Of a stretch of 64,000 nt of DNA, positions 1 to 64,000 are shown piece by piece. Each line of letters starts with the position of its first letter. The stretch's first letter is position 1. The notes beneath the pieces were generated by a model. It did no database searches. It was not told the origin of the DNA and worked only from the letters and a program-made list of their open reading frames with translations. The position numbers were made by a program, and so were the translations under genes. Source of the stretch: Truepera sp. (GTDB lineage: Bacteria; Deinococcota; Deinococci; Deinococcales; Trueperaceae); the NCBI GenBank assembly GCA_965218435.1, contig CBDCKW010000005.1, positions 160,001 to 224,000 of the forward strand, written 5' to 3'.

Positions 1-391
1 CACGCTATCGATGATAAACACGTCGCCTTGTGTAAACAACACAGCAAGCAAACCAAGCAACCCTTCGAACCAAGCCGCTAGAGCATGGAGTCGTCGGTTA
101 TAACGTGACACGCTTAAACGCGGCACATAACCTGAGCGGACCATGACGCACAGGGCGCGTTCCTGATGGTTCTGAAAATACTTCGCTGCCACCACCGCAA
201 CGGTCAAAACTTCCGGATCGCTAACGGTGGCAAGCGGGTGACTGTAATGCCCGAGTTCTTCCAAGGTCTCCGCAATAACGCTATATGCAGCTATGATAAA
301 GCTGTCGTCCATGTGCCGTGCCTCCTCAAACTCATGTCCTCAAACATCAGTTTAGGAGTCACCCACATGGATGGCAACTGGTAATTACGGT
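1..391 (-). mobile_element. IS982-family element (partial; runs off the window), transposase starts at 312
   Basis: Minus strand from 312 reads MDDSFIIAAYSVIAETLEELGHYSHPLATVSDPEVLTVAVVAAKYFQNHQERAL..., a close paralogue of the transposase at 37221-38070. Terminus CAACTGGTAATTACGGT (375-391) resembles that copy's IR CAACTAGCAATTAGGGT. Confidence 0.9.
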
Positions 392-402
392 ATACCTTAT
401 AT

Positions 403-834
403 ATGGTGCTTTTGGGCGCACACGCTGGCCTGAGGGTTAGTGAGATGACCGCGCTGAAGTGGGAGGACATCGACCTCAGCAGTGGAACGCTCAAGGTCGT
501 GGCGGGTAAGGGGGGTAAGACCGCGCGGGTCAACCTCTCCTCCACCCTGGTCGAGGCGCTCGAGCACGTCCCACTAGAAAAGCGCAAAGGCTATCTCCTG
601 CCTGCACGCTCGCGGATTGCCGTGTACAAAAGGCTCGAGGCAGCGTGCCGGGTCGCCAAGGTCAAGTTCAAAGGGGTTCATGCCTTAAGACATGCTGCGG
701 GAACAAGACTCAGAGATGAGACCGGAGATTTGGCGTTGGTTGCCGACCACTTACGGCACTCATCGCTCGATACCGCGCGCGGCTACGCCAAAGCCAGCAA
801 CCAGCAGCTTAAAAAGGCGGTCGGGGACTGGTAA
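403..834 (+). CDS. Tyrosine recombinase catalytic domain, 5'-truncated by the IS982 insertion
   Basis: Motifs GLRVSE, GKGGK, HALRH, LRHSSLDTARGY. Frame begins 12 bp after the IS end and lacks an N-terminal binding domain. No obvious IntI-specific insertion. Confidence 0.9.
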   Translation: MVLLGAHAGLRVSEMTALKWEDIDLSSGTLKVVAGKGGKTARVNLSSTLVEALEHVPLEKRKGYLLPARSRIAVYKRLEAACRVAKVKFKGVHALRHAAGTRLRDETGDLALVADHLRHSSLDTARGYAKASNQQLKKAVGDW

Positions 835-987
835 CACGCACGACTACAGGCAGTCGTGCGCAAATAGCAGTATTGGTTCAGAAGTCTAGAGACAGCGGGT
901 GTAAAGCGCAGCGACTTTCCTAAAGAGTCACGCCTGGACAACTTTTTTTCTAAGCGAGCGGGAAACCTCAATTCCGACTGAATGACT

Positions 988-1021
988 GTTGTGCGTTTCT
1001 CGCGCTCATTAAACGCATAAC
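988..1021 (+). repeat. 34-bp lox-like site A (13-8-13)
   Basis: GTTGTGCGTTTCT-CGCGCTCA-TTAAACGCATAAC; the outer 11 bp of the arms are inverted repeats with one mismatch; about 150 bp downstream of the recombinase. Confidence 0.8.
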
Positions 1022-1126
1022 GCAGCTTTGACCACTGCCATGATCCGGGCACGGGTCCGCGCCCGGGCGATTGCCACGTTCCTTGCAACCACCTCGGGAA
1101 GCGTCTCCAAAGTGGGCAGTAGAAAG

Positions 1127-1786
1127 TCACCGGGGTTGGGACACGATCGACCGAAAGCGCCGGTCATCGCTCTGCATCCTCGGATCGAGGGTAGGGTCGG
1201 CATACATGGGAGGGCAGCCGTGATCGATGGCGTCGGAGCGCAGTTCGTAGTGCCAGGGTTCGTTGCTGTAGATCTGGCACAGTCCGTATTTGGCACCGTG
1301 TTCGGACAGCCACGCCGTGGCGTCGAAGTGCCCGATGTCGATTGCGTCCCCGGACACGTGAGCCGACGTACCTGCGGTGGCGACCCATCGGGCAGCTTTC
1401 TCTTCAGAGCCGTACTCGGAGACCGCCTCACGAAGAAGCTGATTCTGGTACTCCGGGGAACGCCAGCCGCTGTTGACGTAGAACGTGACGTCGGCGTCAG
1501 CGGCATCCGTCGCCGCTTCACGCAGCGCCCGGCGCAGATCGGGGTTGAGGTTGGCAACGCCGGGATACTCGTCATCAAATACGGTTACGCCGTCAGGGAC
1601 GGCACCGTCAGCCTCGGTAGGCGTGCCACCGTCGTCGCCGCGAAGGACGTCGCCGACCGAGGACGCCGATGACGATGACTGATAGACGAGGGTTCCGATG
1701 ATCGCAGCGGTGACGACGACTAGGCCGACGGCGGTGGGCTTGAGAGTCTTGCGGGACCTTGTTCGTGCTGGTTCGTTGTAGGGCAT
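1127..1786 (-). CDS. vanY: M15B D,D-carboxypeptidase (VanY-like) with N-terminal membrane anchor
   Basis: SGWRS, TSAHVSGDAID and EPWHY zinc-peptidase motifs; divergent from vanR. Confidence 0.85.
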   Translation of the reverse strand: MPYNEPARTRSRKTLKPTAVGLVVVTAAIIGTLVYQSSSSASSVGDVLRGDDGGTPTEADGAVPDGVTVFDDEYPGVANLNPDLRRALREAATDAADADVTFYVNSGWRSPEYQNQLLREAVSEYGSEEKAARWVATAGTSAHVSGDAIDIGHFDATAWLSEHGAKYGLCQIYSNEPWHYELRSDAIDHGCPPMYADPTLDPRMQSDDRRFRSIVSQPR

Positions 1787-1873
1787 GCCTCCAGTTAAGG
1801 TAGTGTGGTGTTATCAACGCGTATGTGGTTTTCGGTATGCCGACGATATGCGCCAACTTATAGAATTGAGAGC
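1787..1873. promoter_or_regulatory. Divergent vanY/vanR promoter region, probable VanR sites
   Basis: Homologous to the region upstream of vanH (shared CCAGTTAAGG...GGTGTT...GTATnTGGTTTTnGnTATGCCGACGATA). Confidence 0.65.
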
Positions 1874-2566
1874 ATGCGCGTGTTGGTTGTTGAGGACGAG
1901 CCCTACATGGCGGAGGCCATCCGCGACGGTCTACGCCTGGAAGCGATCGCGACCGACATCGCCGGTAATGGCGACGTCGCTTTGGAGTTGCTTAGCATCA
2001 ACACCTACGACATTGCCGTCCTCGACCGCGATATCCCTGGCCCCTCCGGCGACGAGATCGCCAAACGCATCGTCGCCTCCGGCGGCATGCCGATCCTGAT
2101 GCTCACTGCTGCGGACCGGCTCGACGATAAAGCCTCCGGGTTCGAGCTAGGAGCTGACGACTACCTCACGAAGCCGTTCGAACTGCGAGAGCTCGTGCTC
2201 AGGCTCAGAGCACTCGACCGCAGGCGGGCGCACAGCAGGCCACCCGTGTGGGAAATCGCAGGTCTGCGGCTCGATCCGTTCCGCAGAGAGGTCTACCGCG
2301 ACGGCCGCTACGTCGCGCTGACCCGGAAGCAGTTCGCCGTGCTCGAGGTCCTCGTTACCGCCGAAGGCGGTGTCATCAGCGCCGAAGAGCTCTTGGAACG
2401 GGCATGGGACGAGAACGCCGACCCGTTCACCAACGCCGTGCGCATCACGGTCTCAGCCCTACGCAAACGACTCGGCGAACCCTGGCTGATCGCCACGGTG
2501 CCCGGCGTCGGCTACCACATTGACACCGGACCAGACACCGGCAGCAGGGGCGGCAACGATGGCTAG
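1874..2566 (+). CDS. vanR: VanR response regulator (OmpR family)
   Basis: MRVLVVEDE...DIAVLDRDIPGPSGDE...GADDYLTKPF...AWDENADPFTNAVRIT, actinobacterial VanR type; adjacent to vanHAX. Confidence 0.92.
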   Translation: MRVLVVEDEPYMAEAIRDGLRLEAIATDIAGNGDVALELLSINTYDIAVLDRDIPGPSGDEIAKRIVASGGMPILMLTAADRLDDKASGFELGADDYLTKPFELRELVLRLRALDRRRAHSRPPVWEIAGLRLDPFRREVYRDGRYVALTRKQFAVLEVLVTAEGGVISAEELLERAWDENADPFTNAVRITVSALRKRLGEPWLIATVPGVGYHIDTGPDTGSRGGNDG

Positions 2567-3701
2567 AGCGCCTGGGTTGAGCGTTCGCCTCAAACTCACC
2601 CTCAGCTACGCCGGGTTCCTGATGCTCGCGGGTGCCTTGCTACTCGCGGTCGTGTGGGTGTTCCTTCTGCGTTACGTACCCAACGATGCGATCGTCTTCC
2701 CCGGTCGCCAGCTGTCCGAAAATGCGATCAGAACCCCTGGTTTCTCCCCTAGTCTCTTCTTTCCCGGTCGGTCCGATCTCATACGGGCGTTTGCTCCGAA
2801 AGCAGCCGCCGTGCTGACGTTCCTGCTGGTGTTTGGTCTCGTGGGAGGATGGGTCCTCGCCGACCGCATGCTCGCCCCGCTGGCTCGCCTTACCGACGCT
2901 ACGCGCCTGGCAGAGAGCGGATCGCTCTCCCACCGGATCCGGCTACCGGGCCGCAACGATGAGTTCCGCGAGCTCGCCGACGCCTTCGACGCCATGCTCG
3001 CACGGCTCGAGGCGCACGACGCCGAACAGCGGAGGTTCGCCGCCAACGCCTCTCACGAACTGCGCACCCCACTGGCGATCACGCAGACTCTTCTCGAGGT
3101 CGCTCGCAACGATCCCAACCACCACACCAGCGAACTTGTCGAACGCCTCCTCGCTGTCAACGCCCGAGCGATCGACCTCACCGAAGCATTGCTCCTGCTC
3201 AGCCGCTCAGACCAGCGGTCGTTCACCCGCGAGCACGTCGATCTCTCCCTCCTCGCGGAAGAAGCCACCGAAACACTCCTCCCCCTCGCGGAAAAGCGTG
3301 GCGTCACCATTCAGACCTCCGGGGAGATCAGTGCCACGAGCGGTTCACATGCTCTCTTGCTGCAGATGACCACAAACTTGCTGCACAACGCCATCGTCCA
3401 CAATCTCCCCGAACATGGCACCGTGCAGGTCACCACCGCCAGCCGCCTCGAGTCCGTCACGCTTACTGTCGAAAATACTGGCGACAAGCTCACACCACAG
3501 CTGGTCTCGATACTCACCGAACCGTTCCAGCGCGGTACCGAACGCATCCGCAGCGATCATGCGGGTGTCGGCCTGGGCCTGGCAATCGTCAAGAGCATCA
3601 CCCAAGCACACGACGGCACCCTTACCTTTGCCCCCCGTCCCGCTGGCGGACTTCGCGTCACGGTGCAGCTACCCGGCGCGCTACCGCACACCAACAGCTG
3701 A
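2559..3701 (+). CDS. vanS: VanS sensor histidine kinase
   Basis: GLSVRLKLTLSY N-terminus, two TM helices, HAMP domain, FAANASHELRTP H-box, GLGLAIV G-box; overlaps the vanR stop. Confidence 0.92.
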   Translation: MARAPGLSVRLKLTLSYAGFLMLAGALLLAVVWVFLLRYVPNDAIVFPGRQLSENAIRTPGFSPSLFFPGRSDLIRAFAPKAAAVLTFLLVFGLVGGWVLADRMLAPLARLTDATRLAESGSLSHRIRLPGRNDEFRELADAFDAMLARLEAHDAEQRRFAANASHELRTPLAITQTLLEVARNDPNHHTSELVERLLAVNARAIDLTEALLLLSRSDQRSFTREHVDLSLLAEEATETLLPLAEKRGVTIQTSGEISATSGSHALLLQMTTNLLHNAIVHNLPEHGTVQVTTASRLESVTLTVENTGDKLTPQLVSILTEPFQRGTERIRSDHAGVGLGLAIVKSITQAHDGTLTFAPRPAGGLRVTVQLPGALPHTNS

Positions 3702-3845
3702 CATGTAGGAGAATAGCCGCACGCCACGAGAGGAATGGCCAGGGCTAGGGGATAAGGCCGGCAGGCGCGTAAGCGTCACGGCTTGCTGATTCGCCAGGTC
3801 GTTCGACAAGGACGCTGGCGGCACTTTCCCGTTTACCTTGCTCAA

Positions 3846-4454
3846 CTATAGGATGGGAAAATCAAAGTACGTGTTTGGATAAGGTTCATCTTTCAGGGTG
3901 TAATGCCACCACTCAAAAGCGTACGACTTAAAGCCGCACCCCTCCATAATCGAACAAAGGTGGCGACGATTTTTCGCTTCAGCATGCGTGACGCCTTTTG
4001 CGCCATGATGCGAAACTAAATCCATCAGATCATAGTTACCGCCCATTAAAACAAGGTCACCGATATCTAGATGATAAAGCGTCAAATCGACTGTACTGCC
4101 CCGACTATGGCCCGATTTAGCGGCTACATATCCCTTTTCAAACATCGCGGCTCGATCAATATTCGGATAGTGCCTTCGTTTCGTCCGGCCATCCTCCGGC
4201 TGTTTCGACCAGCGCATAAAACAATCGACGGCGCGTTGAGGGCGATAACCATCCCAAAGGAGCAAGCCAAAACCAAGGGCCGCGGCATCGTCTCGAGCTC
4301 TTTCCAGGGCAGCGCACAACGCCCTCGTACCGACAATTCGGTTTACCAGATATCCGTCCACCGGTTTGCCGGTGAAGTTGTCCCAGGTGGCGTACTTGGC
4401 ATCCCAACGGATGCCGGACACCAGCTCGTCCACGAACACGAAGTCGTCGTTCAT
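3846..4454 (-). CDS. vanX: D-Ala-D-Ala dipeptidase VanX
   Basis: 202 aa; WDAKYATWDNFTGKPVDGY, WDGYRP, SGHSRGS, EWWHY. Confidence 0.97.
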   Translation of the reverse strand: MNDDFVFVDELVSGIRWDAKYATWDNFTGKPVDGYLVNRIVGTRALCAALERARDDAAALGFGLLLWDGYRPQRAVDCFMRWSKQPEDGRTKRRHYPNIDRAAMFEKGYVAAKSGHSRGSTVDLTLYHLDIGDLVLMGGNYDLMDLVSHHGAKGVTHAEAKNRRHLCSIMEGCGFKSYAFEWWHYTLKDEPYPNTYFDFPIL

Positions 4455-5491
4455 TGCTTTACCCCGTGCAGTGTCATCGACACGAGTTGATCGATCACGT
4501 CAGACAGCGGCAGTCCTGCGGCGGCCATCATCCTGGGATAGCGGCTGTACGATGTCATGCCCGGCAAGGTGTTGACCTCATTGAGTACCACCTGCCCGTC
4601 TTCCTTGAGAAACATGTCCACGCGGGCAAGTCCTTGGCAGCCTAGGGTATGGTAGATGGCCTTAGCGGTCTCTTGGACGAGCCGGCGCGATTCTTCGGAG
4701 ATGTCGGCAGGAACGATGAATGTCGAATTCTCCGAGCCGGTCTCGGGTGAGTTCTCCTGGTGGATCCTGAAAAATCCGTGCGAGAGAGCGACGCGGTCCA
4801 CCTCGCCCGCAACCAAGTTAAATCGCTCCCCTAGGATCGCGCAGCCGATCTCGCTTCCGAAAACAGCCTCCTCGATAAGGACTTTCGAGTCGTACTGTCG
4901 TGCGTTTTCCAGCGCGCTCTGCAACTTATCTTTTCCGGTGACTTTGCTGACGCCGAAAGATGATCCCGAACGGGCCGGCTTCACGAAAATGGGGTAAGGA
5001 AGCTGGTCGGGGTTAACCGTTTCGTTCCCTAAGACGACCCAAAAGTTCGGCGTGGCGATTCCCGCACTTCTAGCGACGATGTAGGCTAGGGTCTTGTCTA
5101 TGCACAGGGCCGAGCTCTGGACGTCGCAGCCGACATAAGGGATACCCGAGAGCTCTAGCAGACCCTGGATTGCACCGTCCTCGCCAAGCTTGCCATGGAG
5201 TACGGGGAAAACCAGGTCGAGGCGGACTGTTTCGTACTCTCCCTGCTCCAGAACCAGCAGGCCGTGCACGCGCCTGTCCGGTGACACTACAGCCGTCCGG
5301 TAGCAGCCGCTCTCCCAACCCGCGTCGGGGCCATCACAGAGATTCCACGCACCGCCCGCCGTAATACCGATCCAGTACGGTTCGTACTTCTCAGTGTCGA
5401 GGTTCTTCGCGACCTCTTGTGCAGACTTGACGGAGACGGGATGTTCTTCGGATGTTCCCCCGAATATGATTCCGATCTTCAACCTATCCAT
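4451..5491 (-). CDS. vanA: D-Ala-D-lactate ligase (VanA-type)
   Basis: Ddl fold with GFFRIHQE...GSENS omega loop and PGMTSYSRYPRM; between vanH and vanX; subtype not assigned. Confidence 0.93.
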   Translation of the reverse strand: MDRLKIGIIFGGTSEEHPVSVKSAQEVAKNLDTEKYEPYWIGITAGGAWNLCDGPDAGWESGCYRTAVVSPDRRVHGLLVLEQGEYETVRLDLVFPVLHGKLGEDGAIQGLLELSGIPYVGCDVQSSALCIDKTLAYIVARSAGIATPNFWVVLGNETVNPDQLPYPIFVKPARSGSSFGVSKVTGKDKLQSALENARQYDSKVLIEEAVFGSEIGCAILGERFNLVAGEVDRVALSHGFFRIHQENSPETGSENSTFIVPADISEESRRLVQETAKAIYHTLGCQGLARVDMFLKEDGQVVLNEVNTLPGMTSYSRYPRMMAAAGLPLSDVIDQLVSMTLHGVKQ

Positions 5492-6515
5492 GCCGCTTCC
5501 TGCTTTCAAAGTTCAAGCAGTTGATAAGACTGTTTTCAACGGAGTCGTTCAGGGCGTGATCGGTGTAATAAGCGGTGTGCGGAGTTATAAGCACATTCGG
5601 CAGGCTTTGTAGTCGCAACATCACCTTGTTTTCGATGGGCTTGTCTCGGCAATCGGCGTAGAAGATTCCTTCCTCTCCTTCAAGGACATCCAATGCCGCA
5701 CCGCCCAACCTGCCGCTTTCCAACGCTGGAATAAGGGCCTCGGTATCAAGAAGTGAACCGCGTCCAGTATTAATAATGAATGCACCAGCTTTCATCTGCG
5801 CGATACGTTGGCGATTTAGGAGATGGTGCGTGGCCACGGTAAGAGGGGTGTGGAGCGTGACAATATCGCTCTGCCATAGCAGTTCTTTAAGCGGAACGTA
5901 ATCGGCAGAGGTCTTAGGACGATGGTCATGAGCTAAGATTTGGCAGCCAAAGCCCCGCAGTCTATTTATGACCGCTGCGCCAATGCTTCCTGTTCCAATG
6001 ACCCCAATAGTCAGATCGCGCAATTCTTTCCCGCGTACGTCATTCAATCTGTAATCATGGATATCTGTACGGCAGATAGTGGATTTTGCCTGTCGCACCA
6101 CCATCAGCATCAGCATTAAGGTGTAATCAGCCACGCTATCGGGCGAACAGGCGACATTCTCAACGGATATGCCGACGCTCTCCGCGTATTTCACATCGAT
6201 ATGGTTATATCCAACGCTTCTCGTGGAGATATACATTACACCGGCTCGGCTAAGCGCAAGAAGCGTGGAATTTGTGATTTGGGTTTTATGACTGACGCTG
6301 ATGCATCGGTTTCCAAATGCCAGTTCAATGGTGGCTTCAGATACTGCTGCCTCGGTGATGGTTAGCAGTACGCCAAAGCGAGGTGCTATCTCTCGAAGCA
6401 AGGTGGCCTCGTCTGGCCCGCATCCGTAGATTGTGATTCCCATTCTTGGGACGGCCGCAGCCACCAGCGATTGGGTGCAGCGGGCCGCTGTTTGGACTGG
6501 TTCGCTGTGGGTCAT
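5484..6515 (-). CDS. vanH: D-lactate dehydrogenase VanH
   Basis: GITIYGC, ISTRSVGYNHID, SVADYTLML, DVLEGEEGIFY, PHTAYYT; overlaps the ligase start. Confidence 0.95.
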   Translation of the reverse strand: MTHSEPVQTAARCTQSLVAAAVPRMGITIYGCGPDEATLLREIAPRFGVLLTITEAAVSEATIELAFGNRCISVSHKTQITNSTLLALSRAGVMYISTRSVGYNHIDVKYAESVGISVENVACSPDSVADYTLMLMLMVVRQAKSTICRTDIHDYRLNDVRGKELRDLTIGVIGTGSIGAAVINRLRGFGCQILAHDHRPKTSADYVPLKELLWQSDIVTLHTPLTVATHHLLNRQRIAQMKAGAFIINTGRGSLLDTEALIPALESGRLGGAALDVLEGEEGIFYADCRDKPIENKVMLRLQSLPNVLITPHTAYYTDHALNDSVENSLINCLNFESRKRHG

Positions 6516-6613
6516 GCCCCCAGTTAAGGCAGTTTGGTGTTGCCAGCACGTATCTGGTTTTTGATATGCCGACGATAGGTTATCGGCCGGTAATATGCGA
6601 GAGCATGCGTGTG
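6516..6613. promoter_or_regulatory. vanH promoter region with a vestigial vanR start
   Basis: Paralogue of 1787-1882, including GAGAGCATGCGTGTG (M-R-V at 6605). Confidence 0.65.
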
Positions 6614-6756
6614 CGCCAGCCCCCCGCCCGTCCAGCGCCCTTGTAGTCGGCGATCAACGCCGCAACCTCAGCGGGGGACAGGCACCGTTGGATGCAGCGC
6701 AGCTCGCAGATGTTGGGGTTGTGTCAATTTGTTTAAAACGAAGTGACATGGCACCA

Positions 6757-7020
6757 GGCATTGCCACGTTAAGTTTGTCTACCGCCCAGGTTCATGCTAG
6801 GGTTGGCGACTCGTGCGTACCGACCTCTACAAAGTCACCGCTTCCCGACCCAGATCATCAGCCGTCGCATGTGGCTTTATCATCGCTTCGACATGTCGTT
6901 TCGGGCGGTAGAAGAGCTGCTGTTCGAACGGGGTATCGTGCTGAGCTACGAGACCGTGAGGCGCTAGTGCCTCGAGTTCGGCGAGTACGACCGTCGCTTA
7001 AAGCGTCGCAGGGCACAAGC
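6757..7020 (+). pseudogene. IS6-family transposase 5' remnant
   Basis: GGCATTGCCACGTTAAG end, then HRFPTQIISRRMWLYHRFDMSFRAVEELLFERGIVLSYETVRR*CLEFG with an internal stop. Confidence 0.8.
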
Positions 7021-7126
7021 GGCCTTCCGGCCCGTTCGCAGCACAAGGGACATGTTCTATGGTCCTGGCGGTCTTTACGCGAGATGACCATCTTTGGCGC
7101 TATACTGTGAAGTGTCAGGAGCACCT

Positions 7127-7393
7127 ATGGACGCAAGCCTTGCCAATCTGCCTAAGCTCACCGGACTTCCCCCAAGTTTTCCTCAGAACGGTGCGATCAA
7201 CATCGTTCTCGAGCAAGGTGTGCCTACCTTTCGGGCCTCGCCCGCGGTTGTCAGCCGCGTCGAGCAGCTTCTTGAAAAGGAGCAGGAGGGCGGGTTGAGC
7301 AGGGCGAAAGCGGATGAACTTTCTCGTTACGAAGAGGTGGACGACTACCTCAGCCACCTGAACCGGGTTGTCCGGAACTTGCAGAGCGCTTAA
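7127..7393 (+). CDS. Small hypothetical protein of the type found upstream of HNH nucleases (putative antitoxin)
   Basis: RVEQLLEKEQEGGLS...ELSRYEEVDDYLSHLNR; 6 bp before the HNH gene. Confidence 0.6.
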   Translation: MDASLANLPKLTGLPPSFPQNGAINIVLEQGVPTFRASPAVVSRVEQLLEKEQEGGLSRAKADELSRYEEVDDYLSHLNRVVRNLQSA

Positions 7394-7399
7394 GGCGGG

Positions 7400-7852
7400 G
7401 TGGCGCGCCCCAAAGTACCTGATGTTTCAAAGGCCGAGGTCAGGACACGAGCAGCGTCTCTGTATGAATACTGCCACACGGACGAAACCCGGCAGTATGT
7501 GCCCTTTACCTTCGATCACGTCGTGCCTGTAAGTCTGGGTGGTAACACCACAGAGGAAAATCTGGCCCTTGCTTGCTTTCATTGCAATCGCCGTAAGGGC
7601 AATGCTGTACGCGCCGCTGATCCCACCACTGGGCAGGACGTACCGCTCTTCAACCCTAGAATGGACGTCTGGCAAGAACACTTTGTCTGGTCGGCCGACG
7701 GGCAGGAGATCGTTGCGCTGACCGTTACAGGGTGAGCGACTCTTCATGCTCTTGATCTCAACCGCGAGCGCGTCAAACGCATCCGCGAAGCTGACATAGC
7801 GGTCGGGCGGCACCCGCCCGTCGGCGATCCGGTTCGGACAGACGAAGGCTGA
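7400..7852 (+). pseudogene. HNH endonuclease with nonsense stop at 7733-7735
   Basis: DHVVP...NLALACFHCNRRK, LFNPR...WQEHF; the frame continues past TGA as ATLHALDLNRERVKRIR...GRHPP to a stop at 7852. Confidence 0.8.
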
Positions 7853-7854
7853 CT

Positions 7855-7888
7855 TTCTGCATTTGAACGCGCTCATTAAACGCACAAC
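7855..7888 (+). repeat. 34-bp lox-like site B
   Basis: TTCTGCATTTGAA-CGCGCTCA-TTAAACGCACAAC; spacer plus right arm match site A at 20/21. Confidence 0.8.
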
Positions 7889-8814
7889 GCTGTCGAATAC
7901 CCCAGAGGAGGTTGTTCTCTTCGCCGACCGTCTGCCCATCTTAGGCTCACATCCCACAAACGCTCCTGCGCCTCAACATCCTCGGCAAGGGGGTTCACGG
8001 CTTCGCGCTTGCAAAGTGGGCCATAGTACGCGCCCGTAATGGTTCCTGCCTCTGGCGCGGAGGCCAAGTAGACCGCCGGGGCCGCCCCCTGTTGCAGCGT
8101 GACGCGGTTGAACAGGCGGCGCACAGGCGCAGCCAGCCGGTACACAGGCCCGTTGTTGGTCGAAAAGCCGGTGACGACCGTGCCGGGATGCACCGCATTG
8201 GCGACGACGCCCGTACCCGCGAGCCTTCTTGCTAAGGCGAACGCGTGGAGCACGTTCGCCAGCTTGCTCTGGCTGTAAACGCCCCACCCCAGACCGGTGC
8301 TACCCCTGCCCTCGGTGGCCCAGTTGCTCCTGAACTCAAGGTCCTCCCAGTGCATGCGACCCTCGTGGTGGGCGCTCGAGGCTTGGTTGATGATGCGGGC
8401 CTCGCCGTGCTCGGCGGCGGTGCGCTTAAGCAGCTCGAGCAGGTCGTGGGTAAGCAGGAAGTAGCTGAGGTGGTTGAGCGCCCAGGTCATCTCGATCCCG
8501 TCTGCGCTCTCCTTATGCTCCGTAAACCAGGCCCCGGCATTGTTCATTAGCACGTCGAGTCGGCAGAGGTCGCGCTTAAGTGCCTCCGTCAACCTACGTA
8601 CCTCTGTCTGCACGGACAAGTCGGCGGCGTAGAAGCGCACGTTCGGGTTGCCCGTCTCCCAGCGAAGGCGGGCAGCAGTCGCCGCGCACTTTACGTCATT
8701 GCGGCTGACGAGGACGAGGTCGCCACCTTGCTGAGCAAGGTTTCTGGCGATGGCCTCGCCGAGGCCGTTCGTTGCGCCGGTGACGAGGACGGTTTTTCCT
8801 TCCATTGCCTTCAT
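7876..8814 (-). CDS. Short-chain dehydrogenase/reductase (retinol-DH-like)
   Basis: TGATNGLG, NNAG, YSQSK motifs. Confidence 0.9.
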   Translation of the reverse strand: MKAMEGKTVLVTGATNGLGEAIARNLAQQGGDLVLVSRNDVKCAATAARLRWETGNPNVRFYAADLSVQTEVRRLTEALKRDLCRLDVLMNNAGAWFTEHKESADGIEMTWALNHLSYFLLTHDLLELLKRTAAEHGEARIINQASSAHHEGRMHWEDLEFRSNWATEGRGSTGLGWGVYSQSKLANVLHAFALARRLAGTGVVANAVHPGTVVTGFSTNNGPVYRLAAPVRRLFNRVTLQQGAAPAVYLASAPEAGTITGAYYGPLCKREAVNPLAEDVEAQERLWDVSLRWADGRRREQPPLGYSTALCV

Positions 8815-8948
8815 CTCAGGTGTCCTTTCTGCGTGCTGGCTCGACCCGCTGAGCGGCTCGGCCTCGATGCCTCTGGTCCCCTCCCACCATCGTCGAGGAG
8901 GTCCCCAGAGTTCCCTCATCAGACAAACGCTGAGTTAACTTGGAAGGG

Positions 8949-9878
8949 TCAGGGCATCTCCGAGAACCAACGGATGAGCACCCAGTTGACTTCGTCCGGC
9001 TTCTCCTGATGAACGAAGTGACCTGCGTCCAACATGATGGTCCGTGGTTCGGTCTGCGTCCACCCCCCGTTGCGCGCGTGCCCAGAGGCGAGCAGGAAGC
9101 GGTCGTTTCGACCATGAACGATCAGCGTGGGCGCTTGCACTTTGGGTAGCGCTTCGTCGACGGCGTAGGGCGGCCTCGGGTAATTAAGTTGATAGAACGC
9201 GGTGACGGCCTGGTGGTCGGTGCGCGCGTCGGCGGCCAGATAGAGCGGCCAACCGGGCGGGTCGCGCAGCACGCCGATGGGTCCGACGCGAAAGGCGGAG
9301 CGGGCGTCAGGTCGCTGCATCTTCCGAGCGTACGCGCTCGCCTCGTGCTGGGCGGGGTTCGCGGTGAGTTCTTGGGCGAAGGCGTTCGGGTGCGGCACGC
9401 TTAAGACGGTAAGCTTAGCGGTCATCTCCGGGTGCAGGGTGGCAAACAGCCAGGCGACGAGCGCCCCGGAGTCGTGTCCGACGATGTGCGCCCGCCCGTA
9501 TCCCTCTTGGCGAACGACCGCCGCGATATCTTCGACCACCTCGCGTGTGGCGTAGCCCTCCCTCGCCGCAGGCTTGTCGGAGCGGTTGAAGCCGCGCTGG
9601 TCGATAGCGACCACCCGGAAACCGGCCTCAGCCAGCGGCCCTAACTGGTGACGCCACGAGTACCAGAACTCAGGGATGCCGTGAATAAGCACCACGAGGG
9701 GACCCCTGCCTAAGCCGACGTAGTGCGTTCTCACGCCGTCACGTTCGGCGAAACGATGTTCGACCCGTCCGGCGATCCCGCCGAACTGGCGAACCGCGCC
9801 AGTCGCTAAGGCGACCGAGGTCAGCGCGAGACCGACGTAAGTGATCACCCGCACCGGACGCACCTCAGCCCTCGGCAT
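8949..9878 (-). CDS. Alpha/beta hydrolase (epoxide-hydrolase-like); start uncertain
   Basis: HGIPEFWYSW, GHDSG, GHFVH. Confidence 0.85.
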   Translation of the reverse strand: MPRAEVRPVRVITYVGLALTSVALATGAVRQFGGIAGRVEHRFAERDGVRTHYVGLGRGPLVVLIHGIPEFWYSWRHQLGPLAEAGFRVVAIDQRGFNRSDKPAAREGYATREVVEDIAAVVRQEGYGRAHIVGHDSGALVAWLFATLHPEMTAKLTVLSVPHPNAFAQELTANPAQHEASAYARKMQRPDARSAFRVGPIGVLRDPPGWPLYLAADARTDHQAVTAFYQLNYPRPPYAVDEALPKVQAPTLIVHGRNDRFLLASGHARNGGWTQTEPRTIMLDAGHFVHQEKPDEVNWVLIRWFSEMP

Positions 9879-11301
9879 GGAAAGACGGGCGGGCTTGGAG
9901 GGCTCGAACCGCCTCCTCTGAAAGCGCCGGACCGGGAGGCGTGACTTTACGCTGCCAGGTGCCCCCAAGAACCCGCAGCACGGAACTCGGCTTCATGAGC
10001 GCGGTGGGGGGCTCGAGCATGTTGATCATCCGCTGGTAGGTCGTACTTAAAACTTCGTCGTGCAGCGCCTGCTTGAGAAACACGTCACTGTAGCGGTGGA
10101 TGAAGCGGGTGCCAAAACCGGCTTTTGCCCCATTTAGCGTGACGCCTTGCCAGCGCAGGTCCTCGCCCGTGGCGATCATCCAGGGTGCCGCCACCACCTT
10201 AGCGACAGCTCTCTGAACGCGCCGCGCGAAGCGTTCGCCGGTCACATCCGAAGTGGACTGTAAAACCCGCCGAAGCGCGAGTGCTTCCAGCGCCCGTGTG
10301 GAGATGCCCTGACCGTAGATCGGGTTGAAGGCGCACACCGCATCCCCCATGACGACGAACCCGGCGGGACGGCGGGAAAGCTTCTCGAAGCGGCGCAGAC
10401 GGTTTGTCGGGGTGCGGTAGCCCCGGATGGGCGTGAGCGGCTCGGCGACGCGGACGGCTTCAAAGAGACTCGGGTCGGGCAGCTCGCGCACCCAAGCCAT
10501 AAAGCCTGCCTCGTCCGTCGGCGGGTGATGTCCAGCGAACCCCGCGATGGTGACGTGCCAGGTGTCGTGCTCGACCGGCAGGATGAGGCCCGCCCGTGGG
10601 TTGTGCGGCGGACGCCCGTTGATGAGCAGCCCGGCCCACTCGGCAGGAAAGTCGGCGGGCTTTTTGTAAAAGCGCGAGGCGTAGCCGAGGCCGGAGTTGA
10701 TGGTTTCTTCGGGCGGCGCGTCGTACCCTAGCGCCTCCAGCCACTCGGGAGCTTTCGAGGTGCGCCCGCTCAAATCAACGACGAGGTCGGCGTGGTGCTG
10801 CTCGGGTTCCCGCCGGCCGTCCCGGTAGCGCACGTTGACGCCGGTCACGCGGCGCTTGTCGGGCGTGGCAACGAGTTCGGTCACCTCAGCTTGGCTGACG
10901 ATCTTGACGTTGTGGACTGCTTTAAGGCGCTCCCTAACGTGGTGCTCGAGCAGCACCCGGCTTACCCAAGCCCCGTCAACGTCCATCTCATACAGCGGCA
11001 GCTTACCGGCGGGCGACACGATGGCGAGGGACCCTTGGGTGGTCGCGCCCGCTGCTCGCAGGTCCTGCATGATGCCGGGGAAAAGCTCGGCGATGATCTG
11101 CTGACCCCGTACCAGGATGCCGTGCGCATGGCGTGACTGCGGCACGCCGCTGCGGTGTTCCGGAACATCAGGGAAAGCGTCGCGGTCCAAAACCGTCACA
11201 CGCTCGAAACGCTCCGAAAGCACCCGTGCGGCGAGCAGCCCGCCCATGCTCCCGCCGATGACGACGGCGTGACCTCTATCTGCCTTTGTCCTTGTGGTCA
11301 T
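9865..11301 (-). CDS. FAD-dependent oxidoreductase/monooxygenase
   Basis: GGSMGG, GVPQSRHAH, GDAVCAFNPIYGQG. Confidence 0.88.
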   Translation of the reverse strand: MTTRTKADRGHAVVIGGSMGGLLAARVLSERFERVTVLDRDAFPDVPEHRSGVPQSRHAHGILVRGQQIIAELFPGIMQDLRAAGATTQGSLAIVSPAGKLPLYEMDVDGAWVSRVLLEHHVRERLKAVHNVKIVSQAEVTELVATPDKRRVTGVNVRYRDGRREPEQHHADLVVDLSGRTSKAPEWLEALGYDAPPEETINSGLGYASRFYKKPADFPAEWAGLLINGRPPHNPRAGLILPVEHDTWHVTIAGFAGHHPPTDEAGFMAWVRELPDPSLFEAVRVAEPLTPIRGYRTPTNRLRRFEKLSRRPAGFVVMGDAVCAFNPIYGQGISTRALEALALRRVLQSTSDVTGERFARRVQRAVAKVVAAPWMIATGEDLRWQGVTLNGAKAGFGTRFIHRYSDVFLKQALHDEVLSTTYQRMINMLEPPTALMKPSSVLRVLGGTWQRKVTPPGPALSEEAVRALQARPSFHAEG

Positions 11302-11387
11302 CTCATTCTCCGTAGATAGGTGACGGCGTTCGCCGCCTGAGCTTTGATCGTCCTGCTAGACTTTCGCTTGCCTTCCCCTCCCTTTTA

Positions 11388-11405
11388 TAAGTGAGTTATC
11401 ACTAA
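11388..11405. promoter_or_regulatory. Probable TetR operator upstream of the oxidoreductase operon
   Basis: Imperfect palindrome TAAGTGA-GTTA-TCACTAA, similar to the one at 11971. Confidence 0.55.
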
Positions 11406-11436
11406 CATACGAAGAAATAAAAAAGCTACTAGGGAT

Positions 11437-11982
11437 TCAGAAGAATTTATGGTCTATGTGAATGAGCTCCGGGAAATCAATGGCAGTCGCAATCGTCATC
11501 AGCATTCCCTGGGCAAAGAAGGCGCTCACCTTTACGTCCGGGGCGTTAGAAGCACTTTTAACGAACGCGTAAAGCTCCGCGTAACGCTTCCGTACCGTCG
11601 TTCGCACCTCATCGTCGGCGGAGGCAGCGAAACTGTGAAGCAACACTAGCAGCTCGCTGCGGCGCTCCAACAATCCGGCGTACGCCGTCCCCATTGCCTC
11701 AAGCGGACACCCCGTATTCTCTACCAGTGCGCTTTGAAAAGTGTCTTGCACCCGGTCACAGACGCGCAAGGCGCTAACCAAGAAAAGCTCCTTCTTCGTT
11801 CCAAATAGCTTGAAGATGTAGGGTTGCGAGATACCTACCTGCTTTGCGATCCTTTCTGTCGAGCTGCCGTGAAGGCCGTGCTCCGCGAACTCTTCGATGG
11901 CCGCTTCGATGATCGCCTCCCGGCGCTCGTCGGCCCCGATACGTTGTGGAGTGGTCCTTCTAGACACAAGGTTAGTGTACAC
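11437..11982 (-). CDS. TetR/AcrR regulator (true start may be GTG at about 11967)
   Basis: N-terminal HTH: STERIAKQVGISQPYIFKLFGTKKEL. Confidence 0.9.
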   Translation of the reverse strand: MYTNLVSRRTTPQRIGADERREAIIEAAIEEFAEHGLHGSSTERIAKQVGISQPYIFKLFGTKKELFLVSALRVCDRVQDTFQSALVENTGCPLEAMGTAYAGLLERRSELLVLLHSFAASADDEVRTTVRKRYAELYAFVKSASNAPDVKVSAFFAQGMLMTIATAIDFPELIHIDHKFF

Positions 11983-11990
11983 TTACTAAC
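11971..11990. promoter_or_regulatory. Probable TetR autoregulatory operator
   Basis: GTTAGT-GTACACTT-ACTAAC palindrome at the tetR start. Confidence 0.55.
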
Positions 11991-12140
11991 AAATCACGTC
12001 AAGTATTAAGGTAAATGCTAAAGACGATTATTGACTAACTGGTTCGTCCGATTAAAACGATACAAGTCGCGTAGGCAGTTACTCTGTCTGTAATAGGAGG
12101 AATTAGTTGCCACTAGAATGTGAAACTTAGAGGATGAACC

Positions 12141-12174
12141 ATAACGTTATCATCGCGCTCAACTCACCCATTGC
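12141..12174 (+). repeat. Degenerate lox-like site C
   Basis: ATAACGTTATCAT-CGCGCTCA-ACTCACCCATTGC; exact spacer, intergenic, weak arms. Confidence 0.4.
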
Positions 12175-12405
12175 CTCGTGAGATAATGTGGCCCCCTTAG
12201 TATCAGTCAAAAAAGTAGGCACTCGTTATAAGAGAAGCCCCAGCCAATGCCAGAGTATTTAAGAACTAAGTAGGTGCGTAGCAATAACCTGAACCAAAAA
12301 AGGTTCGCAAAGCCTGTTTCAGACGCAAAATCTTCTCTGAAATAGTTTAGGTTTCTTAGACCGAAGCACTTGACAGCCACTCAAGTATCATGATGATGCA
12401 TTCTA

Positions 12406-12435
12406 GGCAGCGGCAGCGGCAGCGGCAGCGGCAGC
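12406..12435. repeat. (GGCAGC)5 tandem repeat
   Basis: Five exact hexamers, intergenic. Confidence 0.9.
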
Positions 12436-12457
12436 GGTAGTGCTACTGCATCTACTA

Positions 12458-12490
12458 AAATTGAACTCGCTTTAGTAGCGAGTTCAATTT
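12458..12490. terminator. Hairpin downstream of the ABC transporter
   Basis: AAATTGAACTCGCT-TTAGT-AGCGAGTTCAATTT, perfect 14-bp stem. Confidence 0.6.
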
Positions 12491-12528
12491 AGGCATTATG
12501 GGCAGTAATTAGCTGACATAACTACAGC

Positions 12529-14295
12529 CTAATTCAGTGCTAAGCCGTACTGCGCGTCGTAGAGGCGGCGATAGAGGCCCTGACGACTCACCAGCTCCTG
12601 GTGCCGCCCCTCTTCAGCAATGCCCGATTCATCGACGACGACGATGCGGTCGGCGTCTTGAATGGTTGCCAAGCGGTGCGCGATGACAAGCGTCGTACGG
12701 CCCCGCGAAAGTTCAGCAAGTGACGCCTGGATCGCCCGCTCGGTCTCGGTATCGAGAGCTGAGGTCGCCTCGTCCAAAATTAGGATGGGTGGGTTTTTAA
12801 GAAACATCCGGGCAATCGCGAGACGCTGCTTTTGCCCCCCCGAGAGCCTGACGCCGCGTTCGCCGATCACTGTGTCGAGACCGTCAGGGAGGGACGCGAT
12901 CACCGCCTCCAGCCGCGCTCGCCGCGCCGCCTCGAGGATCTCTCGCTCGCCGGCGTCTAGGCGACCATAAGCGATATTTTCACGCACGGTTCCAGCGAAC
13001 AAGAACACATCCTGCTGCACCACGCCGATCTGCGCCCGGAGCGAGGCGAGGGTCATATCGCGGACGTCGATGCCGTCGATTGTAACGCTCCCACCCGTGA
13101 CTTCATAAAAACGAGGCAACAGCGAACAAATCGTCGTCTTCCCTGCCCCCGAAGGTCCGACAAACGCAACCGTCTCACCGGTGTGGATGGCCAGATCAAT
13201 TCCCTTTAGCACAGGCTTGCCCCGACCGTAGCCAAAACTTACGTTGTTGTAGCGGATCTCCCCGGTGAGCATGGGTGCAAGCTTTGCACCGGGGAGGTCG
13301 GCAATCTCGGGTACCGTATCCAAAAGTTCACTGTAGCGCCGAAAGCCCGCAATGCCTTTAGGATAGACCTCGATGACCGCGTTGATCTTTTCGATAGGTT
13401 GAAAAAAGATGCCGACCAGTAAGATAAACGAGACAAAGCCGCCCGCGCTCAGTTGGCCTGTGAGCACGAAGTAACTCCCCGCAACCATCACAATCAGCTG
13501 CGTAAGGCGCATGGAGAGGTACGAAAGCGAGGTACTCGCCGCCATGATGCGGTAGGCCTCGAGCTTCGTTTTGCGGTAAAGGTCGTTGTCACGGGCAAAG
13601 AGCCTACGTTCGTGCGCCTCGTTAGCAAACGCCTGTACCACCCGGATACCGCCGACGTTCTCTTCGATCCGGGCGTTGAAATCCCCGACCCGGCTAAACA
13701 GGTCTTGCCAGTTGCGCGTCATCCGCCCCCCGTAACGTGTGGTTACCCAACCTGTAAGCGGCACAACTAAAAGTGTCACTAAAGCCAGGGGCGCATTGAC
13801 AGTAAACATCACGATAAACGCACCCAAGAGCGTCATGATGGCAATAAACACGTCTTCAGGGCCGTGATGGGCGACTTCGCCGATCTCTTCTAAATCTTTG
13901 GTCAACCGGGCGACCAAACGCCCCGTTTTTTGAGAGTCAAAAAACCCGAACGAGAGGCGCTGCAGATGATCGAACGCTTTGCGGCGCATTTCCGTCTCGA
14001 TATTGATTCCGAGCATGTGCCCCCAATAGGTTACGACTACTTTGAGCCCTGCGTTAATGCAGTAGATAACGAGCAGTCCCACCGCCGCTAAGGTGATGAG
14101 CTGCCAATTCTCCCCCGGTAATAGACGGTCGATAAACACCTTGACTGCGATGGCAAAGCCTAGCTCGAGCAGACCTGACGCAACGGCACTTGAAAAATCA
14201 AGATAGAAAAGCCCTCGGTGAGGACGGTAATAGGCAAAAAACCGTTTGATAAGGCTCGTAGGAGCTGAAGGAGGGTGCTGCATATTAGACCTCAC
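12529..14295 (-). CDS. ABC exporter, fused permease/ATPase
   Basis: TM domain plus GPSGAGKT, LSGGQ, ILILDEATS. Confidence 0.92.
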   Translation of the reverse strand: MRSNMQHPPSAPTSLIKRFFAYYRPHRGLFYLDFSSAVASGLLELGFAIAVKVFIDRLLPGENWQLITLAAVGLLVIYCINAGLKVVVTYWGHMLGINIETEMRRKAFDHLQRLSFGFFDSQKTGRLVARLTKDLEEIGEVAHHGPEDVFIAIMTLLGAFIVMFTVNAPLALVTLLVVPLTGWVTTRYGGRMTRNWQDLFSRVGDFNARIEENVGGIRVVQAFANEAHERRLFARDNDLYRKTKLEAYRIMAASTSLSYLSMRLTQLIVMVAGSYFVLTGQLSAGGFVSFILLVGIFFQPIEKINAVIEVYPKGIAGFRRYSELLDTVPEIADLPGAKLAPMLTGEIRYNNVSFGYGRGKPVLKGIDLAIHTGETVAFVGPSGAGKTTICSLLPRFYEVTGGSVTIDGIDVRDMTLASLRAQIGVVQQDVFLFAGTVRENIAYGRLDAGEREILEAARRARLEAVIASLPDGLDTVIGERGVRLSGGQKQRLAIARMFLKNPPILILDEATSALDTETERAIQASLAELSRGRTTLVIAHRLATIQDADRIVVVDESGIAEEGRHQELVSRQGLYRRLYDAQYGLALN

Positions 14296-14434
14296 GTCAT
14301 TGGGTTGCTCTGTCTTGACTTCACTCCACTAGGCGCGGCGTGAAGGTCGTCCTGAACTATACCCCTGTGCGCCAGGCTCATTGAAGAGGCGAGAGCAGTT
14401 CACGACTAGGGTTGAAAATGTCTCTATAGAAACC

Positions 14435-14468
14435 TTTGTGCGACAGTTGCGCTCAAGTACCGCATAAA
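14435..14468 (+). repeat. 34-bp lox-like site D
   Basis: TTTGTGCGACAGT-TGCGCTCA-AGTACCGCATAAA; outer 8 bp are inverted repeats with one mismatch. Confidence 0.75.
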
Positions 14469-14492
14469 ACCAAGCAAAGCATTTGTTACCGG

Positions 14493-15263
14493 TCAACGAG
14501 ACAGCACTGCACGAGCCGCCTCAGTAAGCGTCTCCATAGCTCGGCGGTAGGGACTCGGGCCGTAACTAATACGTGCTACACCGAGGTCTGCAAGCTGTGT
14601 AGGTGAGAGTGTCGTGGGCAAAACCATAATGTTGATAGGTAGCGGTGAACGGTCGCACAGCATCTCGATACTCCGCGTATCGGTCAGCCCAGGCACAAAA
14701 AATCCGTTTGCGCCCGCATCAGCGTACGCTTCGGCGCGGCTTAAAGCTTCCTCGAGGGCCTCTCGGTTGTAATCTGCCGTATCGCGTTTTAAGAAAATGT
14801 CGGTTCGAGCATTTATAAAAAGCCGAACGCCCGCGTACTCGGCGGCTTCACGCGCCGCACGGATACGTTCATGTTGGTCTTCAACCGAGTAGAGTCCTTC
14901 ACCCCCGATAATTTGGTCCTCGAGGTTGACACCGACAGCGCCTGCAGCGATAACTTGGGCGATTGTTTCAGCGACCATCGCCGGTTGCGAGCCGTAGCCG
15001 CTTTCGATATCACAGCTTACAAGGAGATCAACGCCGGCGACGATCCGTTCAAGGTTTTCAAGCAGCAGTTTTAACGGCAGGTTTTCGCCGTCGCTGAAAC
15101 CGTGCGCTGCCGCAACTGACCAGCTACCCGTTGCAAGGGCTTCAGCCCCAGAATCTGCGACTGCTTTGGCGCTGCCCACGTCCCAGACGTTAAACAGTGT
15201 GAGCGGCTTTCCCTTGACGTGTAAACCGTTAAATCGTTGGGCGTAGCTGTTCTGGTTTGCCAT
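14493..15263 (-). CDS. Isocitrate lyase/PEP mutase family protein
   Basis: NVWDVGSA, DIESGYG, GVNLED, FINARTD. Confidence 0.88.
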   Translation of the reverse strand: MANQNSYAQRFNGLHVKGKPLTLFNVWDVGSAKAVADSGAEALATGSWSVAAAHGFSDGENLPLKLLLENLERIVAGVDLLVSCDIESGYGSQPAMVAETIAQVIAAGAVGVNLEDQIIGGEGLYSVEDQHERIRAAREAAEYAGVRLFINARTDIFLKRDTADYNREALEEALSRAEAYADAGANGFFVPGLTDTRSIEMLCDRSPLPINIMVLPTTLSPTQLADLGVARISYGPSPYRRAMETLTEAARAVLSR

Positions 15264-16305
15264 CTTTATCTCCTTTTTCATGCTCGAGCAACCACTCTTT
15301 GCGCGTTATGCCGCCGCCGTAACCACCTAACGCACCATTAGCGCGGACAACGCGGTGACACGGAACAACCAGCACGAGCTGATTGGCACCGTTGGCCTGC
15401 GCCACCGCCCACATTGCCGACGGCTTTCCTACGGTTGCGGCTACGTCGGCATAAGACCGCGTTTCACCGTAAGGAATCTCTCCCAGCGCTCTCCATACGC
15501 TCTTTTGAAACGGTGATCCAAACGTTTTCACTGGCGTCTCAAATGCGCTAAGTTCTCCCTGAAAGTATCTATTTAACTCCTGCTCAATCCTATAGGGGAT
15601 GTTTGTCCAGGGACGATGACTGACTTTGTTTTTGAGTGTAGCTGTTCAAGTTCACGTTCTAAACCACGCCGGTCAACAAACTCGAGTAGATAGAGGGCCT
15701 TATCATCGGCAACCGCAAACATCGGGCCGAGCTGGGTGTCAATCCACGCTGCCTTGAGCACAGCACCGCTATGCTGGCTGGGAGCTTCACCTAAAATACG
15801 TGAGAACGCCTCTCTGAATCCGCTCCCCGACTCGTAACCGGTGCTGAGTTGAGCTCCAATAACACTCTCCCCGGCTTTGATCTGCGCGAGTGCTAGACCC
15901 ATACGCCGAGCCCGCGCGTACGCGACAAAGGTCATGCCGAACCGTTTTTTGAACTGCCGACGTGCCGTAGAAGCGTCTACCACTCACTAGCGCCCGAAAA
16001 TCCTCTTCACGCCAGCGTTTCTCCGGTTCAGCCTCAACTGCATTAACGAGTGTTTGCACCGTTTTGCTCATGTGATTGGGGTGCGATAGCGGGCGGCAGC
16101 GTTTACAGGGGCGGAACGCGGCTAAAAGGGCCTCTTGCGCTGTCCGGTAAAACTCGCAGTTTTCAAACTTGGGCTTTCTAGCAGGACAGGTTGGGCGGCA
16201 GAACACCCTCGTCGTTTTGACACCGACGTAAAAGATGCCCTCGTATTCAGGCTGCTTGGCGAGGAGTGCCTGATAGTAGGTGTGTTTGTCTGCAACGCTC
16301 AGCAT
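15229..16305 (-). pseudogene. ada: Bifunctional Ada regulator/O6-methylguanine methyltransferase, two frameshifts
   Basis: Three ORF pieces: CRPTC...PCKRC zinc domain, AraC HTH, PCHRV; breaks near 15985 and 15590. Confidence 0.85.
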
Positions 16306-16427
16306 AAGTAGTTGGCTCTTCCTTCCTTTCCGCTCCAGGATAAGAGAACCGTAAGCGTTTTGCCGCCGATTTCCAGGCACTGATTTTCGTCTTTGATACG
16401 GTAGATCGGCCCAGGCGCAGTATGAGG

Positions 16428-16461
16428 TATCGGCCCTGAACGCGCTCAATCACCGCACAGG
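16428..16461 (+). repeat. 34-bp lox-like site E
   Basis: TATCGGCCCTGAA-CGCGCTCA-ATCACCGCACAGG; shares GCCCTGAACGCGCTCAAyCACCGCA with site G. Confidence 0.7.
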
Positions 16462-16592
16462 CTAGCCTGAAGTCAAGGGCTTCTCGGCCGTTAACCTAGA
16501 GGTGCTTGAAGCGATGTACAAAGCACGTTATTGCCCGTTCGCATAACATCAGGCGGAATTGAACCGGCACCTGCGAACCCATCCTAAACGTT

Positions 16593-17102
16593 ATGGTGAG
16601 GTTTATGTACGGCTTCGACCCGCTGCGCCTCGAACCGAACGCCTCCCTCAACCGCGTCCGGATCGTAGACTTACCTAACGCCCCGCCGCCCGACTTCGTG
16701 CGCGGCAGAACGGCTCACGAACTGCTCTCGAATGCCGCTATCGCCGCTCGGGTTCGCCAACATGCCTTGGACCTAGGTCTTACTCACGCCGTTGGAACGC
16801 CCGATGCGCCCCTACTGCGGCGGTTCAACGGCTGTTTCGACGCGAAGAACCCAGCGGTGCGGGAGGCCGCGGTCCGGCTCGCCGAGGCTTCTGGACAGGC
16901 GCTCGCAAGCTTCGTGGCGACACTGCACCGAGGCGATGCGGTCAATCGCACCGCCCGGCCCGAATGGGGTGACGACGTCTGGGCACATTGGGCGACGGTG
17001 CGGCGGGTCAAGCTCGGAGGCGGCCTGGTGAGTGGGCAGTTCGGCGACATCATGGCGCGAACGTACCTGCCCGAGTTGGGCGTCCCGGGCGTGCAGCTCG
17101 AG
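16593..17102 (+). pseudogene. Hypothetical protein (ROK-like segment), probably 3'-truncated
   Basis: VKLGGGLVSG; after about 17100 the ORF is the antisense of the convergent gene. Confidence 0.45.
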
Positions 17103-17501
17103 CGTGCTTACCCCACTGAGATTGACGGTGTAGTCTTCGACTTCACGGGTTGTGGTCGGCGGGCTGAAGTTAAACTGCTGACGCACGATCTCCTGTATGG
17201 GCGACCCGCTACGCGGCGACCAGAGCAGCACCAGCTCCTGGGTGCGCTCTCGCTCATGCTCGTCGAACACCATATGGATGCGCCGGAGTTGCTGCGGCTT
17301 GTCGAACAGTAGACGGATGCGCTGCTCCCCGGTTCGTGCGGCGCGCCAGCTGTTCTCGCTGTCAGGTATCAGCGCTGCCTCTACTGGGTGCGCCGGATCC
17401 TCGGAAGTGACCTCGACCTGGGCAAGCCGCTCCAGGTTTAGCCACTCCCCTTCGGTTAGAGAGGGGTTATGTACGTCCTGAGCGAGTACCTTCTTACGCA
17501 T
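17094..17501 (-). pseudogene. Conserved small beta-sandwich (carbohydrate-binding-like) protein, probably 3'-truncated
   Basis: VEVTSEDPAHPVEAAL...WRA...EIVRQQFNFSP...STLEL; then runs antisense to the neighbour. Confidence 0.55.
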
Positions 17502-17634
17502 CGTTCACCTCACGCGAGAATATCGTGCGCCGACCGCCCCTCTCGCGGATTGGTGCCCGGCTCGGTAAACCTCGCCAGCCCGCCGCACCGAACCCAGTGG
17601 AGAACCGTTGGGCGCTTTTGGGAGAGTCACAAGC

Positions 17635-19446
17635 CTATGCACTTGCTTCCCCTTCATCCGCCCAGAGCCGCCGCATCTCCTCGCTCTTGCCGAGCAGGTC
17701 GTCGAGGCTACCCGTCGCTTCGACCCGCCCGTCCTTGAGCAAGATGATGTGATCCGCCTGGCGCAGCACCGAGCGTCTATGCGAGACCGCCAGACATGTC
17801 CGTTTCCGCGCCAGCACCCGTCCCCAGAGCGTCCGCTCTGTCTCGACATCAAGCGCGCTCGAGAGGTCGTCGAAGACTAGCAGCTCCGGCTCGCGGACGA
17901 ACATCCGGGCCGCGGCGGAACGCTGCACCTGCCCGCCGGAGAGCTTAGCGCCTCTCGGCCCAATAGGAGTGTCCAGCCCCTCTTCGAGGGCCGCCACGTC
18001 TCGCTCCATCACAGCGGTATGGAGGGCCGTAGACAGGCTCACGCCGTCTTCAGGGAGCCCCATGAGGATGTTGTCGCGCAGCTTTTCGCTGAACAGGCGC
18101 GGCACTTGCGCGGTGTAAGCACTACGGGGCGGCACGAAGAAGTCGGCCGGATCGTCGACCGTGACGCCGTTCCAGCGGATCTCACCGGCGTCTTTAGGTA
18201 GTAGTCCTAGGAGCACCTTGAGCAGGGTAGTCTTGCCGGATCCGACGCGCCCAGTGATGACGGTCAAGGTACCCCGTGGGATGCTCAGGGTCACGTCCTC
18301 GACGCCGTGCTCCGTCCCCGAGTAGTGGTAGCTGAGGCCCGTGACTGTGAGCACTTCGAGCTTTTCGGGCAGGCGCTGCTGGCTAGGTGAAGCACTCGGC
18401 AACTCACCCCACAGGTGAATCGGGCCGTGCTCGACCAGCGTTCCCGGAGCCGCGCCGGGCATGAGTTCGAGCAGCCGCGTCAGCGAGACGCCCGTCTGCC
18501 GGTATAGCGTTAGGTAGTTCCCGAACATGTTGGTGACGGTCGCCAGCCAGCCGAGGTAGGAGACGAACAGGGAAAAATCGCCCACGCTGAAGCTTGCCTC
18601 TGCCCCCGGTTGGTTTCGCACCATCCCGGCTAGGACCAGGAGCAGCACCCCGGTCGCCAGGTTGGCACTGTTGGTCGAGAGCGATTCGAGCAAACGGCTG
18701 AAGAGCAGGTCCTGCAAGGTAGCCCGGCGGCGCGCTTCGTTGACCCCCCGGAAGTAGCTGATGATGTGGGACCTCGTGCCCGCGATCTTGACTGCTTGGA
18801 CCGCCCCGAACATCTCGCCGAGCAGGTTGGTCACCGCACCGATGGCCTCCTGGTTGGCTTTGCGGTAGCGTTCGATGCGCGTCCCAGCCAGGTTGACGAC
18901 CACCAGCGTGAGTACCAGCGGTATAAAGACGGCCAGCGTCAGGCGGGCGTTGATGCTGGCTAAGACGCTGAGCCCGATGACAGTGACGAGCAGCTGCCCT
19001 ACCGGGTCAAGGGTCCAGCTCAAAAAGTTGGGCAAGGCCCCGACGTCGTCCCGGAAGCGGCTGATGGCCTCGCCCGGCGAGGTCGGCACAGCGCGGGCAC
19101 CGGGGTGCTTGAGGATGCGCGCCAGCAAGTTCTTGCGCAAGAGCGTCGAGACAATCAAGCGCAAGCTGACCTCGGCGGCGACCGCTCCGATGATTGCCGT
19201 CTGCCTGGCGACGGCGATACCGGCCAAAAGCGCAAGCAGCGTCCACAAGCCGAGAGAGACCGTCGCTTCGCCCGTGAGCTTGTCGAACACTTGCTTGACC
19301 ACCAGCCCCGGGAGTAGCGGAAAAAGGTAAAACATAACGCTGGCGAGGAGCCCACTCGTTAGATAGAGCCACGGGCGGTAGCGTGCCAATCGCACGATAT
19401 ACCGCCAGGTGGGTAAGCTAGCGATACTCTCCGTACTGGTGCTCAC
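17635..19446 (-). CDS. ABC exporter subunit (heterodimer partner 2)
   Basis: [13 protein letters not shown], degenerate Walker B VFDD. Confidence 0.9.
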
Positions 19447-21224
19447 GCCAGCGCCTCTTCGAGTCCTGTCCGCAGCAAGCCAGCGAAGTGCGATGAAGGG
19501 TTAGCAGCCAGCGCCTTGCGATTGCCGAACTCGATACAGCGCCCCCCGTCCAAGATCATGATCTCGTCCACCCGCTGCACCGTCGCCAGTCGGTGGGCGA
19601 TGATGATGGCGGTCCGGCCTTCCAGCAGGCGGTCGATGGCACGCCCGAGTTGCTGCTCTGTGGCAGGGTCAAGCCGGGACGAAGCCTCGTCGAGGATCAC
19701 CAAGCCGGGGTCTTTCAGGAACACCCGCACGAACGCCAAAAGTTGCGCCTGCCCCGCCGAGAGGTCGCTCCCACCGGGGGCGAGGCGGCTGTCGAGTCCC
19801 TCGGGCAACGACCGGTACCAGGGGCCGAGCCCGACTTCGTGCAATACCGCGAGCATGCGCTCGTCATAGACGTTGGGGTCAAAAAGCGAAAGGTTTTCGC
19901 GCACAGTCGCGTGGAAGAGCTGGATCTCCTGCGTCACCATCCCGACACCTTTGTGGACGGCCCCGGCTCGCAACTCGGGCAGCGGAACGCCGCCAAGGTG
20001 GATCGTGCCCCCGGTCGGATCGTAAAGCCTCAGCAGCAGCCGGGTGAGCGTCGTCTTGCCGCTACCCGTGCGTCCCAGCAGCCCCAGCTTCGCGCCCGGG
20101 CGGAGCATGAACGACACATCCTGGAGCACCCACTCGGGTTCCTCCTGGTCTTCAGCCACTGGGTAGCGGAAGGATACGCTCCGGAACGAGACTGCGGGCG
20201 CATCTTCAGTCAGCCCGAGCGTCCCGGCGTCCTCGAGCCGCGCCCTTGTGCCCAGCAGATCGGAGATGCGGAGGATCGATGCGCCCGCCTGCTGCAAGTC
20301 CTGGACCTGCCGCCCGATGACCTCGATGGGGCCGGTCAGGAGCTGGGTGTAACGGAATATCAGGAACACTGTGCCGATGGTGATCTCACCCCGCTGAAAG
20401 AGGATCGCCCCGCCGCCCAGGGCGATGACCGACCCTAGCGAGAACAGCACCGCCGAAAGGCTAAAGGTGCTCACGCCGATCAGGCTCGCCTTAAGTTGCG
20501 TGCGCAGGACCTTCCGGGCCTGCTCGAAAAAGCGGCGCATGACGTAGGCGGTTGCCCCGCTCGAGCGCACGTCTTCCGTGCCGGCCAGGCGCTCCTCCAA
20601 GAAACCAAACAGCTCCGCGTCGGCTTCTCTCGAGGCGCGGAAGTGGGGCACAGCCACGTCCCTCGACACGTAGACAACCACAAAGGTCAGGACTGTGAAC
20701 AGTACTAAAGCTGCGCCCACCCTCCAATCTATCCAGGCGAGGGCGACGAGCACGCCGAGCATCAGCAGGCCGTTGCCGAGCAGGTCCACGGCGAAGCGGG
20801 AAAAGAAGTTCTTGAGCCGCCCCACGTCCCCGTCGATCCGCTCGATGAGCGCCCCGGGCGTCTGGCCGTTATGGAAGGTCATATCGAGGCCGAGGACGTG
20901 CTCGGTCAGGTCCGCCCGGAGTTCGTTGGTCGCCCTGAGTCCTAAGTTCTCGGCGACGTATGCTTCGACTACAGACAGCAGCTGGACGCCGATGGTGAGC
21001 ACCAGAAACAGGACCGCCAGACGAACGAGCACGGCGTACGAACCACCGCCGGTAGCGGCGTTGATGAACTGCGAAAGGAGGTATGGGCTTACGAGCTGTA
21101 ATCCCACTCCGGCGAGCAGGAAGGCGAGCAGCAGGAGCGCTTGACGCCAGAATGGACCCACGTAGCCCACCAGGACGGAGCGGTACTGACCCAGGCCTAC
21201 CCCCATAAGGGTTCCCACACGCAC
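19443..21224 (-). CDS. ABC exporter subunit (heterodimer partner 1)
   Basis: [20 protein letters not shown]; 4-bp overlap with its partner. Confidence 0.9.
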
Positions 21225-21527
21225 ACAGGCGTAGATAAAGAAAGCACCTCGAACATTATGACAGGAATTCGGTTACAACGGCCTAGGTCAGGTCCCTCGA
21301 TTAGCGAGCGCAGCCTCTAAAGTCAAGCTTAGGGCTTTCCGGTAGAGGGCTAGCTCCTGTCGACTTTGGTCTCGGAGTAAACCAGCACCACATGGATGGT
21401 CGTACCTGCGAAGTGTTGAAGTTGAATGAACCCACAAACCTTCAGGAGCCGACCGCCCTAGTGGTGCACCGTCTCCCACGGCCTTAATGGGCGGCCCAAG
21501 CGCCAGGCGGAAGGGTCGCGGCAGCGC

Positions 21528-22586
21528 CTACTCGTCCCAACCGGTATGGAGCCGAGGCTGCTCCCAGCTTCCGTCCGGCTCCCAGCGGATGAACGTCCCG
21601 TCGAACGGCCAGGCGCGGGATTCGATTAGGGAGAGGACCCGGGCGCGAGCACTCTCCACATGGTCGGCAGTTTCTGCCGAGATGACCCCCCACCTGATCC
21701 CTTCTCGGTATTCCGTCTCGTCCTTCCACGCCCAGGTCAAATCCGGCGCGACGTCCAGGTCGAGCTCGAGGTCAAACGTGTCGAAGCCTAGCGCAGAGCG
21801 CACGAAGGGCAGTTGGAAGTTGACGTACCAGCCGACGAACGCGCCCGTCTCGTGGTGCCAGCACACCCAAGTAGCAAAGTAGTTCCCGGGCCGAATGAGC
21901 TTCAGGACGCGCAGGCGACTCCAAACGGTGTCACCCATTGACCAAGCGCCGCTGTGCTGTTCTTCCCACCTCGAGGTACGCGGCGCGTTCCCCGCCATCA
22001 CCTGCAAGAACAGGGTGCTGATCTTGCACTGCGCGCCCGGGGTGAGCAGGAGCGCCGTCAGCTCGGGCGTGTCCTGGACGACCGTGACGGGCCTAGCACA
22101 GACGACTTTTTCGTTCAGCACCTCGTGGAACGTGACGGCCTCACCCGGACTCCAGTAGTGGCTCACTCCGACCTCACCCACCGTTCTTAGCACGTCGAGC
22201 ACCCTCGACACCTGGCGATCGTTCGCCACGCTGTCTAACGGCAGCCAGGCCACCTCCTGCAACATCCGCACGTCCGCCGCCAGATGCGCCTCTTCCGGGT
22301 CATGCCCCAGCAAGGCGGTCTGGCCCGCGTCCGCCTCGAGCAGGTGGCAAAGGCTTGCGCCGCCTCCGTACAGCTCCTCGAACAAGAAGCGCACGACCCG
22401 GGCGTCCAGCCCGGTCTCCTCGCGGACCTCACGCACGGCCGCTTCTTCGGGCGTTTCGCCCGGCTCGACGCCGCCGGGCAGCGTCCAGTAGGTGCGCCCG
22501 CCGTGCTCATGGCGCACCATCAGGATGTCGTTTCCGAGAATGATGGCCGCGCAAGCTCTTGGTCGCACCCTCCGGCTCCTTCTCAA
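21528..22586 (-). CDS. NUDIX hydrolase fused to a DUF402 domain
   Basis: PGGVEPGETPEEAAVREVREETGL Nudix box; C-terminal GWYVNFQ...DLELD...WKDE. Confidence 0.75.
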   Translation of the reverse strand: MRRSRRVRPRACAAIILGNDILMVRHEHGGRTYWTLPGGVEPGETPEEAAVREVREETGLDARVVRFLFEELYGGGASLCHLLEADAGQTALLGHDPEEAHLAADVRMLQEVAWLPLDSVANDRQVSRVLDVLRTVGEVGVSHYWSPGEAVTFHEVLNEKVVCARPVTVVQDTPELTALLLTPGAQCKISTLFLQVMAGNAPRTSRWEEQHSGAWSMGDTVWSRLRVLKLIRPGNYFATWVCWHHETGAFVGWYVNFQLPFVRSALGFDTFDLELDLDVAPDLTWAWKDETEYREGIRWGVISAETADHVESARARVLSLIESRAWPFDGTFIRWEPDGSWEQPRLHTGWDE

Positions 22587-22667
22587 GGCTGGGATTGAAA
22601 TGGCGCTTGACTACAGTAGGATAAGCCCTAACGCGGCCCCCAGACTTGGCGGGCGAGGAGGCCACAC

Positions 22668-23495
22668 GTGAGGATCGCGACCTACAACCTCTGGAACTCC
22701 CGCGTCCGCTGGCCGGAGCGGTTGGACGCGGCGGTCGAAGAGCTCGTGCGCCTCGATGCCGACGTCGTTGCCCTACAGGAGGTGGCGGCGCGGGTGGAGG
22801 AGCACGACGGGCGCGACGCTGCTGCATTACTCGCGGAGCGGTGCGGTTACGGCCACGTCGTGACCCGGCTCTACCCAAACGACCCGGACGAGGGAGTGGC
22901 GTTCCTGAGCAAGCAGCCGCTACGCGCCGTCGAGGCCGGGTGGGACACCGGCCTGTCGGCGCTGGCGAACTGCGGGCTCCGGGCGCGCGTGAGCGTCGGC
23001 GGCACTAAGGTCGTGCTCACGAACGTCCACCTCGACTGGGAGAACATCGCCGCCAGGGAGGCGCAGACTGCGCAAGTGATGGCGTGGATCGAGATGCGCT
23101 CGGAGGCGGGGTGTTACGAGGTGCTGTGCGGCGACTTCAACGCCACGCCGGACTCGAGCGTCTACCGGTTCCTGATGGGTCAGCAGACGCTGCAGGGTAG
23201 GGGACCCGGCCCCGGCTGGCATGACCTGGCGCGTTCTCACGCCGAGAGGAATGGCAGATCGCCCGAGCCCACGCTCGACTTCTGGCATAACCCGCGCTGG
23301 CGGGACGCACCGACGCTCGAGGTGCCGATGCGTGTTGACTGGCTGCTCCTGCGGGACCTCTTTAACACGGCCCTGCCCTACCCCAGCGTGCCGGACGCTG
23401 GCATTTTCGGCACCCACCCGACACCTCAGATGCAGGTGGTCCCTAGGGACCACTACGGCGTTTACGCGAACCTCTATTTCGGTAGACGGGACTGA
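22668..23495 (+). CDS. Endonuclease/exonuclease/phosphatase family protein
   Basis: ATYN, LQEV, GDFN, (R)DHYG. Confidence 0.88.
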   Translation: MRIATYNLWNSRVRWPERLDAAVEELVRLDADVVALQEVAARVEEHDGRDAAALLAERCGYGHVVTRLYPNDPDEGVAFLSKQPLRAVEAGWDTGLSALANCGLRARVSVGGTKVVLTNVHLDWENIAAREAQTAQVMAWIEMRSEAGCYEVLCGDFNATPDSSVYRFLMGQQTLQGRGPGPGWHDLARSHAERNGRSPEPTLDFWHNPRWRDAPTLEVPMRVDWLLLRDLFNTALPYPSVPDAGIFGTHPTPQMQVVPRDHYGVYANLYFGRRD

Positions 23496-23552
23496 GGGTG
23501 GCATGGATGTCCGGAAGGTTGCGGGTTGACAATGATTGATGATTGGCGTAGG

Positions 23553-23586
23553 TCGTCGCGTTACGCGCGCTCATTTCACGCATAAC
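23553..23586 (+). repeat. 34-bp lox-like site F
   Basis: TCGTCGCGTTACG-CGCGCTCA-TTTCACGCATAAC. Confidence 0.75.
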
Positions 23587-23931
23587 GCCGGCGGTAACCG
23601 GCGAGCATAGAATGCGACGTCAGAATGGCGACGACAATGGCACCTAAACCCGTGACAACCACCTAAGCCCTCTTGTACCAGGGCGTTGTGACAGGCACGG
23701 ACTTGGCGGCATTTGAGGTCCTACGCCGTCTGGACATTTGCTAGCTAGTGTGGCTGATGCGGCCTAACCCGGGAGTTAGCCTGCGAGAACTCGCCAAGAA
23801 GAAGCCGGAGCAGCTGCAGAACGCAACAGCGAGGGCTCGTCGGGTGCAACTCCGAGTTATGCAGCCGGCGGCGCAGGCAACGACCCCTACCACATGGCAC
23901 CCACCTGAGCGAAGGTCTCACGACGATGCGG

Positions 23932-24930
23932 CTACCAGGCGAGCCCATCCAGGTGGTTGTGGCCTGAAAGCACGCGAGCAATGCGCTCCCGCGCCGCTTC
24001 ACGCTCGTCCGCTACGGGGTGATGGGTATAGAGCGCGAGCTCACACTGCATGTCATAGAAGAGCAACCGTTCCCGCAGATGCTCGCGCTCGAACAGTTCC
24101 GGATACGCGCCACGCAGCCATCCAGGGACATCAGTGAGGGTGGTCTCGTCGAGCCCTCGTCCGCCGGGTACGGGAGGGTACTCACTCGCCTTCGCACACC
24201 AGCGGAGGATGATATCGAGTTCGACATCCGCTGGCTGGGCCAACGCCTCGGCGAAATCGAGGAGACCGGTAACGCGTCCTTCGTCAACGATCACGTTGGA
24301 TCCATGTACGTCACCGTGGACAAGGACGGGTTCGTCGGCAGCGAACAACGCCAGCCGCTCCCGGACCCAGTCGGCGACGTCGGCGAGTAGGCGCGAGTCA
24401 CACCCGGGCCGTCGCCGCGCAGCCTCGACCTGACCGAGCACCGCATTCACCACAGGTGGGTGGTACGCAGCCCGCGGCTTCCCGGCGAGCGCATCGGCCA
24501 GCCACGGCGGCAGCAGGTCCGCCGAGACAGGAACCCGGTGCAGCGCACGCAACGCAACGCCGAGGCTTTCGATCATTGCTTTGCGCGTGGGCACGTCTGC
24601 CCCCGGCCACGCGTCGTGCAGGGTTCGCCCGGGCACGCGTTCGGAGACGCACCACGGGCCGTCGGGGCCGTCGCCGTGACCGAGGTGTCGGGCGTGTGGA
24701 ACCTCGCTGCCGGCGAGCAGGTTGACGACTGTGGCCTCGTGGCGAAACGAGTCGCGAAACTGTCCGTTGCTCAGCCGTACGACGTATTCGTCGCCGACCC
24801 ACACACGGCTAACCCAGCCGGCCTTTGGAAGAAATCGCCCGGTTCCCGGTAGCCCAGCGGCCGCCAGCGTCCTCAGCAGGGCTGGGTCACTGGCAGGCTC
24901 GTCAACAAACGCTGCTGAAAGCTCGCCCAC
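23932..24930 (-). CDS. Aminoglycoside phosphotransferase (APH/choline kinase) family protein
   Basis: HGDVHGSN and LLDF motifs. Confidence 0.85.
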   Translation of the reverse strand: MGELSAAFVDEPASDPALLRTLAAAGLPGTGRFLPKAGWVSRVWVGDEYVVRLSNGQFRDSFRHEATVVNLLAGSEVPHARHLGHGDGPDGPWCVSERVPGRTLHDAWPGADVPTRKAMIESLGVALRALHRVPVSADLLPPWLADALAGKPRAAYHPPVVNAVLGQVEAARRRPGCDSRLLADVADWVRERLALFAADEPVLVHGDVHGSNVIVDEGRVTGLLDFAEALAQPADVELDIILRWCAKASEYPPVPGGRGLDETTLTDVPGWLRGAYPELFEREHLRERLLFYDMQCELALYTHHPVADEREAARERIARVLSGHNHLDGLAW

Positions 24931-25014
24931 GCCTCACCTCTAGTAAGACTCCATATAGGATGATTATGCCGCTCTTTGTCCTTTTGCGTGTGAACGGCCC
25001 ATTTGCAGCATTGG

Positions 25015-25048
25015 TGGTTGCCTTTAATACGCTCGAATACCGCATAAT
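25015..25048 (+). repeat. 34-bp lox-like site I
   Basis: TGGTTGCCTTTAA-TACGCTCG-AATACCGCATAAT; left arm 11/13 identical to site G. Confidence 0.65.
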
Positions 25049-25395
25049 ATCGAGAAAACATGGTGAGATATCGTTGCAGCAGTTCAGTAACGATGTCTCA
25101 CCCAACGAAGATCGAAGTAGAAAGCCGCCTAAAACAGCGGAATATAGTGCTCGAGTTGTGAGCTATGGGCCACAAAAAGCTACAAGCTTATCTATGCAGC
25201 GGTATCCATAGTTAGTTTGTTCCATCTATTGCAAGGAAACGGGCTTGGACAGGCAAAAATCTACCGAATTGACGCTGCGGCTAGCGGGGCAAATTTTCGT
25301 GACCTTGATTGTCCGAACTATATGCTCAAAAACACCGCGAGGCAAGTGATGGCAAATAAAGAACCTACTTCGTAAAGTAAGTGCGAGGTGAACCC

Positions 25396-26370
25396 ATGAC
25401 CGAGCCTGACGCTTCCGCCCCTCTTCAACCCGTCACCAGCTTTGACAGCCCTACCCTCGAGTTTGACTTTCCCGGGCTCGAGATCGGCTGCGCTGAGTAC
25501 GAGGAGGGACCCACCGGCTGCACCGTTTTCCACTTCCCGCAGTCTGCAAGCATAGCGACCGACGTACGCGGCGGCCTGCCGGGCGTGTTCATGGCAGGTG
25601 ACGGTCCTACCGAGGCCATTTGCTTTGCGGGCGGCTCGCTCTACGGCCTTGAGGCGTGTACCGGGGTGACCGCCGAATGGCTAGCTCGCCGTCAGGCATC
25701 GGGCAAGTCGGCGAACATTTTTGATGACATCGCGGTCGTGCGGGGTGCCATCATCTTCGACTTTGCGCACCGCCAGAACTTTATCTATCCCGATCACGCC
25801 TTAGGACGTAGTGCCCTCCAGGTAGCTCGACCCGGCCGCTTTCCGTTAGGACAATGCGGGGCAGGACGCTCGGCTGATGTCGGCAATGGCCTCGACTGGC
25901 AAGGAGAAGAACCAGGGGGTCAAGGGGGTGCGGTACGCGACTTCGGCGAGGTCAAGCTAGCGGTATTCACCGTCGTTAACGCCATAGGTGCCGTTGTAAA
26001 CCGTAACGGCGAGGTGGCGCGGGGTCATCTCGACCGTCAGACCGGAGAGCGCAGCCACCTGAAAGACGACCTCGAGGCGACCCTGGGCGCGTCCGATTCG
26101 GGTCGGCCCACCCGAGCAACGACCCTGACGCTGGTCGTGACCAACGTCAAGCTGACGCCGACTGACCTCACACAGCTTGGGCGACAAGTCCATAGCTCGA
26201 TGGCCCGGGCGATTCAGCCGTTTCATACCAGCTTCGATGGCGATGTGCTGTTCACCGCCACAACTGGAACGCACGAGATGCATGAACTAAGCCCGGCGCA
26301 CCTCGGGGTCCTAGCCTCCGAGCTGGCTTGGGACGCCGTACTGAGGGCTGTCGGCGTCAACCCTCAGTAA
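25396..26370 (+). CDS. P1/S58 (DmpA) family Ntn hydrolase, NylC-like
   Basis: EFDFPG..IG.AEYEEGPTG, DVRGG, AGGSLYGL, TTLT, DGDVLF. Confidence 0.8.
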   Translation: MTEPDASAPLQPVTSFDSPTLEFDFPGLEIGCAEYEEGPTGCTVFHFPQSASIATDVRGGLPGVFMAGDGPTEAICFAGGSLYGLEACTGVTAEWLARRQASGKSANIFDDIAVVRGAIIFDFAHRQNFIYPDHALGRSALQVARPGRFPLGQCGAGRSADVGNGLDWQGEEPGGQGGAVRDFGEVKLAVFTVVNAIGAVVNRNGEVARGHLDRQTGERSHLKDDLEATLGASDSGRPTRATTLTLVVTNVKLTPTDLTQLGRQVHSSMARAIQPFHTSFDGDVLFTATTGTHEMHELSPAHLGVLASELAWDAVLRAVGVNPQ

Positions 26371-26412
26371 CCTCAGTTTTAACGCATCGTTACGGCCTAA
26401 AGGCTGCTCAAA

Positions 26413-26446
26413 TGGTTGCCCTGAACGCGCTCAACCACCGCATAAA
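26413..26446 (+). repeat. 34-bp lox-like site G
   Basis: TGGTTGCCCTGAA-CGCGCTCA-ACCACCGCATAAA. Confidence 0.75.
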
Positions 26447-26502
26447 CGGTAACGACTCCTGGGCGTTATCGTTCAAGGTTTCACCAAGGGCTACGATGAA
26501 CC

Positions 26503-27552
26503 ATGCCTGCCACTCTGAACCGTAAACGCCTCGAGCTCGCATTTGACACTCTCGGCGCGGACGTCCGCGCGGGCCAAGCCTCAGCCACCGTCTTCGGCGT
26601 CGCCTCTGCTCACGAGACCGTGCGCCTAGAAGCTTTCGGGCAGACCTCCGGAACGCCCCTTACAACCGACCATATCTTCTTGCTGGCGTCGATCACCAAG
26701 CCCATCGTCGCAACCGCCGTGATGCAGCTCGTCGCCGACGGTCGTCTGCTGCTTAACGAACCCCTGGTCAAGCATCTACCCGAACTAGCAGCCCCCGGCA
26801 AACCGCAGCTCACTGCGTGGCACCTGCTCACGCACACCTCGGGTATCAGGGAGATCGACTGGCTTACAACGTTGCGGCAGCTTCCCGAGCGGGTGGTGAG
26901 TTTTGAGGTCGCCTGCGCTGAGATGCCGCTGTTTACACCGGGCTCGAGCTTTTCGTACAGCACCCTGACGTTCTACCTGCTCGCCGAACTCATCACCCGC
27001 GTTTCGGGTTTGCCATTTGCGGCGTACCTGGAGGTGCACATCTTTAGACCGCTTGGGATGAAAGACACGTCGTTCGACCCGCGTGGGCAACGCTCCCGGA
27101 TGGTCGAGGTCGAAAGGATCACCGGGCCAGGTGGCCCCTCTGCTGAGAGAGCGACGGACGCGTTTATCTCGTTCGCGATGCCGGGGGCGGGGTTATGGAG
27201 CACGGCTGAGGACCTCGTCCACTTTGGTCAGGCGCTCTTACGCCGTGACCCCGAGCTGTTACCGCCGACCTACGTCGAACTGATGAGCCGTGACCAAACA
27301 CACGGGCTGCTCGCGCCGGGGACCGTGTCAAGGCCCCAGCATCAGACGCTCGGCTGGCGCAAAGGTAAAGTTGATGGCTTCGACGTGGTGCCTGCCTCGT
27401 CCTCAGTGATCGAGCACGATGGGGCCACGGGCGGGCAGCTCTGGCTCGACCCGGAACACGACCTCGTGTTCGTTTACCTTACCAACCGTTTCGGGGCTGA
27501 CTCGAGCGTGCGGCAGCGGGCGCTTCAGGTGGTCTATAGTGCTTTGACTTAG
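26503..27552 (+). CDS. Beta-lactamase-family serine hydrolase
   Basis: SITK, LLTHTSG, YS(T), HDG. Confidence 0.88.
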   Translation: MPATLNRKRLELAFDTLGADVRAGQASATVFGVASAHETVRLEAFGQTSGTPLTTDHIFLLASITKPIVATAVMQLVADGRLLLNEPLVKHLPELAAPGKPQLTAWHLLTHTSGIREIDWLTTLRQLPERVVSFEVACAEMPLFTPGSSFSYSTLTFYLLAELITRVSGLPFAAYLEVHIFRPLGMKDTSFDPRGQRSRMVEVERITGPGGPSAERATDAFISFAMPGAGLWSTAEDLVHFGQALLRRDPELLPPTYVELMSRDQTHGLLAPGTVSRPQHQTLGWRKGKVDGFDVVPASSSVIEHDGATGGQLWLDPEHDLVFVYLTNRFGADSSVRQRALQVVYSALT

Positions 27553-27594
27553 TAGGGGCGGTCTTGAAAGCAGCGTATTCGCAGGCGAAAGGAC

Positions 27595-28419
27595 ATGATG
27601 TCTCACCGATCTCTCGGAACTCTACCAGTCGAATATATCCGGGACGTCGTTTATGGCCGAGCCGACGAGACTGAGTTGCTTCTCGATATCGTCCAACCCT
27701 TAACAGTCAACGGTCCACGTCCTGCTATTGTCCAGCTTCACGGGGGCGGCTGGATCAAGGGCGAGAAAGAACCCGCTAGTAATCACACCCTCGCACAACA
27801 CGGCTTTTTTACCGTCAGCATCAACTACCGGCTTAGCCCAGCTCACATTTTCCCGGCTCACATCCACGACTGCAAGGCGGCGGTGCGCTGGTTACGGGCC
27901 AACGCCGAGCGCTACAAGATTGATCCCAACCGTATCGGTGTCTGGGGCGGCTCTGCGGGGGGTCATCTTGCGGCCCTGCTAGGCACCTCTTATGGCGTTA
28001 AGGAACTCGAGGGAACGAGCGGTTCGCCCGGTTTTTCCAGCCGTGTTCAGGCCGTAGTCTCGGTCTGTGGCGCGAGCGACCTAAGCCAACCACCTGACGG
28101 CTACTGGCAAAACGATCCAGCCTCTGAACCGTCACTACTCTTTGGCGGCTTGGTACGTGACAAGGCAGAACTGGTGAGGCTAGCCAACCCCATCACGCAT
28201 ATCCGCCCTGATACGCCGCCGATTCTACTGATTCATGGTGACGAGGACGAAGTCGCGCCATTTTTACACTCACAGCTTCTCGACGTGGCTTTGCGAGAAG
28301 CTGGTGCGGACGTCACGCTGGTTCGGGCTAAGGGGAAAGCTCACGGCTTCTCCGAACCCTGGCAACAGCGAATTGACACGCTCCGCTTAGAATTCTTCAA
28401 GAAGCATTTGCAAAAGTAG
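27595..28419 (+). CDS. Alpha/beta esterase/lipase
   Basis: HGGGW, GGSAG, HGDED. Confidence 0.88.
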   Translation: MMSHRSLGTLPVEYIRDVVYGRADETELLLDIVQPLTVNGPRPAIVQLHGGGWIKGEKEPASNHTLAQHGFFTVSINYRLSPAHIFPAHIHDCKAAVRWLRANAERYKIDPNRIGVWGGSAGGHLAALLGTSYGVKELEGTSGSPGFSSRVQAVVSVCGASDLSQPPDGYWQNDPASEPSLLFGGLVRDKAELVRLANPITHIRPDTPPILLIHGDEDEVAPFLHSQLLDVALREAGADVTLVRAKGKAHGFSEPWQQRIDTLRLEFFKKHLQK

Positions 28420-28449
28420 ACGTGCTCAGTCAGTAGCAGGCTGTACATC

Positions 28450-28483
28450 TTTATGCAATACTGCGGCCCAATCCACGCACAAA
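28450..28483 (+). repeat. Variant lox-like site H1
   Basis: TTTATGCAATACT-GCGGCCCA-ATCCACGCACAAA; good outer inverted arms, divergent spacer. Confidence 0.55.
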
Positions 28484-28485
28484 AC

Positions 28486-28519
28486 CCTCGGTTAAAGAAG
28501 CGCTCAAGTGCCGCATAAA
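28486..28519 (+). repeat. 34-bp lox-like site H2
   Basis: CCTCGGTTAAAGA-AGCGCTCA-AGTGCCGCATAAA; right arm 12/13 identical to site D. Confidence 0.7.
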
Positions 28520-28809
28520 ACTGCAACATAATGCACTTCATACCCTGCTGAAAATAGCTGTTTTCATCCTAGGTGGCGTGCCAAAGGCACCACGGTACCT
28601 AATGGCGAAGTCGGTTAAGCCCCAAACTTGGGCTTGCCGCGCGCACGGCCCTACAGCTCTCGTCATGGATGGTTTCACGCCACCTGCTGAGATTATGACC
28701 AGTCGCTCGAGGGCGTTTCGGACGGATTCGAGCGCTTCGCTTCCTCATCGAAGTTCACGTTCGGTCCTATGAGCTCCAGGCGGATCAGATCGTCAAGAAC
28801 GTGCGTCAC

Positions 28810-29690
28810 TTAGTCCCCTGCGAGGGCCGCTTTCAGGGAAGGGGCGTGCTCGCGCCGCCACTCGGCCGAGTCGGCGCTGAGGCTAGGGTGCTTCATATCC
28901 GTGAAGTCCCCGAGCGCGAGCAAGGGCGTCGTCTTCGGTGCAGATCGCAGTATCCACAACGTGGATTGCAGCATGAGGCTGAGTTGCTGCCGGACGCCAC
29001 GCGTGGCCCCAGGTGAGGTGGCGTAGCGCCGCGCGATCGCCTCGAAGTCCTCGGGCTCGCGTCCCGTGAGATCACGCACGACGCTCGTCGGGGCGTTCAC
29101 GGCGAATGCGCCACGCCGGTAGTCGCGGACGTACTGGGTGTACTGCGCGATGCCGAACTCGGAAAGGCCCATCCCGCGCAGCACCTTGGTGAGGACACCG
29201 ATGGGCGCGTTTACGTACCGCACCCGGCGGCCGAGCGCCCGGCCCAGCGCGGCGGCGAGGTCGTGCGGCGATAGCAACGCCGGTCCAGTCGGGCGGTACG
29301 TCCGGCCCGCGTGCCCCTCGGGGCGTGCGAGGATCTCAGCGGCGACCCGAGCCAGGTCCTCGTTCGAGGGTGGCGCGTTCTTCCCTTCGCCGTACGGCAG
29401 CATCAGGAGGCCGAACTGCGCCGCGAAGGCCAGGCCCGCCAGGTCGTTGTCGGCGAAGAAGCCGAGGTTGAGGGTCGTGACGCCCACGCCCGTGTCCGGC
29501 AACAGGGCGAAGAGGCGGTCGACGAGCCAGGTCTCGCGGGTGTGGAGCGACGGGTGGGTGGGGCTGGCGAGCCACTGGCTCATCACAACGAGCGACTCGA
29601 GCTTTACTTCGGCGGCAACGGTCGCGAAGGCAGTCGCCGAACGCAGCGCCCCCTCCTCTAAGGGAGTATTGAAGGGGTCGAACGCCCTTA
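28810..29690 (-). pseudogene. NmrA-like NAD(P)-binding protein, 5'-truncated
   Basis: GFFADN, NAPPSNED, YRPTGP; N-terminal GxxG Rossmann motif absent. Confidence 0.65.
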
Positions 29691-30424
29691 CAATCCGAAC
29701 CGTAAGGGTTAGGGCCATACGTGGGTAAGCACCTCGTGCAGGGAGTTCAAGACCCTTACCTGCCACGCCGTGATCCGTTCCCAGACAAGCTGATGAGCAC
29801 CAAGCTTTGCCCCAAACTTACTGCAACCAAGGCCATGCCTACGGTGGCAGCTGAGATTGACAAAGTCCGGCGAAGCCACCGTGCTATCTTCTATTGCAGA
29901 AGCGCAAGCAGAAGGCTTACCACTACCGAATGTATAGAGCTAGGCAAACCAAGTGTTGACCGTAAAACCTCGCCCGAAAAGCCGCATGGAATGGGTGATA
30001 CAACGTTTTGTCCCGCCGTACTGGTGTGGTCACTTGCTCGGGTACTTCAAGTCCCGGATGTATTCGGCCTTCTACCACTATTATCAAGACTTCGGTCTGA
30101 TCTGCTACAGCTGAGATTAGAAAACAACCTCTCCCCTATTTCTACGATAGGTAACTCCCGTCAGCATTTGAGCAGTTCTGCTCGTCTGCACAGCAACCTG
30201 ATAAATGACACTCACCCCCCAGAACGTGTTTCAAATGAAAGAGACGCGAATACCATCTATCTTGCTAGTGTCAGAGACAGCGCCGTGCTGGTGGTTTAAT
30301 TCCTCAAGTCACCAGATTTTTGCTGTAGGACAAGACCCGGGGGTTATTGCAACAACAACCGGAGGTGCGGGACAACCTTTTGTTTTACAAGGCTAAGCGC
30401 CCATGCGTACTTAGTTTTGGACTT

Positions 30425-30991
30425 TCAAGCCTTACTGTCTGGTCCCTTTCTAGTTCTCCTTCGAGAGCTTGGGCTTGTTTTTCTCCCCTTGTTGATAAAG
30501 CATACATTAAAATAAAGAACCCCGCCGCAAGCGAACGGGGTATTCCAGTCAAACAAGCTCCCCTGCTGCGTCTGGTGCAGTTGTTGATAGTGCTTTCCCT
30601 GCTTTCTTACATACGAGCCTATCAAGCCTTCATCACCATGTTTGCCTACGGTACTGGCAAAGTAGCCATCCGACCAGAACTCTCCCCCCCAAAGCTTCTT
30701 CTTGACTTGTGGACATTGCCGGAACACTTCACGTGCGGTAATACTTTTGATCGTTCGCACGATCTTTACAACCGTGTAAGTGGGCACCGATTGCACCAGA
30801 AAATGGACATGATCCTTGTCTGTGCCTATCTCTAAAAATATGATCTCGTAACGCTTCTCAATCTCCACGCAGACTTCTTTGAGCACGTTGTCAACTTCAT
30901 CGTCTATCACCGCGCGACGGTGCTTCGCCGGAAAAACTATGTGGTACATCAGAATATTTACGTTGTGGCTCTTGTGGATATACTTGCTCAC
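30425..30991 (-). CDS. tnpA: IS200/IS605 TnpA (Y1 HUH transposase)
   Basis: YHIVFPAKHR, DHVH, FWSDGYF...SYV. Confidence 0.92.
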   Translation of the reverse strand: MSKYIHKSHNVNILMYHIVFPAKHRRAVIDDEVDNVLKEVCVEIEKRYEIIFLEIGTDKDHVHFLVQSVPTYTVVKIVRTIKSITAREVFRQCPQVKKKLWGGEFWSDGYFASTVGKHGDEGLIGSYVRKQGKHYQQLHQTQQGSLFDWNTPFACGGVLYFNVCFINKGRKTSPSSRRRTRKGPDSKA

Positions 30992-31025
30992 CTTGTGAGT
31001 CTACGCCGCAAGCGGCGGGGAATCA
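30515..31025 (-). mobile_element. IS200-type element without tnpB
   Basis: Related terminal hairpins CCCCGCCGCAAGCGAACGGGG (about 30520) and CGCCGCAAGCGGCG (about 31004). Confidence 0.8.
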
Positions 31026-31121
31026 GACCCCAAGAGATTCAAAACATCCTATTCTTTACGGCCTGATTGTGTCGTATACAAATTGCAACGTGAGAACCGC
31101 GCTAGGGGAAAAAGTGCGTTA

Positions 31122-31140
31122 TTGTCCCAGAGCGGGACAA
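31122..31140. promoter_or_regulatory. Candidate parS palindrome
   Basis: TTGTCCC-AGAGC-GGGACAA just downstream of parB. Confidence 0.55.
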
Positions 31141-31183
31141 AGGTTCAGTTATTGCGTTTACAGCGACCAAACAAGCACATTAT

Positions 31184-31996
31184 TTATTTCTCGAGTTCTC
31201 TCAATAAAGCTTTGAGCTGCTCGATGAGCGCCGACGTATCCGACTCACCAGGGCGATACTTGACCACGAGGTCGAACGCGCCTGAGTGCTTCTTTTTCAA
31301 TTCGAACGGCTTGACGGGTCGCCCACGAGTCCGCTTGGCTGTAGCCCCTTTTGGCAAAGCGGGTCCATGAAGTAACGTCTCGATCCGGGCTTGTCGCCGT
31401 TCGGAGTCGGCGATCTGCGCAACGGCTTCGGCTTGAGAGAAAAGCTGAGGCGATTCTTCGAGCATCTGCTGGACGTCTATGGGCATCTTGAGCAGTGCTA
31501 GTCGCCGCGACACGTAGCTCTTCGACTTTCCGGTGGCCTGTTCGAGTCCCCGAACGCTTGCACCTAGTTCTTTTTGGAGGTTAGCGAGCGCTCTCGCCTC
31601 GTCCATCAAGGTGAGGTCTTCGCGTTGTAGATTCTCGACAAGTTGAAGTTCTTTGATACGACTGCGGTCGTGTACCAGCTGTACCGGTGCCGCCTCGAGG
31701 CCCGCGAGTTGCGCCGCTCGAAAACGGCGTTCACCCGCTATAATGTAATACAGGTCATTTTCTCTATAGACGACAAGTGGCTGTAAGACACCGTGTTCTT
31801 GAAGCGATCGGGAAAGCTCTTTAAGCGCCTCCTCATCGAACACTTTTCGCGGCTGATCTGGGTCCGGCCGAATCCGGCTTAGCGGTACCAGCAGCGCGTT
31901 TTCATTACGGCCCTCTCGTTCAGCCAAAGGGTGGTCTCCCCCACTACGGTTTTCGGCCTTTACGTCCCCCTGAAGCCCACGTCTACGAGCTGGCAC
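31184..31996 (-). CDS. parB: ParB partition protein
   Basis: QPRK, GVLQP, GERRFRA, ENLQREDL, HTH. Confidence 0.93.
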   Translation of the reverse strand: MPARRRGLQGDVKAENRSGGDHPLAEREGRNENALLVPLSRIRPDPDQPRKVFDEEALKELSRSLQEHGVLQPLVVYRENDLYYIIAGERRFRAAQLAGLEAAPVQLVHDRSRIKELQLVENLQREDLTLMDEARALANLQKELGASVRGLEQATGKSKSYVSRRLALLKMPIDVQQMLEESPQLFSQAEAVAQIADSERRQARIETLLHGPALPKGATAKRTRGRPVKPFELKKKHSGAFDLVVKYRPGESDTSALIEQLKALLRELEK

Positions 31997-32783
31997 GTTT
32001 CAGCACCTCCTCTAAGAGTTTGTGGTAGTCCTCAGCGCCGCGTGAGGCGGAATCGTACTCGAAAATGCTGGTACGGCCACTGGCAGCCTCATCGAGGCGT
32101 ACTGTCTTATGAATCACCGTCTCAAAAACAGCGGTTCCGTAAGTTTCTCGTAAAACGCTTATCACATCGTTGGAAATCGTCAACCGACTATCGAAAATCG
32201 TTACGACGATGCCAAGCAGTTCGAGGTTGATATTGATGATCCGACGGATTTGATTGAACGTTTCGATAAAGTCTGCGACGGCGTTCAGGCCGTAATAACT
32301 CGCCGTCACCGGTACCAAAACGTGGCTGGCTGCGACGAGTGCGTTGGTAGTTAGCGCCCCCAACGAGGGGGGGCAATCGATCACGACATAATCGTAGGGG
32401 AGACCTTCTAAAGCTTCACGAAGGCGATAGGAATCGACGGCACCCTGTAGCTGAGGCTCGAGCTTGGCCAACTTGATATGCGACGCTACTAAATCGAGTC
32501 GTTTGCCAACCTCGTAAGCCGTCTCACGGACCGAAAGAACGCCGCTAAAGACGTCGAATACGGTGGGAGCAGTGGCTTGCTCGGATTGCGGCAAACTCTG
32601 TGTAGCGTTGGCTTGAGGATCGAGATCGACCAGCAAGGTCCGAGCTTGCTGACGCGAAAGCCCTGAAGCAAGATTGATCGCGGTCGTAGTTTTTGCAACC
32701 CCACCTTTTTGGTTGGCAATCGCTATAACTTTCAAAGCCTGACCATTTTCGGGGTTGCCCGCATCATTTTTTGATTCTAGCAA
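31983..32783 (-). CDS. parA: ParA/Soj ATPase
   Basis: KGGVAKT, DLDPQ, IDCPP. Confidence 0.93.
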   Translation of the reverse strand: MLESKNDAGNPENGQALKVIAIANQKGGVAKTTTAINLASGLSRQQARTLLVDLDPQANATQSLPQSEQATAPTVFDVFSGVLSVRETAYEVGKRLDLVASHIKLAKLEPQLQGAVDSYRLREALEGLPYDYVVIDCPPSLGALTTNALVAASHVLVPVTASYYGLNAVADFIETFNQIRRIININLELLGIVVTIFDSRLTISNDVISVLRETYGTAVFETVIHKTVRLDEAASGRTSIFEYDSASRGAEDYHKLLEEVLKRASS

Positions 32784-32811
32784 ATTTATTCCGGTCGTAT
32801 CAGTATACCCG

Positions 32812-32828
32812 CGTCCCGGAGCGGGACG
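32812..32828. promoter_or_regulatory. Candidate parS/operator upstream of parA
   Basis: CGTCCC-GGAGC-GGGACG. Confidence 0.55.
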
Positions 32829-33271
32829 AGTACACAGATGCCACGTCCCACACAGCCGAACTAGCGAAAGAATATTTTTCTATCTGATCGGCAAGACGCT
32901 CGTCTACAACTAGCGGTGAGCATTTTACACATAAAACTGCTTTTACTCAGCTCACTTCATTCATAAGGGGTGAGACAGAATGTGACACCTGTGCAGCTCT
33001 GCCGTCTAACATAGCGACCCAATGGTAATTCTATGATCTCTGCTTCCGCACCTTCCTAGCTTGCACCCAAACCGGCGTGACTTAAAGTGGCTGAACCGTC
33101 AAGACAACAGACTACAGTGAAGGGGGCGATTCGCCTATGCGAACAAGAGAGGGATTTCTCATCTTTACCATGCTTTTTTTGAGATAAGGAAAGCTGCTTG
33201 ACAATCGGCAGCAAGTAGACTTTAATTTGCTGCTAGGTATAAACCCGAAGACGTGAGAGACGTTGGCTTGC

Positions 33272-34391
33272 TAAGTACAACCAAGCTAACTCTACGCATT
33301 AATCGCATCCGAGACGGAGAGACCCGAAAAGACAGCCTCTCTGAGGCTTTTGAGAGAAGTGTATAAGCGTCTAGGCAGCAGAAACCCTTTAAGCACTCGC
33401 CAGCAAGCTTCAATGGGATTTAGCTGCGGGGAATAAGGGGGAAGATAACGAAGGAATAAACCGTGAGCTTGCCACTGAGGTTCTTTGGCTTTGATGTTAG
33501 CGGCTTTATGGAATCTCGCGTTATTACGTTGTGTTCTCGCTCCGCTCGGACCGAGTACGACGACAGTTAAACCTTTGGGGTCAGCCGCTGCCATAAGGCT
33601 GTCGAGAAACGCCTCACACTTTTTGGCGTCACAGCTACCCGCTAAATCACGGTAAACAAGCTTGTTAGCTGCAAAGTCTAATGCGCCTATGAGATTAAGC
33701 CTTCCGGCTGAACCCTGCCGTGAAGGAATCTCGAACTGAATCCCTGAACCTTTGAGCGTCCAAGTCTTGATGAGCTTAAGGACTAAACTAAACCCTACCT
33801 GGTCAAGGTAATAGAGCTTCAAGCGTCCTGCTAAAGCCCCCTTTTCAGGGTGTCCAACACTGCTTTATGATGCTTAAGCTCGTCCTCGCTGGGACGCTTG
33901 GCCGGGACAAACCGTCCCCTCTTCCAGCTGTAGCCCATTTCTCGCAACCTCAAACGAATACCTTCAGAACCAACTTTGACGCCGTAATCCTCGTTAATTA
34001 CCTCTGAAAGCTGCCGACACGCCCAGGTTCTTTCTTCTTTTAGCTTCGCTTCCATGAACGCTTTGATGGCTTCAGTAATAAGGGGGTTTTGACCTTGGTT
34101 CTCGACATGATCGGCTAAGCCTGCATAGCCCGCTGTCTCCCAGCGGGCAAACGTGGTTCTGACCGTATCGTAGCTTTTGCCTTTGCCTACATACTGGCTT
34201 ATCCCTTGCATGCTTGCGCCCTCATGTGAAAGTCTCAGCATCTGTACCCGCAGACGCACTTTCCAGTGAATATGTGTGGGTTCTGCTCCAAGGCTCTCAA
34301 CTTCTCGTTCTCTGCTTGGCTCAAAGTGATGTAGCGGTTCGCTCGATTTGCCATCCCTTATTATTGTGGAAAGTTGGCTTGGACGTACTTA
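33272..34391 (-). mobile_element. IS630-family element, defective
   Basis: IRs TAAGTACAACCAAGCTAAC / TAAGTACGTCCAAGCCAAC including TA; HTH ORF (33831-34354, frameshifted) and DDE ORF (33292-33822, LPPYSPQLNPIE). Confidence 0.88.
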
Positions 34392-34414
34392 GTGTAACAG
34401 GCTAGTTTCGAAAA

Positions 34415-35415
34415 GTGGACACGGTATTCGTAGGTTTGACATGCAAATAGACCGCTACTGCCCGTTATAACCAAGAATTCGAGGCTCATTTTCGTGTACC
34501 TGCGCCGAGTGCGGCGGGAATGGTGTTTATTCCCTCTGGCGTTACCATGTTAGAACAACGCTATGTTTTTTGCGTGAAAAAGGGTTCTGGGTGTCGTCGA
34601 AAGCACCTAACGATTATCGGGGTCTCGAAAGTATCGAATCGTGGTTGGCGTCGTGCAACCTGTAAGCGTAGTGACACGCACGCTACCGAGCCACACGGTT
34701 ACCCCGCCGTAATCCTTTTCTAAGGCCGTACAGTGGTACAGGTATTCGCCAACTGTGGGCATATTATTCGTTGCCCCATGTCAATTACTTATTGTGTTGT
34801 GGCGTAACTACTCAGGCGGGAGACCTCGACTTCGAGATCTTTCTATAAAGATTGGGGGAAAATCGGGGTAAAAAAGATTTCGGGCAGCAACAAAATGTGA
34901 CGTTCGCCGGAAGCACACCCCGGTCAATGACTTGATGTTGATACATTGCAATTGACCTTCCAAACAGTTTATATTTGTCACCCCCAAGAATATGGCTCAC
35001 CGACGCAAGAAACGCCTGCATAGGGGGACGAATAATTCGAGTAAAGGGGGCATGATGTTCGTAAAGGCAAGACACGATATTCGCTTGAAAGGGGCACGGT
35101 GTTCGCTTAGGGGGACAGCGTGTTCGTCTTTATGGGGCAAAGTATTCGTCTGCGGTGGACAGATTGTTCGTAACCGCTTTAGCGCCGTCTCATACGCTGG
35201 TTTCAAGGCTGCAAAGGTGCGCTACGCTTCTTCTTGACGTAGTTGGGGCAAGATGTTCGCTTTGGGTGTAAGTACAGACGTTGCGGCGTAAGTGTGGACA
35301 AAATATTCGTATCATCCGGTGTAAAACACCGAGCTCGGTCCTAAGGTGGACAAGATATTCGTTTTGTCCGGCATAACGGCGCGGCAAATGTGGAATTGGT
35401 CTTGACAATAATTCC
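34415..35415 (+). repeat. Iteron array / replication origin
   Basis: About a dozen copies of GKGGRCA-N3/4-TRTTCG upstream of rep, with roughly 20-24 bp periodicity at 35023-35172. Confidence 0.75.
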
Positions 35416-35463
35416 ACTCTAGCTTTAGGCTAATACAACGCACTAGGCTAAAGAGGAGCACTC

Positions 35464-36876
35464 GTGTCTCAAAGCGGCGAAAAGCTCGATCTCGAATTCA
35501 GTAAAGCGCGTGTCCGGCAAGCAAACATGCTGGCAAAAAGCGGTCAGGCCTTAGAGCTCAATGAGAAAAGGTTGATCTTTCTTACGATGGCGCGGATTAA
35601 AAGCGGCGATAAAGAACTCCTTACTCATAAGATCGGTATGAAAGAGCTTACCGAGCACTTTGGCGAGAATCCCTACGCTCGTGCTGAACGTGCTGCGCGG
35701 GGTCTACTGCGCCGTCAGGTCTTTATACCAACCGACGATGGGGGCTTTAAGGAGTTTCAGTGGACGACGCTCGCTCAGTACGTGCCAGCGGAATCGAGTG
35801 AGACGGGCGAATCTTACGTCAAGATCCGGCTCAACGAAGAACTTGCCCCACTTTTGCTCGAACTACGTGAACGCTACAACACGATCCCGCTTCTCGACGT
35901 GCTGCCGATGGAATCGTTTAACGGTCAGCGGCTCTACGAGATCTTGTGGCACGATTCGCACGGTGGCGAAAAGAAAGTCTTAACTTATAACATCACCGAT
36001 CTCAAATTCAGTATGGGGATGCGGGTGCTCGAAACCAAAGGGTCGAAAAAAGTCTGGACCGAAAAATACAAGGCTTGGCGCGACTTTCGTAAGATGCTTG
36101 AACGTGCCTGTCAAGAGTTTGAATCGCATGGCCGCCTACGCTTTTCGTTCGATCCACTGAGACAAGGCCGCGCGATCCAGCAAGTTCGCTTCCACCTTTC
36201 GCTAGTTAGAGAAGAAACGCTGCCCATCCCAGAACCTCGGCAGCTCACCTTGTCGGCTGAGGAGCAGAGCGTAGCTGACGAACTTCGCAGCACAGGCTAT
36301 ACGCTAGATGCCGACGCCTTTGTCTTGACCCACAGCCACGAAGTCGTCGCCCGGGCAATCAAGCTCGGCCGAGCCGCTGCCAGCCGCGGGAACGGCGTCA
36401 ATAAGCCGATCAGCAATCTGCCCGGTTTTATCAAGCATCTGGTAGATTCCGGGTCGGCGCTACGCTCGCTTAAACAAGACGCCTTAGGTAAACGAAAACG
36501 AGAGAAGCGAGCCGACGCGGACGAATTGGTCGAAATCATCCGGCACGCTTTCGACGCTTACCGTAACGAAGCGGCCGAGGGCATTCTCCAGACGCTCGAC
36601 GAAGATACGCTTTGTGCGCTTCCCGAGATGTTACGCGTCGAGCTCGAGACCCGCCACCGTCCCTACGTTCTCGACGTGCTAGAGAAAGCGGGCTGGCAGG
36701 GAGCCCAATATGAAATCGCCCGCAACAGCTATCTACTCGAGCTTTATAGCGATGAGCTGCCAGAAGCGGTTCACGACGTTGCGAGGTTTGTCGAAGAGAC
36801 ACAGATGCTTGCCAGTCAACCCAAAGAGGTTGCAGAACACGTCTTCAGCACCTTGAAAAACGACTTCGGTAGCTAA
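35464..36876 (+). CDS. Rep_3/RepB-type replication initiator
   Basis: QANML, LELNEKRLI, LAPLLLELRERY, RLYEIL; adjacent to iterons and parAB. Confidence 0.85.
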   Translation: MSQSGEKLDLEFSKARVRQANMLAKSGQALELNEKRLIFLTMARIKSGDKELLTHKIGMKELTEHFGENPYARAERAARGLLRRQVFIPTDDGGFKEFQWTTLAQYVPAESSETGESYVKIRLNEELAPLLLELRERYNTIPLLDVLPMESFNGQRLYEILWHDSHGGEKKVLTYNITDLKFSMGMRVLETKGSKKVWTEKYKAWRDFRKMLERACQEFESHGRLRFSFDPLRQGRAIQQVRFHLSLVREETLPIPEPRQLTLSAEEQSVADELRSTGYTLDADAFVLTHSHEVVARAIKLGRAAASRGNGVNKPISNLPGFIKHLVDSGSALRSLKQDALGKRKREKRADADELVEIIRHAFDAYRNEAAEGILQTLDEDTLCALPEMLRVELETRHRPYVLDVLEKAGWQGAQYEIARNSYLLELYSDELPEAVHDVARFVEETQMLASQPKEVAEHVFSTLKNDFGS

Positions 36877-37004
36877 TGAGTGTTCCCAGTCACGGGTGCG
36901 TTGAGCTTCGACGTCTTACCGAATAGGGGAGACCAAGGACCTGGTAGATACGGTCGTCAAATGGTCCTTGAGCGAGCGTTCGTCAGACGAGCCTAAGGTT
37001 ATCG

Positions 37005-38450
37005 TGGAGTTGGTCAGGTCAAACGGACAAAAAAGTCTACCTCAAGCAGCGAGGTTGACCAAGTGCTGAGATTCAAAATCATTGGGGCAGACATAGCCGA
37101 GGCTGCTATGAAGTCGCCAGCTGTTGTAGTACATCAAGATGAAGTCCTTGATGGCCGAGGCAGCCTGATCTCGGGTTTGAAATGACGTTTGATATACCAA
37201 ACCCTAATTGCTAGTCAGCCTCAGTCAAGCTTGGCAAGCACAATAGCGAGCAAGGAAGCGTGAACCTTAATGAAGAAACCTTCGTTGGTACGAACCTTAA
37301 GCGTTTGTGTGCCCATACTTTCGAGTTGGCTGTTGAGGGTTTCAATGCTTTTACGGTAACGCTGGAGTGAGAAGAATTCAGATAGTGTGTTTTGTTCCAT
37401 ATTTTTACGGCGAGCGGGTATGAGCTTTACCGCTGTTTCTGTCAACAGCGTGGTTTCGTCATCTCTACTGTTATAGGCTTTGTCAGCGTAGACACTTGCG
37501 CCTTGAGGTAAGCCGTAGCAGAGTTCATGCACAGGGGTAAGGTCGTATAGCAGGCCCAAGAGGGCCGGGGCACTGCCCCCTATGCTGATGACTGGCCTCT
37601 AGTAAAGCAAAACTCACCGGGACACCCGCAGGTGTACAAACTAGATGTAAGCGCCAACCGAAGAATTTTTCTTTTTTAGCAGCGCAGTAGCTGCAGAACG
37701 CCTTACCTTTTACCTTCTTACAGCGTCTTGCACGAACCCGTCGGCACACGGGTACAGGCAAACTGTCAATGATAAACACCTCCCCTCGGTTAAAGAGTTT
37801 GCTAAGCAACCCAAGTAGCCCTTCAAGCCAAGCTGCTAAGGCGTGAAGTCGGCGGTTATACCGTGACACACTTAAGCGGGGAACGTGACCTGAGCCAATC
37901 ATGACTGACAAGGCACGTTCCTGATGATTCTGAAAGTATTTCGCTGCTACCACTGCAATGGTTAAAACTTCCGGGTCGCTAACCGTGGCTAGCGGGTGAC
38001 TTTCATGCCCCAGACTTTGCAAGGTGTCGGCAATGATGCTGTAAGCGGCTATGATAAAGCTGTCGTCCATGTCGGCTGCTCCTTTACTGATGTCCTCAAA
38101 CACCAGCTTAGAAGTCAACCGCTTGGGCGGCAACTAGCAATTAGGGTACCAACTCTTTTTTGAGGGTAGCGGAGAAGCTTTCGGTGTAGGCGTTGTCGAG
38201 GCATGCGCCAGTCCCGGTAAAACTGGCTCTCATGCCTGCTGTAGCTAGCGCTCGGGCATAGGCGTAAGAGGTATATTGACTGCCCCTTATCACTGTAGTG
38301 GATGAGACCCTTAGCCGGGTGCCGCCCTGGTTTGGCCATCGCGAGCGCCTGAAGCACCAATTCGGTTTTCATGTGTGCTGCCAGGGCGTAGCCGATGATG
38401 CGTTTGGAACAAGCGTCCATTACGGCGGCTAGGTAAAGCCAACCCTCTTT
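37005..38450 (-). pseudogene. IS3-family transposase 3' remnant, split by IS982
   Basis: DACSKRIIGY...HYSDKG...DNAYTESF..TLKKELV continues at 37200 as YQTSFQTRDQA...YYNSWRLHSSLGY; terminus TGGAGTTGGTCAGGTCAAACGGACA at 37005. Confidence 0.85.
37201..38147 (-). mobile_element. IS982-family element, transposase frameshifted
   Basis: Perfect 15-bp IR ACCCTAATTGCTAGT; flanking ACCAA duplication; IIDSLP, ADKAY and RKSIE motifs in two frames. Confidence 0.92.
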
Positions 38451-39517
38451 AAATCATCTGCGAAATAACTTTCTAAGCAACCCACGTTGTTGAAGCTTGA
38501 CTTTTGCTCAGTCCCGTTTCTTACCAAGCCAAGCGGTTGAGCTTTCTAAAGTTGTGGAGTCCGGCGATGGTTAAGAAGGTGTCGTCGTAAACCTCGTGGT
38601 CGCCTCTATAAACACCCTCTAAGAGCTTGAACCGTTGCAGATGGGCAAAGGCATGTTCAACTGGGATACGAGAAGTGCTGATCACTTGGTTGAGGTATTT
38701 TTGAATAAGGTCTAAAGGTTTGTTGCGTCTTGCTTTACGGGGTTGATGAAAAACGCGCCGGGGATGTTCTCGGTCAATACTGTCATAGCCTTTGTCTAGT
38801 CCTACACAGAGATTGCCGGGTAAATCATGTAAAACTCGCGAGGCCCTAAGTAGATGTAGGTCACTGACTTTGCCGGGAACAAAGCGCGACAGCTGCAGGA
38901 TAAGACCTGTGGTGCTGGTGGTGGCTTGAGTTTTCAGACTATGACATTTCTTTTTGCCCGAATAGTTGTCTCGGCGTTTTTGCTTATCTTTAGGCTTTTG
39001 AACTTCTTGTTCAGTCGCGTCGATGAGAACGTCTTGTATCTCAGGGTGCTTCCTCAAAAGTTCTTCCAAGCTGCCGATACGTTTGCCGGTCTTTCCGACT
39101 TTACCAAACAGCTGGGCTTCTCGTACCGGCACAGGCAATACCGCTGCCAAACAAGGCTGCAAGCGCCTGATCAGCCGACTGACATTGCTATCATCCAAAT
39201 CAACCAGGTAGCCCAGCAGCAGTTGCGTGATATATAGGCGGTAGTAAACCAGCAAAACCAGCACCTGATCCTCTACGGCTAACTTGGCCTAGCGTCCCCC
39301 GCCTGGAGCCCGTTGGCGCTGTTTCATTGGCCGGGTGTAAGCGTCGGCTCCCTGCTCGCTTTGGGCTGCCGCTACTGCTATAACCAGCGTGTCAAACTGC
39401 GCTACGCTTAAACCGGTGAAGTTGTGGAAGTGTCCGGGTCGTTTTCGCAGTCGTTCAGCTCTTAGCATAGGCTTTACTTTACCTGTCTTCCTTCAAAGCT
39501 TATTTCGCAGATGATCT
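38451..39517 (-). mobile_element. IS5-family (ISL2-like) element with an internal stop
   Basis: IR A(A/G)ATCATCTGCGAAATAA; transposase 39468-38521 with TAG at about 39290; IDATE, YSGKKK, DKGY, RIPVEH. Confidence 0.85.
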
Positions 39518-39753
39518 ATTAAATGTCTGGTTTAATAAAGCTGCTACTCACTGCGTCGCTAGCAAGCGTTTCAACCGAAGGAGGCTGCAAAGTCAAGCTG
39601 GGTTAGGGTCGGGAATGTCGGCTTGCCCCCGTTGCCCAAGCAGCACAACATATGAATAGCATTCCTGTCCTGTTAAAAATAGTCTTGACTGCATCCTGTT
39701 ATTATGAAAACAGAAGTTCTGAATCAACGCGAGCACATACTCATTTTTAGGAG

Positions 39754-40870
39754 ATGGTAGCAATAACCCAAGCAGCGCAAGACAACACCGTTTTGTTCCA
39801 GCTCACCGGGGTCGGAGTGGTCGAGACCAATATGGCAAGCGGGCGGCTGGTGCGGGCGAACCGGACGTTTTGCGAGCTGGTCGGCTACAGCGAGACCGAG
39901 TTAAAAAAGATGAGCTACCTCGAGCTGACGCACCCCGACGACTGAGCGCGAGACGCTGAGCGTTTTGCGGCGCTGGGTCGGGCGAAAACCGGAGCGGAGA
40001 GTCGCTGACCCGCATATGCCGTAAGGACGGCGCAACCGTGTGGCTCGAGCTGCACGTCACGGTGCTGGGCGAGGAGCCGGGGGTGCGCAATCTAACGGTG
40101 GCCAGCGACGTGACCAAGCGCAAGCGGGCAGAAGACGTAATCAGGGACTGAACGAGACCCTCGAAGCGCGGGTCAAAGCCCGTACTGACGAGCTGGCGCG
40201 GAGCAACATCCGCTTTTCCCAGGCGTTCCACGCCAACCCCATCCCCGCTTGCATGACGACGTTGGGCGAGGAGACCTTCGTCGAGGTCAACGACGCTTTC
40301 TGCGCCCTGACCGGCTATACAAAAGGCAAGGCGGTAGGCAGAACTAGCCGCGAGCTGAGGATGTGGTCGTCACCCGAGGACCGGAAGAAGCTCGGCGCGG
40401 TGCAACAGGGCGGCTTAGGCTTTCGCAATCTCGAGCTAGGGCTGAGGGTCAAGGACGGCGGCGACCGCACCGTGCTGATGTCCGCCGAGGTCATCCGGCT
40501 CGGTGGCCATAAAGGGTTTCTTAGAATGTTCTTCGACGTGACCGAGCAGCGGCGCACCCAGGAGCAGACACACCAAGCGATCCAGGAGGTGCTGAGCGAC
40601 ACGAACTGGTTCAGCCAGCGGGTGATGGAGCGGCTGGCCCACATTAGAACAGGAAGCGCCACGGCGTTCGAGGCCACCGAGCTGTCTAAACGCGAGCGGG
40701 CGGTGCTGGAGCTGCTCGCCGGAGGTTTGAACAACGCCGCCATCGCTGCCGAGCTGGGTCTCGCCGCACAAACAGTCCGTAACTACGTCGCGACGATCTA
40801 TGACAAGCTTGAGGTGCACTCGCGTACCGAGGCGGTCGTCTGGGCTCGGGAGCGGGGCATCGTCAGCTAA
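39754..40870 (+). pseudogene. PAS-domain LuxR-family regulator, disrupted
   Basis: PAS ...LTHPDD* at 39945, further breaks, intact C-terminal LuxR HTH (TVRNYVATIYDKL). Confidence 0.8.
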
Positions 40871-41085
40871 GGGCTCTGCCACCCAGCCGCCAACACCACT
40901 GCGAGGTCGTGAGGGGTCAGCGTGGCGTAAAAGTCGTTGCGTGGGCAGTCTAGTAGCAAGAGCAGTTCCCCCTTGTCTATAGCCTCAGCTTTGATTTCAA
41001 CCAGCCGGACCTCGAACACGCTGCCGCACTCGGGGCAATGCGGCGGCCACAATACGTTTTTGTCGGGTTTGTTTGTCCGTTCCAT
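40867..41085 (-). CDS. Small hypothetical protein (CPEC...CP)
   Basis: ORF with AAGGGTAAG Shine-Dalgarno-like upstream sequence and a Cys motif. Confidence 0.45.
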   Translation of the reverse strand: MERTNKPDKNVLWPPHCPECGSVFEVRLVEIKAEAIDKGELLLLLDCPRNDFYATLTPHDLAVVLAAGWQSP

Positions 41086-42083
41086 GATCCTTACCCTTTG
41101 GTCATTCAGCTTAGGCGTATGAATCAGCGGTAAATGCAAGCACACCGCGAAATCGGCAACGGTAGGTCAAAGGACAGTTCTACGGAGCAACCCGTTAAGG
41201 CAAAGGCTTAGTGAGGTTTCCGTCGTCTGACAACTTTAGTTCTTATTGGCTCCCCTTAAGGACAAAGCAAAACCCCAGCTTAAGGCTGGGATCAACGGTT
41301 TTATTTAAGTGAACTCTTTACGCCATCAGATCAGGCCTATAGCTGCCTCTTGCACGGCGTCGTCTATGTCCTCTTCCTTAATGGGATGGTCATCAGCTAC
41401 GAACTCCGTATCGTCTTGGCGCACCTCCTCGCTCACCCACCAAGGCGACGTATAGCGAAAAGACGAGTTACCGTCCTTAAGCAACGTTCCCCACATGAAT
41501 TATGTCTCCCATGTTAACTTTAGCGGCAAGGCACAGCCGAAAATATGGCTAAAAGCAACAAAATGGTCCACTTTATTGCCAAGCGACTACTTTTATACTT
41601 TTCAAGAAGGTACTGGGTTCCCCACTGAGCAAGTCGCTTAGCACTTCAGAAAACATCTTTGTTCGTAGTTAGACGTTTGTCACCTTGAGAAGGCTTGTTT
41701 TCAAACCCAGACTACTTTCTGAAGCGCCCTTAAACGCTTTCTGTCTGCTTTAACCCGTCTCTTGAATGGCATTCTGTTATCTGCACGGGGCAGCCCGACA
41801 CGCCCGAGACCTCTCTGGATACGGTCACAGAAAAGCTCCTATCTCACCTCAGTGTTCCACTATGGGGCGCTTTTCCCCTTTTGCATAAACAGAAAACGGT
41901 GGCCGCCAGATGCTCGACCAAAATGGAGCATAACTTTAATTGCACCCATTACTACGGTTTATAGCCTATGATACCACCTACGTTACGGATAGCTTCAGCC
42001 CATCATAAATGCTGGCGAAGTACAAGGAGGTAAGACCATGCTTAAAGACCATCCTGTTGAAGTTATTCTGTTGGCGACCGACC

Positions 42084-42124
42084 TAGAGCTTGTTATGAAC
42101 CTTCAAGGTTCATAACAAGCTCTA
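42084..42124. repeat. Perfect 41-bp palindrome
   Basis: TAGAGCTTGTTATGAACCTT-C-AAGGTTCATAACAAGCTCTA. Confidence 0.9.
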
Positions 42125-42181
42125 AACAAGGTAAAACGAACAAAGGTTTGTCTTTTGAAGACGTCTCGCCTTTCGCGGCGT

Positions 42182-42931
42182 TTATAGCAGCGGCCGTCCT
42201 CCGTCAACTGGTATCACGCAGCCTGTAGAGAAGGTCAAGCTGCTCGCCACCGCTAAAACCGCTCGCGCTACGTCGTCGGCTTTAGCGACGCGCCCGAGTG
42301 GTGACTTTCGGATTTGCTCTTCGATCATCTCAGACGGCATCCGGTTAGCGTACTCGCCCAGCACCCATCCCGGCGCGACCGAAACTACCCGGATGTCGGG
42401 GGCGAGTACTCTCGCCAGCGAGCGCGTCACTGAGTCGAGCGCGGCTTTAGAAGCGCAGTAGGCCACGTTGCTACCTACCCCAGTGCGTCCGGCGATCGAT
42501 GAAATGTTGACGATGAGTCCGTCGTTAGATCGATACAGCAAATCTTTGAACGCCCGCACCGTTGCCAGCGCGCCCCGCACATTCACACGAAAAATAGTGT
42601 CGATAAGCTCATCGTTCAGACTTTCTAGGTCGTCATGCGGTACGGGCTGAGTAATACCAGCGTTGTTGACCAAGATATCGAGCTTGCCATAACGCGCTTT
42701 GACCTGCTCGGAGAGGGCGCTCAAGGTAGCACTGTCGTCTACAACGGCGTACGCGCTCAAATGGCCTTCGCCGTTCAAGCTTCCTGTCAACTGCTGCGCT
42801 TCGGCCTCGCTGCTACGGTAGGTCACTATGACCTGCGCTCCCGCTGTCGCAAGGTAACGGCATAGTACGGAGCCAATACCGCCAGTTGCCCCGGTAACGA
42901 GGGCAACTTTGTGCTCGAGGGGCGCAGTCAT
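42182..42931 (-). CDS. SDR oxidoreductase
   Basis: TGATGGIG, NNAG, YCASK. Confidence 0.9.
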   Translation of the reverse strand: MTAPLEHKVALVTGATGGIGSVLCRYLATAGAQVIVTYRSSEAEAQQLTGSLNGEGHLSAYAVVDDSATLSALSEQVKARYGKLDILVNNAGITQPVPHDDLESLNDELIDTIFRVNVRGALATVRAFKDLLYRSNDGLIVNISSIAGRTGVGSNVAYCASKAALDSVTRSLARVLAPDIRVVSVAPGWVLGEYANRMPSEMIEEQIRKSPLGRVAKADDVARAVLAVASSLTFSTGCVIPVDGGRPLL

Positions 42932-43027
42932 AAGGTAGGCAAAAGAGTTGGGAGGGCAAAGGGTGAGACAGTCAACTTGGGAGCACTTATCCCTTTGCTC
43001 TCTTTCTCGCTTACGCTTCTTCTCTCC

Positions 43028-44311
43028 CTAAATCTCACGCTGCCCGCCGTACCGCTCTACCCGTAATGTCGCCTGCCGCTTATGACCCATAAACCCTTCG
43101 ATGTCGCAAATCTTCTCGCAGTTCTGACCAATAAGCACGCTCGCTTCTGGGGTACACCGTTGGTAAGTGACCGTTTTCAAAAACTTGCCGACCCATAGCC
43201 CGCCCGTATAACGGGCAGCTTTGTTCGTTGGCAAAATGTGGTTGGTACCGCTGGCTTTATCACCGTAAGCGACGTTCGTTTCGGTACCCAAGAAGAGAGA
43301 ACCGTAGTTGGTCAGATGCGTTAAGAAGTAGTTAGGGTCTCTAGTTAATACCTCGACATGCTCGCTGGCGAGGCGGTTGGCTTCTTGCACGAGTTCTTCA
43401 TCGGTGTCGACCAAGATAATTTGGCCGTAGTCTTGCCAGGCTTGTCCGGCAACGTCGGCTGTTGGGAGCGTTTTGAGCTGACGCTCGATCTCCGTTTGGA
43501 TGGCGTTCGCCAGGGCTTTGCTGCTCGTTAAAAGAACGGCGGGCGAGTTCGGGCCATGCTCGGCTTGACCTAAAAGGTCGGTAGCGACCATCTCCGCGTC
43601 GGCACTTTCGTCGGCGATTACTAGAATCTCGGTCGGCCCAGCTAGAAGATCTATTCCTACACGCCCGAAAAGTTGCCGCTTCGCCTCGGCGACGAAAGCG
43701 TTGCCAGGGCCGACTAGAAAGTCAACGGGATCGATGGTCTCGGTACCTAGCGCCATTGCTGCGAGTGCCTGCACCCCGCCTAGGACATAGATTTCGTCGG
43801 CTCCGGCAAGCGCCATCGTGGCCACGGTAGCGGGGTAAAGCTTGCCGGCTTTTGGCGGGGTACACGCGACGACGCGCGCTACACCAGCGGCTTTGGCGGT
43901 TGCAACGCTCATGATAGCCGACGCCACCATCGGGTAACGACCACCAGGAACGTAGCAGCCCACCGCGTTCACAGGGATATTTTTGTGACCCAAGGTGACG
44001 CCGGGGTAGGTTTCGACCTCGAGGTCTCGAATTGATGCTCGTTGCGCCTTAGCAAAGGTGCGTACCTGCTCCAGAGAGAATTTGATCGCTGCTAGCTCGT
44101 TTTCTGAAACTTGTGTTATCGCCGCGTCAATTTCTTGTTGCGACAAGCGGAAGCTATGCGGCGTATAAGCGTCGAACTTTTCCGATAGGTCATATACCGC
44201 TGCGTCACCGCGTTCTTTAACGTCCTTGAGGAGCGCTTTGACCTTTTCTTGCACCTCGTCGCTAAGTTGCTCAAGCGCGTCTGCGTCCATCCCTCTTTTA
44301 ACGTACCTCAC
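43028..44311 (-). CDS. Histidinol dehydrogenase-family protein (HpsN-like paralogue)
   Basis: [39 protein letters not shown]; no his operon context. Confidence 0.85.
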
Positions 44312-44897
44312 TGTGTTACCTCCTTAAAGGTTAGGTATTAACGAAACTTGTCGACCTCGAGTACCAGCGGTACAGAAGCCGAGAGTAGGACTTGAAGATA
44401 TACCCATCGTAACCGGGTTTCGGAGCCAGTCTACCCAAAGCGAATACCTTACCGTTTGCAAGGCCGAATAAAGCGACCAGTCACGCGATCAGAAAACAGT
44501 ACGTGAGTTAAATCTGCTTACATCTCTTTCTTACCTCCATTGTCTTGGCAATCAATTTTCTCGAGCGACCTTACTCAAGTGTTTGATCGACCTTTCATAT
44601 GCTTGACGTGCCGTCCTCAATATGCTAACTTTATCGAGAACAATTTTGTTATTTGTTGTTACATTTTGGTCACAAGTTGTGGCTTTTTGTCTCGATCTTG
44701 CATAAAGCCGAACCGCTTTACATCTGTAGAGTGTTTGAGGAGTTGAAATATGCCGAGATAGAACGCAATACCTAGTCGCTGTTTGGTGTATGTATAATCT
44801 ATAAACCCAAACACACGTAAACCTGGATATGTAATAAGCTGTCTGCCTTGCGAAAGTTTCTAGCCTGGCTGGGCGTCGCTTGACGAAAGGGAAAAGT

Positions 44898-46199
44898 ATG
44901 ATGCAAAAGATTCTGTCCCAGTATATGTTAGTCGTTTTGGGTTTTATTTATCTTCAACCGCTTGTTCTGGCCCAAGACGCTTTGGGGGACATTACCCCGA
45001 CGGATGAGAACGTAACCTTGCGCTTTTCCATGCTGCAAGACCCCGGCGAGGAGGGGAACGTCCAAAAGTTTATCGACGCTTTCAATGAAAAGTACCCGAA
45101 TATCAAGGTGGTGCTCGAACCTATCAGCGGTGAATACGAACAGCGCCTCATCTTGCAGGCGGCCTCACGTACTCTGCCCGACCTCTTCTGGGCTTCCGAC
45201 CAGGGCGTGCAGGTACTGGGCGATAAGAACCTGATGCTCGACCTAGACCCTTACATCGCCGCGTCGGGTCTCGATACGAGTAACTTCTATCAGTCGATGC
45301 TCGACCTCGGCAAAGTGAATGGTACCCAGTACATGCTGCCGCGCGACTACAATCATCTGGTAACTTTTTATAACGCCGATATGTTCAAAGAGGCCGGGGT
45401 TCCGCTCCCCAAGGACGGCTGGACGTGGCAAGAATTCGTAGACGCAGCCAAGGCTCTTACTAAAAAAGATGCGAAGGGTGCAACCACGCAGTACGGCGTC
45501 GACGGCAGCAACTTCAACTGGTGGGCTATCGTCGTTCCGGCTATTCGTGGTTTCGGCGGTGAGGTGGTGACTGAAGACGGTGAAATCGTCGTCGATTCGC
45601 CCGAGGCGGCGGCGGGCGTCGAAGCGCTCTACAAGCTTGTACAAGAGGGTGTAGCGACCAACTTTGCCGAAAGTGACCCGGAAACCTTCATCAACGGGCA
45701 GACCGCGATGTGGTTTCATGTACGCCCCTTGGTACAAGTCGTTAACGAAAACGCAGAGGGCAAGTTCGACTGGAACGTCGCTACTTTTCCGGCGTTCCCC
45801 AACGAGCACCGCGTCGGTACCGGTACGAGTGGCTACGGCATCTATGCGGGTACCGAGCACCCCAACGAAGCCTGGGCGCTCCTCAACTTTATCGTGAGCG
45901 AAGAAGGCCAGCGCATCTTCAGCAGCACGGGTAACGCTGTCCCCGTGCTCAAGTCTTTAGCCGATGACCCGGTATGGACGAGCGTACCCAAAGAAGGCCT
46001 CGACTACGAGGCGTTTACGCTCTACCCAGAAGCGGATACCCTGCCGCTCGAGCCGCGCCTCCCCGCCGGAGCCGCTGGAGCCGTCAATACCGCCAGAGAT
46101 ACCCTGATGGAAAGCGTCATGCTCGGCACCACCACCCCCGCAGAGATGGTCTCGAGCTGGGCAGAAGAGATTCAGCAGGCCGTTCAGCAGGCACAGTAA
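44898..46199 (+). CDS. Sugar ABC substrate-binding protein
   Basis: Signal peptide (VLA-Q), FYNADMF, WTWQEF. Confidence 0.9.
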   Translation: MMQKILSQYMLVVLGFIYLQPLVLAQDALGDITPTDENVTLRFSMLQDPGEEGNVQKFIDAFNEKYPNIKVVLEPISGEYEQRLILQAASRTLPDLFWASDQGVQVLGDKNLMLDLDPYIAASGLDTSNFYQSMLDLGKVNGTQYMLPRDYNHLVTFYNADMFKEAGVPLPKDGWTWQEFVDAAKALTKKDAKGATTQYGVDGSNFNWWAIVVPAIRGFGGEVVTEDGEIVVDSPEAAAGVEALYKLVQEGVATNFAESDPETFINGQTAMWFHVRPLVQVVNENAEGKFDWNVATFPAFPNEHRVGTGTSGYGIYAGTEHPNEAWALLNFIVSEEGQRIFSSTGNAVPVLKSLADDPVWTSVPKEGLDYEAFTLYPEADTLPLEPRLPAGAAGAVNTARDTLMESVMLGTTTPAEMVSSWAEEIQQAVQQAQ

Positions 46200-46209
46200 G
46201 GGGTAGGCA

Positions 46210-47121
46210 GTGGTCGATGAGCGCAATCGTTCGCTACCCTCGAGGCGAAAGGTGCAGGGTTGGTTGACCGGTTATCTGTTCGTACTACCGGTCATCCTCG
46301 GCCTCGTTTTTTTCACCATGGGGCCGATGCTCCTGTCGCTCTATTACAGCTTTACGAGTTACGACATCCTTTCGCCGCCGAAGTGGACGGGTCTGGAAAA
46401 CTTTCGCAGGCTGTTCGCAGACGACACCTTCTGGATCAGCCTGCGCGTTACCTTTCGTTACGCGCTTATTTCGGTACCGCTCAGTCTGATCTTGTCGGGC
46501 CTGCTGTCGATCTTGCTCCTCCGCCCTTTGCGCGGAATTTCTATCTACCGGGCGATTTTTTATATCCCCGTGGTAGTACCGCCGGTCGCCACCGCCATCC
46601 TCTTCGCCGACCTGTACAGCGTGCGCTACGGGATCGCCAACTACCTGTTACGTTCGCTCGGGCTCCCCGAATACACCTGGGTAAGCCGTCCGGAAACGGC
46701 GCTGAACGCCCTTATCGTCATGAGTCTGTGGGGTATCGGGGCAAGCACGATTATCTGGCTTGCCGGGCTGCAGTCGATTCCCGGCAGCCTCTACGACGCC
46801 GCCAAGGTGGACGGGGCGAGTCCTCTCAGGCGCTTCTGGCACGTCACGGTGCCGATGCTCACCCCGGTTATCTTTTTCAACCTGGTGATTGGGGTGATTA
46901 CCAGTTTGCAGACCTTTATTCAGGTCTTTGTGCTCACCGCCGGTGGGCCAGCGAACTCAACGCTTTTTATCGTGCTCAAAATCTACCAGGAGGGCTTTCA
47001 AAACTTTCAGATGGGCTACGCCTCGGCTATCGCCTGGGTGTTCTTCGTGATTATCTTGCTGCTGACGGTGCTCATTTTCCGTACCAGCGGCTGGGTTTAT
47101 TACGAGGGTGAGACACGCTGA
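46210..47121 (+). CDS. Sugar ABC permease
   Basis: LYDAAKVDGA (EAA loop). Confidence 0.92.
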   Translation: MVDERNRSLPSRRKVQGWLTGYLFVLPVILGLVFFTMGPMLLSLYYSFTSYDILSPPKWTGLENFRRLFADDTFWISLRVTFRYALISVPLSLILSGLLSILLLRPLRGISIYRAIFYIPVVVPPVATAILFADLYSVRYGIANYLLRSLGLPEYTWVSRPETALNALIVMSLWGIGASTIIWLAGLQSIPGSLYDAAKVDGASPLRRFWHVTVPMLTPVIFFNLVIGVITSLQTFIQVFVLTAGGPANSTLFIVLKIYQEGFQNFQMGYASAIAWVFFVIILLLTVLIFRTSGWVYYEGETR

Positions 47122-48005
47122 TGGCGACGGCAACGTCCGGCACGCTGACCGGCAACCGCTGGAGTTCGATGAGCGGGCAAAAGCGGCTTTCGGCGATCCT
47201 CATCTACGTTGCGCTCACAGCGCTGGCTTTGGTCTTTTTGTTTCCGCTTTTTTACCTAATGTCGCGCTCGCTCATGAGCCCCGGCGAGATCAATACGCTG
47301 CCGCCCAAAGTGCTGCCTGAAACGCCGCAGTGGTCGAACTACTCGGTGGCGTGGAACCGCGCCCCGTTCTGGCGGTTTTTGTTTAACAGCGCTGTTATCG
47401 TCGGTTTGCAAGTGATCGGTACGGTCTCGTCGGCGGCTCTGTGCGGCTATGGGTTTGCCAGACTCAGGTTTCCGGGACGCAATGTGCTCTTTATCCTTGT
47501 CCTCGCCACGCTCATGCTACCGAGCACGGTGACGCTCATTCCGCTCTACATCATCTTTGCCAATGTAGGCTGGCTCAATACCTTTTTGCCGCTTACGGTA
47601 CCTGCTTTTTTCGGCGGCGGGGCGTTCAACATCTTTTTGTTCCGCCAGTTCTTTATGACCTTGCCCGTCGAACTCGACGAGGCTGCCATTATCGACGGAG
47701 CCAACCGCTGGCAGATTTTCACCCGCATCATCATGCCCCTGAGTGTCTCGCCCGTCGTGGTAGTCAGCACCCTAACTTTTCTCGCGGGTTGGACTGACCT
47801 CTTTGGCCCAATCATCTTTTTAGTAACACCTGAAAAGTGGACGCTCGCACAGGGACTCAACAACATTTTTCAAGGCTTTTACGGGCAGCCTCAAGTGCAG
47901 TACGTGGCGGCCCTGTCGCTCCTGCTGGTCATCCCGCCGCTGGCACTCTACGCCTTTGTGCAGCGCTATCTGCTCGAGGGCATCGCGCTAACAGGTGTGA
48001 AGTAG
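47121..48005 (+). CDS. Sugar ABC permease
   Basis: LDEAAIIDGA. Confidence 0.92.
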   Translation: MATATSGTLTGNRWSSMSGQKRLSAILIYVALTALALVFLFPLFYLMSRSLMSPGEINTLPPKVLPETPQWSNYSVAWNRAPFWRFLFNSAVIVGLQVIGTVSSAALCGYGFARLRFPGRNVLFILVLATLMLPSTVTLIPLYIIFANVGWLNTFLPLTVPAFFGGGAFNIFLFRQFFMTLPVELDEAAIIDGANRWQIFTRIIMPLSVSPVVVVSTLTFLAGWTDLFGPIIFLVTPEKWTLAQGLNNIFQGFYGQPQVQYVAALSLLLVIPPLALYAFVQRYLLEGIALTGVK

Positions 48006-48199
48006 GTTTTGGTGACGTTTTAACCTAGCTACCGTAAGGTTTGCGGGCTGGAGGGGAGAAGTAGAAAGCGAGGGGTAACGAGACTGCAGAGCGCAGGTTT
48101 TTAGGCTCACCACACGGTTAAAGCTGTCACAGACGGCAAACGTCAACACAGCCTGATAGCTGATGATTCTACACAATTTAAAAGTAAAATGACTGAAAG

Positions 48200-48997
48200 T
48201 TGTCTGGAAGGACGAGATTGTTACGGTTTGCTTACAGCACCCTGAACTGGGGAGAAACATATCCTCTAGAGGATATGTTTGCAGAGATTCACCAGGTCGG
48301 CTGGCAGGCGGTCGAAATGTTTGCGCAGCCGCTGAACTGGTTGGGACCCGTGGCGCACTGTCGGAGTCAGCTCGAGCGCGCGAATCTAACCGCAGCAACG
48401 TTTTTCGGCTCAGCCGGTTTACCGACGGACGCAACGCAGTTCACGGTGCAGCAGCGCCGTATCGACTACGCCGCCGAGTTGGGCGCTGAGGCTTACGGTC
48501 TCGTCGGGGGGAGCCGCTTGCGCTGGCGTCCTCCTACCGCCAAAGAGTACAAAGACCTGGCCCGGTTTTGTGAAGCTTTGGCAGTGTACGGGGCCGAGCA
48601 AGGTGTCGTCGTCTCGTACCACCCGCACGTCGCCTGCACCGTAGAAACCGAAGAGGAAATCGACACGCTTATGACGCAGACGCAGCGGCTCAAACTTTGT
48701 CTAGACGTTTCACACATCGCTCTGGTCGAAGAAGACCCGCTGAAGCATCTTGAAAAGTACCGCGACCGTATCGGCTACCTGCACCTGAAAGACTGGGCGA
48801 AGGGCAAGTTTGTCGAGCTGGGTGAAGGGAGTTTGGGTATCAACTTTTCTGCGTTTCTAAAACAGCTTGACGCGCAGCAGTATCCGGGCTGGGTGGTTGT
48901 AGAGCAGAGCCGCAGCGACGTTTCACCGCTGCGCAGCGCAAAGGTCAATGCCGACTATCTGCGCGGTTTGGGCTATTCATTGGGCGTAAATCCATGA
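48200..48997 (+). CDS. Sugar phosphate isomerase/epimerase (IolE-like TIM barrel); start uncertain
   Basis: YHPH, LDVSH, HLKD, VVEQ. Confidence 0.8.
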   Translation: MSGRTRLLRFAYSTLNWGETYPLEDMFAEIHQVGWQAVEMFAQPLNWLGPVAHCRSQLERANLTAATFFGSAGLPTDATQFTVQQRRIDYAAELGAEAYGLVGGSRLRWRPPTAKEYKDLARFCEALAVYGAEQGVVVSYHPHVACTVETEEEIDTLMTQTQRLKLCLDVSHIALVEEDPLKHLEKYRDRIGYLHLKDWAKGKFVELGEGSLGINFSAFLKQLDAQQYPGWVVVEQSRSDVSPLRSAKVNADYLRGLGYSLGVNP

Positions 48998-50208
48998 CTT
49001 TGGCGCTCGGTTTATGCGGCTGCGGGGGCATGGCGCGGCGTCACCTGCTGGGACTCAAGAAATTGCACGACATAGGCAGGCTCGAGTTCGAACTTATCGG
49101 CGTCGGCGACCCGGTGCAGGGACAGGGGGAAGGTGTCGCTGACCTAGCTCATGACCTGTTCGGGCGTCGCCCCCAAGTTTTTGCTAGTTTTGCCGACCTG
49201 CACCGCGCCCTGCCGCACCTGGACGCGCTCGATATCACAAGTTCGCCCGACACGCACGTCCTTATCGGGCTCGAGGCGTTCGCGGTGGGCGTTCACGTCA
49301 TGGTGGAAAAACCTATTGCCCTGACGGTTCCGCAAGGTCTACAACTCGTTCGAGCTACCGCCGACGCCGGATGCAAATTAGCCGTCGCTGAGAACTACCG
49401 CCGTGACCCTATCAACCGCCTCGCCAAGGCTCTCATCGAAGGGGATACATTAGGGCAGGTGTTTTTAGCCGTCCAAGCCTCATCAGGAGGCGGTGAACGA
49501 GTCGTCATCACGCCCTGGCGACATCAGAAAGAAACTGGCGGCATCGTGCTCGATATGGGCGTGCATTACACGGACTTGCTCGAGTTCTATCTCGGTCCTA
49601 TCGGGAGCGTGGTGGGTATGAACCGGACGGTCGACCAGCGCCGCGTAGATGCGAACGGCAGCTGGTACGCCGTCAGCGCCGAAGACCTCACGGTCGGCGT
49701 CGCGCGCTTTGAAAGCGGCGCGATTGCCAATCTGCTGCTCAACCTTGCGGGGCGCGGTGAACAACAGTTCAGCCGGATGATGTACGGCACGGGCGGGTCC
49801 TTGAGCATTCCACCCGACCGCACCGGCAAACCCTTAAAACTGGTACAACGCCGTGAAGGTCGAGATGTGGTGCTCACGGAGGAAGAGCAACTCGCCCTCA
49901 TCCCGGATTTCACGCTCGATGAGGCGACAGCGGCGCTGTTCGGCGGCGCACGGCTGACCTCCTACACCTTGCCTTGGAGCGACATCGACGCCAACCTGCT
50001 CGCCGTAGAGTACGACGATTTCGCACAGGCAATCCTTACAAACCGCGAGCCCGAAGTTTCGGGACAAGACGGGCTGCGCTCGCTCGCGCTGATGTACGGC
50101 TTTCTCGAGTCCGAACGACTCGAGCGCTTTATGCACATCGAAGAACTGCTGAGCCCCGAACCGCTTCCCTATCAACAAGAAGTTCTCGCTGCACGGAAGG
50201 CTCACTGA
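48994..50208 (+). CDS. Gfo/Idh/MocA oxidoreductase
   Basis: GCGGMA, VEKP, DMGVH. Confidence 0.88.
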   Translation: MTLALGLCGCGGMARRHLLGLKKLHDIGRLEFELIGVGDPVQGQGEGVADLAHDLFGRRPQVFASFADLHRALPHLDALDITSSPDTHVLIGLEAFAVGVHVMVEKPIALTVPQGLQLVRATADAGCKLAVAENYRRDPINRLAKALIEGDTLGQVFLAVQASSGGGERVVITPWRHQKETGGIVLDMGVHYTDLLEFYLGPIGSVVGMNRTVDQRRVDANGSWYAVSAEDLTVGVARFESGAIANLLLNLAGRGEQQFSRMMYGTGGSLSIPPDRTGKPLKLVQRREGRDVVLTEEEQLALIPDFTLDEATAALFGGARLTSYTLPWSDIDANLLAVEYDDFAQAILTNREPEVSGQDGLRSLALMYGFLESERLERFMHIEELLSPEPLPYQQEVLAARKAH

Positions 50209-51146
50209 TGTTGCCCTGGACTGACCTTATGGATTTCGGCGTCGTACACCCTCTCGTTTATCTGGAAACCCGCAGCGACGAAAGCAAGCTGCTAGGCTCG
50301 CTGCACGCCGTCGCCGCCGACCCCTGGTTCGGCGCGGTTGAAATCGCCCCGATTGAGAATCCTGCTATTGCTCGGGAGACTCGAGCCCTCCTCAGCGCCG
50401 CTGCCGTGCAGGTTGTTCACCTCCCTATCCTGCCCATTATTTTCGACAACCTCGGGTTGGGAAGCGAAGACGACAGCGCCAGGCGAGAGGCCAAGGCGCG
50501 GCTCAAAATACTTCTCGACCAGGCAATTTTTTTCGGTGCGCCCCTCGCCATGATTGCCGCACCTAAAGACCCCGGTGAAAAGGCTAGAGAGGCTACGCTC
50601 GAGCGGTTCACTCAGGACGTGCAAGACCTCTGCGACTACGCCGACGCGAACTCGAACACGCAGCGCCTCCACCTCGTTCTTGAAAACTTCGACCGGGACG
50701 TGGAGAAAAAGCGGCTCATCGGCCCCACCACCGAGGCTGCCGCGTTTGCCGATGCGGTCGCGCGCGACAATTTCGGCCTAACGATTGACCTCAGCCATTT
50801 GCCGCTGCTCAAGGAAACACCCGCAGAGGCGCTTCGCGCGGCAGCCTCTCACCTGCTCCACGTCCATATCGGTAACTGCGTCGCGGCGCATCCCGAGAGC
50901 CCGCTTTACGGCGATTTTCATCCGCGTTTCGGTCATCCCCTAGGCGTCAACGACGTGCCGGAAGTGACGGCTTTTTTGGACGAATTGCACACGCTCGACT
51001 TTTGGACTCGCGCCCGTAAACGTTTGGGCGTGACGCCCATCCTTTCAATGGAACTCAAACCCAGCGACGGGGAGAGCAGTGAGGTCATCCTCGCCAACGG
51101 CAAACGTGTGTTCGCTCGAGCCTGGGCACACTCGAGCCGAAACTGA
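50208..51146 (+). CDS. Xylose-isomerase-like TIM barrel protein
   Basis: LENFD, DLSH, HVHIGN, GDFHPRFG; ATG overlaps the upstream stop. Confidence 0.8.
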   Translation: MLPWTDLMDFGVVHPLVYLETRSDESKLLGSLHAVAADPWFGAVEIAPIENPAIARETRALLSAAAVQVVHLPILPIIFDNLGLGSEDDSARREAKARLKILLDQAIFFGAPLAMIAAPKDPGEKAREATLERFTQDVQDLCDYADANSNTQRLHLVLENFDRDVEKKRLIGPTTEAAAFADAVARDNFGLTIDLSHLPLLKETPAEALRAAASHLLHVHIGNCVAAHPESPLYGDFHPRFGHPLGVNDVPEVTAFLDELHTLDFWTRARKRLGVTPILSMELKPSDGESSEVILANGKRVFARAWAHSSRN

Positions 51147-51156
51147 CGTGTAGCTG

Positions 51157-52209
51157 ATGAAAGTCGTCGTGTGGGACAACATCGGCAACGTCTTGTGGGG
51201 GATGCGCGCCTGGGACGAATGGAACGCGGTCAATCAGGCGCAGCTTTTGGCAGAAGACCCGGACGCTGCTGAAAAGGTCATGAGCTTGGCAGAGATGTTT
51301 AGAGACTATCCGCTCGAGCTATATGAGGTTCACACTGAAGACGAGCTGGCTGCCGCTCTCCCCGACGCAGGCGTACTCATCGTCCACAAAGAGACGGTGC
51401 CGCCGGAACTGCTCGAGCAGACCCGGCACTTGCGCCTGATTCAACACCTCGGTCAAGACTACCGGGGTATTCCTATAGAAACGGCTCTAGCCATGAACGT
51501 TCCGGTCGCCGCGACGCCGCTGGTCAACTATATCGCCGTAGCTGAACATACCTGGGCGCTTATCCTCAACCATCTCAAACGCCTTCCGGCGCAGCGAGGC
51601 GTGATGGCGGCTCGAGCTTACGAGGCGAATGGGCAGTGGAAGCAAGACCGCCTTGCCGGGTTGACGCTTGCTCGAGACCTCACATTGGGGTTACTCGGCT
51701 TCGGTGAAATCGCGCGGCCCATTGCCCGCGTCGCCCAGGCTTTCGATATGCGGACGCTCTACTGGGACATCCAGCGTTTTCCTGATTTGGAACGCGTTTA
51801 CGGCGTAACTTACGTCGACTGGGACTACCTTTTTTGCCGCTCGGACGTGCTGAGCGTGCAACTTGCCTTGAACGAGCAAACGCGCGGCATCGTCGGGGCG
51901 CGAGAATTTGCGCTGATGAAGCCTTCAGCTCTGTTCATCAACACTGCTCGGGGCAAACTGGTAGACCAGGACGCGCTCGTCCGAGCCTTGCAAGAAGAGC
52001 GTTTGGGCGGCGCGGCGCTCGACGTGTTTGCCGAAGAGCCTTTGCCCGTTGACGACCCCCTACACGCGCTTCACGACCTGAACGATAAGGTAACGCTCAC
52101 CCCGCACAGCGCCTGGCAGGGCCACTGGACGCACATCCGAGATTCGCAGACGCTCTGGCTCAATGTGCTCCGTTTGTTTAAGGGTGAGGCGCTCGAGTAC
52201 CTGGTTTAA
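51157..52209 (+). CDS. D-2-hydroxyacid dehydrogenase family protein
   Basis: GFGEIA, INTARG, LDVFAEEP, TPHSA. Confidence 0.88.
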   Translation: MKVVVWDNIGNVLWGMRAWDEWNAVNQAQLLAEDPDAAEKVMSLAEMFRDYPLELYEVHTEDELAAALPDAGVLIVHKETVPPELLEQTRHLRLIQHLGQDYRGIPIETALAMNVPVAATPLVNYIAVAEHTWALILNHLKRLPAQRGVMAARAYEANGQWKQDRLAGLTLARDLTLGLLGFGEIARPIARVAQAFDMRTLYWDIQRFPDLERVYGVTYVDWDYLFCRSDVLSVQLALNEQTRGIVGAREFALMKPSALFINTARGKLVDQDALVRALQEERLGGAALDVFAEEPLPVDDPLHALHDLNDKVTLTPHSAWQGHWTHIRDSQTLWLNVLRLFKGEALEYLV

Positions 52210-52245
52210 GACGATAGGTTGTAAGACAAAAGTTGAGGAGAAGAT

Positions 52246-52539
52246 ATGGTTGTGTTGGTAGCGAAGTACCACGTCAAAAAGAGCAGAGGCGACGAAGTTG
52301 CGGCCGCGCTGAAACAAATGGCCCCGCTGGTCGAAGCCGACGAACCAGGTTGCACCCTCTACCACGTCTGCCGGTCAGCGGACGACCCGGATTTCTTTTT
52401 ACTCTATGAGCACTATACCGACGAGGCTGCCCTGGCTGCCCACCGGGATACATCCCATTTCAAAGAGATTATCGAAGGAACGATTATCCCTCTGCTCGAC
52501 AAGCGCGAGCGGGAATTTTACGAGCTGGTGGTCGATTAA
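52246..52539 (+). CDS. ABM/putative quinol monooxygenase family protein
   Basis: EPGC..Y, FFLLYEHY, H..TSHF. Confidence 0.85.
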   Translation: MVVLVAKYHVKKSRGDEVAAALKQMAPLVEADEPGCTLYHVCRSADDPDFFLLYEHYTDEAALAAHRDTSHFKEIIEGTIIPLLDKREREFYELVVD

Positions 52540-52562
52540 GTGGAAAAGGTGAGTATGCCAAG

Positions 52563-53531
52563 ATGAAACTCGTTTCTTACCAACTGACGACTCGGCTCGG
52601 GGATGTGACGCGAATCGGGGCGATGACCGCAGCAGACAAGGTGCTCGACCTAGCGTTTGCCCACAGCCTGTTACTCGAGGCTCGAGGGCTGACCCGGGAG
52701 GCAGCCCGGCGAATTGCCGCAGCTCTGTTCCCTGATACGATGGTGGGCTTTATCGAAGGGGGTGAGGTGGCGCTCGAGGCCGCTCAGGAAACACTGGCTT
52801 GGGCGCAAAAGGGAGAAGGGGATGAAGCACTCTTTGAACCAGCCGACCTCACCATGCTTGCGCCCGTTTCGCGTTCACCCCTCATCCGCGACTTTTTAGC
52901 CTTTGAAACCCACCTGACCAATATCTACCCCAAACTCGGGCGCGAAATTCCGCCCGAATGGTACAACCTGCCCGTCTACTACAAGGGCAATCCCGGCAGC
53001 GTCGCTACGCACGGCGACGACATTCCCATCCCTGAGAACGTAAACGAAATCGACATCGAGTTTGAAATCGCGCTTGTTATCGGCAAAGGGGGCGGCGACA
53101 TTGCGCGTGAGCGGGCGTTTGAACACGTTTTCGGTTACATGATTTTCAACGACCTTACCGAGCGCAAAATCCAGGCGCGCGAAATGTCGGTCGGTCTCGG
53201 CCCTGCGAAAAGCAAGGACTTTACCAGAGCCAACGTCTTCGGCCCTTACCTCGTCACGGCGGACGAGATTCCGGACATTTACACCCTCGAAATGGAAGCC
53301 CGCGTTAACGACGAGCTGTGGTGCAAGGCGAACCTGGGCAGCGTCTACTGGCGGTTTGAAGACATCATTGCCTACGCCTCGCAAGGCGAGTACCTTTATC
53401 CCGGTGAAATTCTCGGCTCCGGCACGGTGGGTGACGGTTCAGGTGCCGAGCGAGACACCTACCTGAAACGGGGTGACGTGGTGGCGTTGAAAGTCGAGAA
53501 AATGGGCACGTTGCGGAACCGTTTCGTTTAG
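52563..53531 (+). CDS. Fumarylacetoacetate hydrolase family protein
   Basis: DIEFE, FND, KSKDF, GSGT. Confidence 0.88.
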   Translation: MKLVSYQLTTRLGDVTRIGAMTAADKVLDLAFAHSLLLEARGLTREAARRIAAALFPDTMVGFIEGGEVALEAAQETLAWAQKGEGDEALFEPADLTMLAPVSRSPLIRDFLAFETHLTNIYPKLGREIPPEWYNLPVYYKGNPGSVATHGDDIPIPENVNEIDIEFEIALVIGKGGGDIARERAFEHVFGYMIFNDLTERKIQAREMSVGLGPAKSKDFTRANVFGPYLVTADEIPDIYTLEMEARVNDELWCKANLGSVYWRFEDIIAYASQGEYLYPGEILGSGTVGDGSGAERDTYLKRGDVVALKVEKMGTLRNRFV

Positions 53532-53543
53532 TAAGACCGGGGT

Positions 53544-56220
53544 TTACATGCTCCTATCCTTTTTAGACACGTCCGGCTCGAGCTGCCCCACCCGAAACGT
53601 GTAGCTGCCGGACCCAAGCTCGAGCGTCACCTGCTCGTTTTCTCCTTCAACACTTTCGACGCCTGCAGTTTCGCTGAGCGGTTTGGTGCTTTCAGTGACG
53701 GCTTGCACTGACGACGCCGAGATTATGACGGTTGCCGCCGTGTTGACCGGAATCTCGAGGCGGAGTGTAAACACTTCGTTTTCAAGGTGCCAGTCGCTCA
53801 CCACAGGGCCGTGAATTGTCTCGAGTTCGGCTCGAGCCGCCGTCAAACCGCCGCCCGGTTGTGGCCTGATGCGGATGTGCTGGTACCCCGGCTGGTCGAA
53901 GCCCAGCCCTGCGACCGTGGCGTAAAGCCACTCGCCCACCGCGCCGTAAGCGTAGTGGTTAAACGAGTTCATCCCCGGGTCTTGAAAGCCGCGCACCTCC
54001 GTCCAGCCGTCCCAGCGTTCCCACATCGTCGTCGCGCCCTGCGTAACCGGAAACAGCCACGAGGGGTAGCTCGTCTGCATAAGTAACTTGTAGGCGACGT
54101 CCGTGCGACCGAAGCGGCTCAGGGTGGGGGCCAGCAGCGGTGTACCGACGAAACCCGTGGTCAGGTGCCAGCCGCGCTTTTCCAAATCGCCGACGAGGTA
54201 GTCCAGCGCTGTCTCACGCTTGTCTTCAGGCAGCAGGTCGAAGGCCAGAGCCAGCAGATAACCGGTCTGGGTGTGACCGACGACCCGACCGCTTTCGGTG
54301 ACAAAAGCTTGATTGAACGCCGCCGTGACGTTTTTAGTGAGTGCCTCAAAATGTTGACGGTCGTTTTCTCTCCCTAAAACCGCCGCGATTTTTGTCATTA
54401 GCTGCGCGCAGTGCGCGAAGTACGCCGTGCCGATGAGGTCTTTGGGGGTGGGCGCGTCGTCTGGGGTTTTGGCGTTGGTAGCGAGCCAGTCGCCAAAGCC
54501 GTCGTCGGGCCGAACAAGTGCGTCGCTGGTCGTCTCCATGTACCCGAGCCAGCGCGTCATCGCTGTGTAGTGCGTCTCGAGCACGCGGGTGTCGCCGTAC
54601 CACTGATAGATCGTCCAGGGGCAGATCACTATGGCGTCCGCCCAGGCTGCAGCGCCGCTCCCCGGCACCACGTTCGGGACGACGTGTGGCACCGAACCGT
54701 CTTCTAGCTGCGCGTCTTCTAGGTCTATCAGCCATTTGGTAAAAAAGGGGGCAACATCTAGGTTAAAGCAGGCCGTGCGGATAAATACCTGCGCGTCCCC
54801 CGTCCAGCCGAGCCGTTCGTCGCGCTGTGGGCAGTCGGTGGGAACCTCGAGAAAGTTTCCCTTTTGACCCCAGAGGATGTTCGACTGAAGCTGGTTGACC
54901 AGCGGGTCGGAACATTCAAAATGTCCAGTTTGTGGCAAATCCGTGTGTAAAACGACGCCCGTAACTGTGTCCAAAGTGGGCGGCGTGTTCAGGCCCGTGA
55001 CCTCGACGTACTGAAAACCGTGAAAGGTAAAGCGCGGTTCGTAGACCTCTTCGCCCTGACCTTTGAAAATATACGTGTCCGTCGCCCTAGCTGTGCGTAA
55101 GGCTTCGGTATAGAGTGTCCCGTCCGGGTTGAGGCGTTCCGCGAAACGCAGCGTGACCTTGTTGCCCGCCTCGCCCTGCGCCCTTAAACGCGCCCAACCG
55201 ACGATATTTTGACCCAGGTCGAAAATGTACCGGCCCGGTTGGGGTTCATTCAGGGTGACGGGTTTCAGTTCAGCGACCGCTCGAACGGGTGGCATCCGTT
55301 TGGCGACCAAGTTGCGACGAGGTTGTTCGGATACCGTGACCGGCTCCCAGCCCGCAGCGTCGAAACCAGGTTCAGCCCAACCGCCTAGCTCGAGCCGCGC
55401 GTCGTAGTGCTCGCCGTTATAGAGGTCAGAGCTGAGCAGAGGCCCGGTTCGGATACGCCAGTCGGCGTCTGTAGCGATGACCTCGCGGGTGCCGTTTTGG
55501 TAGGTCAACGTAAGCTGAGCCAGCAGCAAGGGCTGCTCGCTCCACAAGCGGTTGTTGTGCTCCCACACCAGATACCCGCACGCCCAACCGTCGCCGAGAG
55601 TGGCCCCGAGTACGTTTTCGCCCTCACGGAGGTACCCTTTCACGTCGTAGGTGAGGAATTCGACGCGCCGGTTGTAAGTCCGTCCAGCCGGGGACGAGCA
55701 GGTCTTGTCCGACGCGCTGCCCGTTCAGCTGAAGTTCGTACAGACCCAGCGCCGTGACGTAAAGCCGCGCGCTGGCGACCGGGCCGCTCGGTGAAAAGCT
55801 GCGCCGCAAGTAAGGGCTCGGTTGCGAGCCTGCGTCCGTGGGCGGCGACCCGCCAATCCAAGAGCCAACCCAGACGTCGGCCCCCAGCAGGCCCATCTCC
55901 CACCAGGCAGGTTCGCTCCACGCCGACGGCGTATCGTGCTCGTCCCAAACGCGCACCTTCCAATGATAGCGAGTTGCCGACGCAAGGGGCTTGCCCTCAT
56001 AAGCAACGTGAACCGACCTGTCCGAGGCGAACTTGCCCGTATCCCAAACATCGCCCCGGTCGCGTTCTAACGCTGCGGCGCTCGAGGCGACCAGCACCTG
56101 ATAGGCCCTCTGACGGACGCCGCGTTCGGGTGAAGTCAGCGTCCAGCTGAGGCGCGGAAGCACGTCGATACCCAGCGGAAACTCGGCGTATTCGGTTCGC
56201 AGAGTGCCGACCGTAATCAT
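53544..56220 (-). pseudogene. GH78 alpha-L-rhamnosidase with a +1 frameshift at about 55676
   Basis: PTDCPQRDERLGWTGD, TTMWERW, SFNHY; PGWTD|YNRRV is broken by one extra base. Confidence 0.88.
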
Positions 56221-56299
56221 TTGGGCACGTCCCGGTATTTATTCTCGAGGTTCGTGTTAGGTTTCACATTTGAAATAACGTCTACTGCAAACGTCGGTA

Positions 56300-57163
56300 T
56301 CATCCGCGCTCCTCTAGATTGACGGGGCGGGCTTGCTCGAGTAGCCGCGCCAGAGTCGCCCCTAAAATCATCGTGCGGCCGTCTTGGGAGATAAAGTCAC
56401 AGTGCGTCCTGAACGCTTCTAAAGCCTGCCGGTAGGTCATAAACCCCCGTACGACTGGATAATCCGAGCCCCAGCAGAGACGTTCTCCGCCGAACCCGTC
56501 GTAGAGCGCCCGAACGAGTCCGTGTGTGCTGCGGTAAGGAAAATCCCACGTCGCGTCCGCTACCGTGTAGTAAAAACCGGACAGCTTGAGGTGGATGTTG
56601 GGGTGTCGCGCTGAAGCCAAAACCTCCGCAAGCTGCGCTTCATGACCAACCTGAGGATGCCCGAGGTGATGCACGAGAATGGGTAAATCCGGAAACCGCT
56701 CCGCTACCTTGCGGAGGGCGGCTTGCTGGTGAGGCGCACACGAGGTGCTGGCGATAAGCTTGAGTTCGGCGGCTGCCGCAAAAAACGCTAAGCCTTCTTC
56801 GCTGTAGAGCCAGCTGCCGTCATCCTCGGCTCTCAGGTAATGCGTAAAACCTTTGATGGGATACCGCGCGGCGGCGTCTCGCAAACGCTCAGCCGCGCCG
56901 GGCGTGTGGTAGGTCGCAGACCAAGCGCAGTCCACATCGGCAAACTGGTGCAAGCGCTCGGGGTAACGCCTCACCTGCGCGGCGACGTAGGCGTTATTCT
57001 CGGGGTTGTGGTCGATGTTCGCGCTAACCAGAACAGCCTGAGCGACGCCGCTTACATCCATTTCGTAAAGCAGTTGTTCAGCCCCGCCGCGCGTTTTAGG
57101 GTCGGGGACAGGCGGCTCGTAAGGCCAGGTTTCCCAGGCGTGGCTGTGGCTGTCGATGATCAC
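56300..57163 (-). CDS. Amidohydrolase_2 family protein (possible sugar lactonase)
   Basis: DSHSH, HHLG, KLSG, WGSDYP. Confidence 0.82.
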   Translation of the reverse strand: MIIDSHSHAWETWPYEPPVPDPKTRGGAEQLLYEMDVSGVAQAVLVSANIDHNPENNAYVAAQVRRYPERLHQFADVDCAWSATYHTPGAAERLRDAAARYPIKGFTHYLRAEDDGSWLYSEEGLAFFAAAAELKLIASTSCAPHQQAALRKVAERFPDLPILVHHLGHPQVGHEAQLAEVLASARHPNIHLKLSGFYYTVADATWDFPYRSTHGLVRALYDGFGGERLCWGSDYPVVRGFMTYRQALEAFRTHCDFISQDGRTMILGATLARLLEQARPVNLEERG

Positions 57164-58326
57164 GAAAAGAAAGGCTCGAGCCAGTCCTCGGGAATCTCCA
57201 ACCCAAAACCGGGGGCGTCGTTCGGCACCAGAAAGCCGTCTTTACACACAGCTTGCCCCGGAACTTGGACAGTCTCTTCCAGCGGCACGCCGGGAGGAGA
57301 GCCGATAAAGTACTCGAGCCACGGCACCGCAGACATCGCGTAGCTGAAGTGCTGCCCGTAAGGGTTGCGCCCGCCCCCGTGCAAGATGACGCTTTTACCG
57401 CTCGCTTCCGCTGCGGCGGTAATCTTCAAGCAGGTGGTGAGGCCGCCACACCAGTTGATGTCGGGTTGTAAAATATCGACCACATCATGCCGGAGCGCCC
57501 ACTGAAAAGGCACGTGCGTATACCAGTGTTCGCCCGTGGTGAGCGTCTGCCACGGCAAACGGCGGCGCAAATCGACGTGGGCGTCGAAATCTTCGGAGAG
57601 CAGGCACTCCTCCAACCACTTCAGCCGGTAGGGGCGCAGCCGCTCGGCCAAGCGCACCGTGTACTCGACATCGAAGGCCATCCAGCAGTCGAGCATCAGT
57701 TCACAACTGTCGCCGATCTGTTCGCGTACCTTTGCCACGAAGGCTTCGTTTTTCTCTAAGCCCTCGAGCCCGTCCGCAGGGCCGTAAGGGCAAGCAAGCT
57801 TGTAAGCCTTAAAGTTCAGTTCCTCGTACCAGTCGGTATCATTGCCCGTGACGTAGCAAAAAAGCTTGTCTTTTTGAGGCCCGCCCAACAAGCTGTAAAC
57901 GGGTAGCCCCAAGAGCTTGGCTTTCGCGTCCCAGAGGGCCAAATCTACTGCACTCACCGCGTAAGACGCCAGGCCGGGCGAGCCGTAAACCTTTGTCATC
58001 CGAAACATCATGTCGGAAAGTTTTTCAATCGCCAAACCGTCTTCACCGATTAAGTTCGGGGCAAGGTGGTCGTCGATGATAGCCGCCGTCACACGCCCGT
58101 GGTCGGTCAGTCCCAGCCCCCAGGTGCCGTCTTGAAGCGTGACCTTGCACCACACCTGCTCCCAGGTTTTGGGCAGCCACAAATTGCGGTGCTGCTTGAC
58201 ATGCGGATAGCGCGACATCGGGTTGGCAACTTCATCGGTTTTGACCCACGGGTCGCGACTAGGTGGGGTGCCGCCTTGCCGCTCTGGAAACTTGACCCGA
58301 ACGGCCTGTACCTCAGTGATTTTCAT
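57160..58326 (-). CDS. L-rhamnonate dehydratase-like enolase-superfamily enzyme
   Basis: VANPMSRY, LMLDCWM, WLEE, TTGEH, QPDINWCGG. Confidence 0.8.
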   Translation of the reverse strand: MKITEVQAVRVKFPERQGGTPPSRDPWVKTDEVANPMSRYPHVKQHRNLWLPKTWEQVWCKVTLQDGTWGLGLTDHGRVTAAIIDDHLAPNLIGEDGLAIEKLSDMMFRMTKVYGSPGLASYAVSAVDLALWDAKAKLLGLPVYSLLGGPQKDKLFCYVTGNDTDWYEELNFKAYKLACPYGPADGLEGLEKNEAFVAKVREQIGDSCELMLDCWMAFDVEYTVRLAERLRPYRLKWLEECLLSEDFDAHVDLRRRLPWQTLTTGEHWYTHVPFQWALRHDVVDILQPDINWCGGLTTCLKITAAAEASGKSVILHGGGRNPYGQHFSYAMSAVPWLEYFIGSPPGVPLEETVQVPGQAVCKDGFLVPNDAPGFGLEIPEDWLEPFFS

Positions 58327-59353
58327 AAAGCTCCTCTGTACCTAAAAAGATGCCGTCTCGAGCCGCTGACAGGTAGGCGGCCTCGAGCACCTCCACCGCC
58401 CGCCGTCCTCCCGCCGCGGGCGAGCCGTTGTCGGCTTCTCCCAATGCCACCTCGACCAAGTTTTGTGACGGCAACTTGCCGATGTTGCTCATGGGCTTTG
58501 CGGCGATGTCCTCGAGTTCGGCGTCACGCCTATGAACCGTCGCCCGCTGCGCGCCCGCGTCGATGTCCACCCAGCCACGTTCACAGCTGATGAGCAGCCG
58601 GAACACCACGCCTTGCTGGTTGCCCGTGCCGCCTATGGTGCCGAGCGCGCCGTTTTCAAAAGTGACCGTCATGGCGTCGACTACATCGACGGGTGAATCA
58701 TGCTTTGCCATCATGGCGGCGACGCGGGCGGGGCGTAAGTCGGTGAGAAAAAAAAGCAAGCCTAAAGCGTGTGTGACTTGCACCTGCCCGTGTCCGCCGC
58801 CCAGTTGCGCGGGGTCGACGTACTGAGCCGGGCCGTGAACGGCGAAGTCTCGGCTGAAAGTTCCTTGAAAAAAAGGTGTCATGTCGGAGCTGTAAACCGC
58901 CTGCACGTATTGAATTCGCCCGAGGTCGCCCGAGCCGAACACTTCCTTTACTCGCTTGGCAAACGGCAAAAAGTTGAAGGAGTAGCCGACGATGAGTTGG
59001 CGCTCTTTGGCCGTGGCAAGCTCGAGCAATTCCTTTGCTTCTTGCGCGCGGAGCGTCAAGGGCTTTTCGACGAGGACGTGAAGACCGTGCTCGAGGCAAA
59101 CTTTCGCAACTTCATAGTGGCTGGCGTTGGACGAGGCGACGACAGCGGCGTCGAGAGCTTGTTCCGCAAGCATCGTTTCGAAATCGGTGTAGGCGGCGGA
59201 CACGTCGTACTTGGCGGCGGTCGCTTGTAACCGCTCGGCGCTCAAATCACAAAGGGCCGCTAGGTCTGCTCGTGGGTTCTCGAGCAAAGCCGGGATGTGA
59301 ACGTCGCTCGCCCACCAACCGGTGCCGATGACGGCGACGCGAATCTTTTTCAC
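58313..59353 (-). CDS. Gfo/Idh/MocA oxidoreductase
   Basis: GTGWWA, VEKP. Confidence 0.88.
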   Translation of the reverse strand: MKKIRVAVIGTGWWASDVHIPALLENPRADLAALCDLSAERLQATAAKYDVSAAYTDFETMLAEQALDAAVVASSNASHYEVAKVCLEHGLHVLVEKPLTLRAQEAKELLELATAKERQLIVGYSFNFLPFAKRVKEVFGSGDLGRIQYVQAVYSSDMTPFFQGTFSRDFAVHGPAQYVDPAQLGGGHGQVQVTHALGLLFFLTDLRPARVAAMMAKHDSPVDVVDAMTVTFENGALGTIGGTGNQQGVVFRLLISCERGWVDIDAGAQRATVHRRDAELEDIAAKPMSNIGKLPSQNLVEVALGEADNGSPAAGGRRAVEVLEAAYLSAARDGIFLGTEELYENH

Positions 59354-59407
59354 GAGCGAACCTCGGAGATGCAGACGAAAGCTGAGGGACGGAGGAAATT
59401 CATAAAC

Positions 59408-60433
59408 CTACGGAACGAGCAACACTTTCGAGACGTTGCCGGGCGCGTCCAGCAAACGGTCGAACCAGGTGCCGCCGTCGGCCAGGGGCGCTTCGGTAAT
59501 CCAGGGGTCGAGGCGGACTGCACCTTGCTCGAGTAGCTCGAGCGCCCGTTTGAAGTTCGCGGGCGAGTACGCGAACGAGCCGCGCAGGGTGATTTCCCGG
59601 CGGATGATGTCGGCGGCGGGAATGGTGCTCGTCTCTTCGTGCAGTCCGCTCAGGATGACCTTGCCGGTAGTTGTAGCGGCGGCGACGCACTGCGAGCGCG
59701 TACCCGCCGTACCGACGGCGTCCACGGCGACCGGCACCCTACGTCCATCCGTCGCCGTTTTGACGACCTCGACCGTATCGTTGCCACGCGGGTCAATGGT
59801 CTCGCCGCCGAGAGCTGCGCCCATCGCCAGCCGCTCGGCGTCCAAGTCGGCGATAAAGACGCGCTTCGCGCCGTTGTTCAAGAGCACTTGCAGGCTCAAA
59901 AGGCCGATAGGCCCGGCTCCGATAATCAAACAGTCCTGCCCGCGCACCGCCCCCGCGAGTTCGCCGATACGCACGGCGCAGGCGACGGGCTCGGTCAATG
60001 CACCGGTACGCAGCGACATCGTTTCAGGGAGAAGCATGACGGACTGCGCCGGCACGCTCACGTAGTCGGCGTAAGCTCCCGGACGGTGTGCGCCGAGCAG
60101 CGCCCGCGACGGGCAGAGATGGTCGAGGCCACGCCGCTGAAAGTCCGAGTCCGCTTTACACGAGAGCGGGTTGACGGTGACCGGCTGACCCTCGGCTAAA
60201 GCCGGATTGAGGCGTCTAGCGTCAGACCCGAGTGCTACAATTTCCCCCGAAAACTCGTGCCCCATGACTAGTGGCGGCACCCGCAGCGCGTTGTGGCCTA
60301 GATATCCACTCAATTCGGAACCGCAGATGCCCGCATAGGCGACCTTGACGAGCACCTCGTCCGCTTGTGGCGTAAGGTCTTCTTGTTCCCGCATCACCAT
60401 CTTTTTCGGAGCTTCCCAAACTAAGGCTTTCAC
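59408..60433 (-). CDS. Zn-dependent (polyol) dehydrogenase
   Basis: GICGSE, GHEFSG, GAGPIG. Confidence 0.9.
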   Translation of the reverse strand: MKALVWEAPKKMVMREQEDLTPQADEVLVKVAYAGICGSELSGYLGHNALRVPPLVMGHEFSGEIVALGSDARRLNPALAEGQPVTVNPLSCKADSDFQRRGLDHLCPSRALLGAHRPGAYADYVSVPAQSVMLLPETMSLRTGALTEPVACAVRIGELAGAVRGQDCLIIGAGPIGLLSLQVLLNNGAKRVFIADLDAERLAMGAALGGETIDPRGNDTVEVVKTATDGRRVPVAVDAVGTAGTRSQCVAAATTTGKVILSGLHEETSTIPAADIIRREITLRGSFAYSPANFKRALELLEQGAVRLDPWITEAPLADGGTWFDRLLDAPGNVSKVLLVP

Positions 60434-60454
60434 ATGTGACCTCTCTTTCAGTAT

Positions 60455-62503
60455 TTAAGCTGAACCGTTTTGTTCTTTTTGCAAAAGGTCTAACAGGTTG
60501 ATGGCGATAACATCCGGCGGAATCGCCATCCCCCCGTAGTTTCCGGTCACGCTGTTGTGGGTGTCAGCGAAACAGGTATCCAGCAAACCCTGCTCGAACA
60601 GCTCGAGCGTGTCCGGCAAATTGTGAGGCAACCAGGTTTTCTCGTTAGCGCCAAGCATCCAGCGCAACGCCGCCGTGGTGACGCCCTGTTGGTAGCGACG
60701 CCAGTCGATGTCTGGGTCGACGGTTTTCCAGTCGATGCCGTAGTGACTCGAGAGCGCAAAAGTCTCTAAGACCTCCCACTGCACGTGGTCGCGTACCCAG
60801 TTGGCGAAGTACCAATCGCTCGCGCACAAGCAGGGTTTGGTGTTGTAAAGCGCGGGGGCCGCGTCAGGCTCCCACAGATGGGTGAACGGCAACAGCGCAC
60901 GCAGCCAGTGGCGTGCCTTTTGTAAATAACGGTCGTCCCTGAAGTGCCGATACCCGAGATAATAGGCGACGGCGGCGTGTCCGGCGGCGAGCAGGTTGGG
61001 GCTGTGGAGCGGCGTTTCCCAGTAGTCGCCGCCTTCGGGACGTTGCATCTCCAAACAGTAGTCGAGCGCTTTGCGGGCGGCGTCGGCAAACTCGGATTCA
61101 TCTGTAGTTTCTGTGAGATAAAGCAGCTCGAGCACCGGCAATATCGTAATATCCAGGGCCGTGTCCTGAGCGTGGCCCATCGGTTCTAAAAAGGTCGTCG
61201 CTACGATGAAGTCGTCTTTGCGGTAGTGCCGCCCTGCCGGATCGAACGGGAACGCGCCGTTCTCCTGCTGCGCCTCGAGCAAACCTCGTCCGTGCTCGAG
61301 CAAGGCGTCTCGAGACAGGTTCTTTTCACGCAAGGGCAGATATTTTTCATGTTCAGGCTGCGCTCTGACCCACTCGAGCTTTTCCGCCAAGCGCGTCGCC
61401 GTTTCTGTGCTTGCATAGCGTGCCACATAAGCCGGGGCGAAACGCGGGAGTTTTGGCTGAACCGAGTTTTCTGTCTGCGCCGTGCCGAAGCCTTTGCCTT
61501 CGTGCCACAGGTGTGTGGTGTAGGCGTCGGCGATGCGGTGAAGCGCATCTTCAAAAGACCAGCGCGGTTCCGGTGGTGGAGGCAAACCGCGCCGTTTAAC
61601 GTAGTCCGCTACGACGTCCAAGCTAGTACCTTGGGTCAAGAAAATTTCTGCGTCGAAGTGGAGCCACTGTTCATGGTGGAGCTCGAGCGGCGGCTCGGCG
61701 TAAACCTGGTTTTCTAAAGCTTCCACCTCCGCGTCCGGCAGCATCAGCCCCAGCAGGTGCTGATTGCAGCGGTCGATAAAATTGGGCGAGGCGAATACGG
61801 GTTGCTGCTTTTGTCTGCGGTAATTGAACCAACCGGTCGCGTCCTGCACAGGGTTCCAGGCCATCCCGATGCCCACGCCCTCGTGACTCACCGCCATCAG
61901 CGGGATGGCGACCTTGTTCGGGTGCGGCATAAACCGTTTGGCCCAGGGGTCTTTGAACCAGTCGGTGCCGCTCGACCATTCCTCGCCGACGAGCCACTCG
62001 ACGCCGGGAAAGATGGCGTCGGTTTTGTCATGTCCAAAACTACCTGCGCCCACCTTTAACCAGGGGCCGCGCACGTAGCGGGCGTACTGGTTAGCTTTGG
62101 ATATATAGCGGCAAGAAATCATGAGCCGGGGCGCGTCTGGTACTAAGGTCAGCCTGACTTCTCCCACCAGGCAGTGAACCTCGAGCGGATAGTGGAGCCA
62201 GCTTTCGAAAGAGGTTCCCTTCAGCTTGTCCTTGACAATAAGGGATTTGACGCTAAAGGTTAGGGTGTCGCCTTCGCTGTTTTGGGTGTGTTTGCATGTT
62301 TCGGCCTCGAGCCGCATCGGAATCTCCTGGTCGCGCAGCAGCAGCTCGCCTAAATGTTCCAAAACACCCAAGCACTTGCCCTGCGGGCTCAACAGTTCGG
62401 CCCAGCCCCAACCGGTCAGCCGCTTGTGAACCTCGACGCGGAGGTACTCGTTTTGCAAGGTGACGGTTTCGCCGCCATAACTGGCGTGTTGGTAGACTGG
62501 CAT
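60455..62503 (-). CDS. Hypothetical 682-aa protein, possibly a carbohydrate-active enzyme
   Basis: Long aromatic-rich ORF inside the sugar operon; no family recognised. Confidence 0.75.
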   Translation of the reverse strand: MPVYQHASYGGETVTLQNEYLRVEVHKRLTGWGWAELLSPQGKCLGVLEHLGELLLRDQEIPMRLEAETCKHTQNSEGDTLTFSVKSLIVKDKLKGTSFESWLHYPLEVHCLVGEVRLTLVPDAPRLMISCRYISKANQYARYVRGPWLKVGAGSFGHDKTDAIFPGVEWLVGEEWSSGTDWFKDPWAKRFMPHPNKVAIPLMAVSHEGVGIGMAWNPVQDATGWFNYRRQKQQPVFASPNFIDRCNQHLLGLMLPDAEVEALENQVYAEPPLELHHEQWLHFDAEIFLTQGTSLDVVADYVKRRGLPPPPEPRWSFEDALHRIADAYTTHLWHEGKGFGTAQTENSVQPKLPRFAPAYVARYASTETATRLAEKLEWVRAQPEHEKYLPLREKNLSRDALLEHGRGLLEAQQENGAFPFDPAGRHYRKDDFIVATTFLEPMGHAQDTALDITILPVLELLYLTETTDESEFADAARKALDYCLEMQRPEGGDYWETPLHSPNLLAAGHAAVAYYLGYRHFRDDRYLQKARHWLRALLPFTHLWEPDAAPALYNTKPCLCASDWYFANWVRDHVQWEVLETFALSSHYGIDWKTVDPDIDWRRYQQGVTTAALRWMLGANEKTWLPHNLPDTLELFEQGLLDTCFADTHNSVTGNYGGMAIPPDVIAINLLDLLQKEQNGSA

Positions 62504-63018
62504 TTCAACCTCTTAATCGAAAAGGTAACAAGGTTACCGAGCGCTGTTGGGAAAAGCAGATTCGATGGGACTGGTTAGGCTGTGTTCCACTTCGCCATCT
62601 TGAGAAGTACACCGGATCTTGAGATAGATCTGGTGAACATAAAGTTTCGCAACCTCCTTTCTCAACTTCTTACCTGCGGTACGGTAGATCTCACCTCAAA
62701 CAAGTTATCGAACAGAACCTGCATGGAATTAGTCGAACTATCCACTTAAATTAACTGACATCAATAGCTTGCTTCGTGTGGGCATTAATACTCTCTGATG
62801 ATGGTCGCGGCTATACCTACCTCCTGAATTAACGAGCTTCCTGACCCGTCGTGCAATAACTAGAGTCAGTTCGTCGAGAACTAAGAAGTGTTTCTTAAGT
62901 TTGACATATAAAAATCTGCTGAACCTTTAACTGCACTATAACTAGAACTCCCTTTCAAGTGGGTAGGTGGCCAAGAGTTGAGCGCCGAACGAGTTTAACC
63001 TTGACTTTTCTCAAAATC

Positions 63019-63843
63019 TCAACCTTTGACTGCCCCCCCCGTTAAACCGGCGACGATATAACGCTGGGCGAGCAAAAAGAACGCCACAGCGGGGAGTAAG
63101 TTGACCGAAATAAAGGCCATAACCCGGTTCCATTCGGTCGAGAATTCGCCCCTATAGTTGACGAGCCCCAGTGGCCAGGGATGGTTCGCTGGATTGGTCC
63201 CGAGCATAATTAGAGGTAGCATATAGCCGTTCCACGACGTCACTAGCGTCAAAACGCCTACGGTTGCCAGAATCGGCAGCGACAGCGGTATGATAAAGCG
63301 AAAGTAAAAGCCGATATAGCCAATGCCGTCAACCCGCGCTGCCTCAAACAATTCGTGTGGTAGTTGCTCAAAGAACCCTCTAAAAAACAGCACTGACCCT
63401 GCAATGCCAAAGGCGACTTGCGGCAAGATCACCGCCCAGTGGGTATTAAAGATGTGCAGGTACGAGTTATTGATAACGAAAATCGGTACGATAGCGGCGG
63501 CAGCTGGAAACATCAACCCGAGCAGGAGATACGAATAGACGAAATCTTGTCCGGCGAATTTGAGATGGCTAAAGGTAAAAGCTGCCATCGACGCAACAAT
63601 CAAGACTAAAAAGACTGTAAAGAAAGCGATGTTTAGCGAGTTCAGCGCGTAACGCCAGGTTGCGGGTGAACCGAGGATATCGCTATAAGCGTCGAAACGC
63701 CACACTTGTGGCAAACCCACCGGGTTGTTGCGCAGTTCGCCGGTGGACTTGAAACCGCCGATAAAAGTCGCCCAGATGGGGAGCAGCACAAAGCCAGATA
63801 AGGTGAGCAGAAAAAGGTACTTAAAGTAGATCGCAAGTCTCAT
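63019..63843 (-). CDS. Carbohydrate ABC permease
   Basis: LFEAARVDG, LTGGAVKG C-terminus. Confidence 0.9.
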   Translation of the reverse strand: MRLAIYFKYLFLLTLSGFVLLPIWATFIGGFKSTGELRNNPVGLPQVWRFDAYSDILGSPATWRYALNSLNIAFFTVFLVLIVASMAAFTFSHLKFAGQDFVYSYLLLGLMFPAAAAIVPIFVINNSYLHIFNTHWAVILPQVAFGIAGSVLFFRGFFEQLPHELFEAARVDGIGYIGFYFRFIIPLSLPILATVGVLTLVTSWNGYMLPLIMLGTNPANHPWPLGLVNYRGEFSTEWNRVMAFISVNLLPAVAFFLLAQRYIVAGLTGGAVKG

Positions 63844-64000
63844 ACACGCTTCCTCTTGAAGAGGCTCTGGTCACCCATGACGAAGTACTGATAGCTAAAC
63901 CCCACGACGATGCTGATGGCGAACAAGATAATACTCGCCGCTGAAGCGATACCGTAGCGTTGACGGCGCGATAAGCCCCACTCGTAAATAAAGGTCGCCA
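63840..64000 (-). CDS. Carbohydrate ABC permease, C-terminal part (runs off the window)
   Basis: ATFIYEWG...RYGIASAASIILFAISIVVGFSYQYF. Confidence 0.75.
   Translation of the reverse strand, partial: ATFIYEWGLSRRQRYGIASAASIILFAISIVVGFSYQYFVMGDQSLFKRKRV

Follow-up and report, generated by a model that had tools for sequence, protein, structure and literature searches.

Short sites of two core classes as borders of reshuffled gene modules, a van cluster among them, in Truepera and its relatives

A modular array on a plasmid-type replicon

The window that we analysed, a 64,000-nt stretch of a Truepera sp. contig, opens with the right part of an IS982-like insertion sequence (1..390, - strand), which interrupts a tyrosine recombinase gene and leaves a 9-bp target duplication at 391-399. 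A 99.7% copy of this element lies on the chromosome, and IS982 transposase is its best NCBIfam family, below the cut-off for what is a partial ORF. The C-terminal remnant of the interrupted gene (403..834, + strand; PF00589) lies downstream of a PIN toxin gene outside the window. An array of cargo genes punctuated by short sites then runs to 28519, and parB, parA and a Rep3 initiator gene (31184..36876, mixed strands) belong to the plasmid-type replicon that bears it.

The window holds 14 sites, all co-oriented on the + strand. Each 34-bp site is best read as a 6-bp core between 14-bp arms that form an imperfect inverted repeat (14-6-14), and the cores fall into two classes, L (GCGCTC) and R (CGGCCC); four times an R and an L site abut in an R][L doublet. 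The original prediction had listed ten of these 34-mers, and their coordinates, strand and spacers (CGCGCTCA in six, nGCGCTCA in two) are as it claimed, with leave-one-out matrix scores of 11.1-32.1 bits, the weakest at 12141. Its 13-8-13 parse held less well: the 34-mers are real, but the invariant centre is 6 bp, occurs in two classes, and places the site at 28450 in the second. The inventory likewise overlooked that second class, the doublets and four R sites (7014, 16393, 24981 and 26379; 9.3-23.3 bits). On contig C5 the pattern TTRTGCG-Nk-CGCAYAA has 7 matches at k=18 versus 0-2 at each other k from 8 to 30, and all seven are centred on GCGCTC or CGGCCC.

The first L site (988..1021, core GCGCTC at 1002-1007; 39.4 bits) lies 153 bp from the stop codon of the recombinase remnant, in line with the 150 bp or so first proposed. 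It is followed by a glycopeptide-resistance cluster identified with Pfam (1127..6515, mixed strands), comprising vanY, vanR, vanS, vanX, a D-Ala-D-Lac ligase gene and vanH; VanX and the ligase score above the NCBIfam cut-off, VanO models score best but below cut-off, and by these scores the cluster appears closest to the VanO type. An R site missed earlier (7014..7047, core CGGCCC; 15.3 bits) and an L site (7855..7888; 28.2 bits) enclose an R-to-L module (7094..7735, + strand) with a 99-aa ORF of no known family and an HNH nuclease gene, and similar DNA occurs in G057 and G005. A toxin-antitoxin role is suspected for this module from its position alone; an atlas search with the 99-aa ORF returned unnamed clusters only. 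The right arm of the L site at 7855 contains the stop codon of an SDR gene (ORF 7876-8919), which belongs to a stretch of SDR, alpha/beta hydrolase, FAD-binding protein and TetR genes (7876..11982, - strand). Then come a weak L site (12141..12174; 22.8 bits, leave-one-out 11.1), an ABC exporter (12529..14295, - strand), an L site (14435..14468; 36.9 bits) and a PEP-mutase family gene with an ada-type alkylation repair gene (14493..16392, - strand). The frameshift in ada is probably an assembly error, because a sequencing run with the same DNA shows four extra bases at 15591.

The first doublet (16393..16461) joins a degenerate R site (16393-16426; 9.3 bits) to an L site (16428-16461; 32.3 bits), and the cargo beyond it (16812..23495, mixed strands) consists of an unknown ORF, an ABC exporter pair, a NUDIX-DUF402 gene and an EEP nuclease/phosphatase gene. 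An L site (23553..23586; 31.2 bits) precedes an APH-family phosphotransferase gene (23932..24930, - strand), and a contig of sequencing run X1 matches 23595-24718 of this module with 25 differences. The second doublet (24981..25048; R 24981-25014, 23.3 bits; L 25015-25048 with core ACGCTC, 33.0 bits) is followed by a gene for a NylC/DmpA-like peptidase S58 (25381..26370, + strand), and the third (26379..26446; degenerate R 26379-26412 with core CGGCCT, 14.5 bits; L 26413-26446, 38.7 bits) by a serine hydrolase of beta-lactamase fold and an esterase (26503..28419, + strand). The array's last sites form the fourth doublet (28450..28519; R 28450-28483, 35.3 bits; L 28486-28519, 23.1 bits). Here a 2556-nt contig of run X6 aligns to 26472-28471 only, stopping 2 nt beyond the R core. 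No site of at least 13 bits occurs in 28520-64000; the original prediction had likewise noted no full site in the replicon or sugar regions. Rfam gave no match within the window. Contig C2 duplicates the window from 15592 onward.

Sites as module borders across the genus

Sites are not confined to the window: the genome has 67 non-redundant ones (42 on contig C5, 18 on C9, 6 on C7 and 1 on C3). A scan at 18 bits or more gave 72 matches versus 6 in the reversed genome, with matrices built from these same sites and with a 63-kb duplicated assembly stretch and the C2 repeat included in the 72; both repeats were excluded from later counts. The apparent site duplications C5:35647/277731 and 43538/285615 are this 63-kb stretch. 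In the genus, 59 of 63 adjacent sites are co-oriented, and the segments between them include 14 L-to-L and 4 R-to-R. Cores lie inside long ORFs in 17 of 338 cases versus a background cover of 69%, site and gene orientation are independent in L-to-R segments (29 same, 20 opposite), and the two arms of one site are hardly more similar than random arms. Cargo in the Trueperaceae modules is multi-gene, faces both ways and brings its own regulators; it also includes a streptomycin adenylyltransferase family gene and several APH-family genes. Only 2 of 52 selected cargo proteins match PADLOC at 1e-10, and we claim no enrichment of defence genes. A toxin family is present in all eight R-to-L segments of the genus, which represent five distinct modules, versus none of 21 L-to-R segments; the R-to-L segment beside a broken enzyme copy (L011) was excluded, its right bound being a weak match that overlaps an oppositely oriented doublet.

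We compared the borders of 356 sites from 11 genomes and five metagenome loci; genome G115 underlies none of the conclusions. Homologous flank pairs are one-sided and end at the site in 97 of 97 cases (56 of 56 in a smaller set), counts that are not independent given that flank pairs and genomes are related, versus two-sided homology at 2198 of 3285 (67%) random anchors. The core class agrees in 96 of the 97 pairs. Within the window, a match to G002 spans 6751-7014 and ends at the edge of the R site at 7014..7047, and the recombinase module resembles its two further copies only as far as the L site at 988..1021. Twelve whole site-to-site modules recur with different neighbours, and modules bounded by different cores are duplicated within G000 (about 1.05 kb, 99.4% identical) and within G008 (859 bp, both ends 100% identical). 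Among 24 high-identity flank pairs, 15 break cleanly at the core, seven have 2-4 differences in the seven arm bases beside the core on the shared side, and two have the far inner arm in common; a plain lox-type crossover does not explain these nine. When assembled contigs rather than raw reads were aligned, no site-to-site joint occurred among 15 of 52 entries.

These comparisons show modules that, in the genomes covered, start and end at sites and change neighbours, L pairing with L and R with R. The proposal that multi-gene modules move independently between recombination-type sites, with synteny breakpoints mapping to them, is upheld by the 97 flanks and by the agreement in core class. On the alignments, then, short sites mark the exact borders of gene modules, the van cluster included, that were reshuffled in environmental bacteria, and a dedicated recombinase most likely did the reshuffling.

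The candidate enzyme and competing explanations

Outside the window, at G000:C5:584985-585872, a 296-aa XerD/XerA-like recombinase occupies its own site-flanked module. In 15 of 16 loci the gene of this enzyme has a site 60-89 bp ahead of its start, against a background of 1 in 1000; at two loci the upstream site is of the R class rather than L, and one locus is without a scored site. The enzyme consists of a core-binding plus a catalytic domain, without an arm-binding domain, and has the R-K-H-R-H-Y catalytic residues in this fold: all 31 relatives retain R144, K168, R246, H269 and Y278, and nearly all retain H243. It is closest to XerD/XerA, and the Trueperaceae enzyme falls under every cut-off of the NCBIfam XerC, XerD and XerA equivalogs. 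It occurs in 7 of 128 family genomes, all seven with 3-45 L-pattern matches; 115 of the other 121 have two or fewer. Four genomes with sites (G002, G005, G057 and G058; 91-99% complete) yielded no copy of it, nor did G422 and G391 at E 1e-70. Enzymes associated with GCGCTC and with GCGCGC form two supported sister clades, in a tree where the frameshifted row L120 has a meaningless position and three outgroup rows come from a profile search of representatives. The Trueperaceae clade carries a basic insert of 14-15 residues after residue 202 that is absent from the 280-aa Bacillota forms.

Relatives in Bacillota are 42-60% identical to the enzyme, and in 6 of 17 of their loci analogous sites (cores CTGCCC/CGGCCC and GCCCCC) lie within about 150 bp downstream; with the patterns tried, the other 11 have none directly downstream. 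One Halobacillus genome has 43 sites in 40 kb, all 43 direct (control 0), and shared flank pairs are one-sided in 12 of 12 cases in Halobacillus and Sediminibacillus loci. A close relative of the enzyme was present in 16 of 301 sampled Bacilli genomes, and in a blind sample the enzyme gene of G238 sits between two analogous sites. The exact Halobacillus pattern is rare (4 of the 301 genomes, one of them the seed) and is absent from most genomes that have the enzyme. In Halobacillus most modules hold one gene, co-oriented with the others and from a cassette-like family (GNAT, NUDIX, methyltransferase). The AAA-ATPase and GNAT cassette genes of Halobacillus are also found on Bacillus and Priestia plasmids, with no flanking site in three of three regions and a site 1.3 kb away in one of them. 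Rfam gave no match in four Halobacillus loci.

From these correspondences we infer that recombination takes place at the sites and that the site-linked XerD/XerA-like recombinase is the cassette enzyme. Our main reading, an array of modules joined at 34-bp tyrosine-recombinase sites with L and R cores and such an enzyme supplied in trans, has a probability of about 0.72. L and R cores would each exchange only with their own kind, and double-stranded DNA would be the substrate. Recombination of two same-core sites in direct orientation would release or take up a circle of one or several modules. Two successive crossovers, one at each core, would let replicons trade a single L-to-R or R-to-L module, which would amount to cassette exchange in nature. 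In this genus the L-to-R slot takes metabolic and resistance cargo; the R-to-L slot is empty (an R][L doublet) or holds a toxin-antitoxin pair, with or without the recombinase, and such a pair would stabilise the array. Decay of the R half would give L-to-L runs.

The original prediction had instead credited the recombinase at 403-834 with inserting the modules one by one, and this now appears highly improbable. In its favour, a strong symmetric L site follows all three near-identical copies of the gene in this genome; G002 and G005, which are without the site-linked enzyme, have homologues that are whole or nearly so, and in G005 a co-oriented array begins 7.8 kb downstream of one. At the same time, the gene is split by the insertion sequence here, the supposed enrichment of sites beside its homologues is not seen (8 of 11 homologue rows are without a downstream site, and the three with one are all in this genome), and the genomes with most sites have no close homologue (none in G008; best 35-54% in G054-G057 and G059). 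It is 31% identical to the site-linked enzyme over 61 residues only, homology among its copies stops at the site as with any cargo, and the remnant is probably a passenger rather than the cassette enzyme. Also unlikely is that the same modules and enzyme use another chemistry, with the 34-mer being two overlapping simple sites, the variable 7-mers beside the core mismatch-tolerant exchange regions and the 6-bp centre a binding element. Coupling sequences of Tn916-type integrases do tolerate mismatch, the nine pairs mentioned above break at the inner 7-mer boundary, and shared-side mismatches peak at arm position 7 (8 of 21) and number 0-1 at positions 8-10; however, the other 15 break at the core, the near arm is intact in all six within-genome pairs at 98% identity or more, and the core class is kept as expected if the core must match.

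It is very unlikely that the sites are pdif-like and served by a host recombinase that all carriers share and that has gone unrecognised, the XerD-like gene being just one more module. The four site-bearing genomes without the enzyme fit this, as do border sites on every module, with or without enzyme, and toxin-antitoxin modules amid cargo, which recall dif modules as presented in PMC13141974. Against it, XerD passes the NCBIfam cut-off in 0 of 5 site-rich genomes, although no more than 4 of 14 controls reach it, and the best chromosomal candidate is not the same from one site-rich genome to the next; core sequence tracks enzyme clades, analogous sites accompany enzyme relatives in another phylum, and sites are direct, not inverted or alternating. 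Scarcely credible is a transcription-factor operator or passive intergenic repeat, with modularity from ordinary horizontal transfer. The sites are intergenic and 18 are scattered on the chromosome, but the break of all shared flanks at the site already contradicts such a reading, and the independence of site and gene orientation, the functionally unrelated cargo and the lack of an Rfam match speak against it. The array of modules joined by a site-linked enzyme remains our preferred reading.

Relation to known cassette systems

In Cre/loxP, Flp/FRT and Vika/vox the site is likewise 34 bp long, its arms are inverted, and its core determines direction and the choice of partner; each replicon has a single conserved site, which serves to resolve dimers or to control copy number. 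Recombinase-mediated cassette exchange in the laboratory employs two mutually exclusive cores. Here, in contrast, dozens of divergent sites bound cargo and the enzyme is closest to XerD/XerA. Simple Xer-subgroup tyrosine recombinases on mobile elements share only the core-binding and catalytic domains, and the part of PMC8138268 covered here mentions, integrons apart, no Xer-like enzyme in charge of cassette arrays with many sites. Ends of insertion sequences or MITEs were rejected as a source of the repeats: these are direct, and 22 of the 24 high-identity pairs break within the 34-mer.

As proposed originally, the sites are neither attC nor pdif. Likeness to integrons, as described in PMC8618304, lies in tandem accessory-gene arrays, some far from or without an enzyme, in the placing of a site at the 5' end of the tyrosine recombinase gene (an attI-like position, seen in 15 of 16 loci) and, in Halobacillus, in mostly single co-oriented genes of cassette-like families. 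Unlike integrons, the arrays have 34-bp fixed-core sites with inconsistent folding, and the Trueperaceae modules are multi-gene and in either orientation. Folding z-scores against mononucleotide shuffles (-3.7 to +1.2 for ten sites, -2.3 to +0.8 for four doublets) led us to reject an attC-type hairpin. No IntI scores above cut-off in five genomes: against TIGR02249 (cut-off 265) the linked enzyme scores 92.6 bits and the Halobacillus enzyme 102.5, and VchIntIA aligns over residues 209-282 only. Among the XerC, XerD and XerA equivalogs, the Halobacillus enzyme narrowly passes NF040815 (225.6 versus a cut-off of 220).

Acinetobacter Rep_3/OrfX plasmids carry dif modules with pdif sites. These have an 11-6-11 layout of XerC arm, spacer and XerD arm, follow one another in alternating, inverted orientation and are served by the host enzymes XerC/XerD; PMC13141974 states the system to be unique to Acinetobacter. 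By the same source, common ground includes short sites that act as double strands and need the same 6-bp spacer in both partners (as in our 96 of 97 pairs), two module classes, toxin-antitoxin modules among the cargo (here in every R-to-L segment), empty modules and, presumably, a way of moving in which pairs of modules are excised or cointegrates form and are resolved. Our sites differ in being direct (the 59 of 63 neighbours in the genus and all 43 in Halobacillus) and 14-6-14, with a TTATG-like motif at the outer edge of 14-bp arms, in having classes that differ in the core and common L-to-L runs, and in a dedicated mobile recombinase tied to them in Deinococcota and Bacillota. A dif-like crossover outside the 34-mer was rejected, since the flank beside the outer arm moves with that arm.

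Together the findings point to a system for collecting genes that is distinct from integrons and from the dif modules of Acinetobacter, the two cassette systems described in the compared literature; a search with subscription journals and supplements outside its scope found no earlier description. We would give even odds to a broader view, in which a mobile XerA/XerD-like family common to Deinococcota and Bacillota runs a third general cassette platform, with two exclusive lox-like cores, double-stranded cassette exchange, a toxin-antitoxin addiction slot, arrays of dozens of genes in Gram-positive bacteria that bear comparison with chromosomal integrons, and a captured van cluster. Arrays of this kind, without attC, IntI or pdif, would not be called integrons or dif modules. 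A single recombinase accepting divergent arms and two orthogonal cores would, if true, be a ready-made genome-engineering tool. Because the cargo includes the van cluster and streptomycin adenylyltransferase and APH-family genes, such arrays may be an environmental route for resistance genes. If the enzyme assignment is true, some hypervariable islands of Deinococcota and Bacilli could be read as cassette arrays with defined borders.

Probable recombination sites and the modules they border

The original prediction had listed ten related 34-mers in the window, and it was right about these sites: all ten were found in place, with leave-one-out scores of 11.1–32.1 bits. The window, which carries parA, parB and a Rep3 initiator, lies on C5, a contig of 685 kb where outer arm motifs pair at an 18-bp spacing (7 matches vs 0–2 at other spacings), and the centre of every such pair is either GCGCTC or CGGCCC. 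These cores define two classes of 34-bp site with a 14-6-14 layout, here called L and R, respectively. A matrix scan, as proposed with the prediction and here run separately for L and R, matched the genome 72 times vs 6 times for its reversed sequence. Of the 14 sites in the window, nine are L and five are R; every one is on the + strand, and four of the R sites immediately precede an L site. Across this genus, 15 of 70 L sites are preceded at 33–42 bp by an R-like site (background 0.1%) and 0 of 70 are followed by one at that distance, and the abutting R][L doublet is therefore a conserved unit; in other genera 28 of 190 L sites have an R-like site on either side. In this genus, 59 of 63 pairs of adjacent sites share one orientation, and only 17 of 338 cores fall inside long ORFs vs 69% ORF cover (chromosome C9 excluded).

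The assembly is redundant, as contig C2 duplicates the window from 15592 onward and C5 1–63.5 kb occurs again at 242–309 kb, and these stretches were excluded from later site counts. The comparison set comprised 356 sites, 67 of them in the source genome and 289 in 2.1 Mb from ten other genomes and from metagenome loci (one match in the reversed control), regions picked for holding pattern matches, so that site numbers are not whole-genome counts. Another sequencing run with the same DNA has 4 and 9 extra bases at window positions 15591 and 17053, and the split ada gene is thus probably an assembly error of the window contig.

When the 400 bp outward from each core were compared, 97 site pairs had one flank in common and none had both, so that homology stopped at a site in 97 of 97 flank pairs; with random anchors in the first region set, a similar though not identical design, 2198 of 3285 homologous placements run on both sides. 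Core class agrees in 96 of the 97 pairs, and 12 whole site-to-site segments recur beside other neighbours. Two modules are duplicated within one genome: in the source genome a 1.05-kb module that runs from an R core to an L site, its copies 99.4% identical, and in genome G008 an L-to-R module of 859 bp with breaks at both cores. A contig from another run matches the window at 26472–28471 (the hydrolase module) and nowhere else, with unmatched letters at both ends and the match stopping 2 nt beyond the R core, while the APH module of the window is nearly identical in run X1. We put the probability that the sites are recombination borders at about 0.95.

A small 12.3-kb contig of the source genome (C7) has six co-oriented sites and carries two APH-family genes, a streptomycin adenylyltransferase family gene and a Xre-RES pair. 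The sugar-utilisation region at 40040–63843 (ABC importer, isomerases, oxidoreductases, split alpha-L-rhamnosidase, amidohydrolase, enolase) has no site of at least 13 bits.

The recombinase linked to the sites

The tyrosine recombinase at 403–834, which adjoins the first L site and had been proposed as the builder of the array, is most likely the wrong enzyme: the gene is truncated and few of its homologues have a site. It forms the 3' end of a gene that an IS982-like element interrupts, downstream of a PIN toxin gene. An L site follows three copies in the source genome and is absent downstream in 8 of 11 rows, with homology among the copies ending at the site. G008 has sites and no match to this recombinase, and in G054–G057 and G059 the best matches are only 35–54%.

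Listing every tyrosine recombinase instead brought up P0001, a 296-aa protein encoded outside the window (C5:584985–585872), with a broken copy at C5:68190–69006 and nearest named relatives, 68–71% identical, in Trueperaceae records. A site lies 60–89 bp upstream of a P0001-family gene in 15 of 16 loci (13 L-class, 2 R-class) vs 1 of 1000 random windows. Catalytic residues are conserved in the relatives; the predicted model consists of core-binding and catalytic domains only (pLDDT 85.7), its nearest structures are XerA and XerD, and the protein scores below the NCBIfam cut-offs for XerC, XerD, XerA and IntI. In the tree, enzymes beside GCGCTC sites and those of GCGCGC-bearing genomes form sister clades (support 99/95 and 100/97). 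Among 128 family genomes, seven have a P0001-type enzyme at at least 68% identity, and all seven have 3–45 L-pattern matches, with at least three matches in 6 of the 121 others; these genomes are kin, and the co-occurrence does not count as independent evidence. Speaking against the link, no such enzyme was found in four site-bearing genomes (G002, G005, G057, G058), from which its loss is plausible because the gene itself sits in a site-flanked module. Taken together, the enzyme of the system probably belongs to the P0001 family.

At 14 of 14 aligned recombinase loci (L085:2386–2435 on the minus strand and 13 others) the ribosome-binding site is enclosed, together with a complementary CCTCC, in a conserved hairpin whose 10 pairs include 2 that show compensatory changes; this may hold translation of the site-linked recombinase low. 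In the recombinase module of G008 and G004 (L070:8480–9532 and L087) a YhcG/DUF1016 nuclease gene replaces the toxin-antitoxin pair. Other recombinases were also seen. Two divergent genes at C5:368003–371341, with ~75–83% DNA similarity to one G005 gene, directly precede a third, broken recombinase and an L site. A 463-aa protein with an N-terminal sigma-70 region-4-like part (C5:152086–153477; locus L001:7086–8477) has long-ORF relatives in G001, G002 and G055. In the same locus, 3031–6012 holds what we take, from the translation, to be a 466-aa ThiF/E1-family-like ORF, then an HExxH HTH protein and a small ORF; the set resembles a ubiquitin-like or a regulated defence module.

Relatives in Bacillota

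P0001 relatives of 42–60% identity occur in Halobacillus, Sediminibacillus, Sulfobacillus, Alicyclobacillus and plasmids of Bacillus and Peribacillus. Six of 17 such loci have a 14-6-14 site with core CTGCCC or CGGCCC within ~150 bp 3' of the enzyme gene, and the inner triplets are the same as in Trueperaceae. In Halobacillus sp. Nhm2S1, 40 kb contain 43 co-oriented sites at a median spacing of 660 bp (control 0) and another 10 kb contain 13 more; the core is mostly GCCCCC, and in one place an R site precedes an L site by 42 bp. For 36 of 41 inter-site intervals here, the longest ORF is on the opposite strand, and families include GNAT, NUDIX, MFS and methyltransferase (none assigned in 16 of 34 scanned). 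All 12 flank pairs in common among the Halobacillus and Sediminibacillus loci are one-sided. Of 301 Bacilli genomes, 4 have the exact site pattern and 16 have the enzyme, whose gene is flanked by two sites in G238; G422 and G391 have sites with no enzyme found at E 1e-70.

Halobacillus L sites (G144:C4:86197–123414; L244, L245) have a conserved ~15-bp tail beyond the right arm, absent in Trueperaceae, which may be an accessory binding site. Bacillus/Peribacillus plasmids with an enzyme relative or common cassette gene (L242, L243, L247) have a few sites with core GCGCCC, TGGCCC or GCGCGC, which suggests further core variants.

Proposed module exchange, cargo slots and known systems

Comparison of sequences thus shows that module borders fall at the sites, that cores pair like with like, that the sites are directly oriented and that, in two phyla, a single enzyme family is linked to them. 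Going by established tyrosine-recombinase behaviour, crossover would occur at matching cores on double-stranded DNA, and direct sites would allow circles to be excised and inserted. Exchange of a single module would take two steps, a crossover at each core in turn, as modelled for dif modules (PMC13141974). At the palindromic core GCGCGC modules could insert in either direction; 5 of the 12 recurring modules align reversed. Among 24 high-identity pairs, seven have a changed inner 7-mer on the common side and two carry the far inner 7-mer, perhaps due to shifted crossovers, branch migration or a mismatch-tolerant exchange region. Assembled contigs of other runs that match the window gave no excision product among the joints listed (15 of 52). 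On balance, the full two-core model is likely.

Segments of up to 6 kb from genus-level loci (the source genome G000, G002, G005 and a metagenome contig) were sorted by the sites at their ends, and ORFs of at least 70 aa were scanned. A type II toxin family was present in 8 of 8 retained R-to-L segments (three RES, four PIN, one PemK; five distinct modules) and in 0 of 21 L-to-R segments; in two of the four PIN segments the toxin gene lies beside the recombinase. One further R-to-L segment, next to the broken enzyme copy, was dropped because a weak match that overlaps a doublet of opposite orientation forms its right border. L-to-R cargo includes TetR or AraC with SDR, hydrolases, APH, streptomycin adenylyltransferase, DinB and transporters, and one ABC ATPase there has a secondary match to the AAA_21 family. 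The window arrangement fits this two-slot pattern, with the van cluster in the L-to-R slot between the L site at 988 and the R site at 7014, followed, up to the L site at 7855, by a small ORF without known family and an HNH nuclease, whose toxin role is putative only. DNA relatives of the VanO-like cluster (1127–6515), 66–79% identical, occur in G093, G049, G107, G076, G070 and others, family genomes that are not site-rich, so that the array probably took up the cluster from a source within the lineage.

A full-text literature search returned no description of the system; subscription journals were mostly outside its scope, and an earlier account, above all of the Bacillota repeat, is possible. 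As judged from its sequences, the system is functionally like an integron or dif-module array, yet is a member of neither, since it has neither the IntI and folded attC sites of integrons nor the 11-6-11 inverted alternating pdif pattern of dif modules. It is a real cassette system, and probably an undescribed one.
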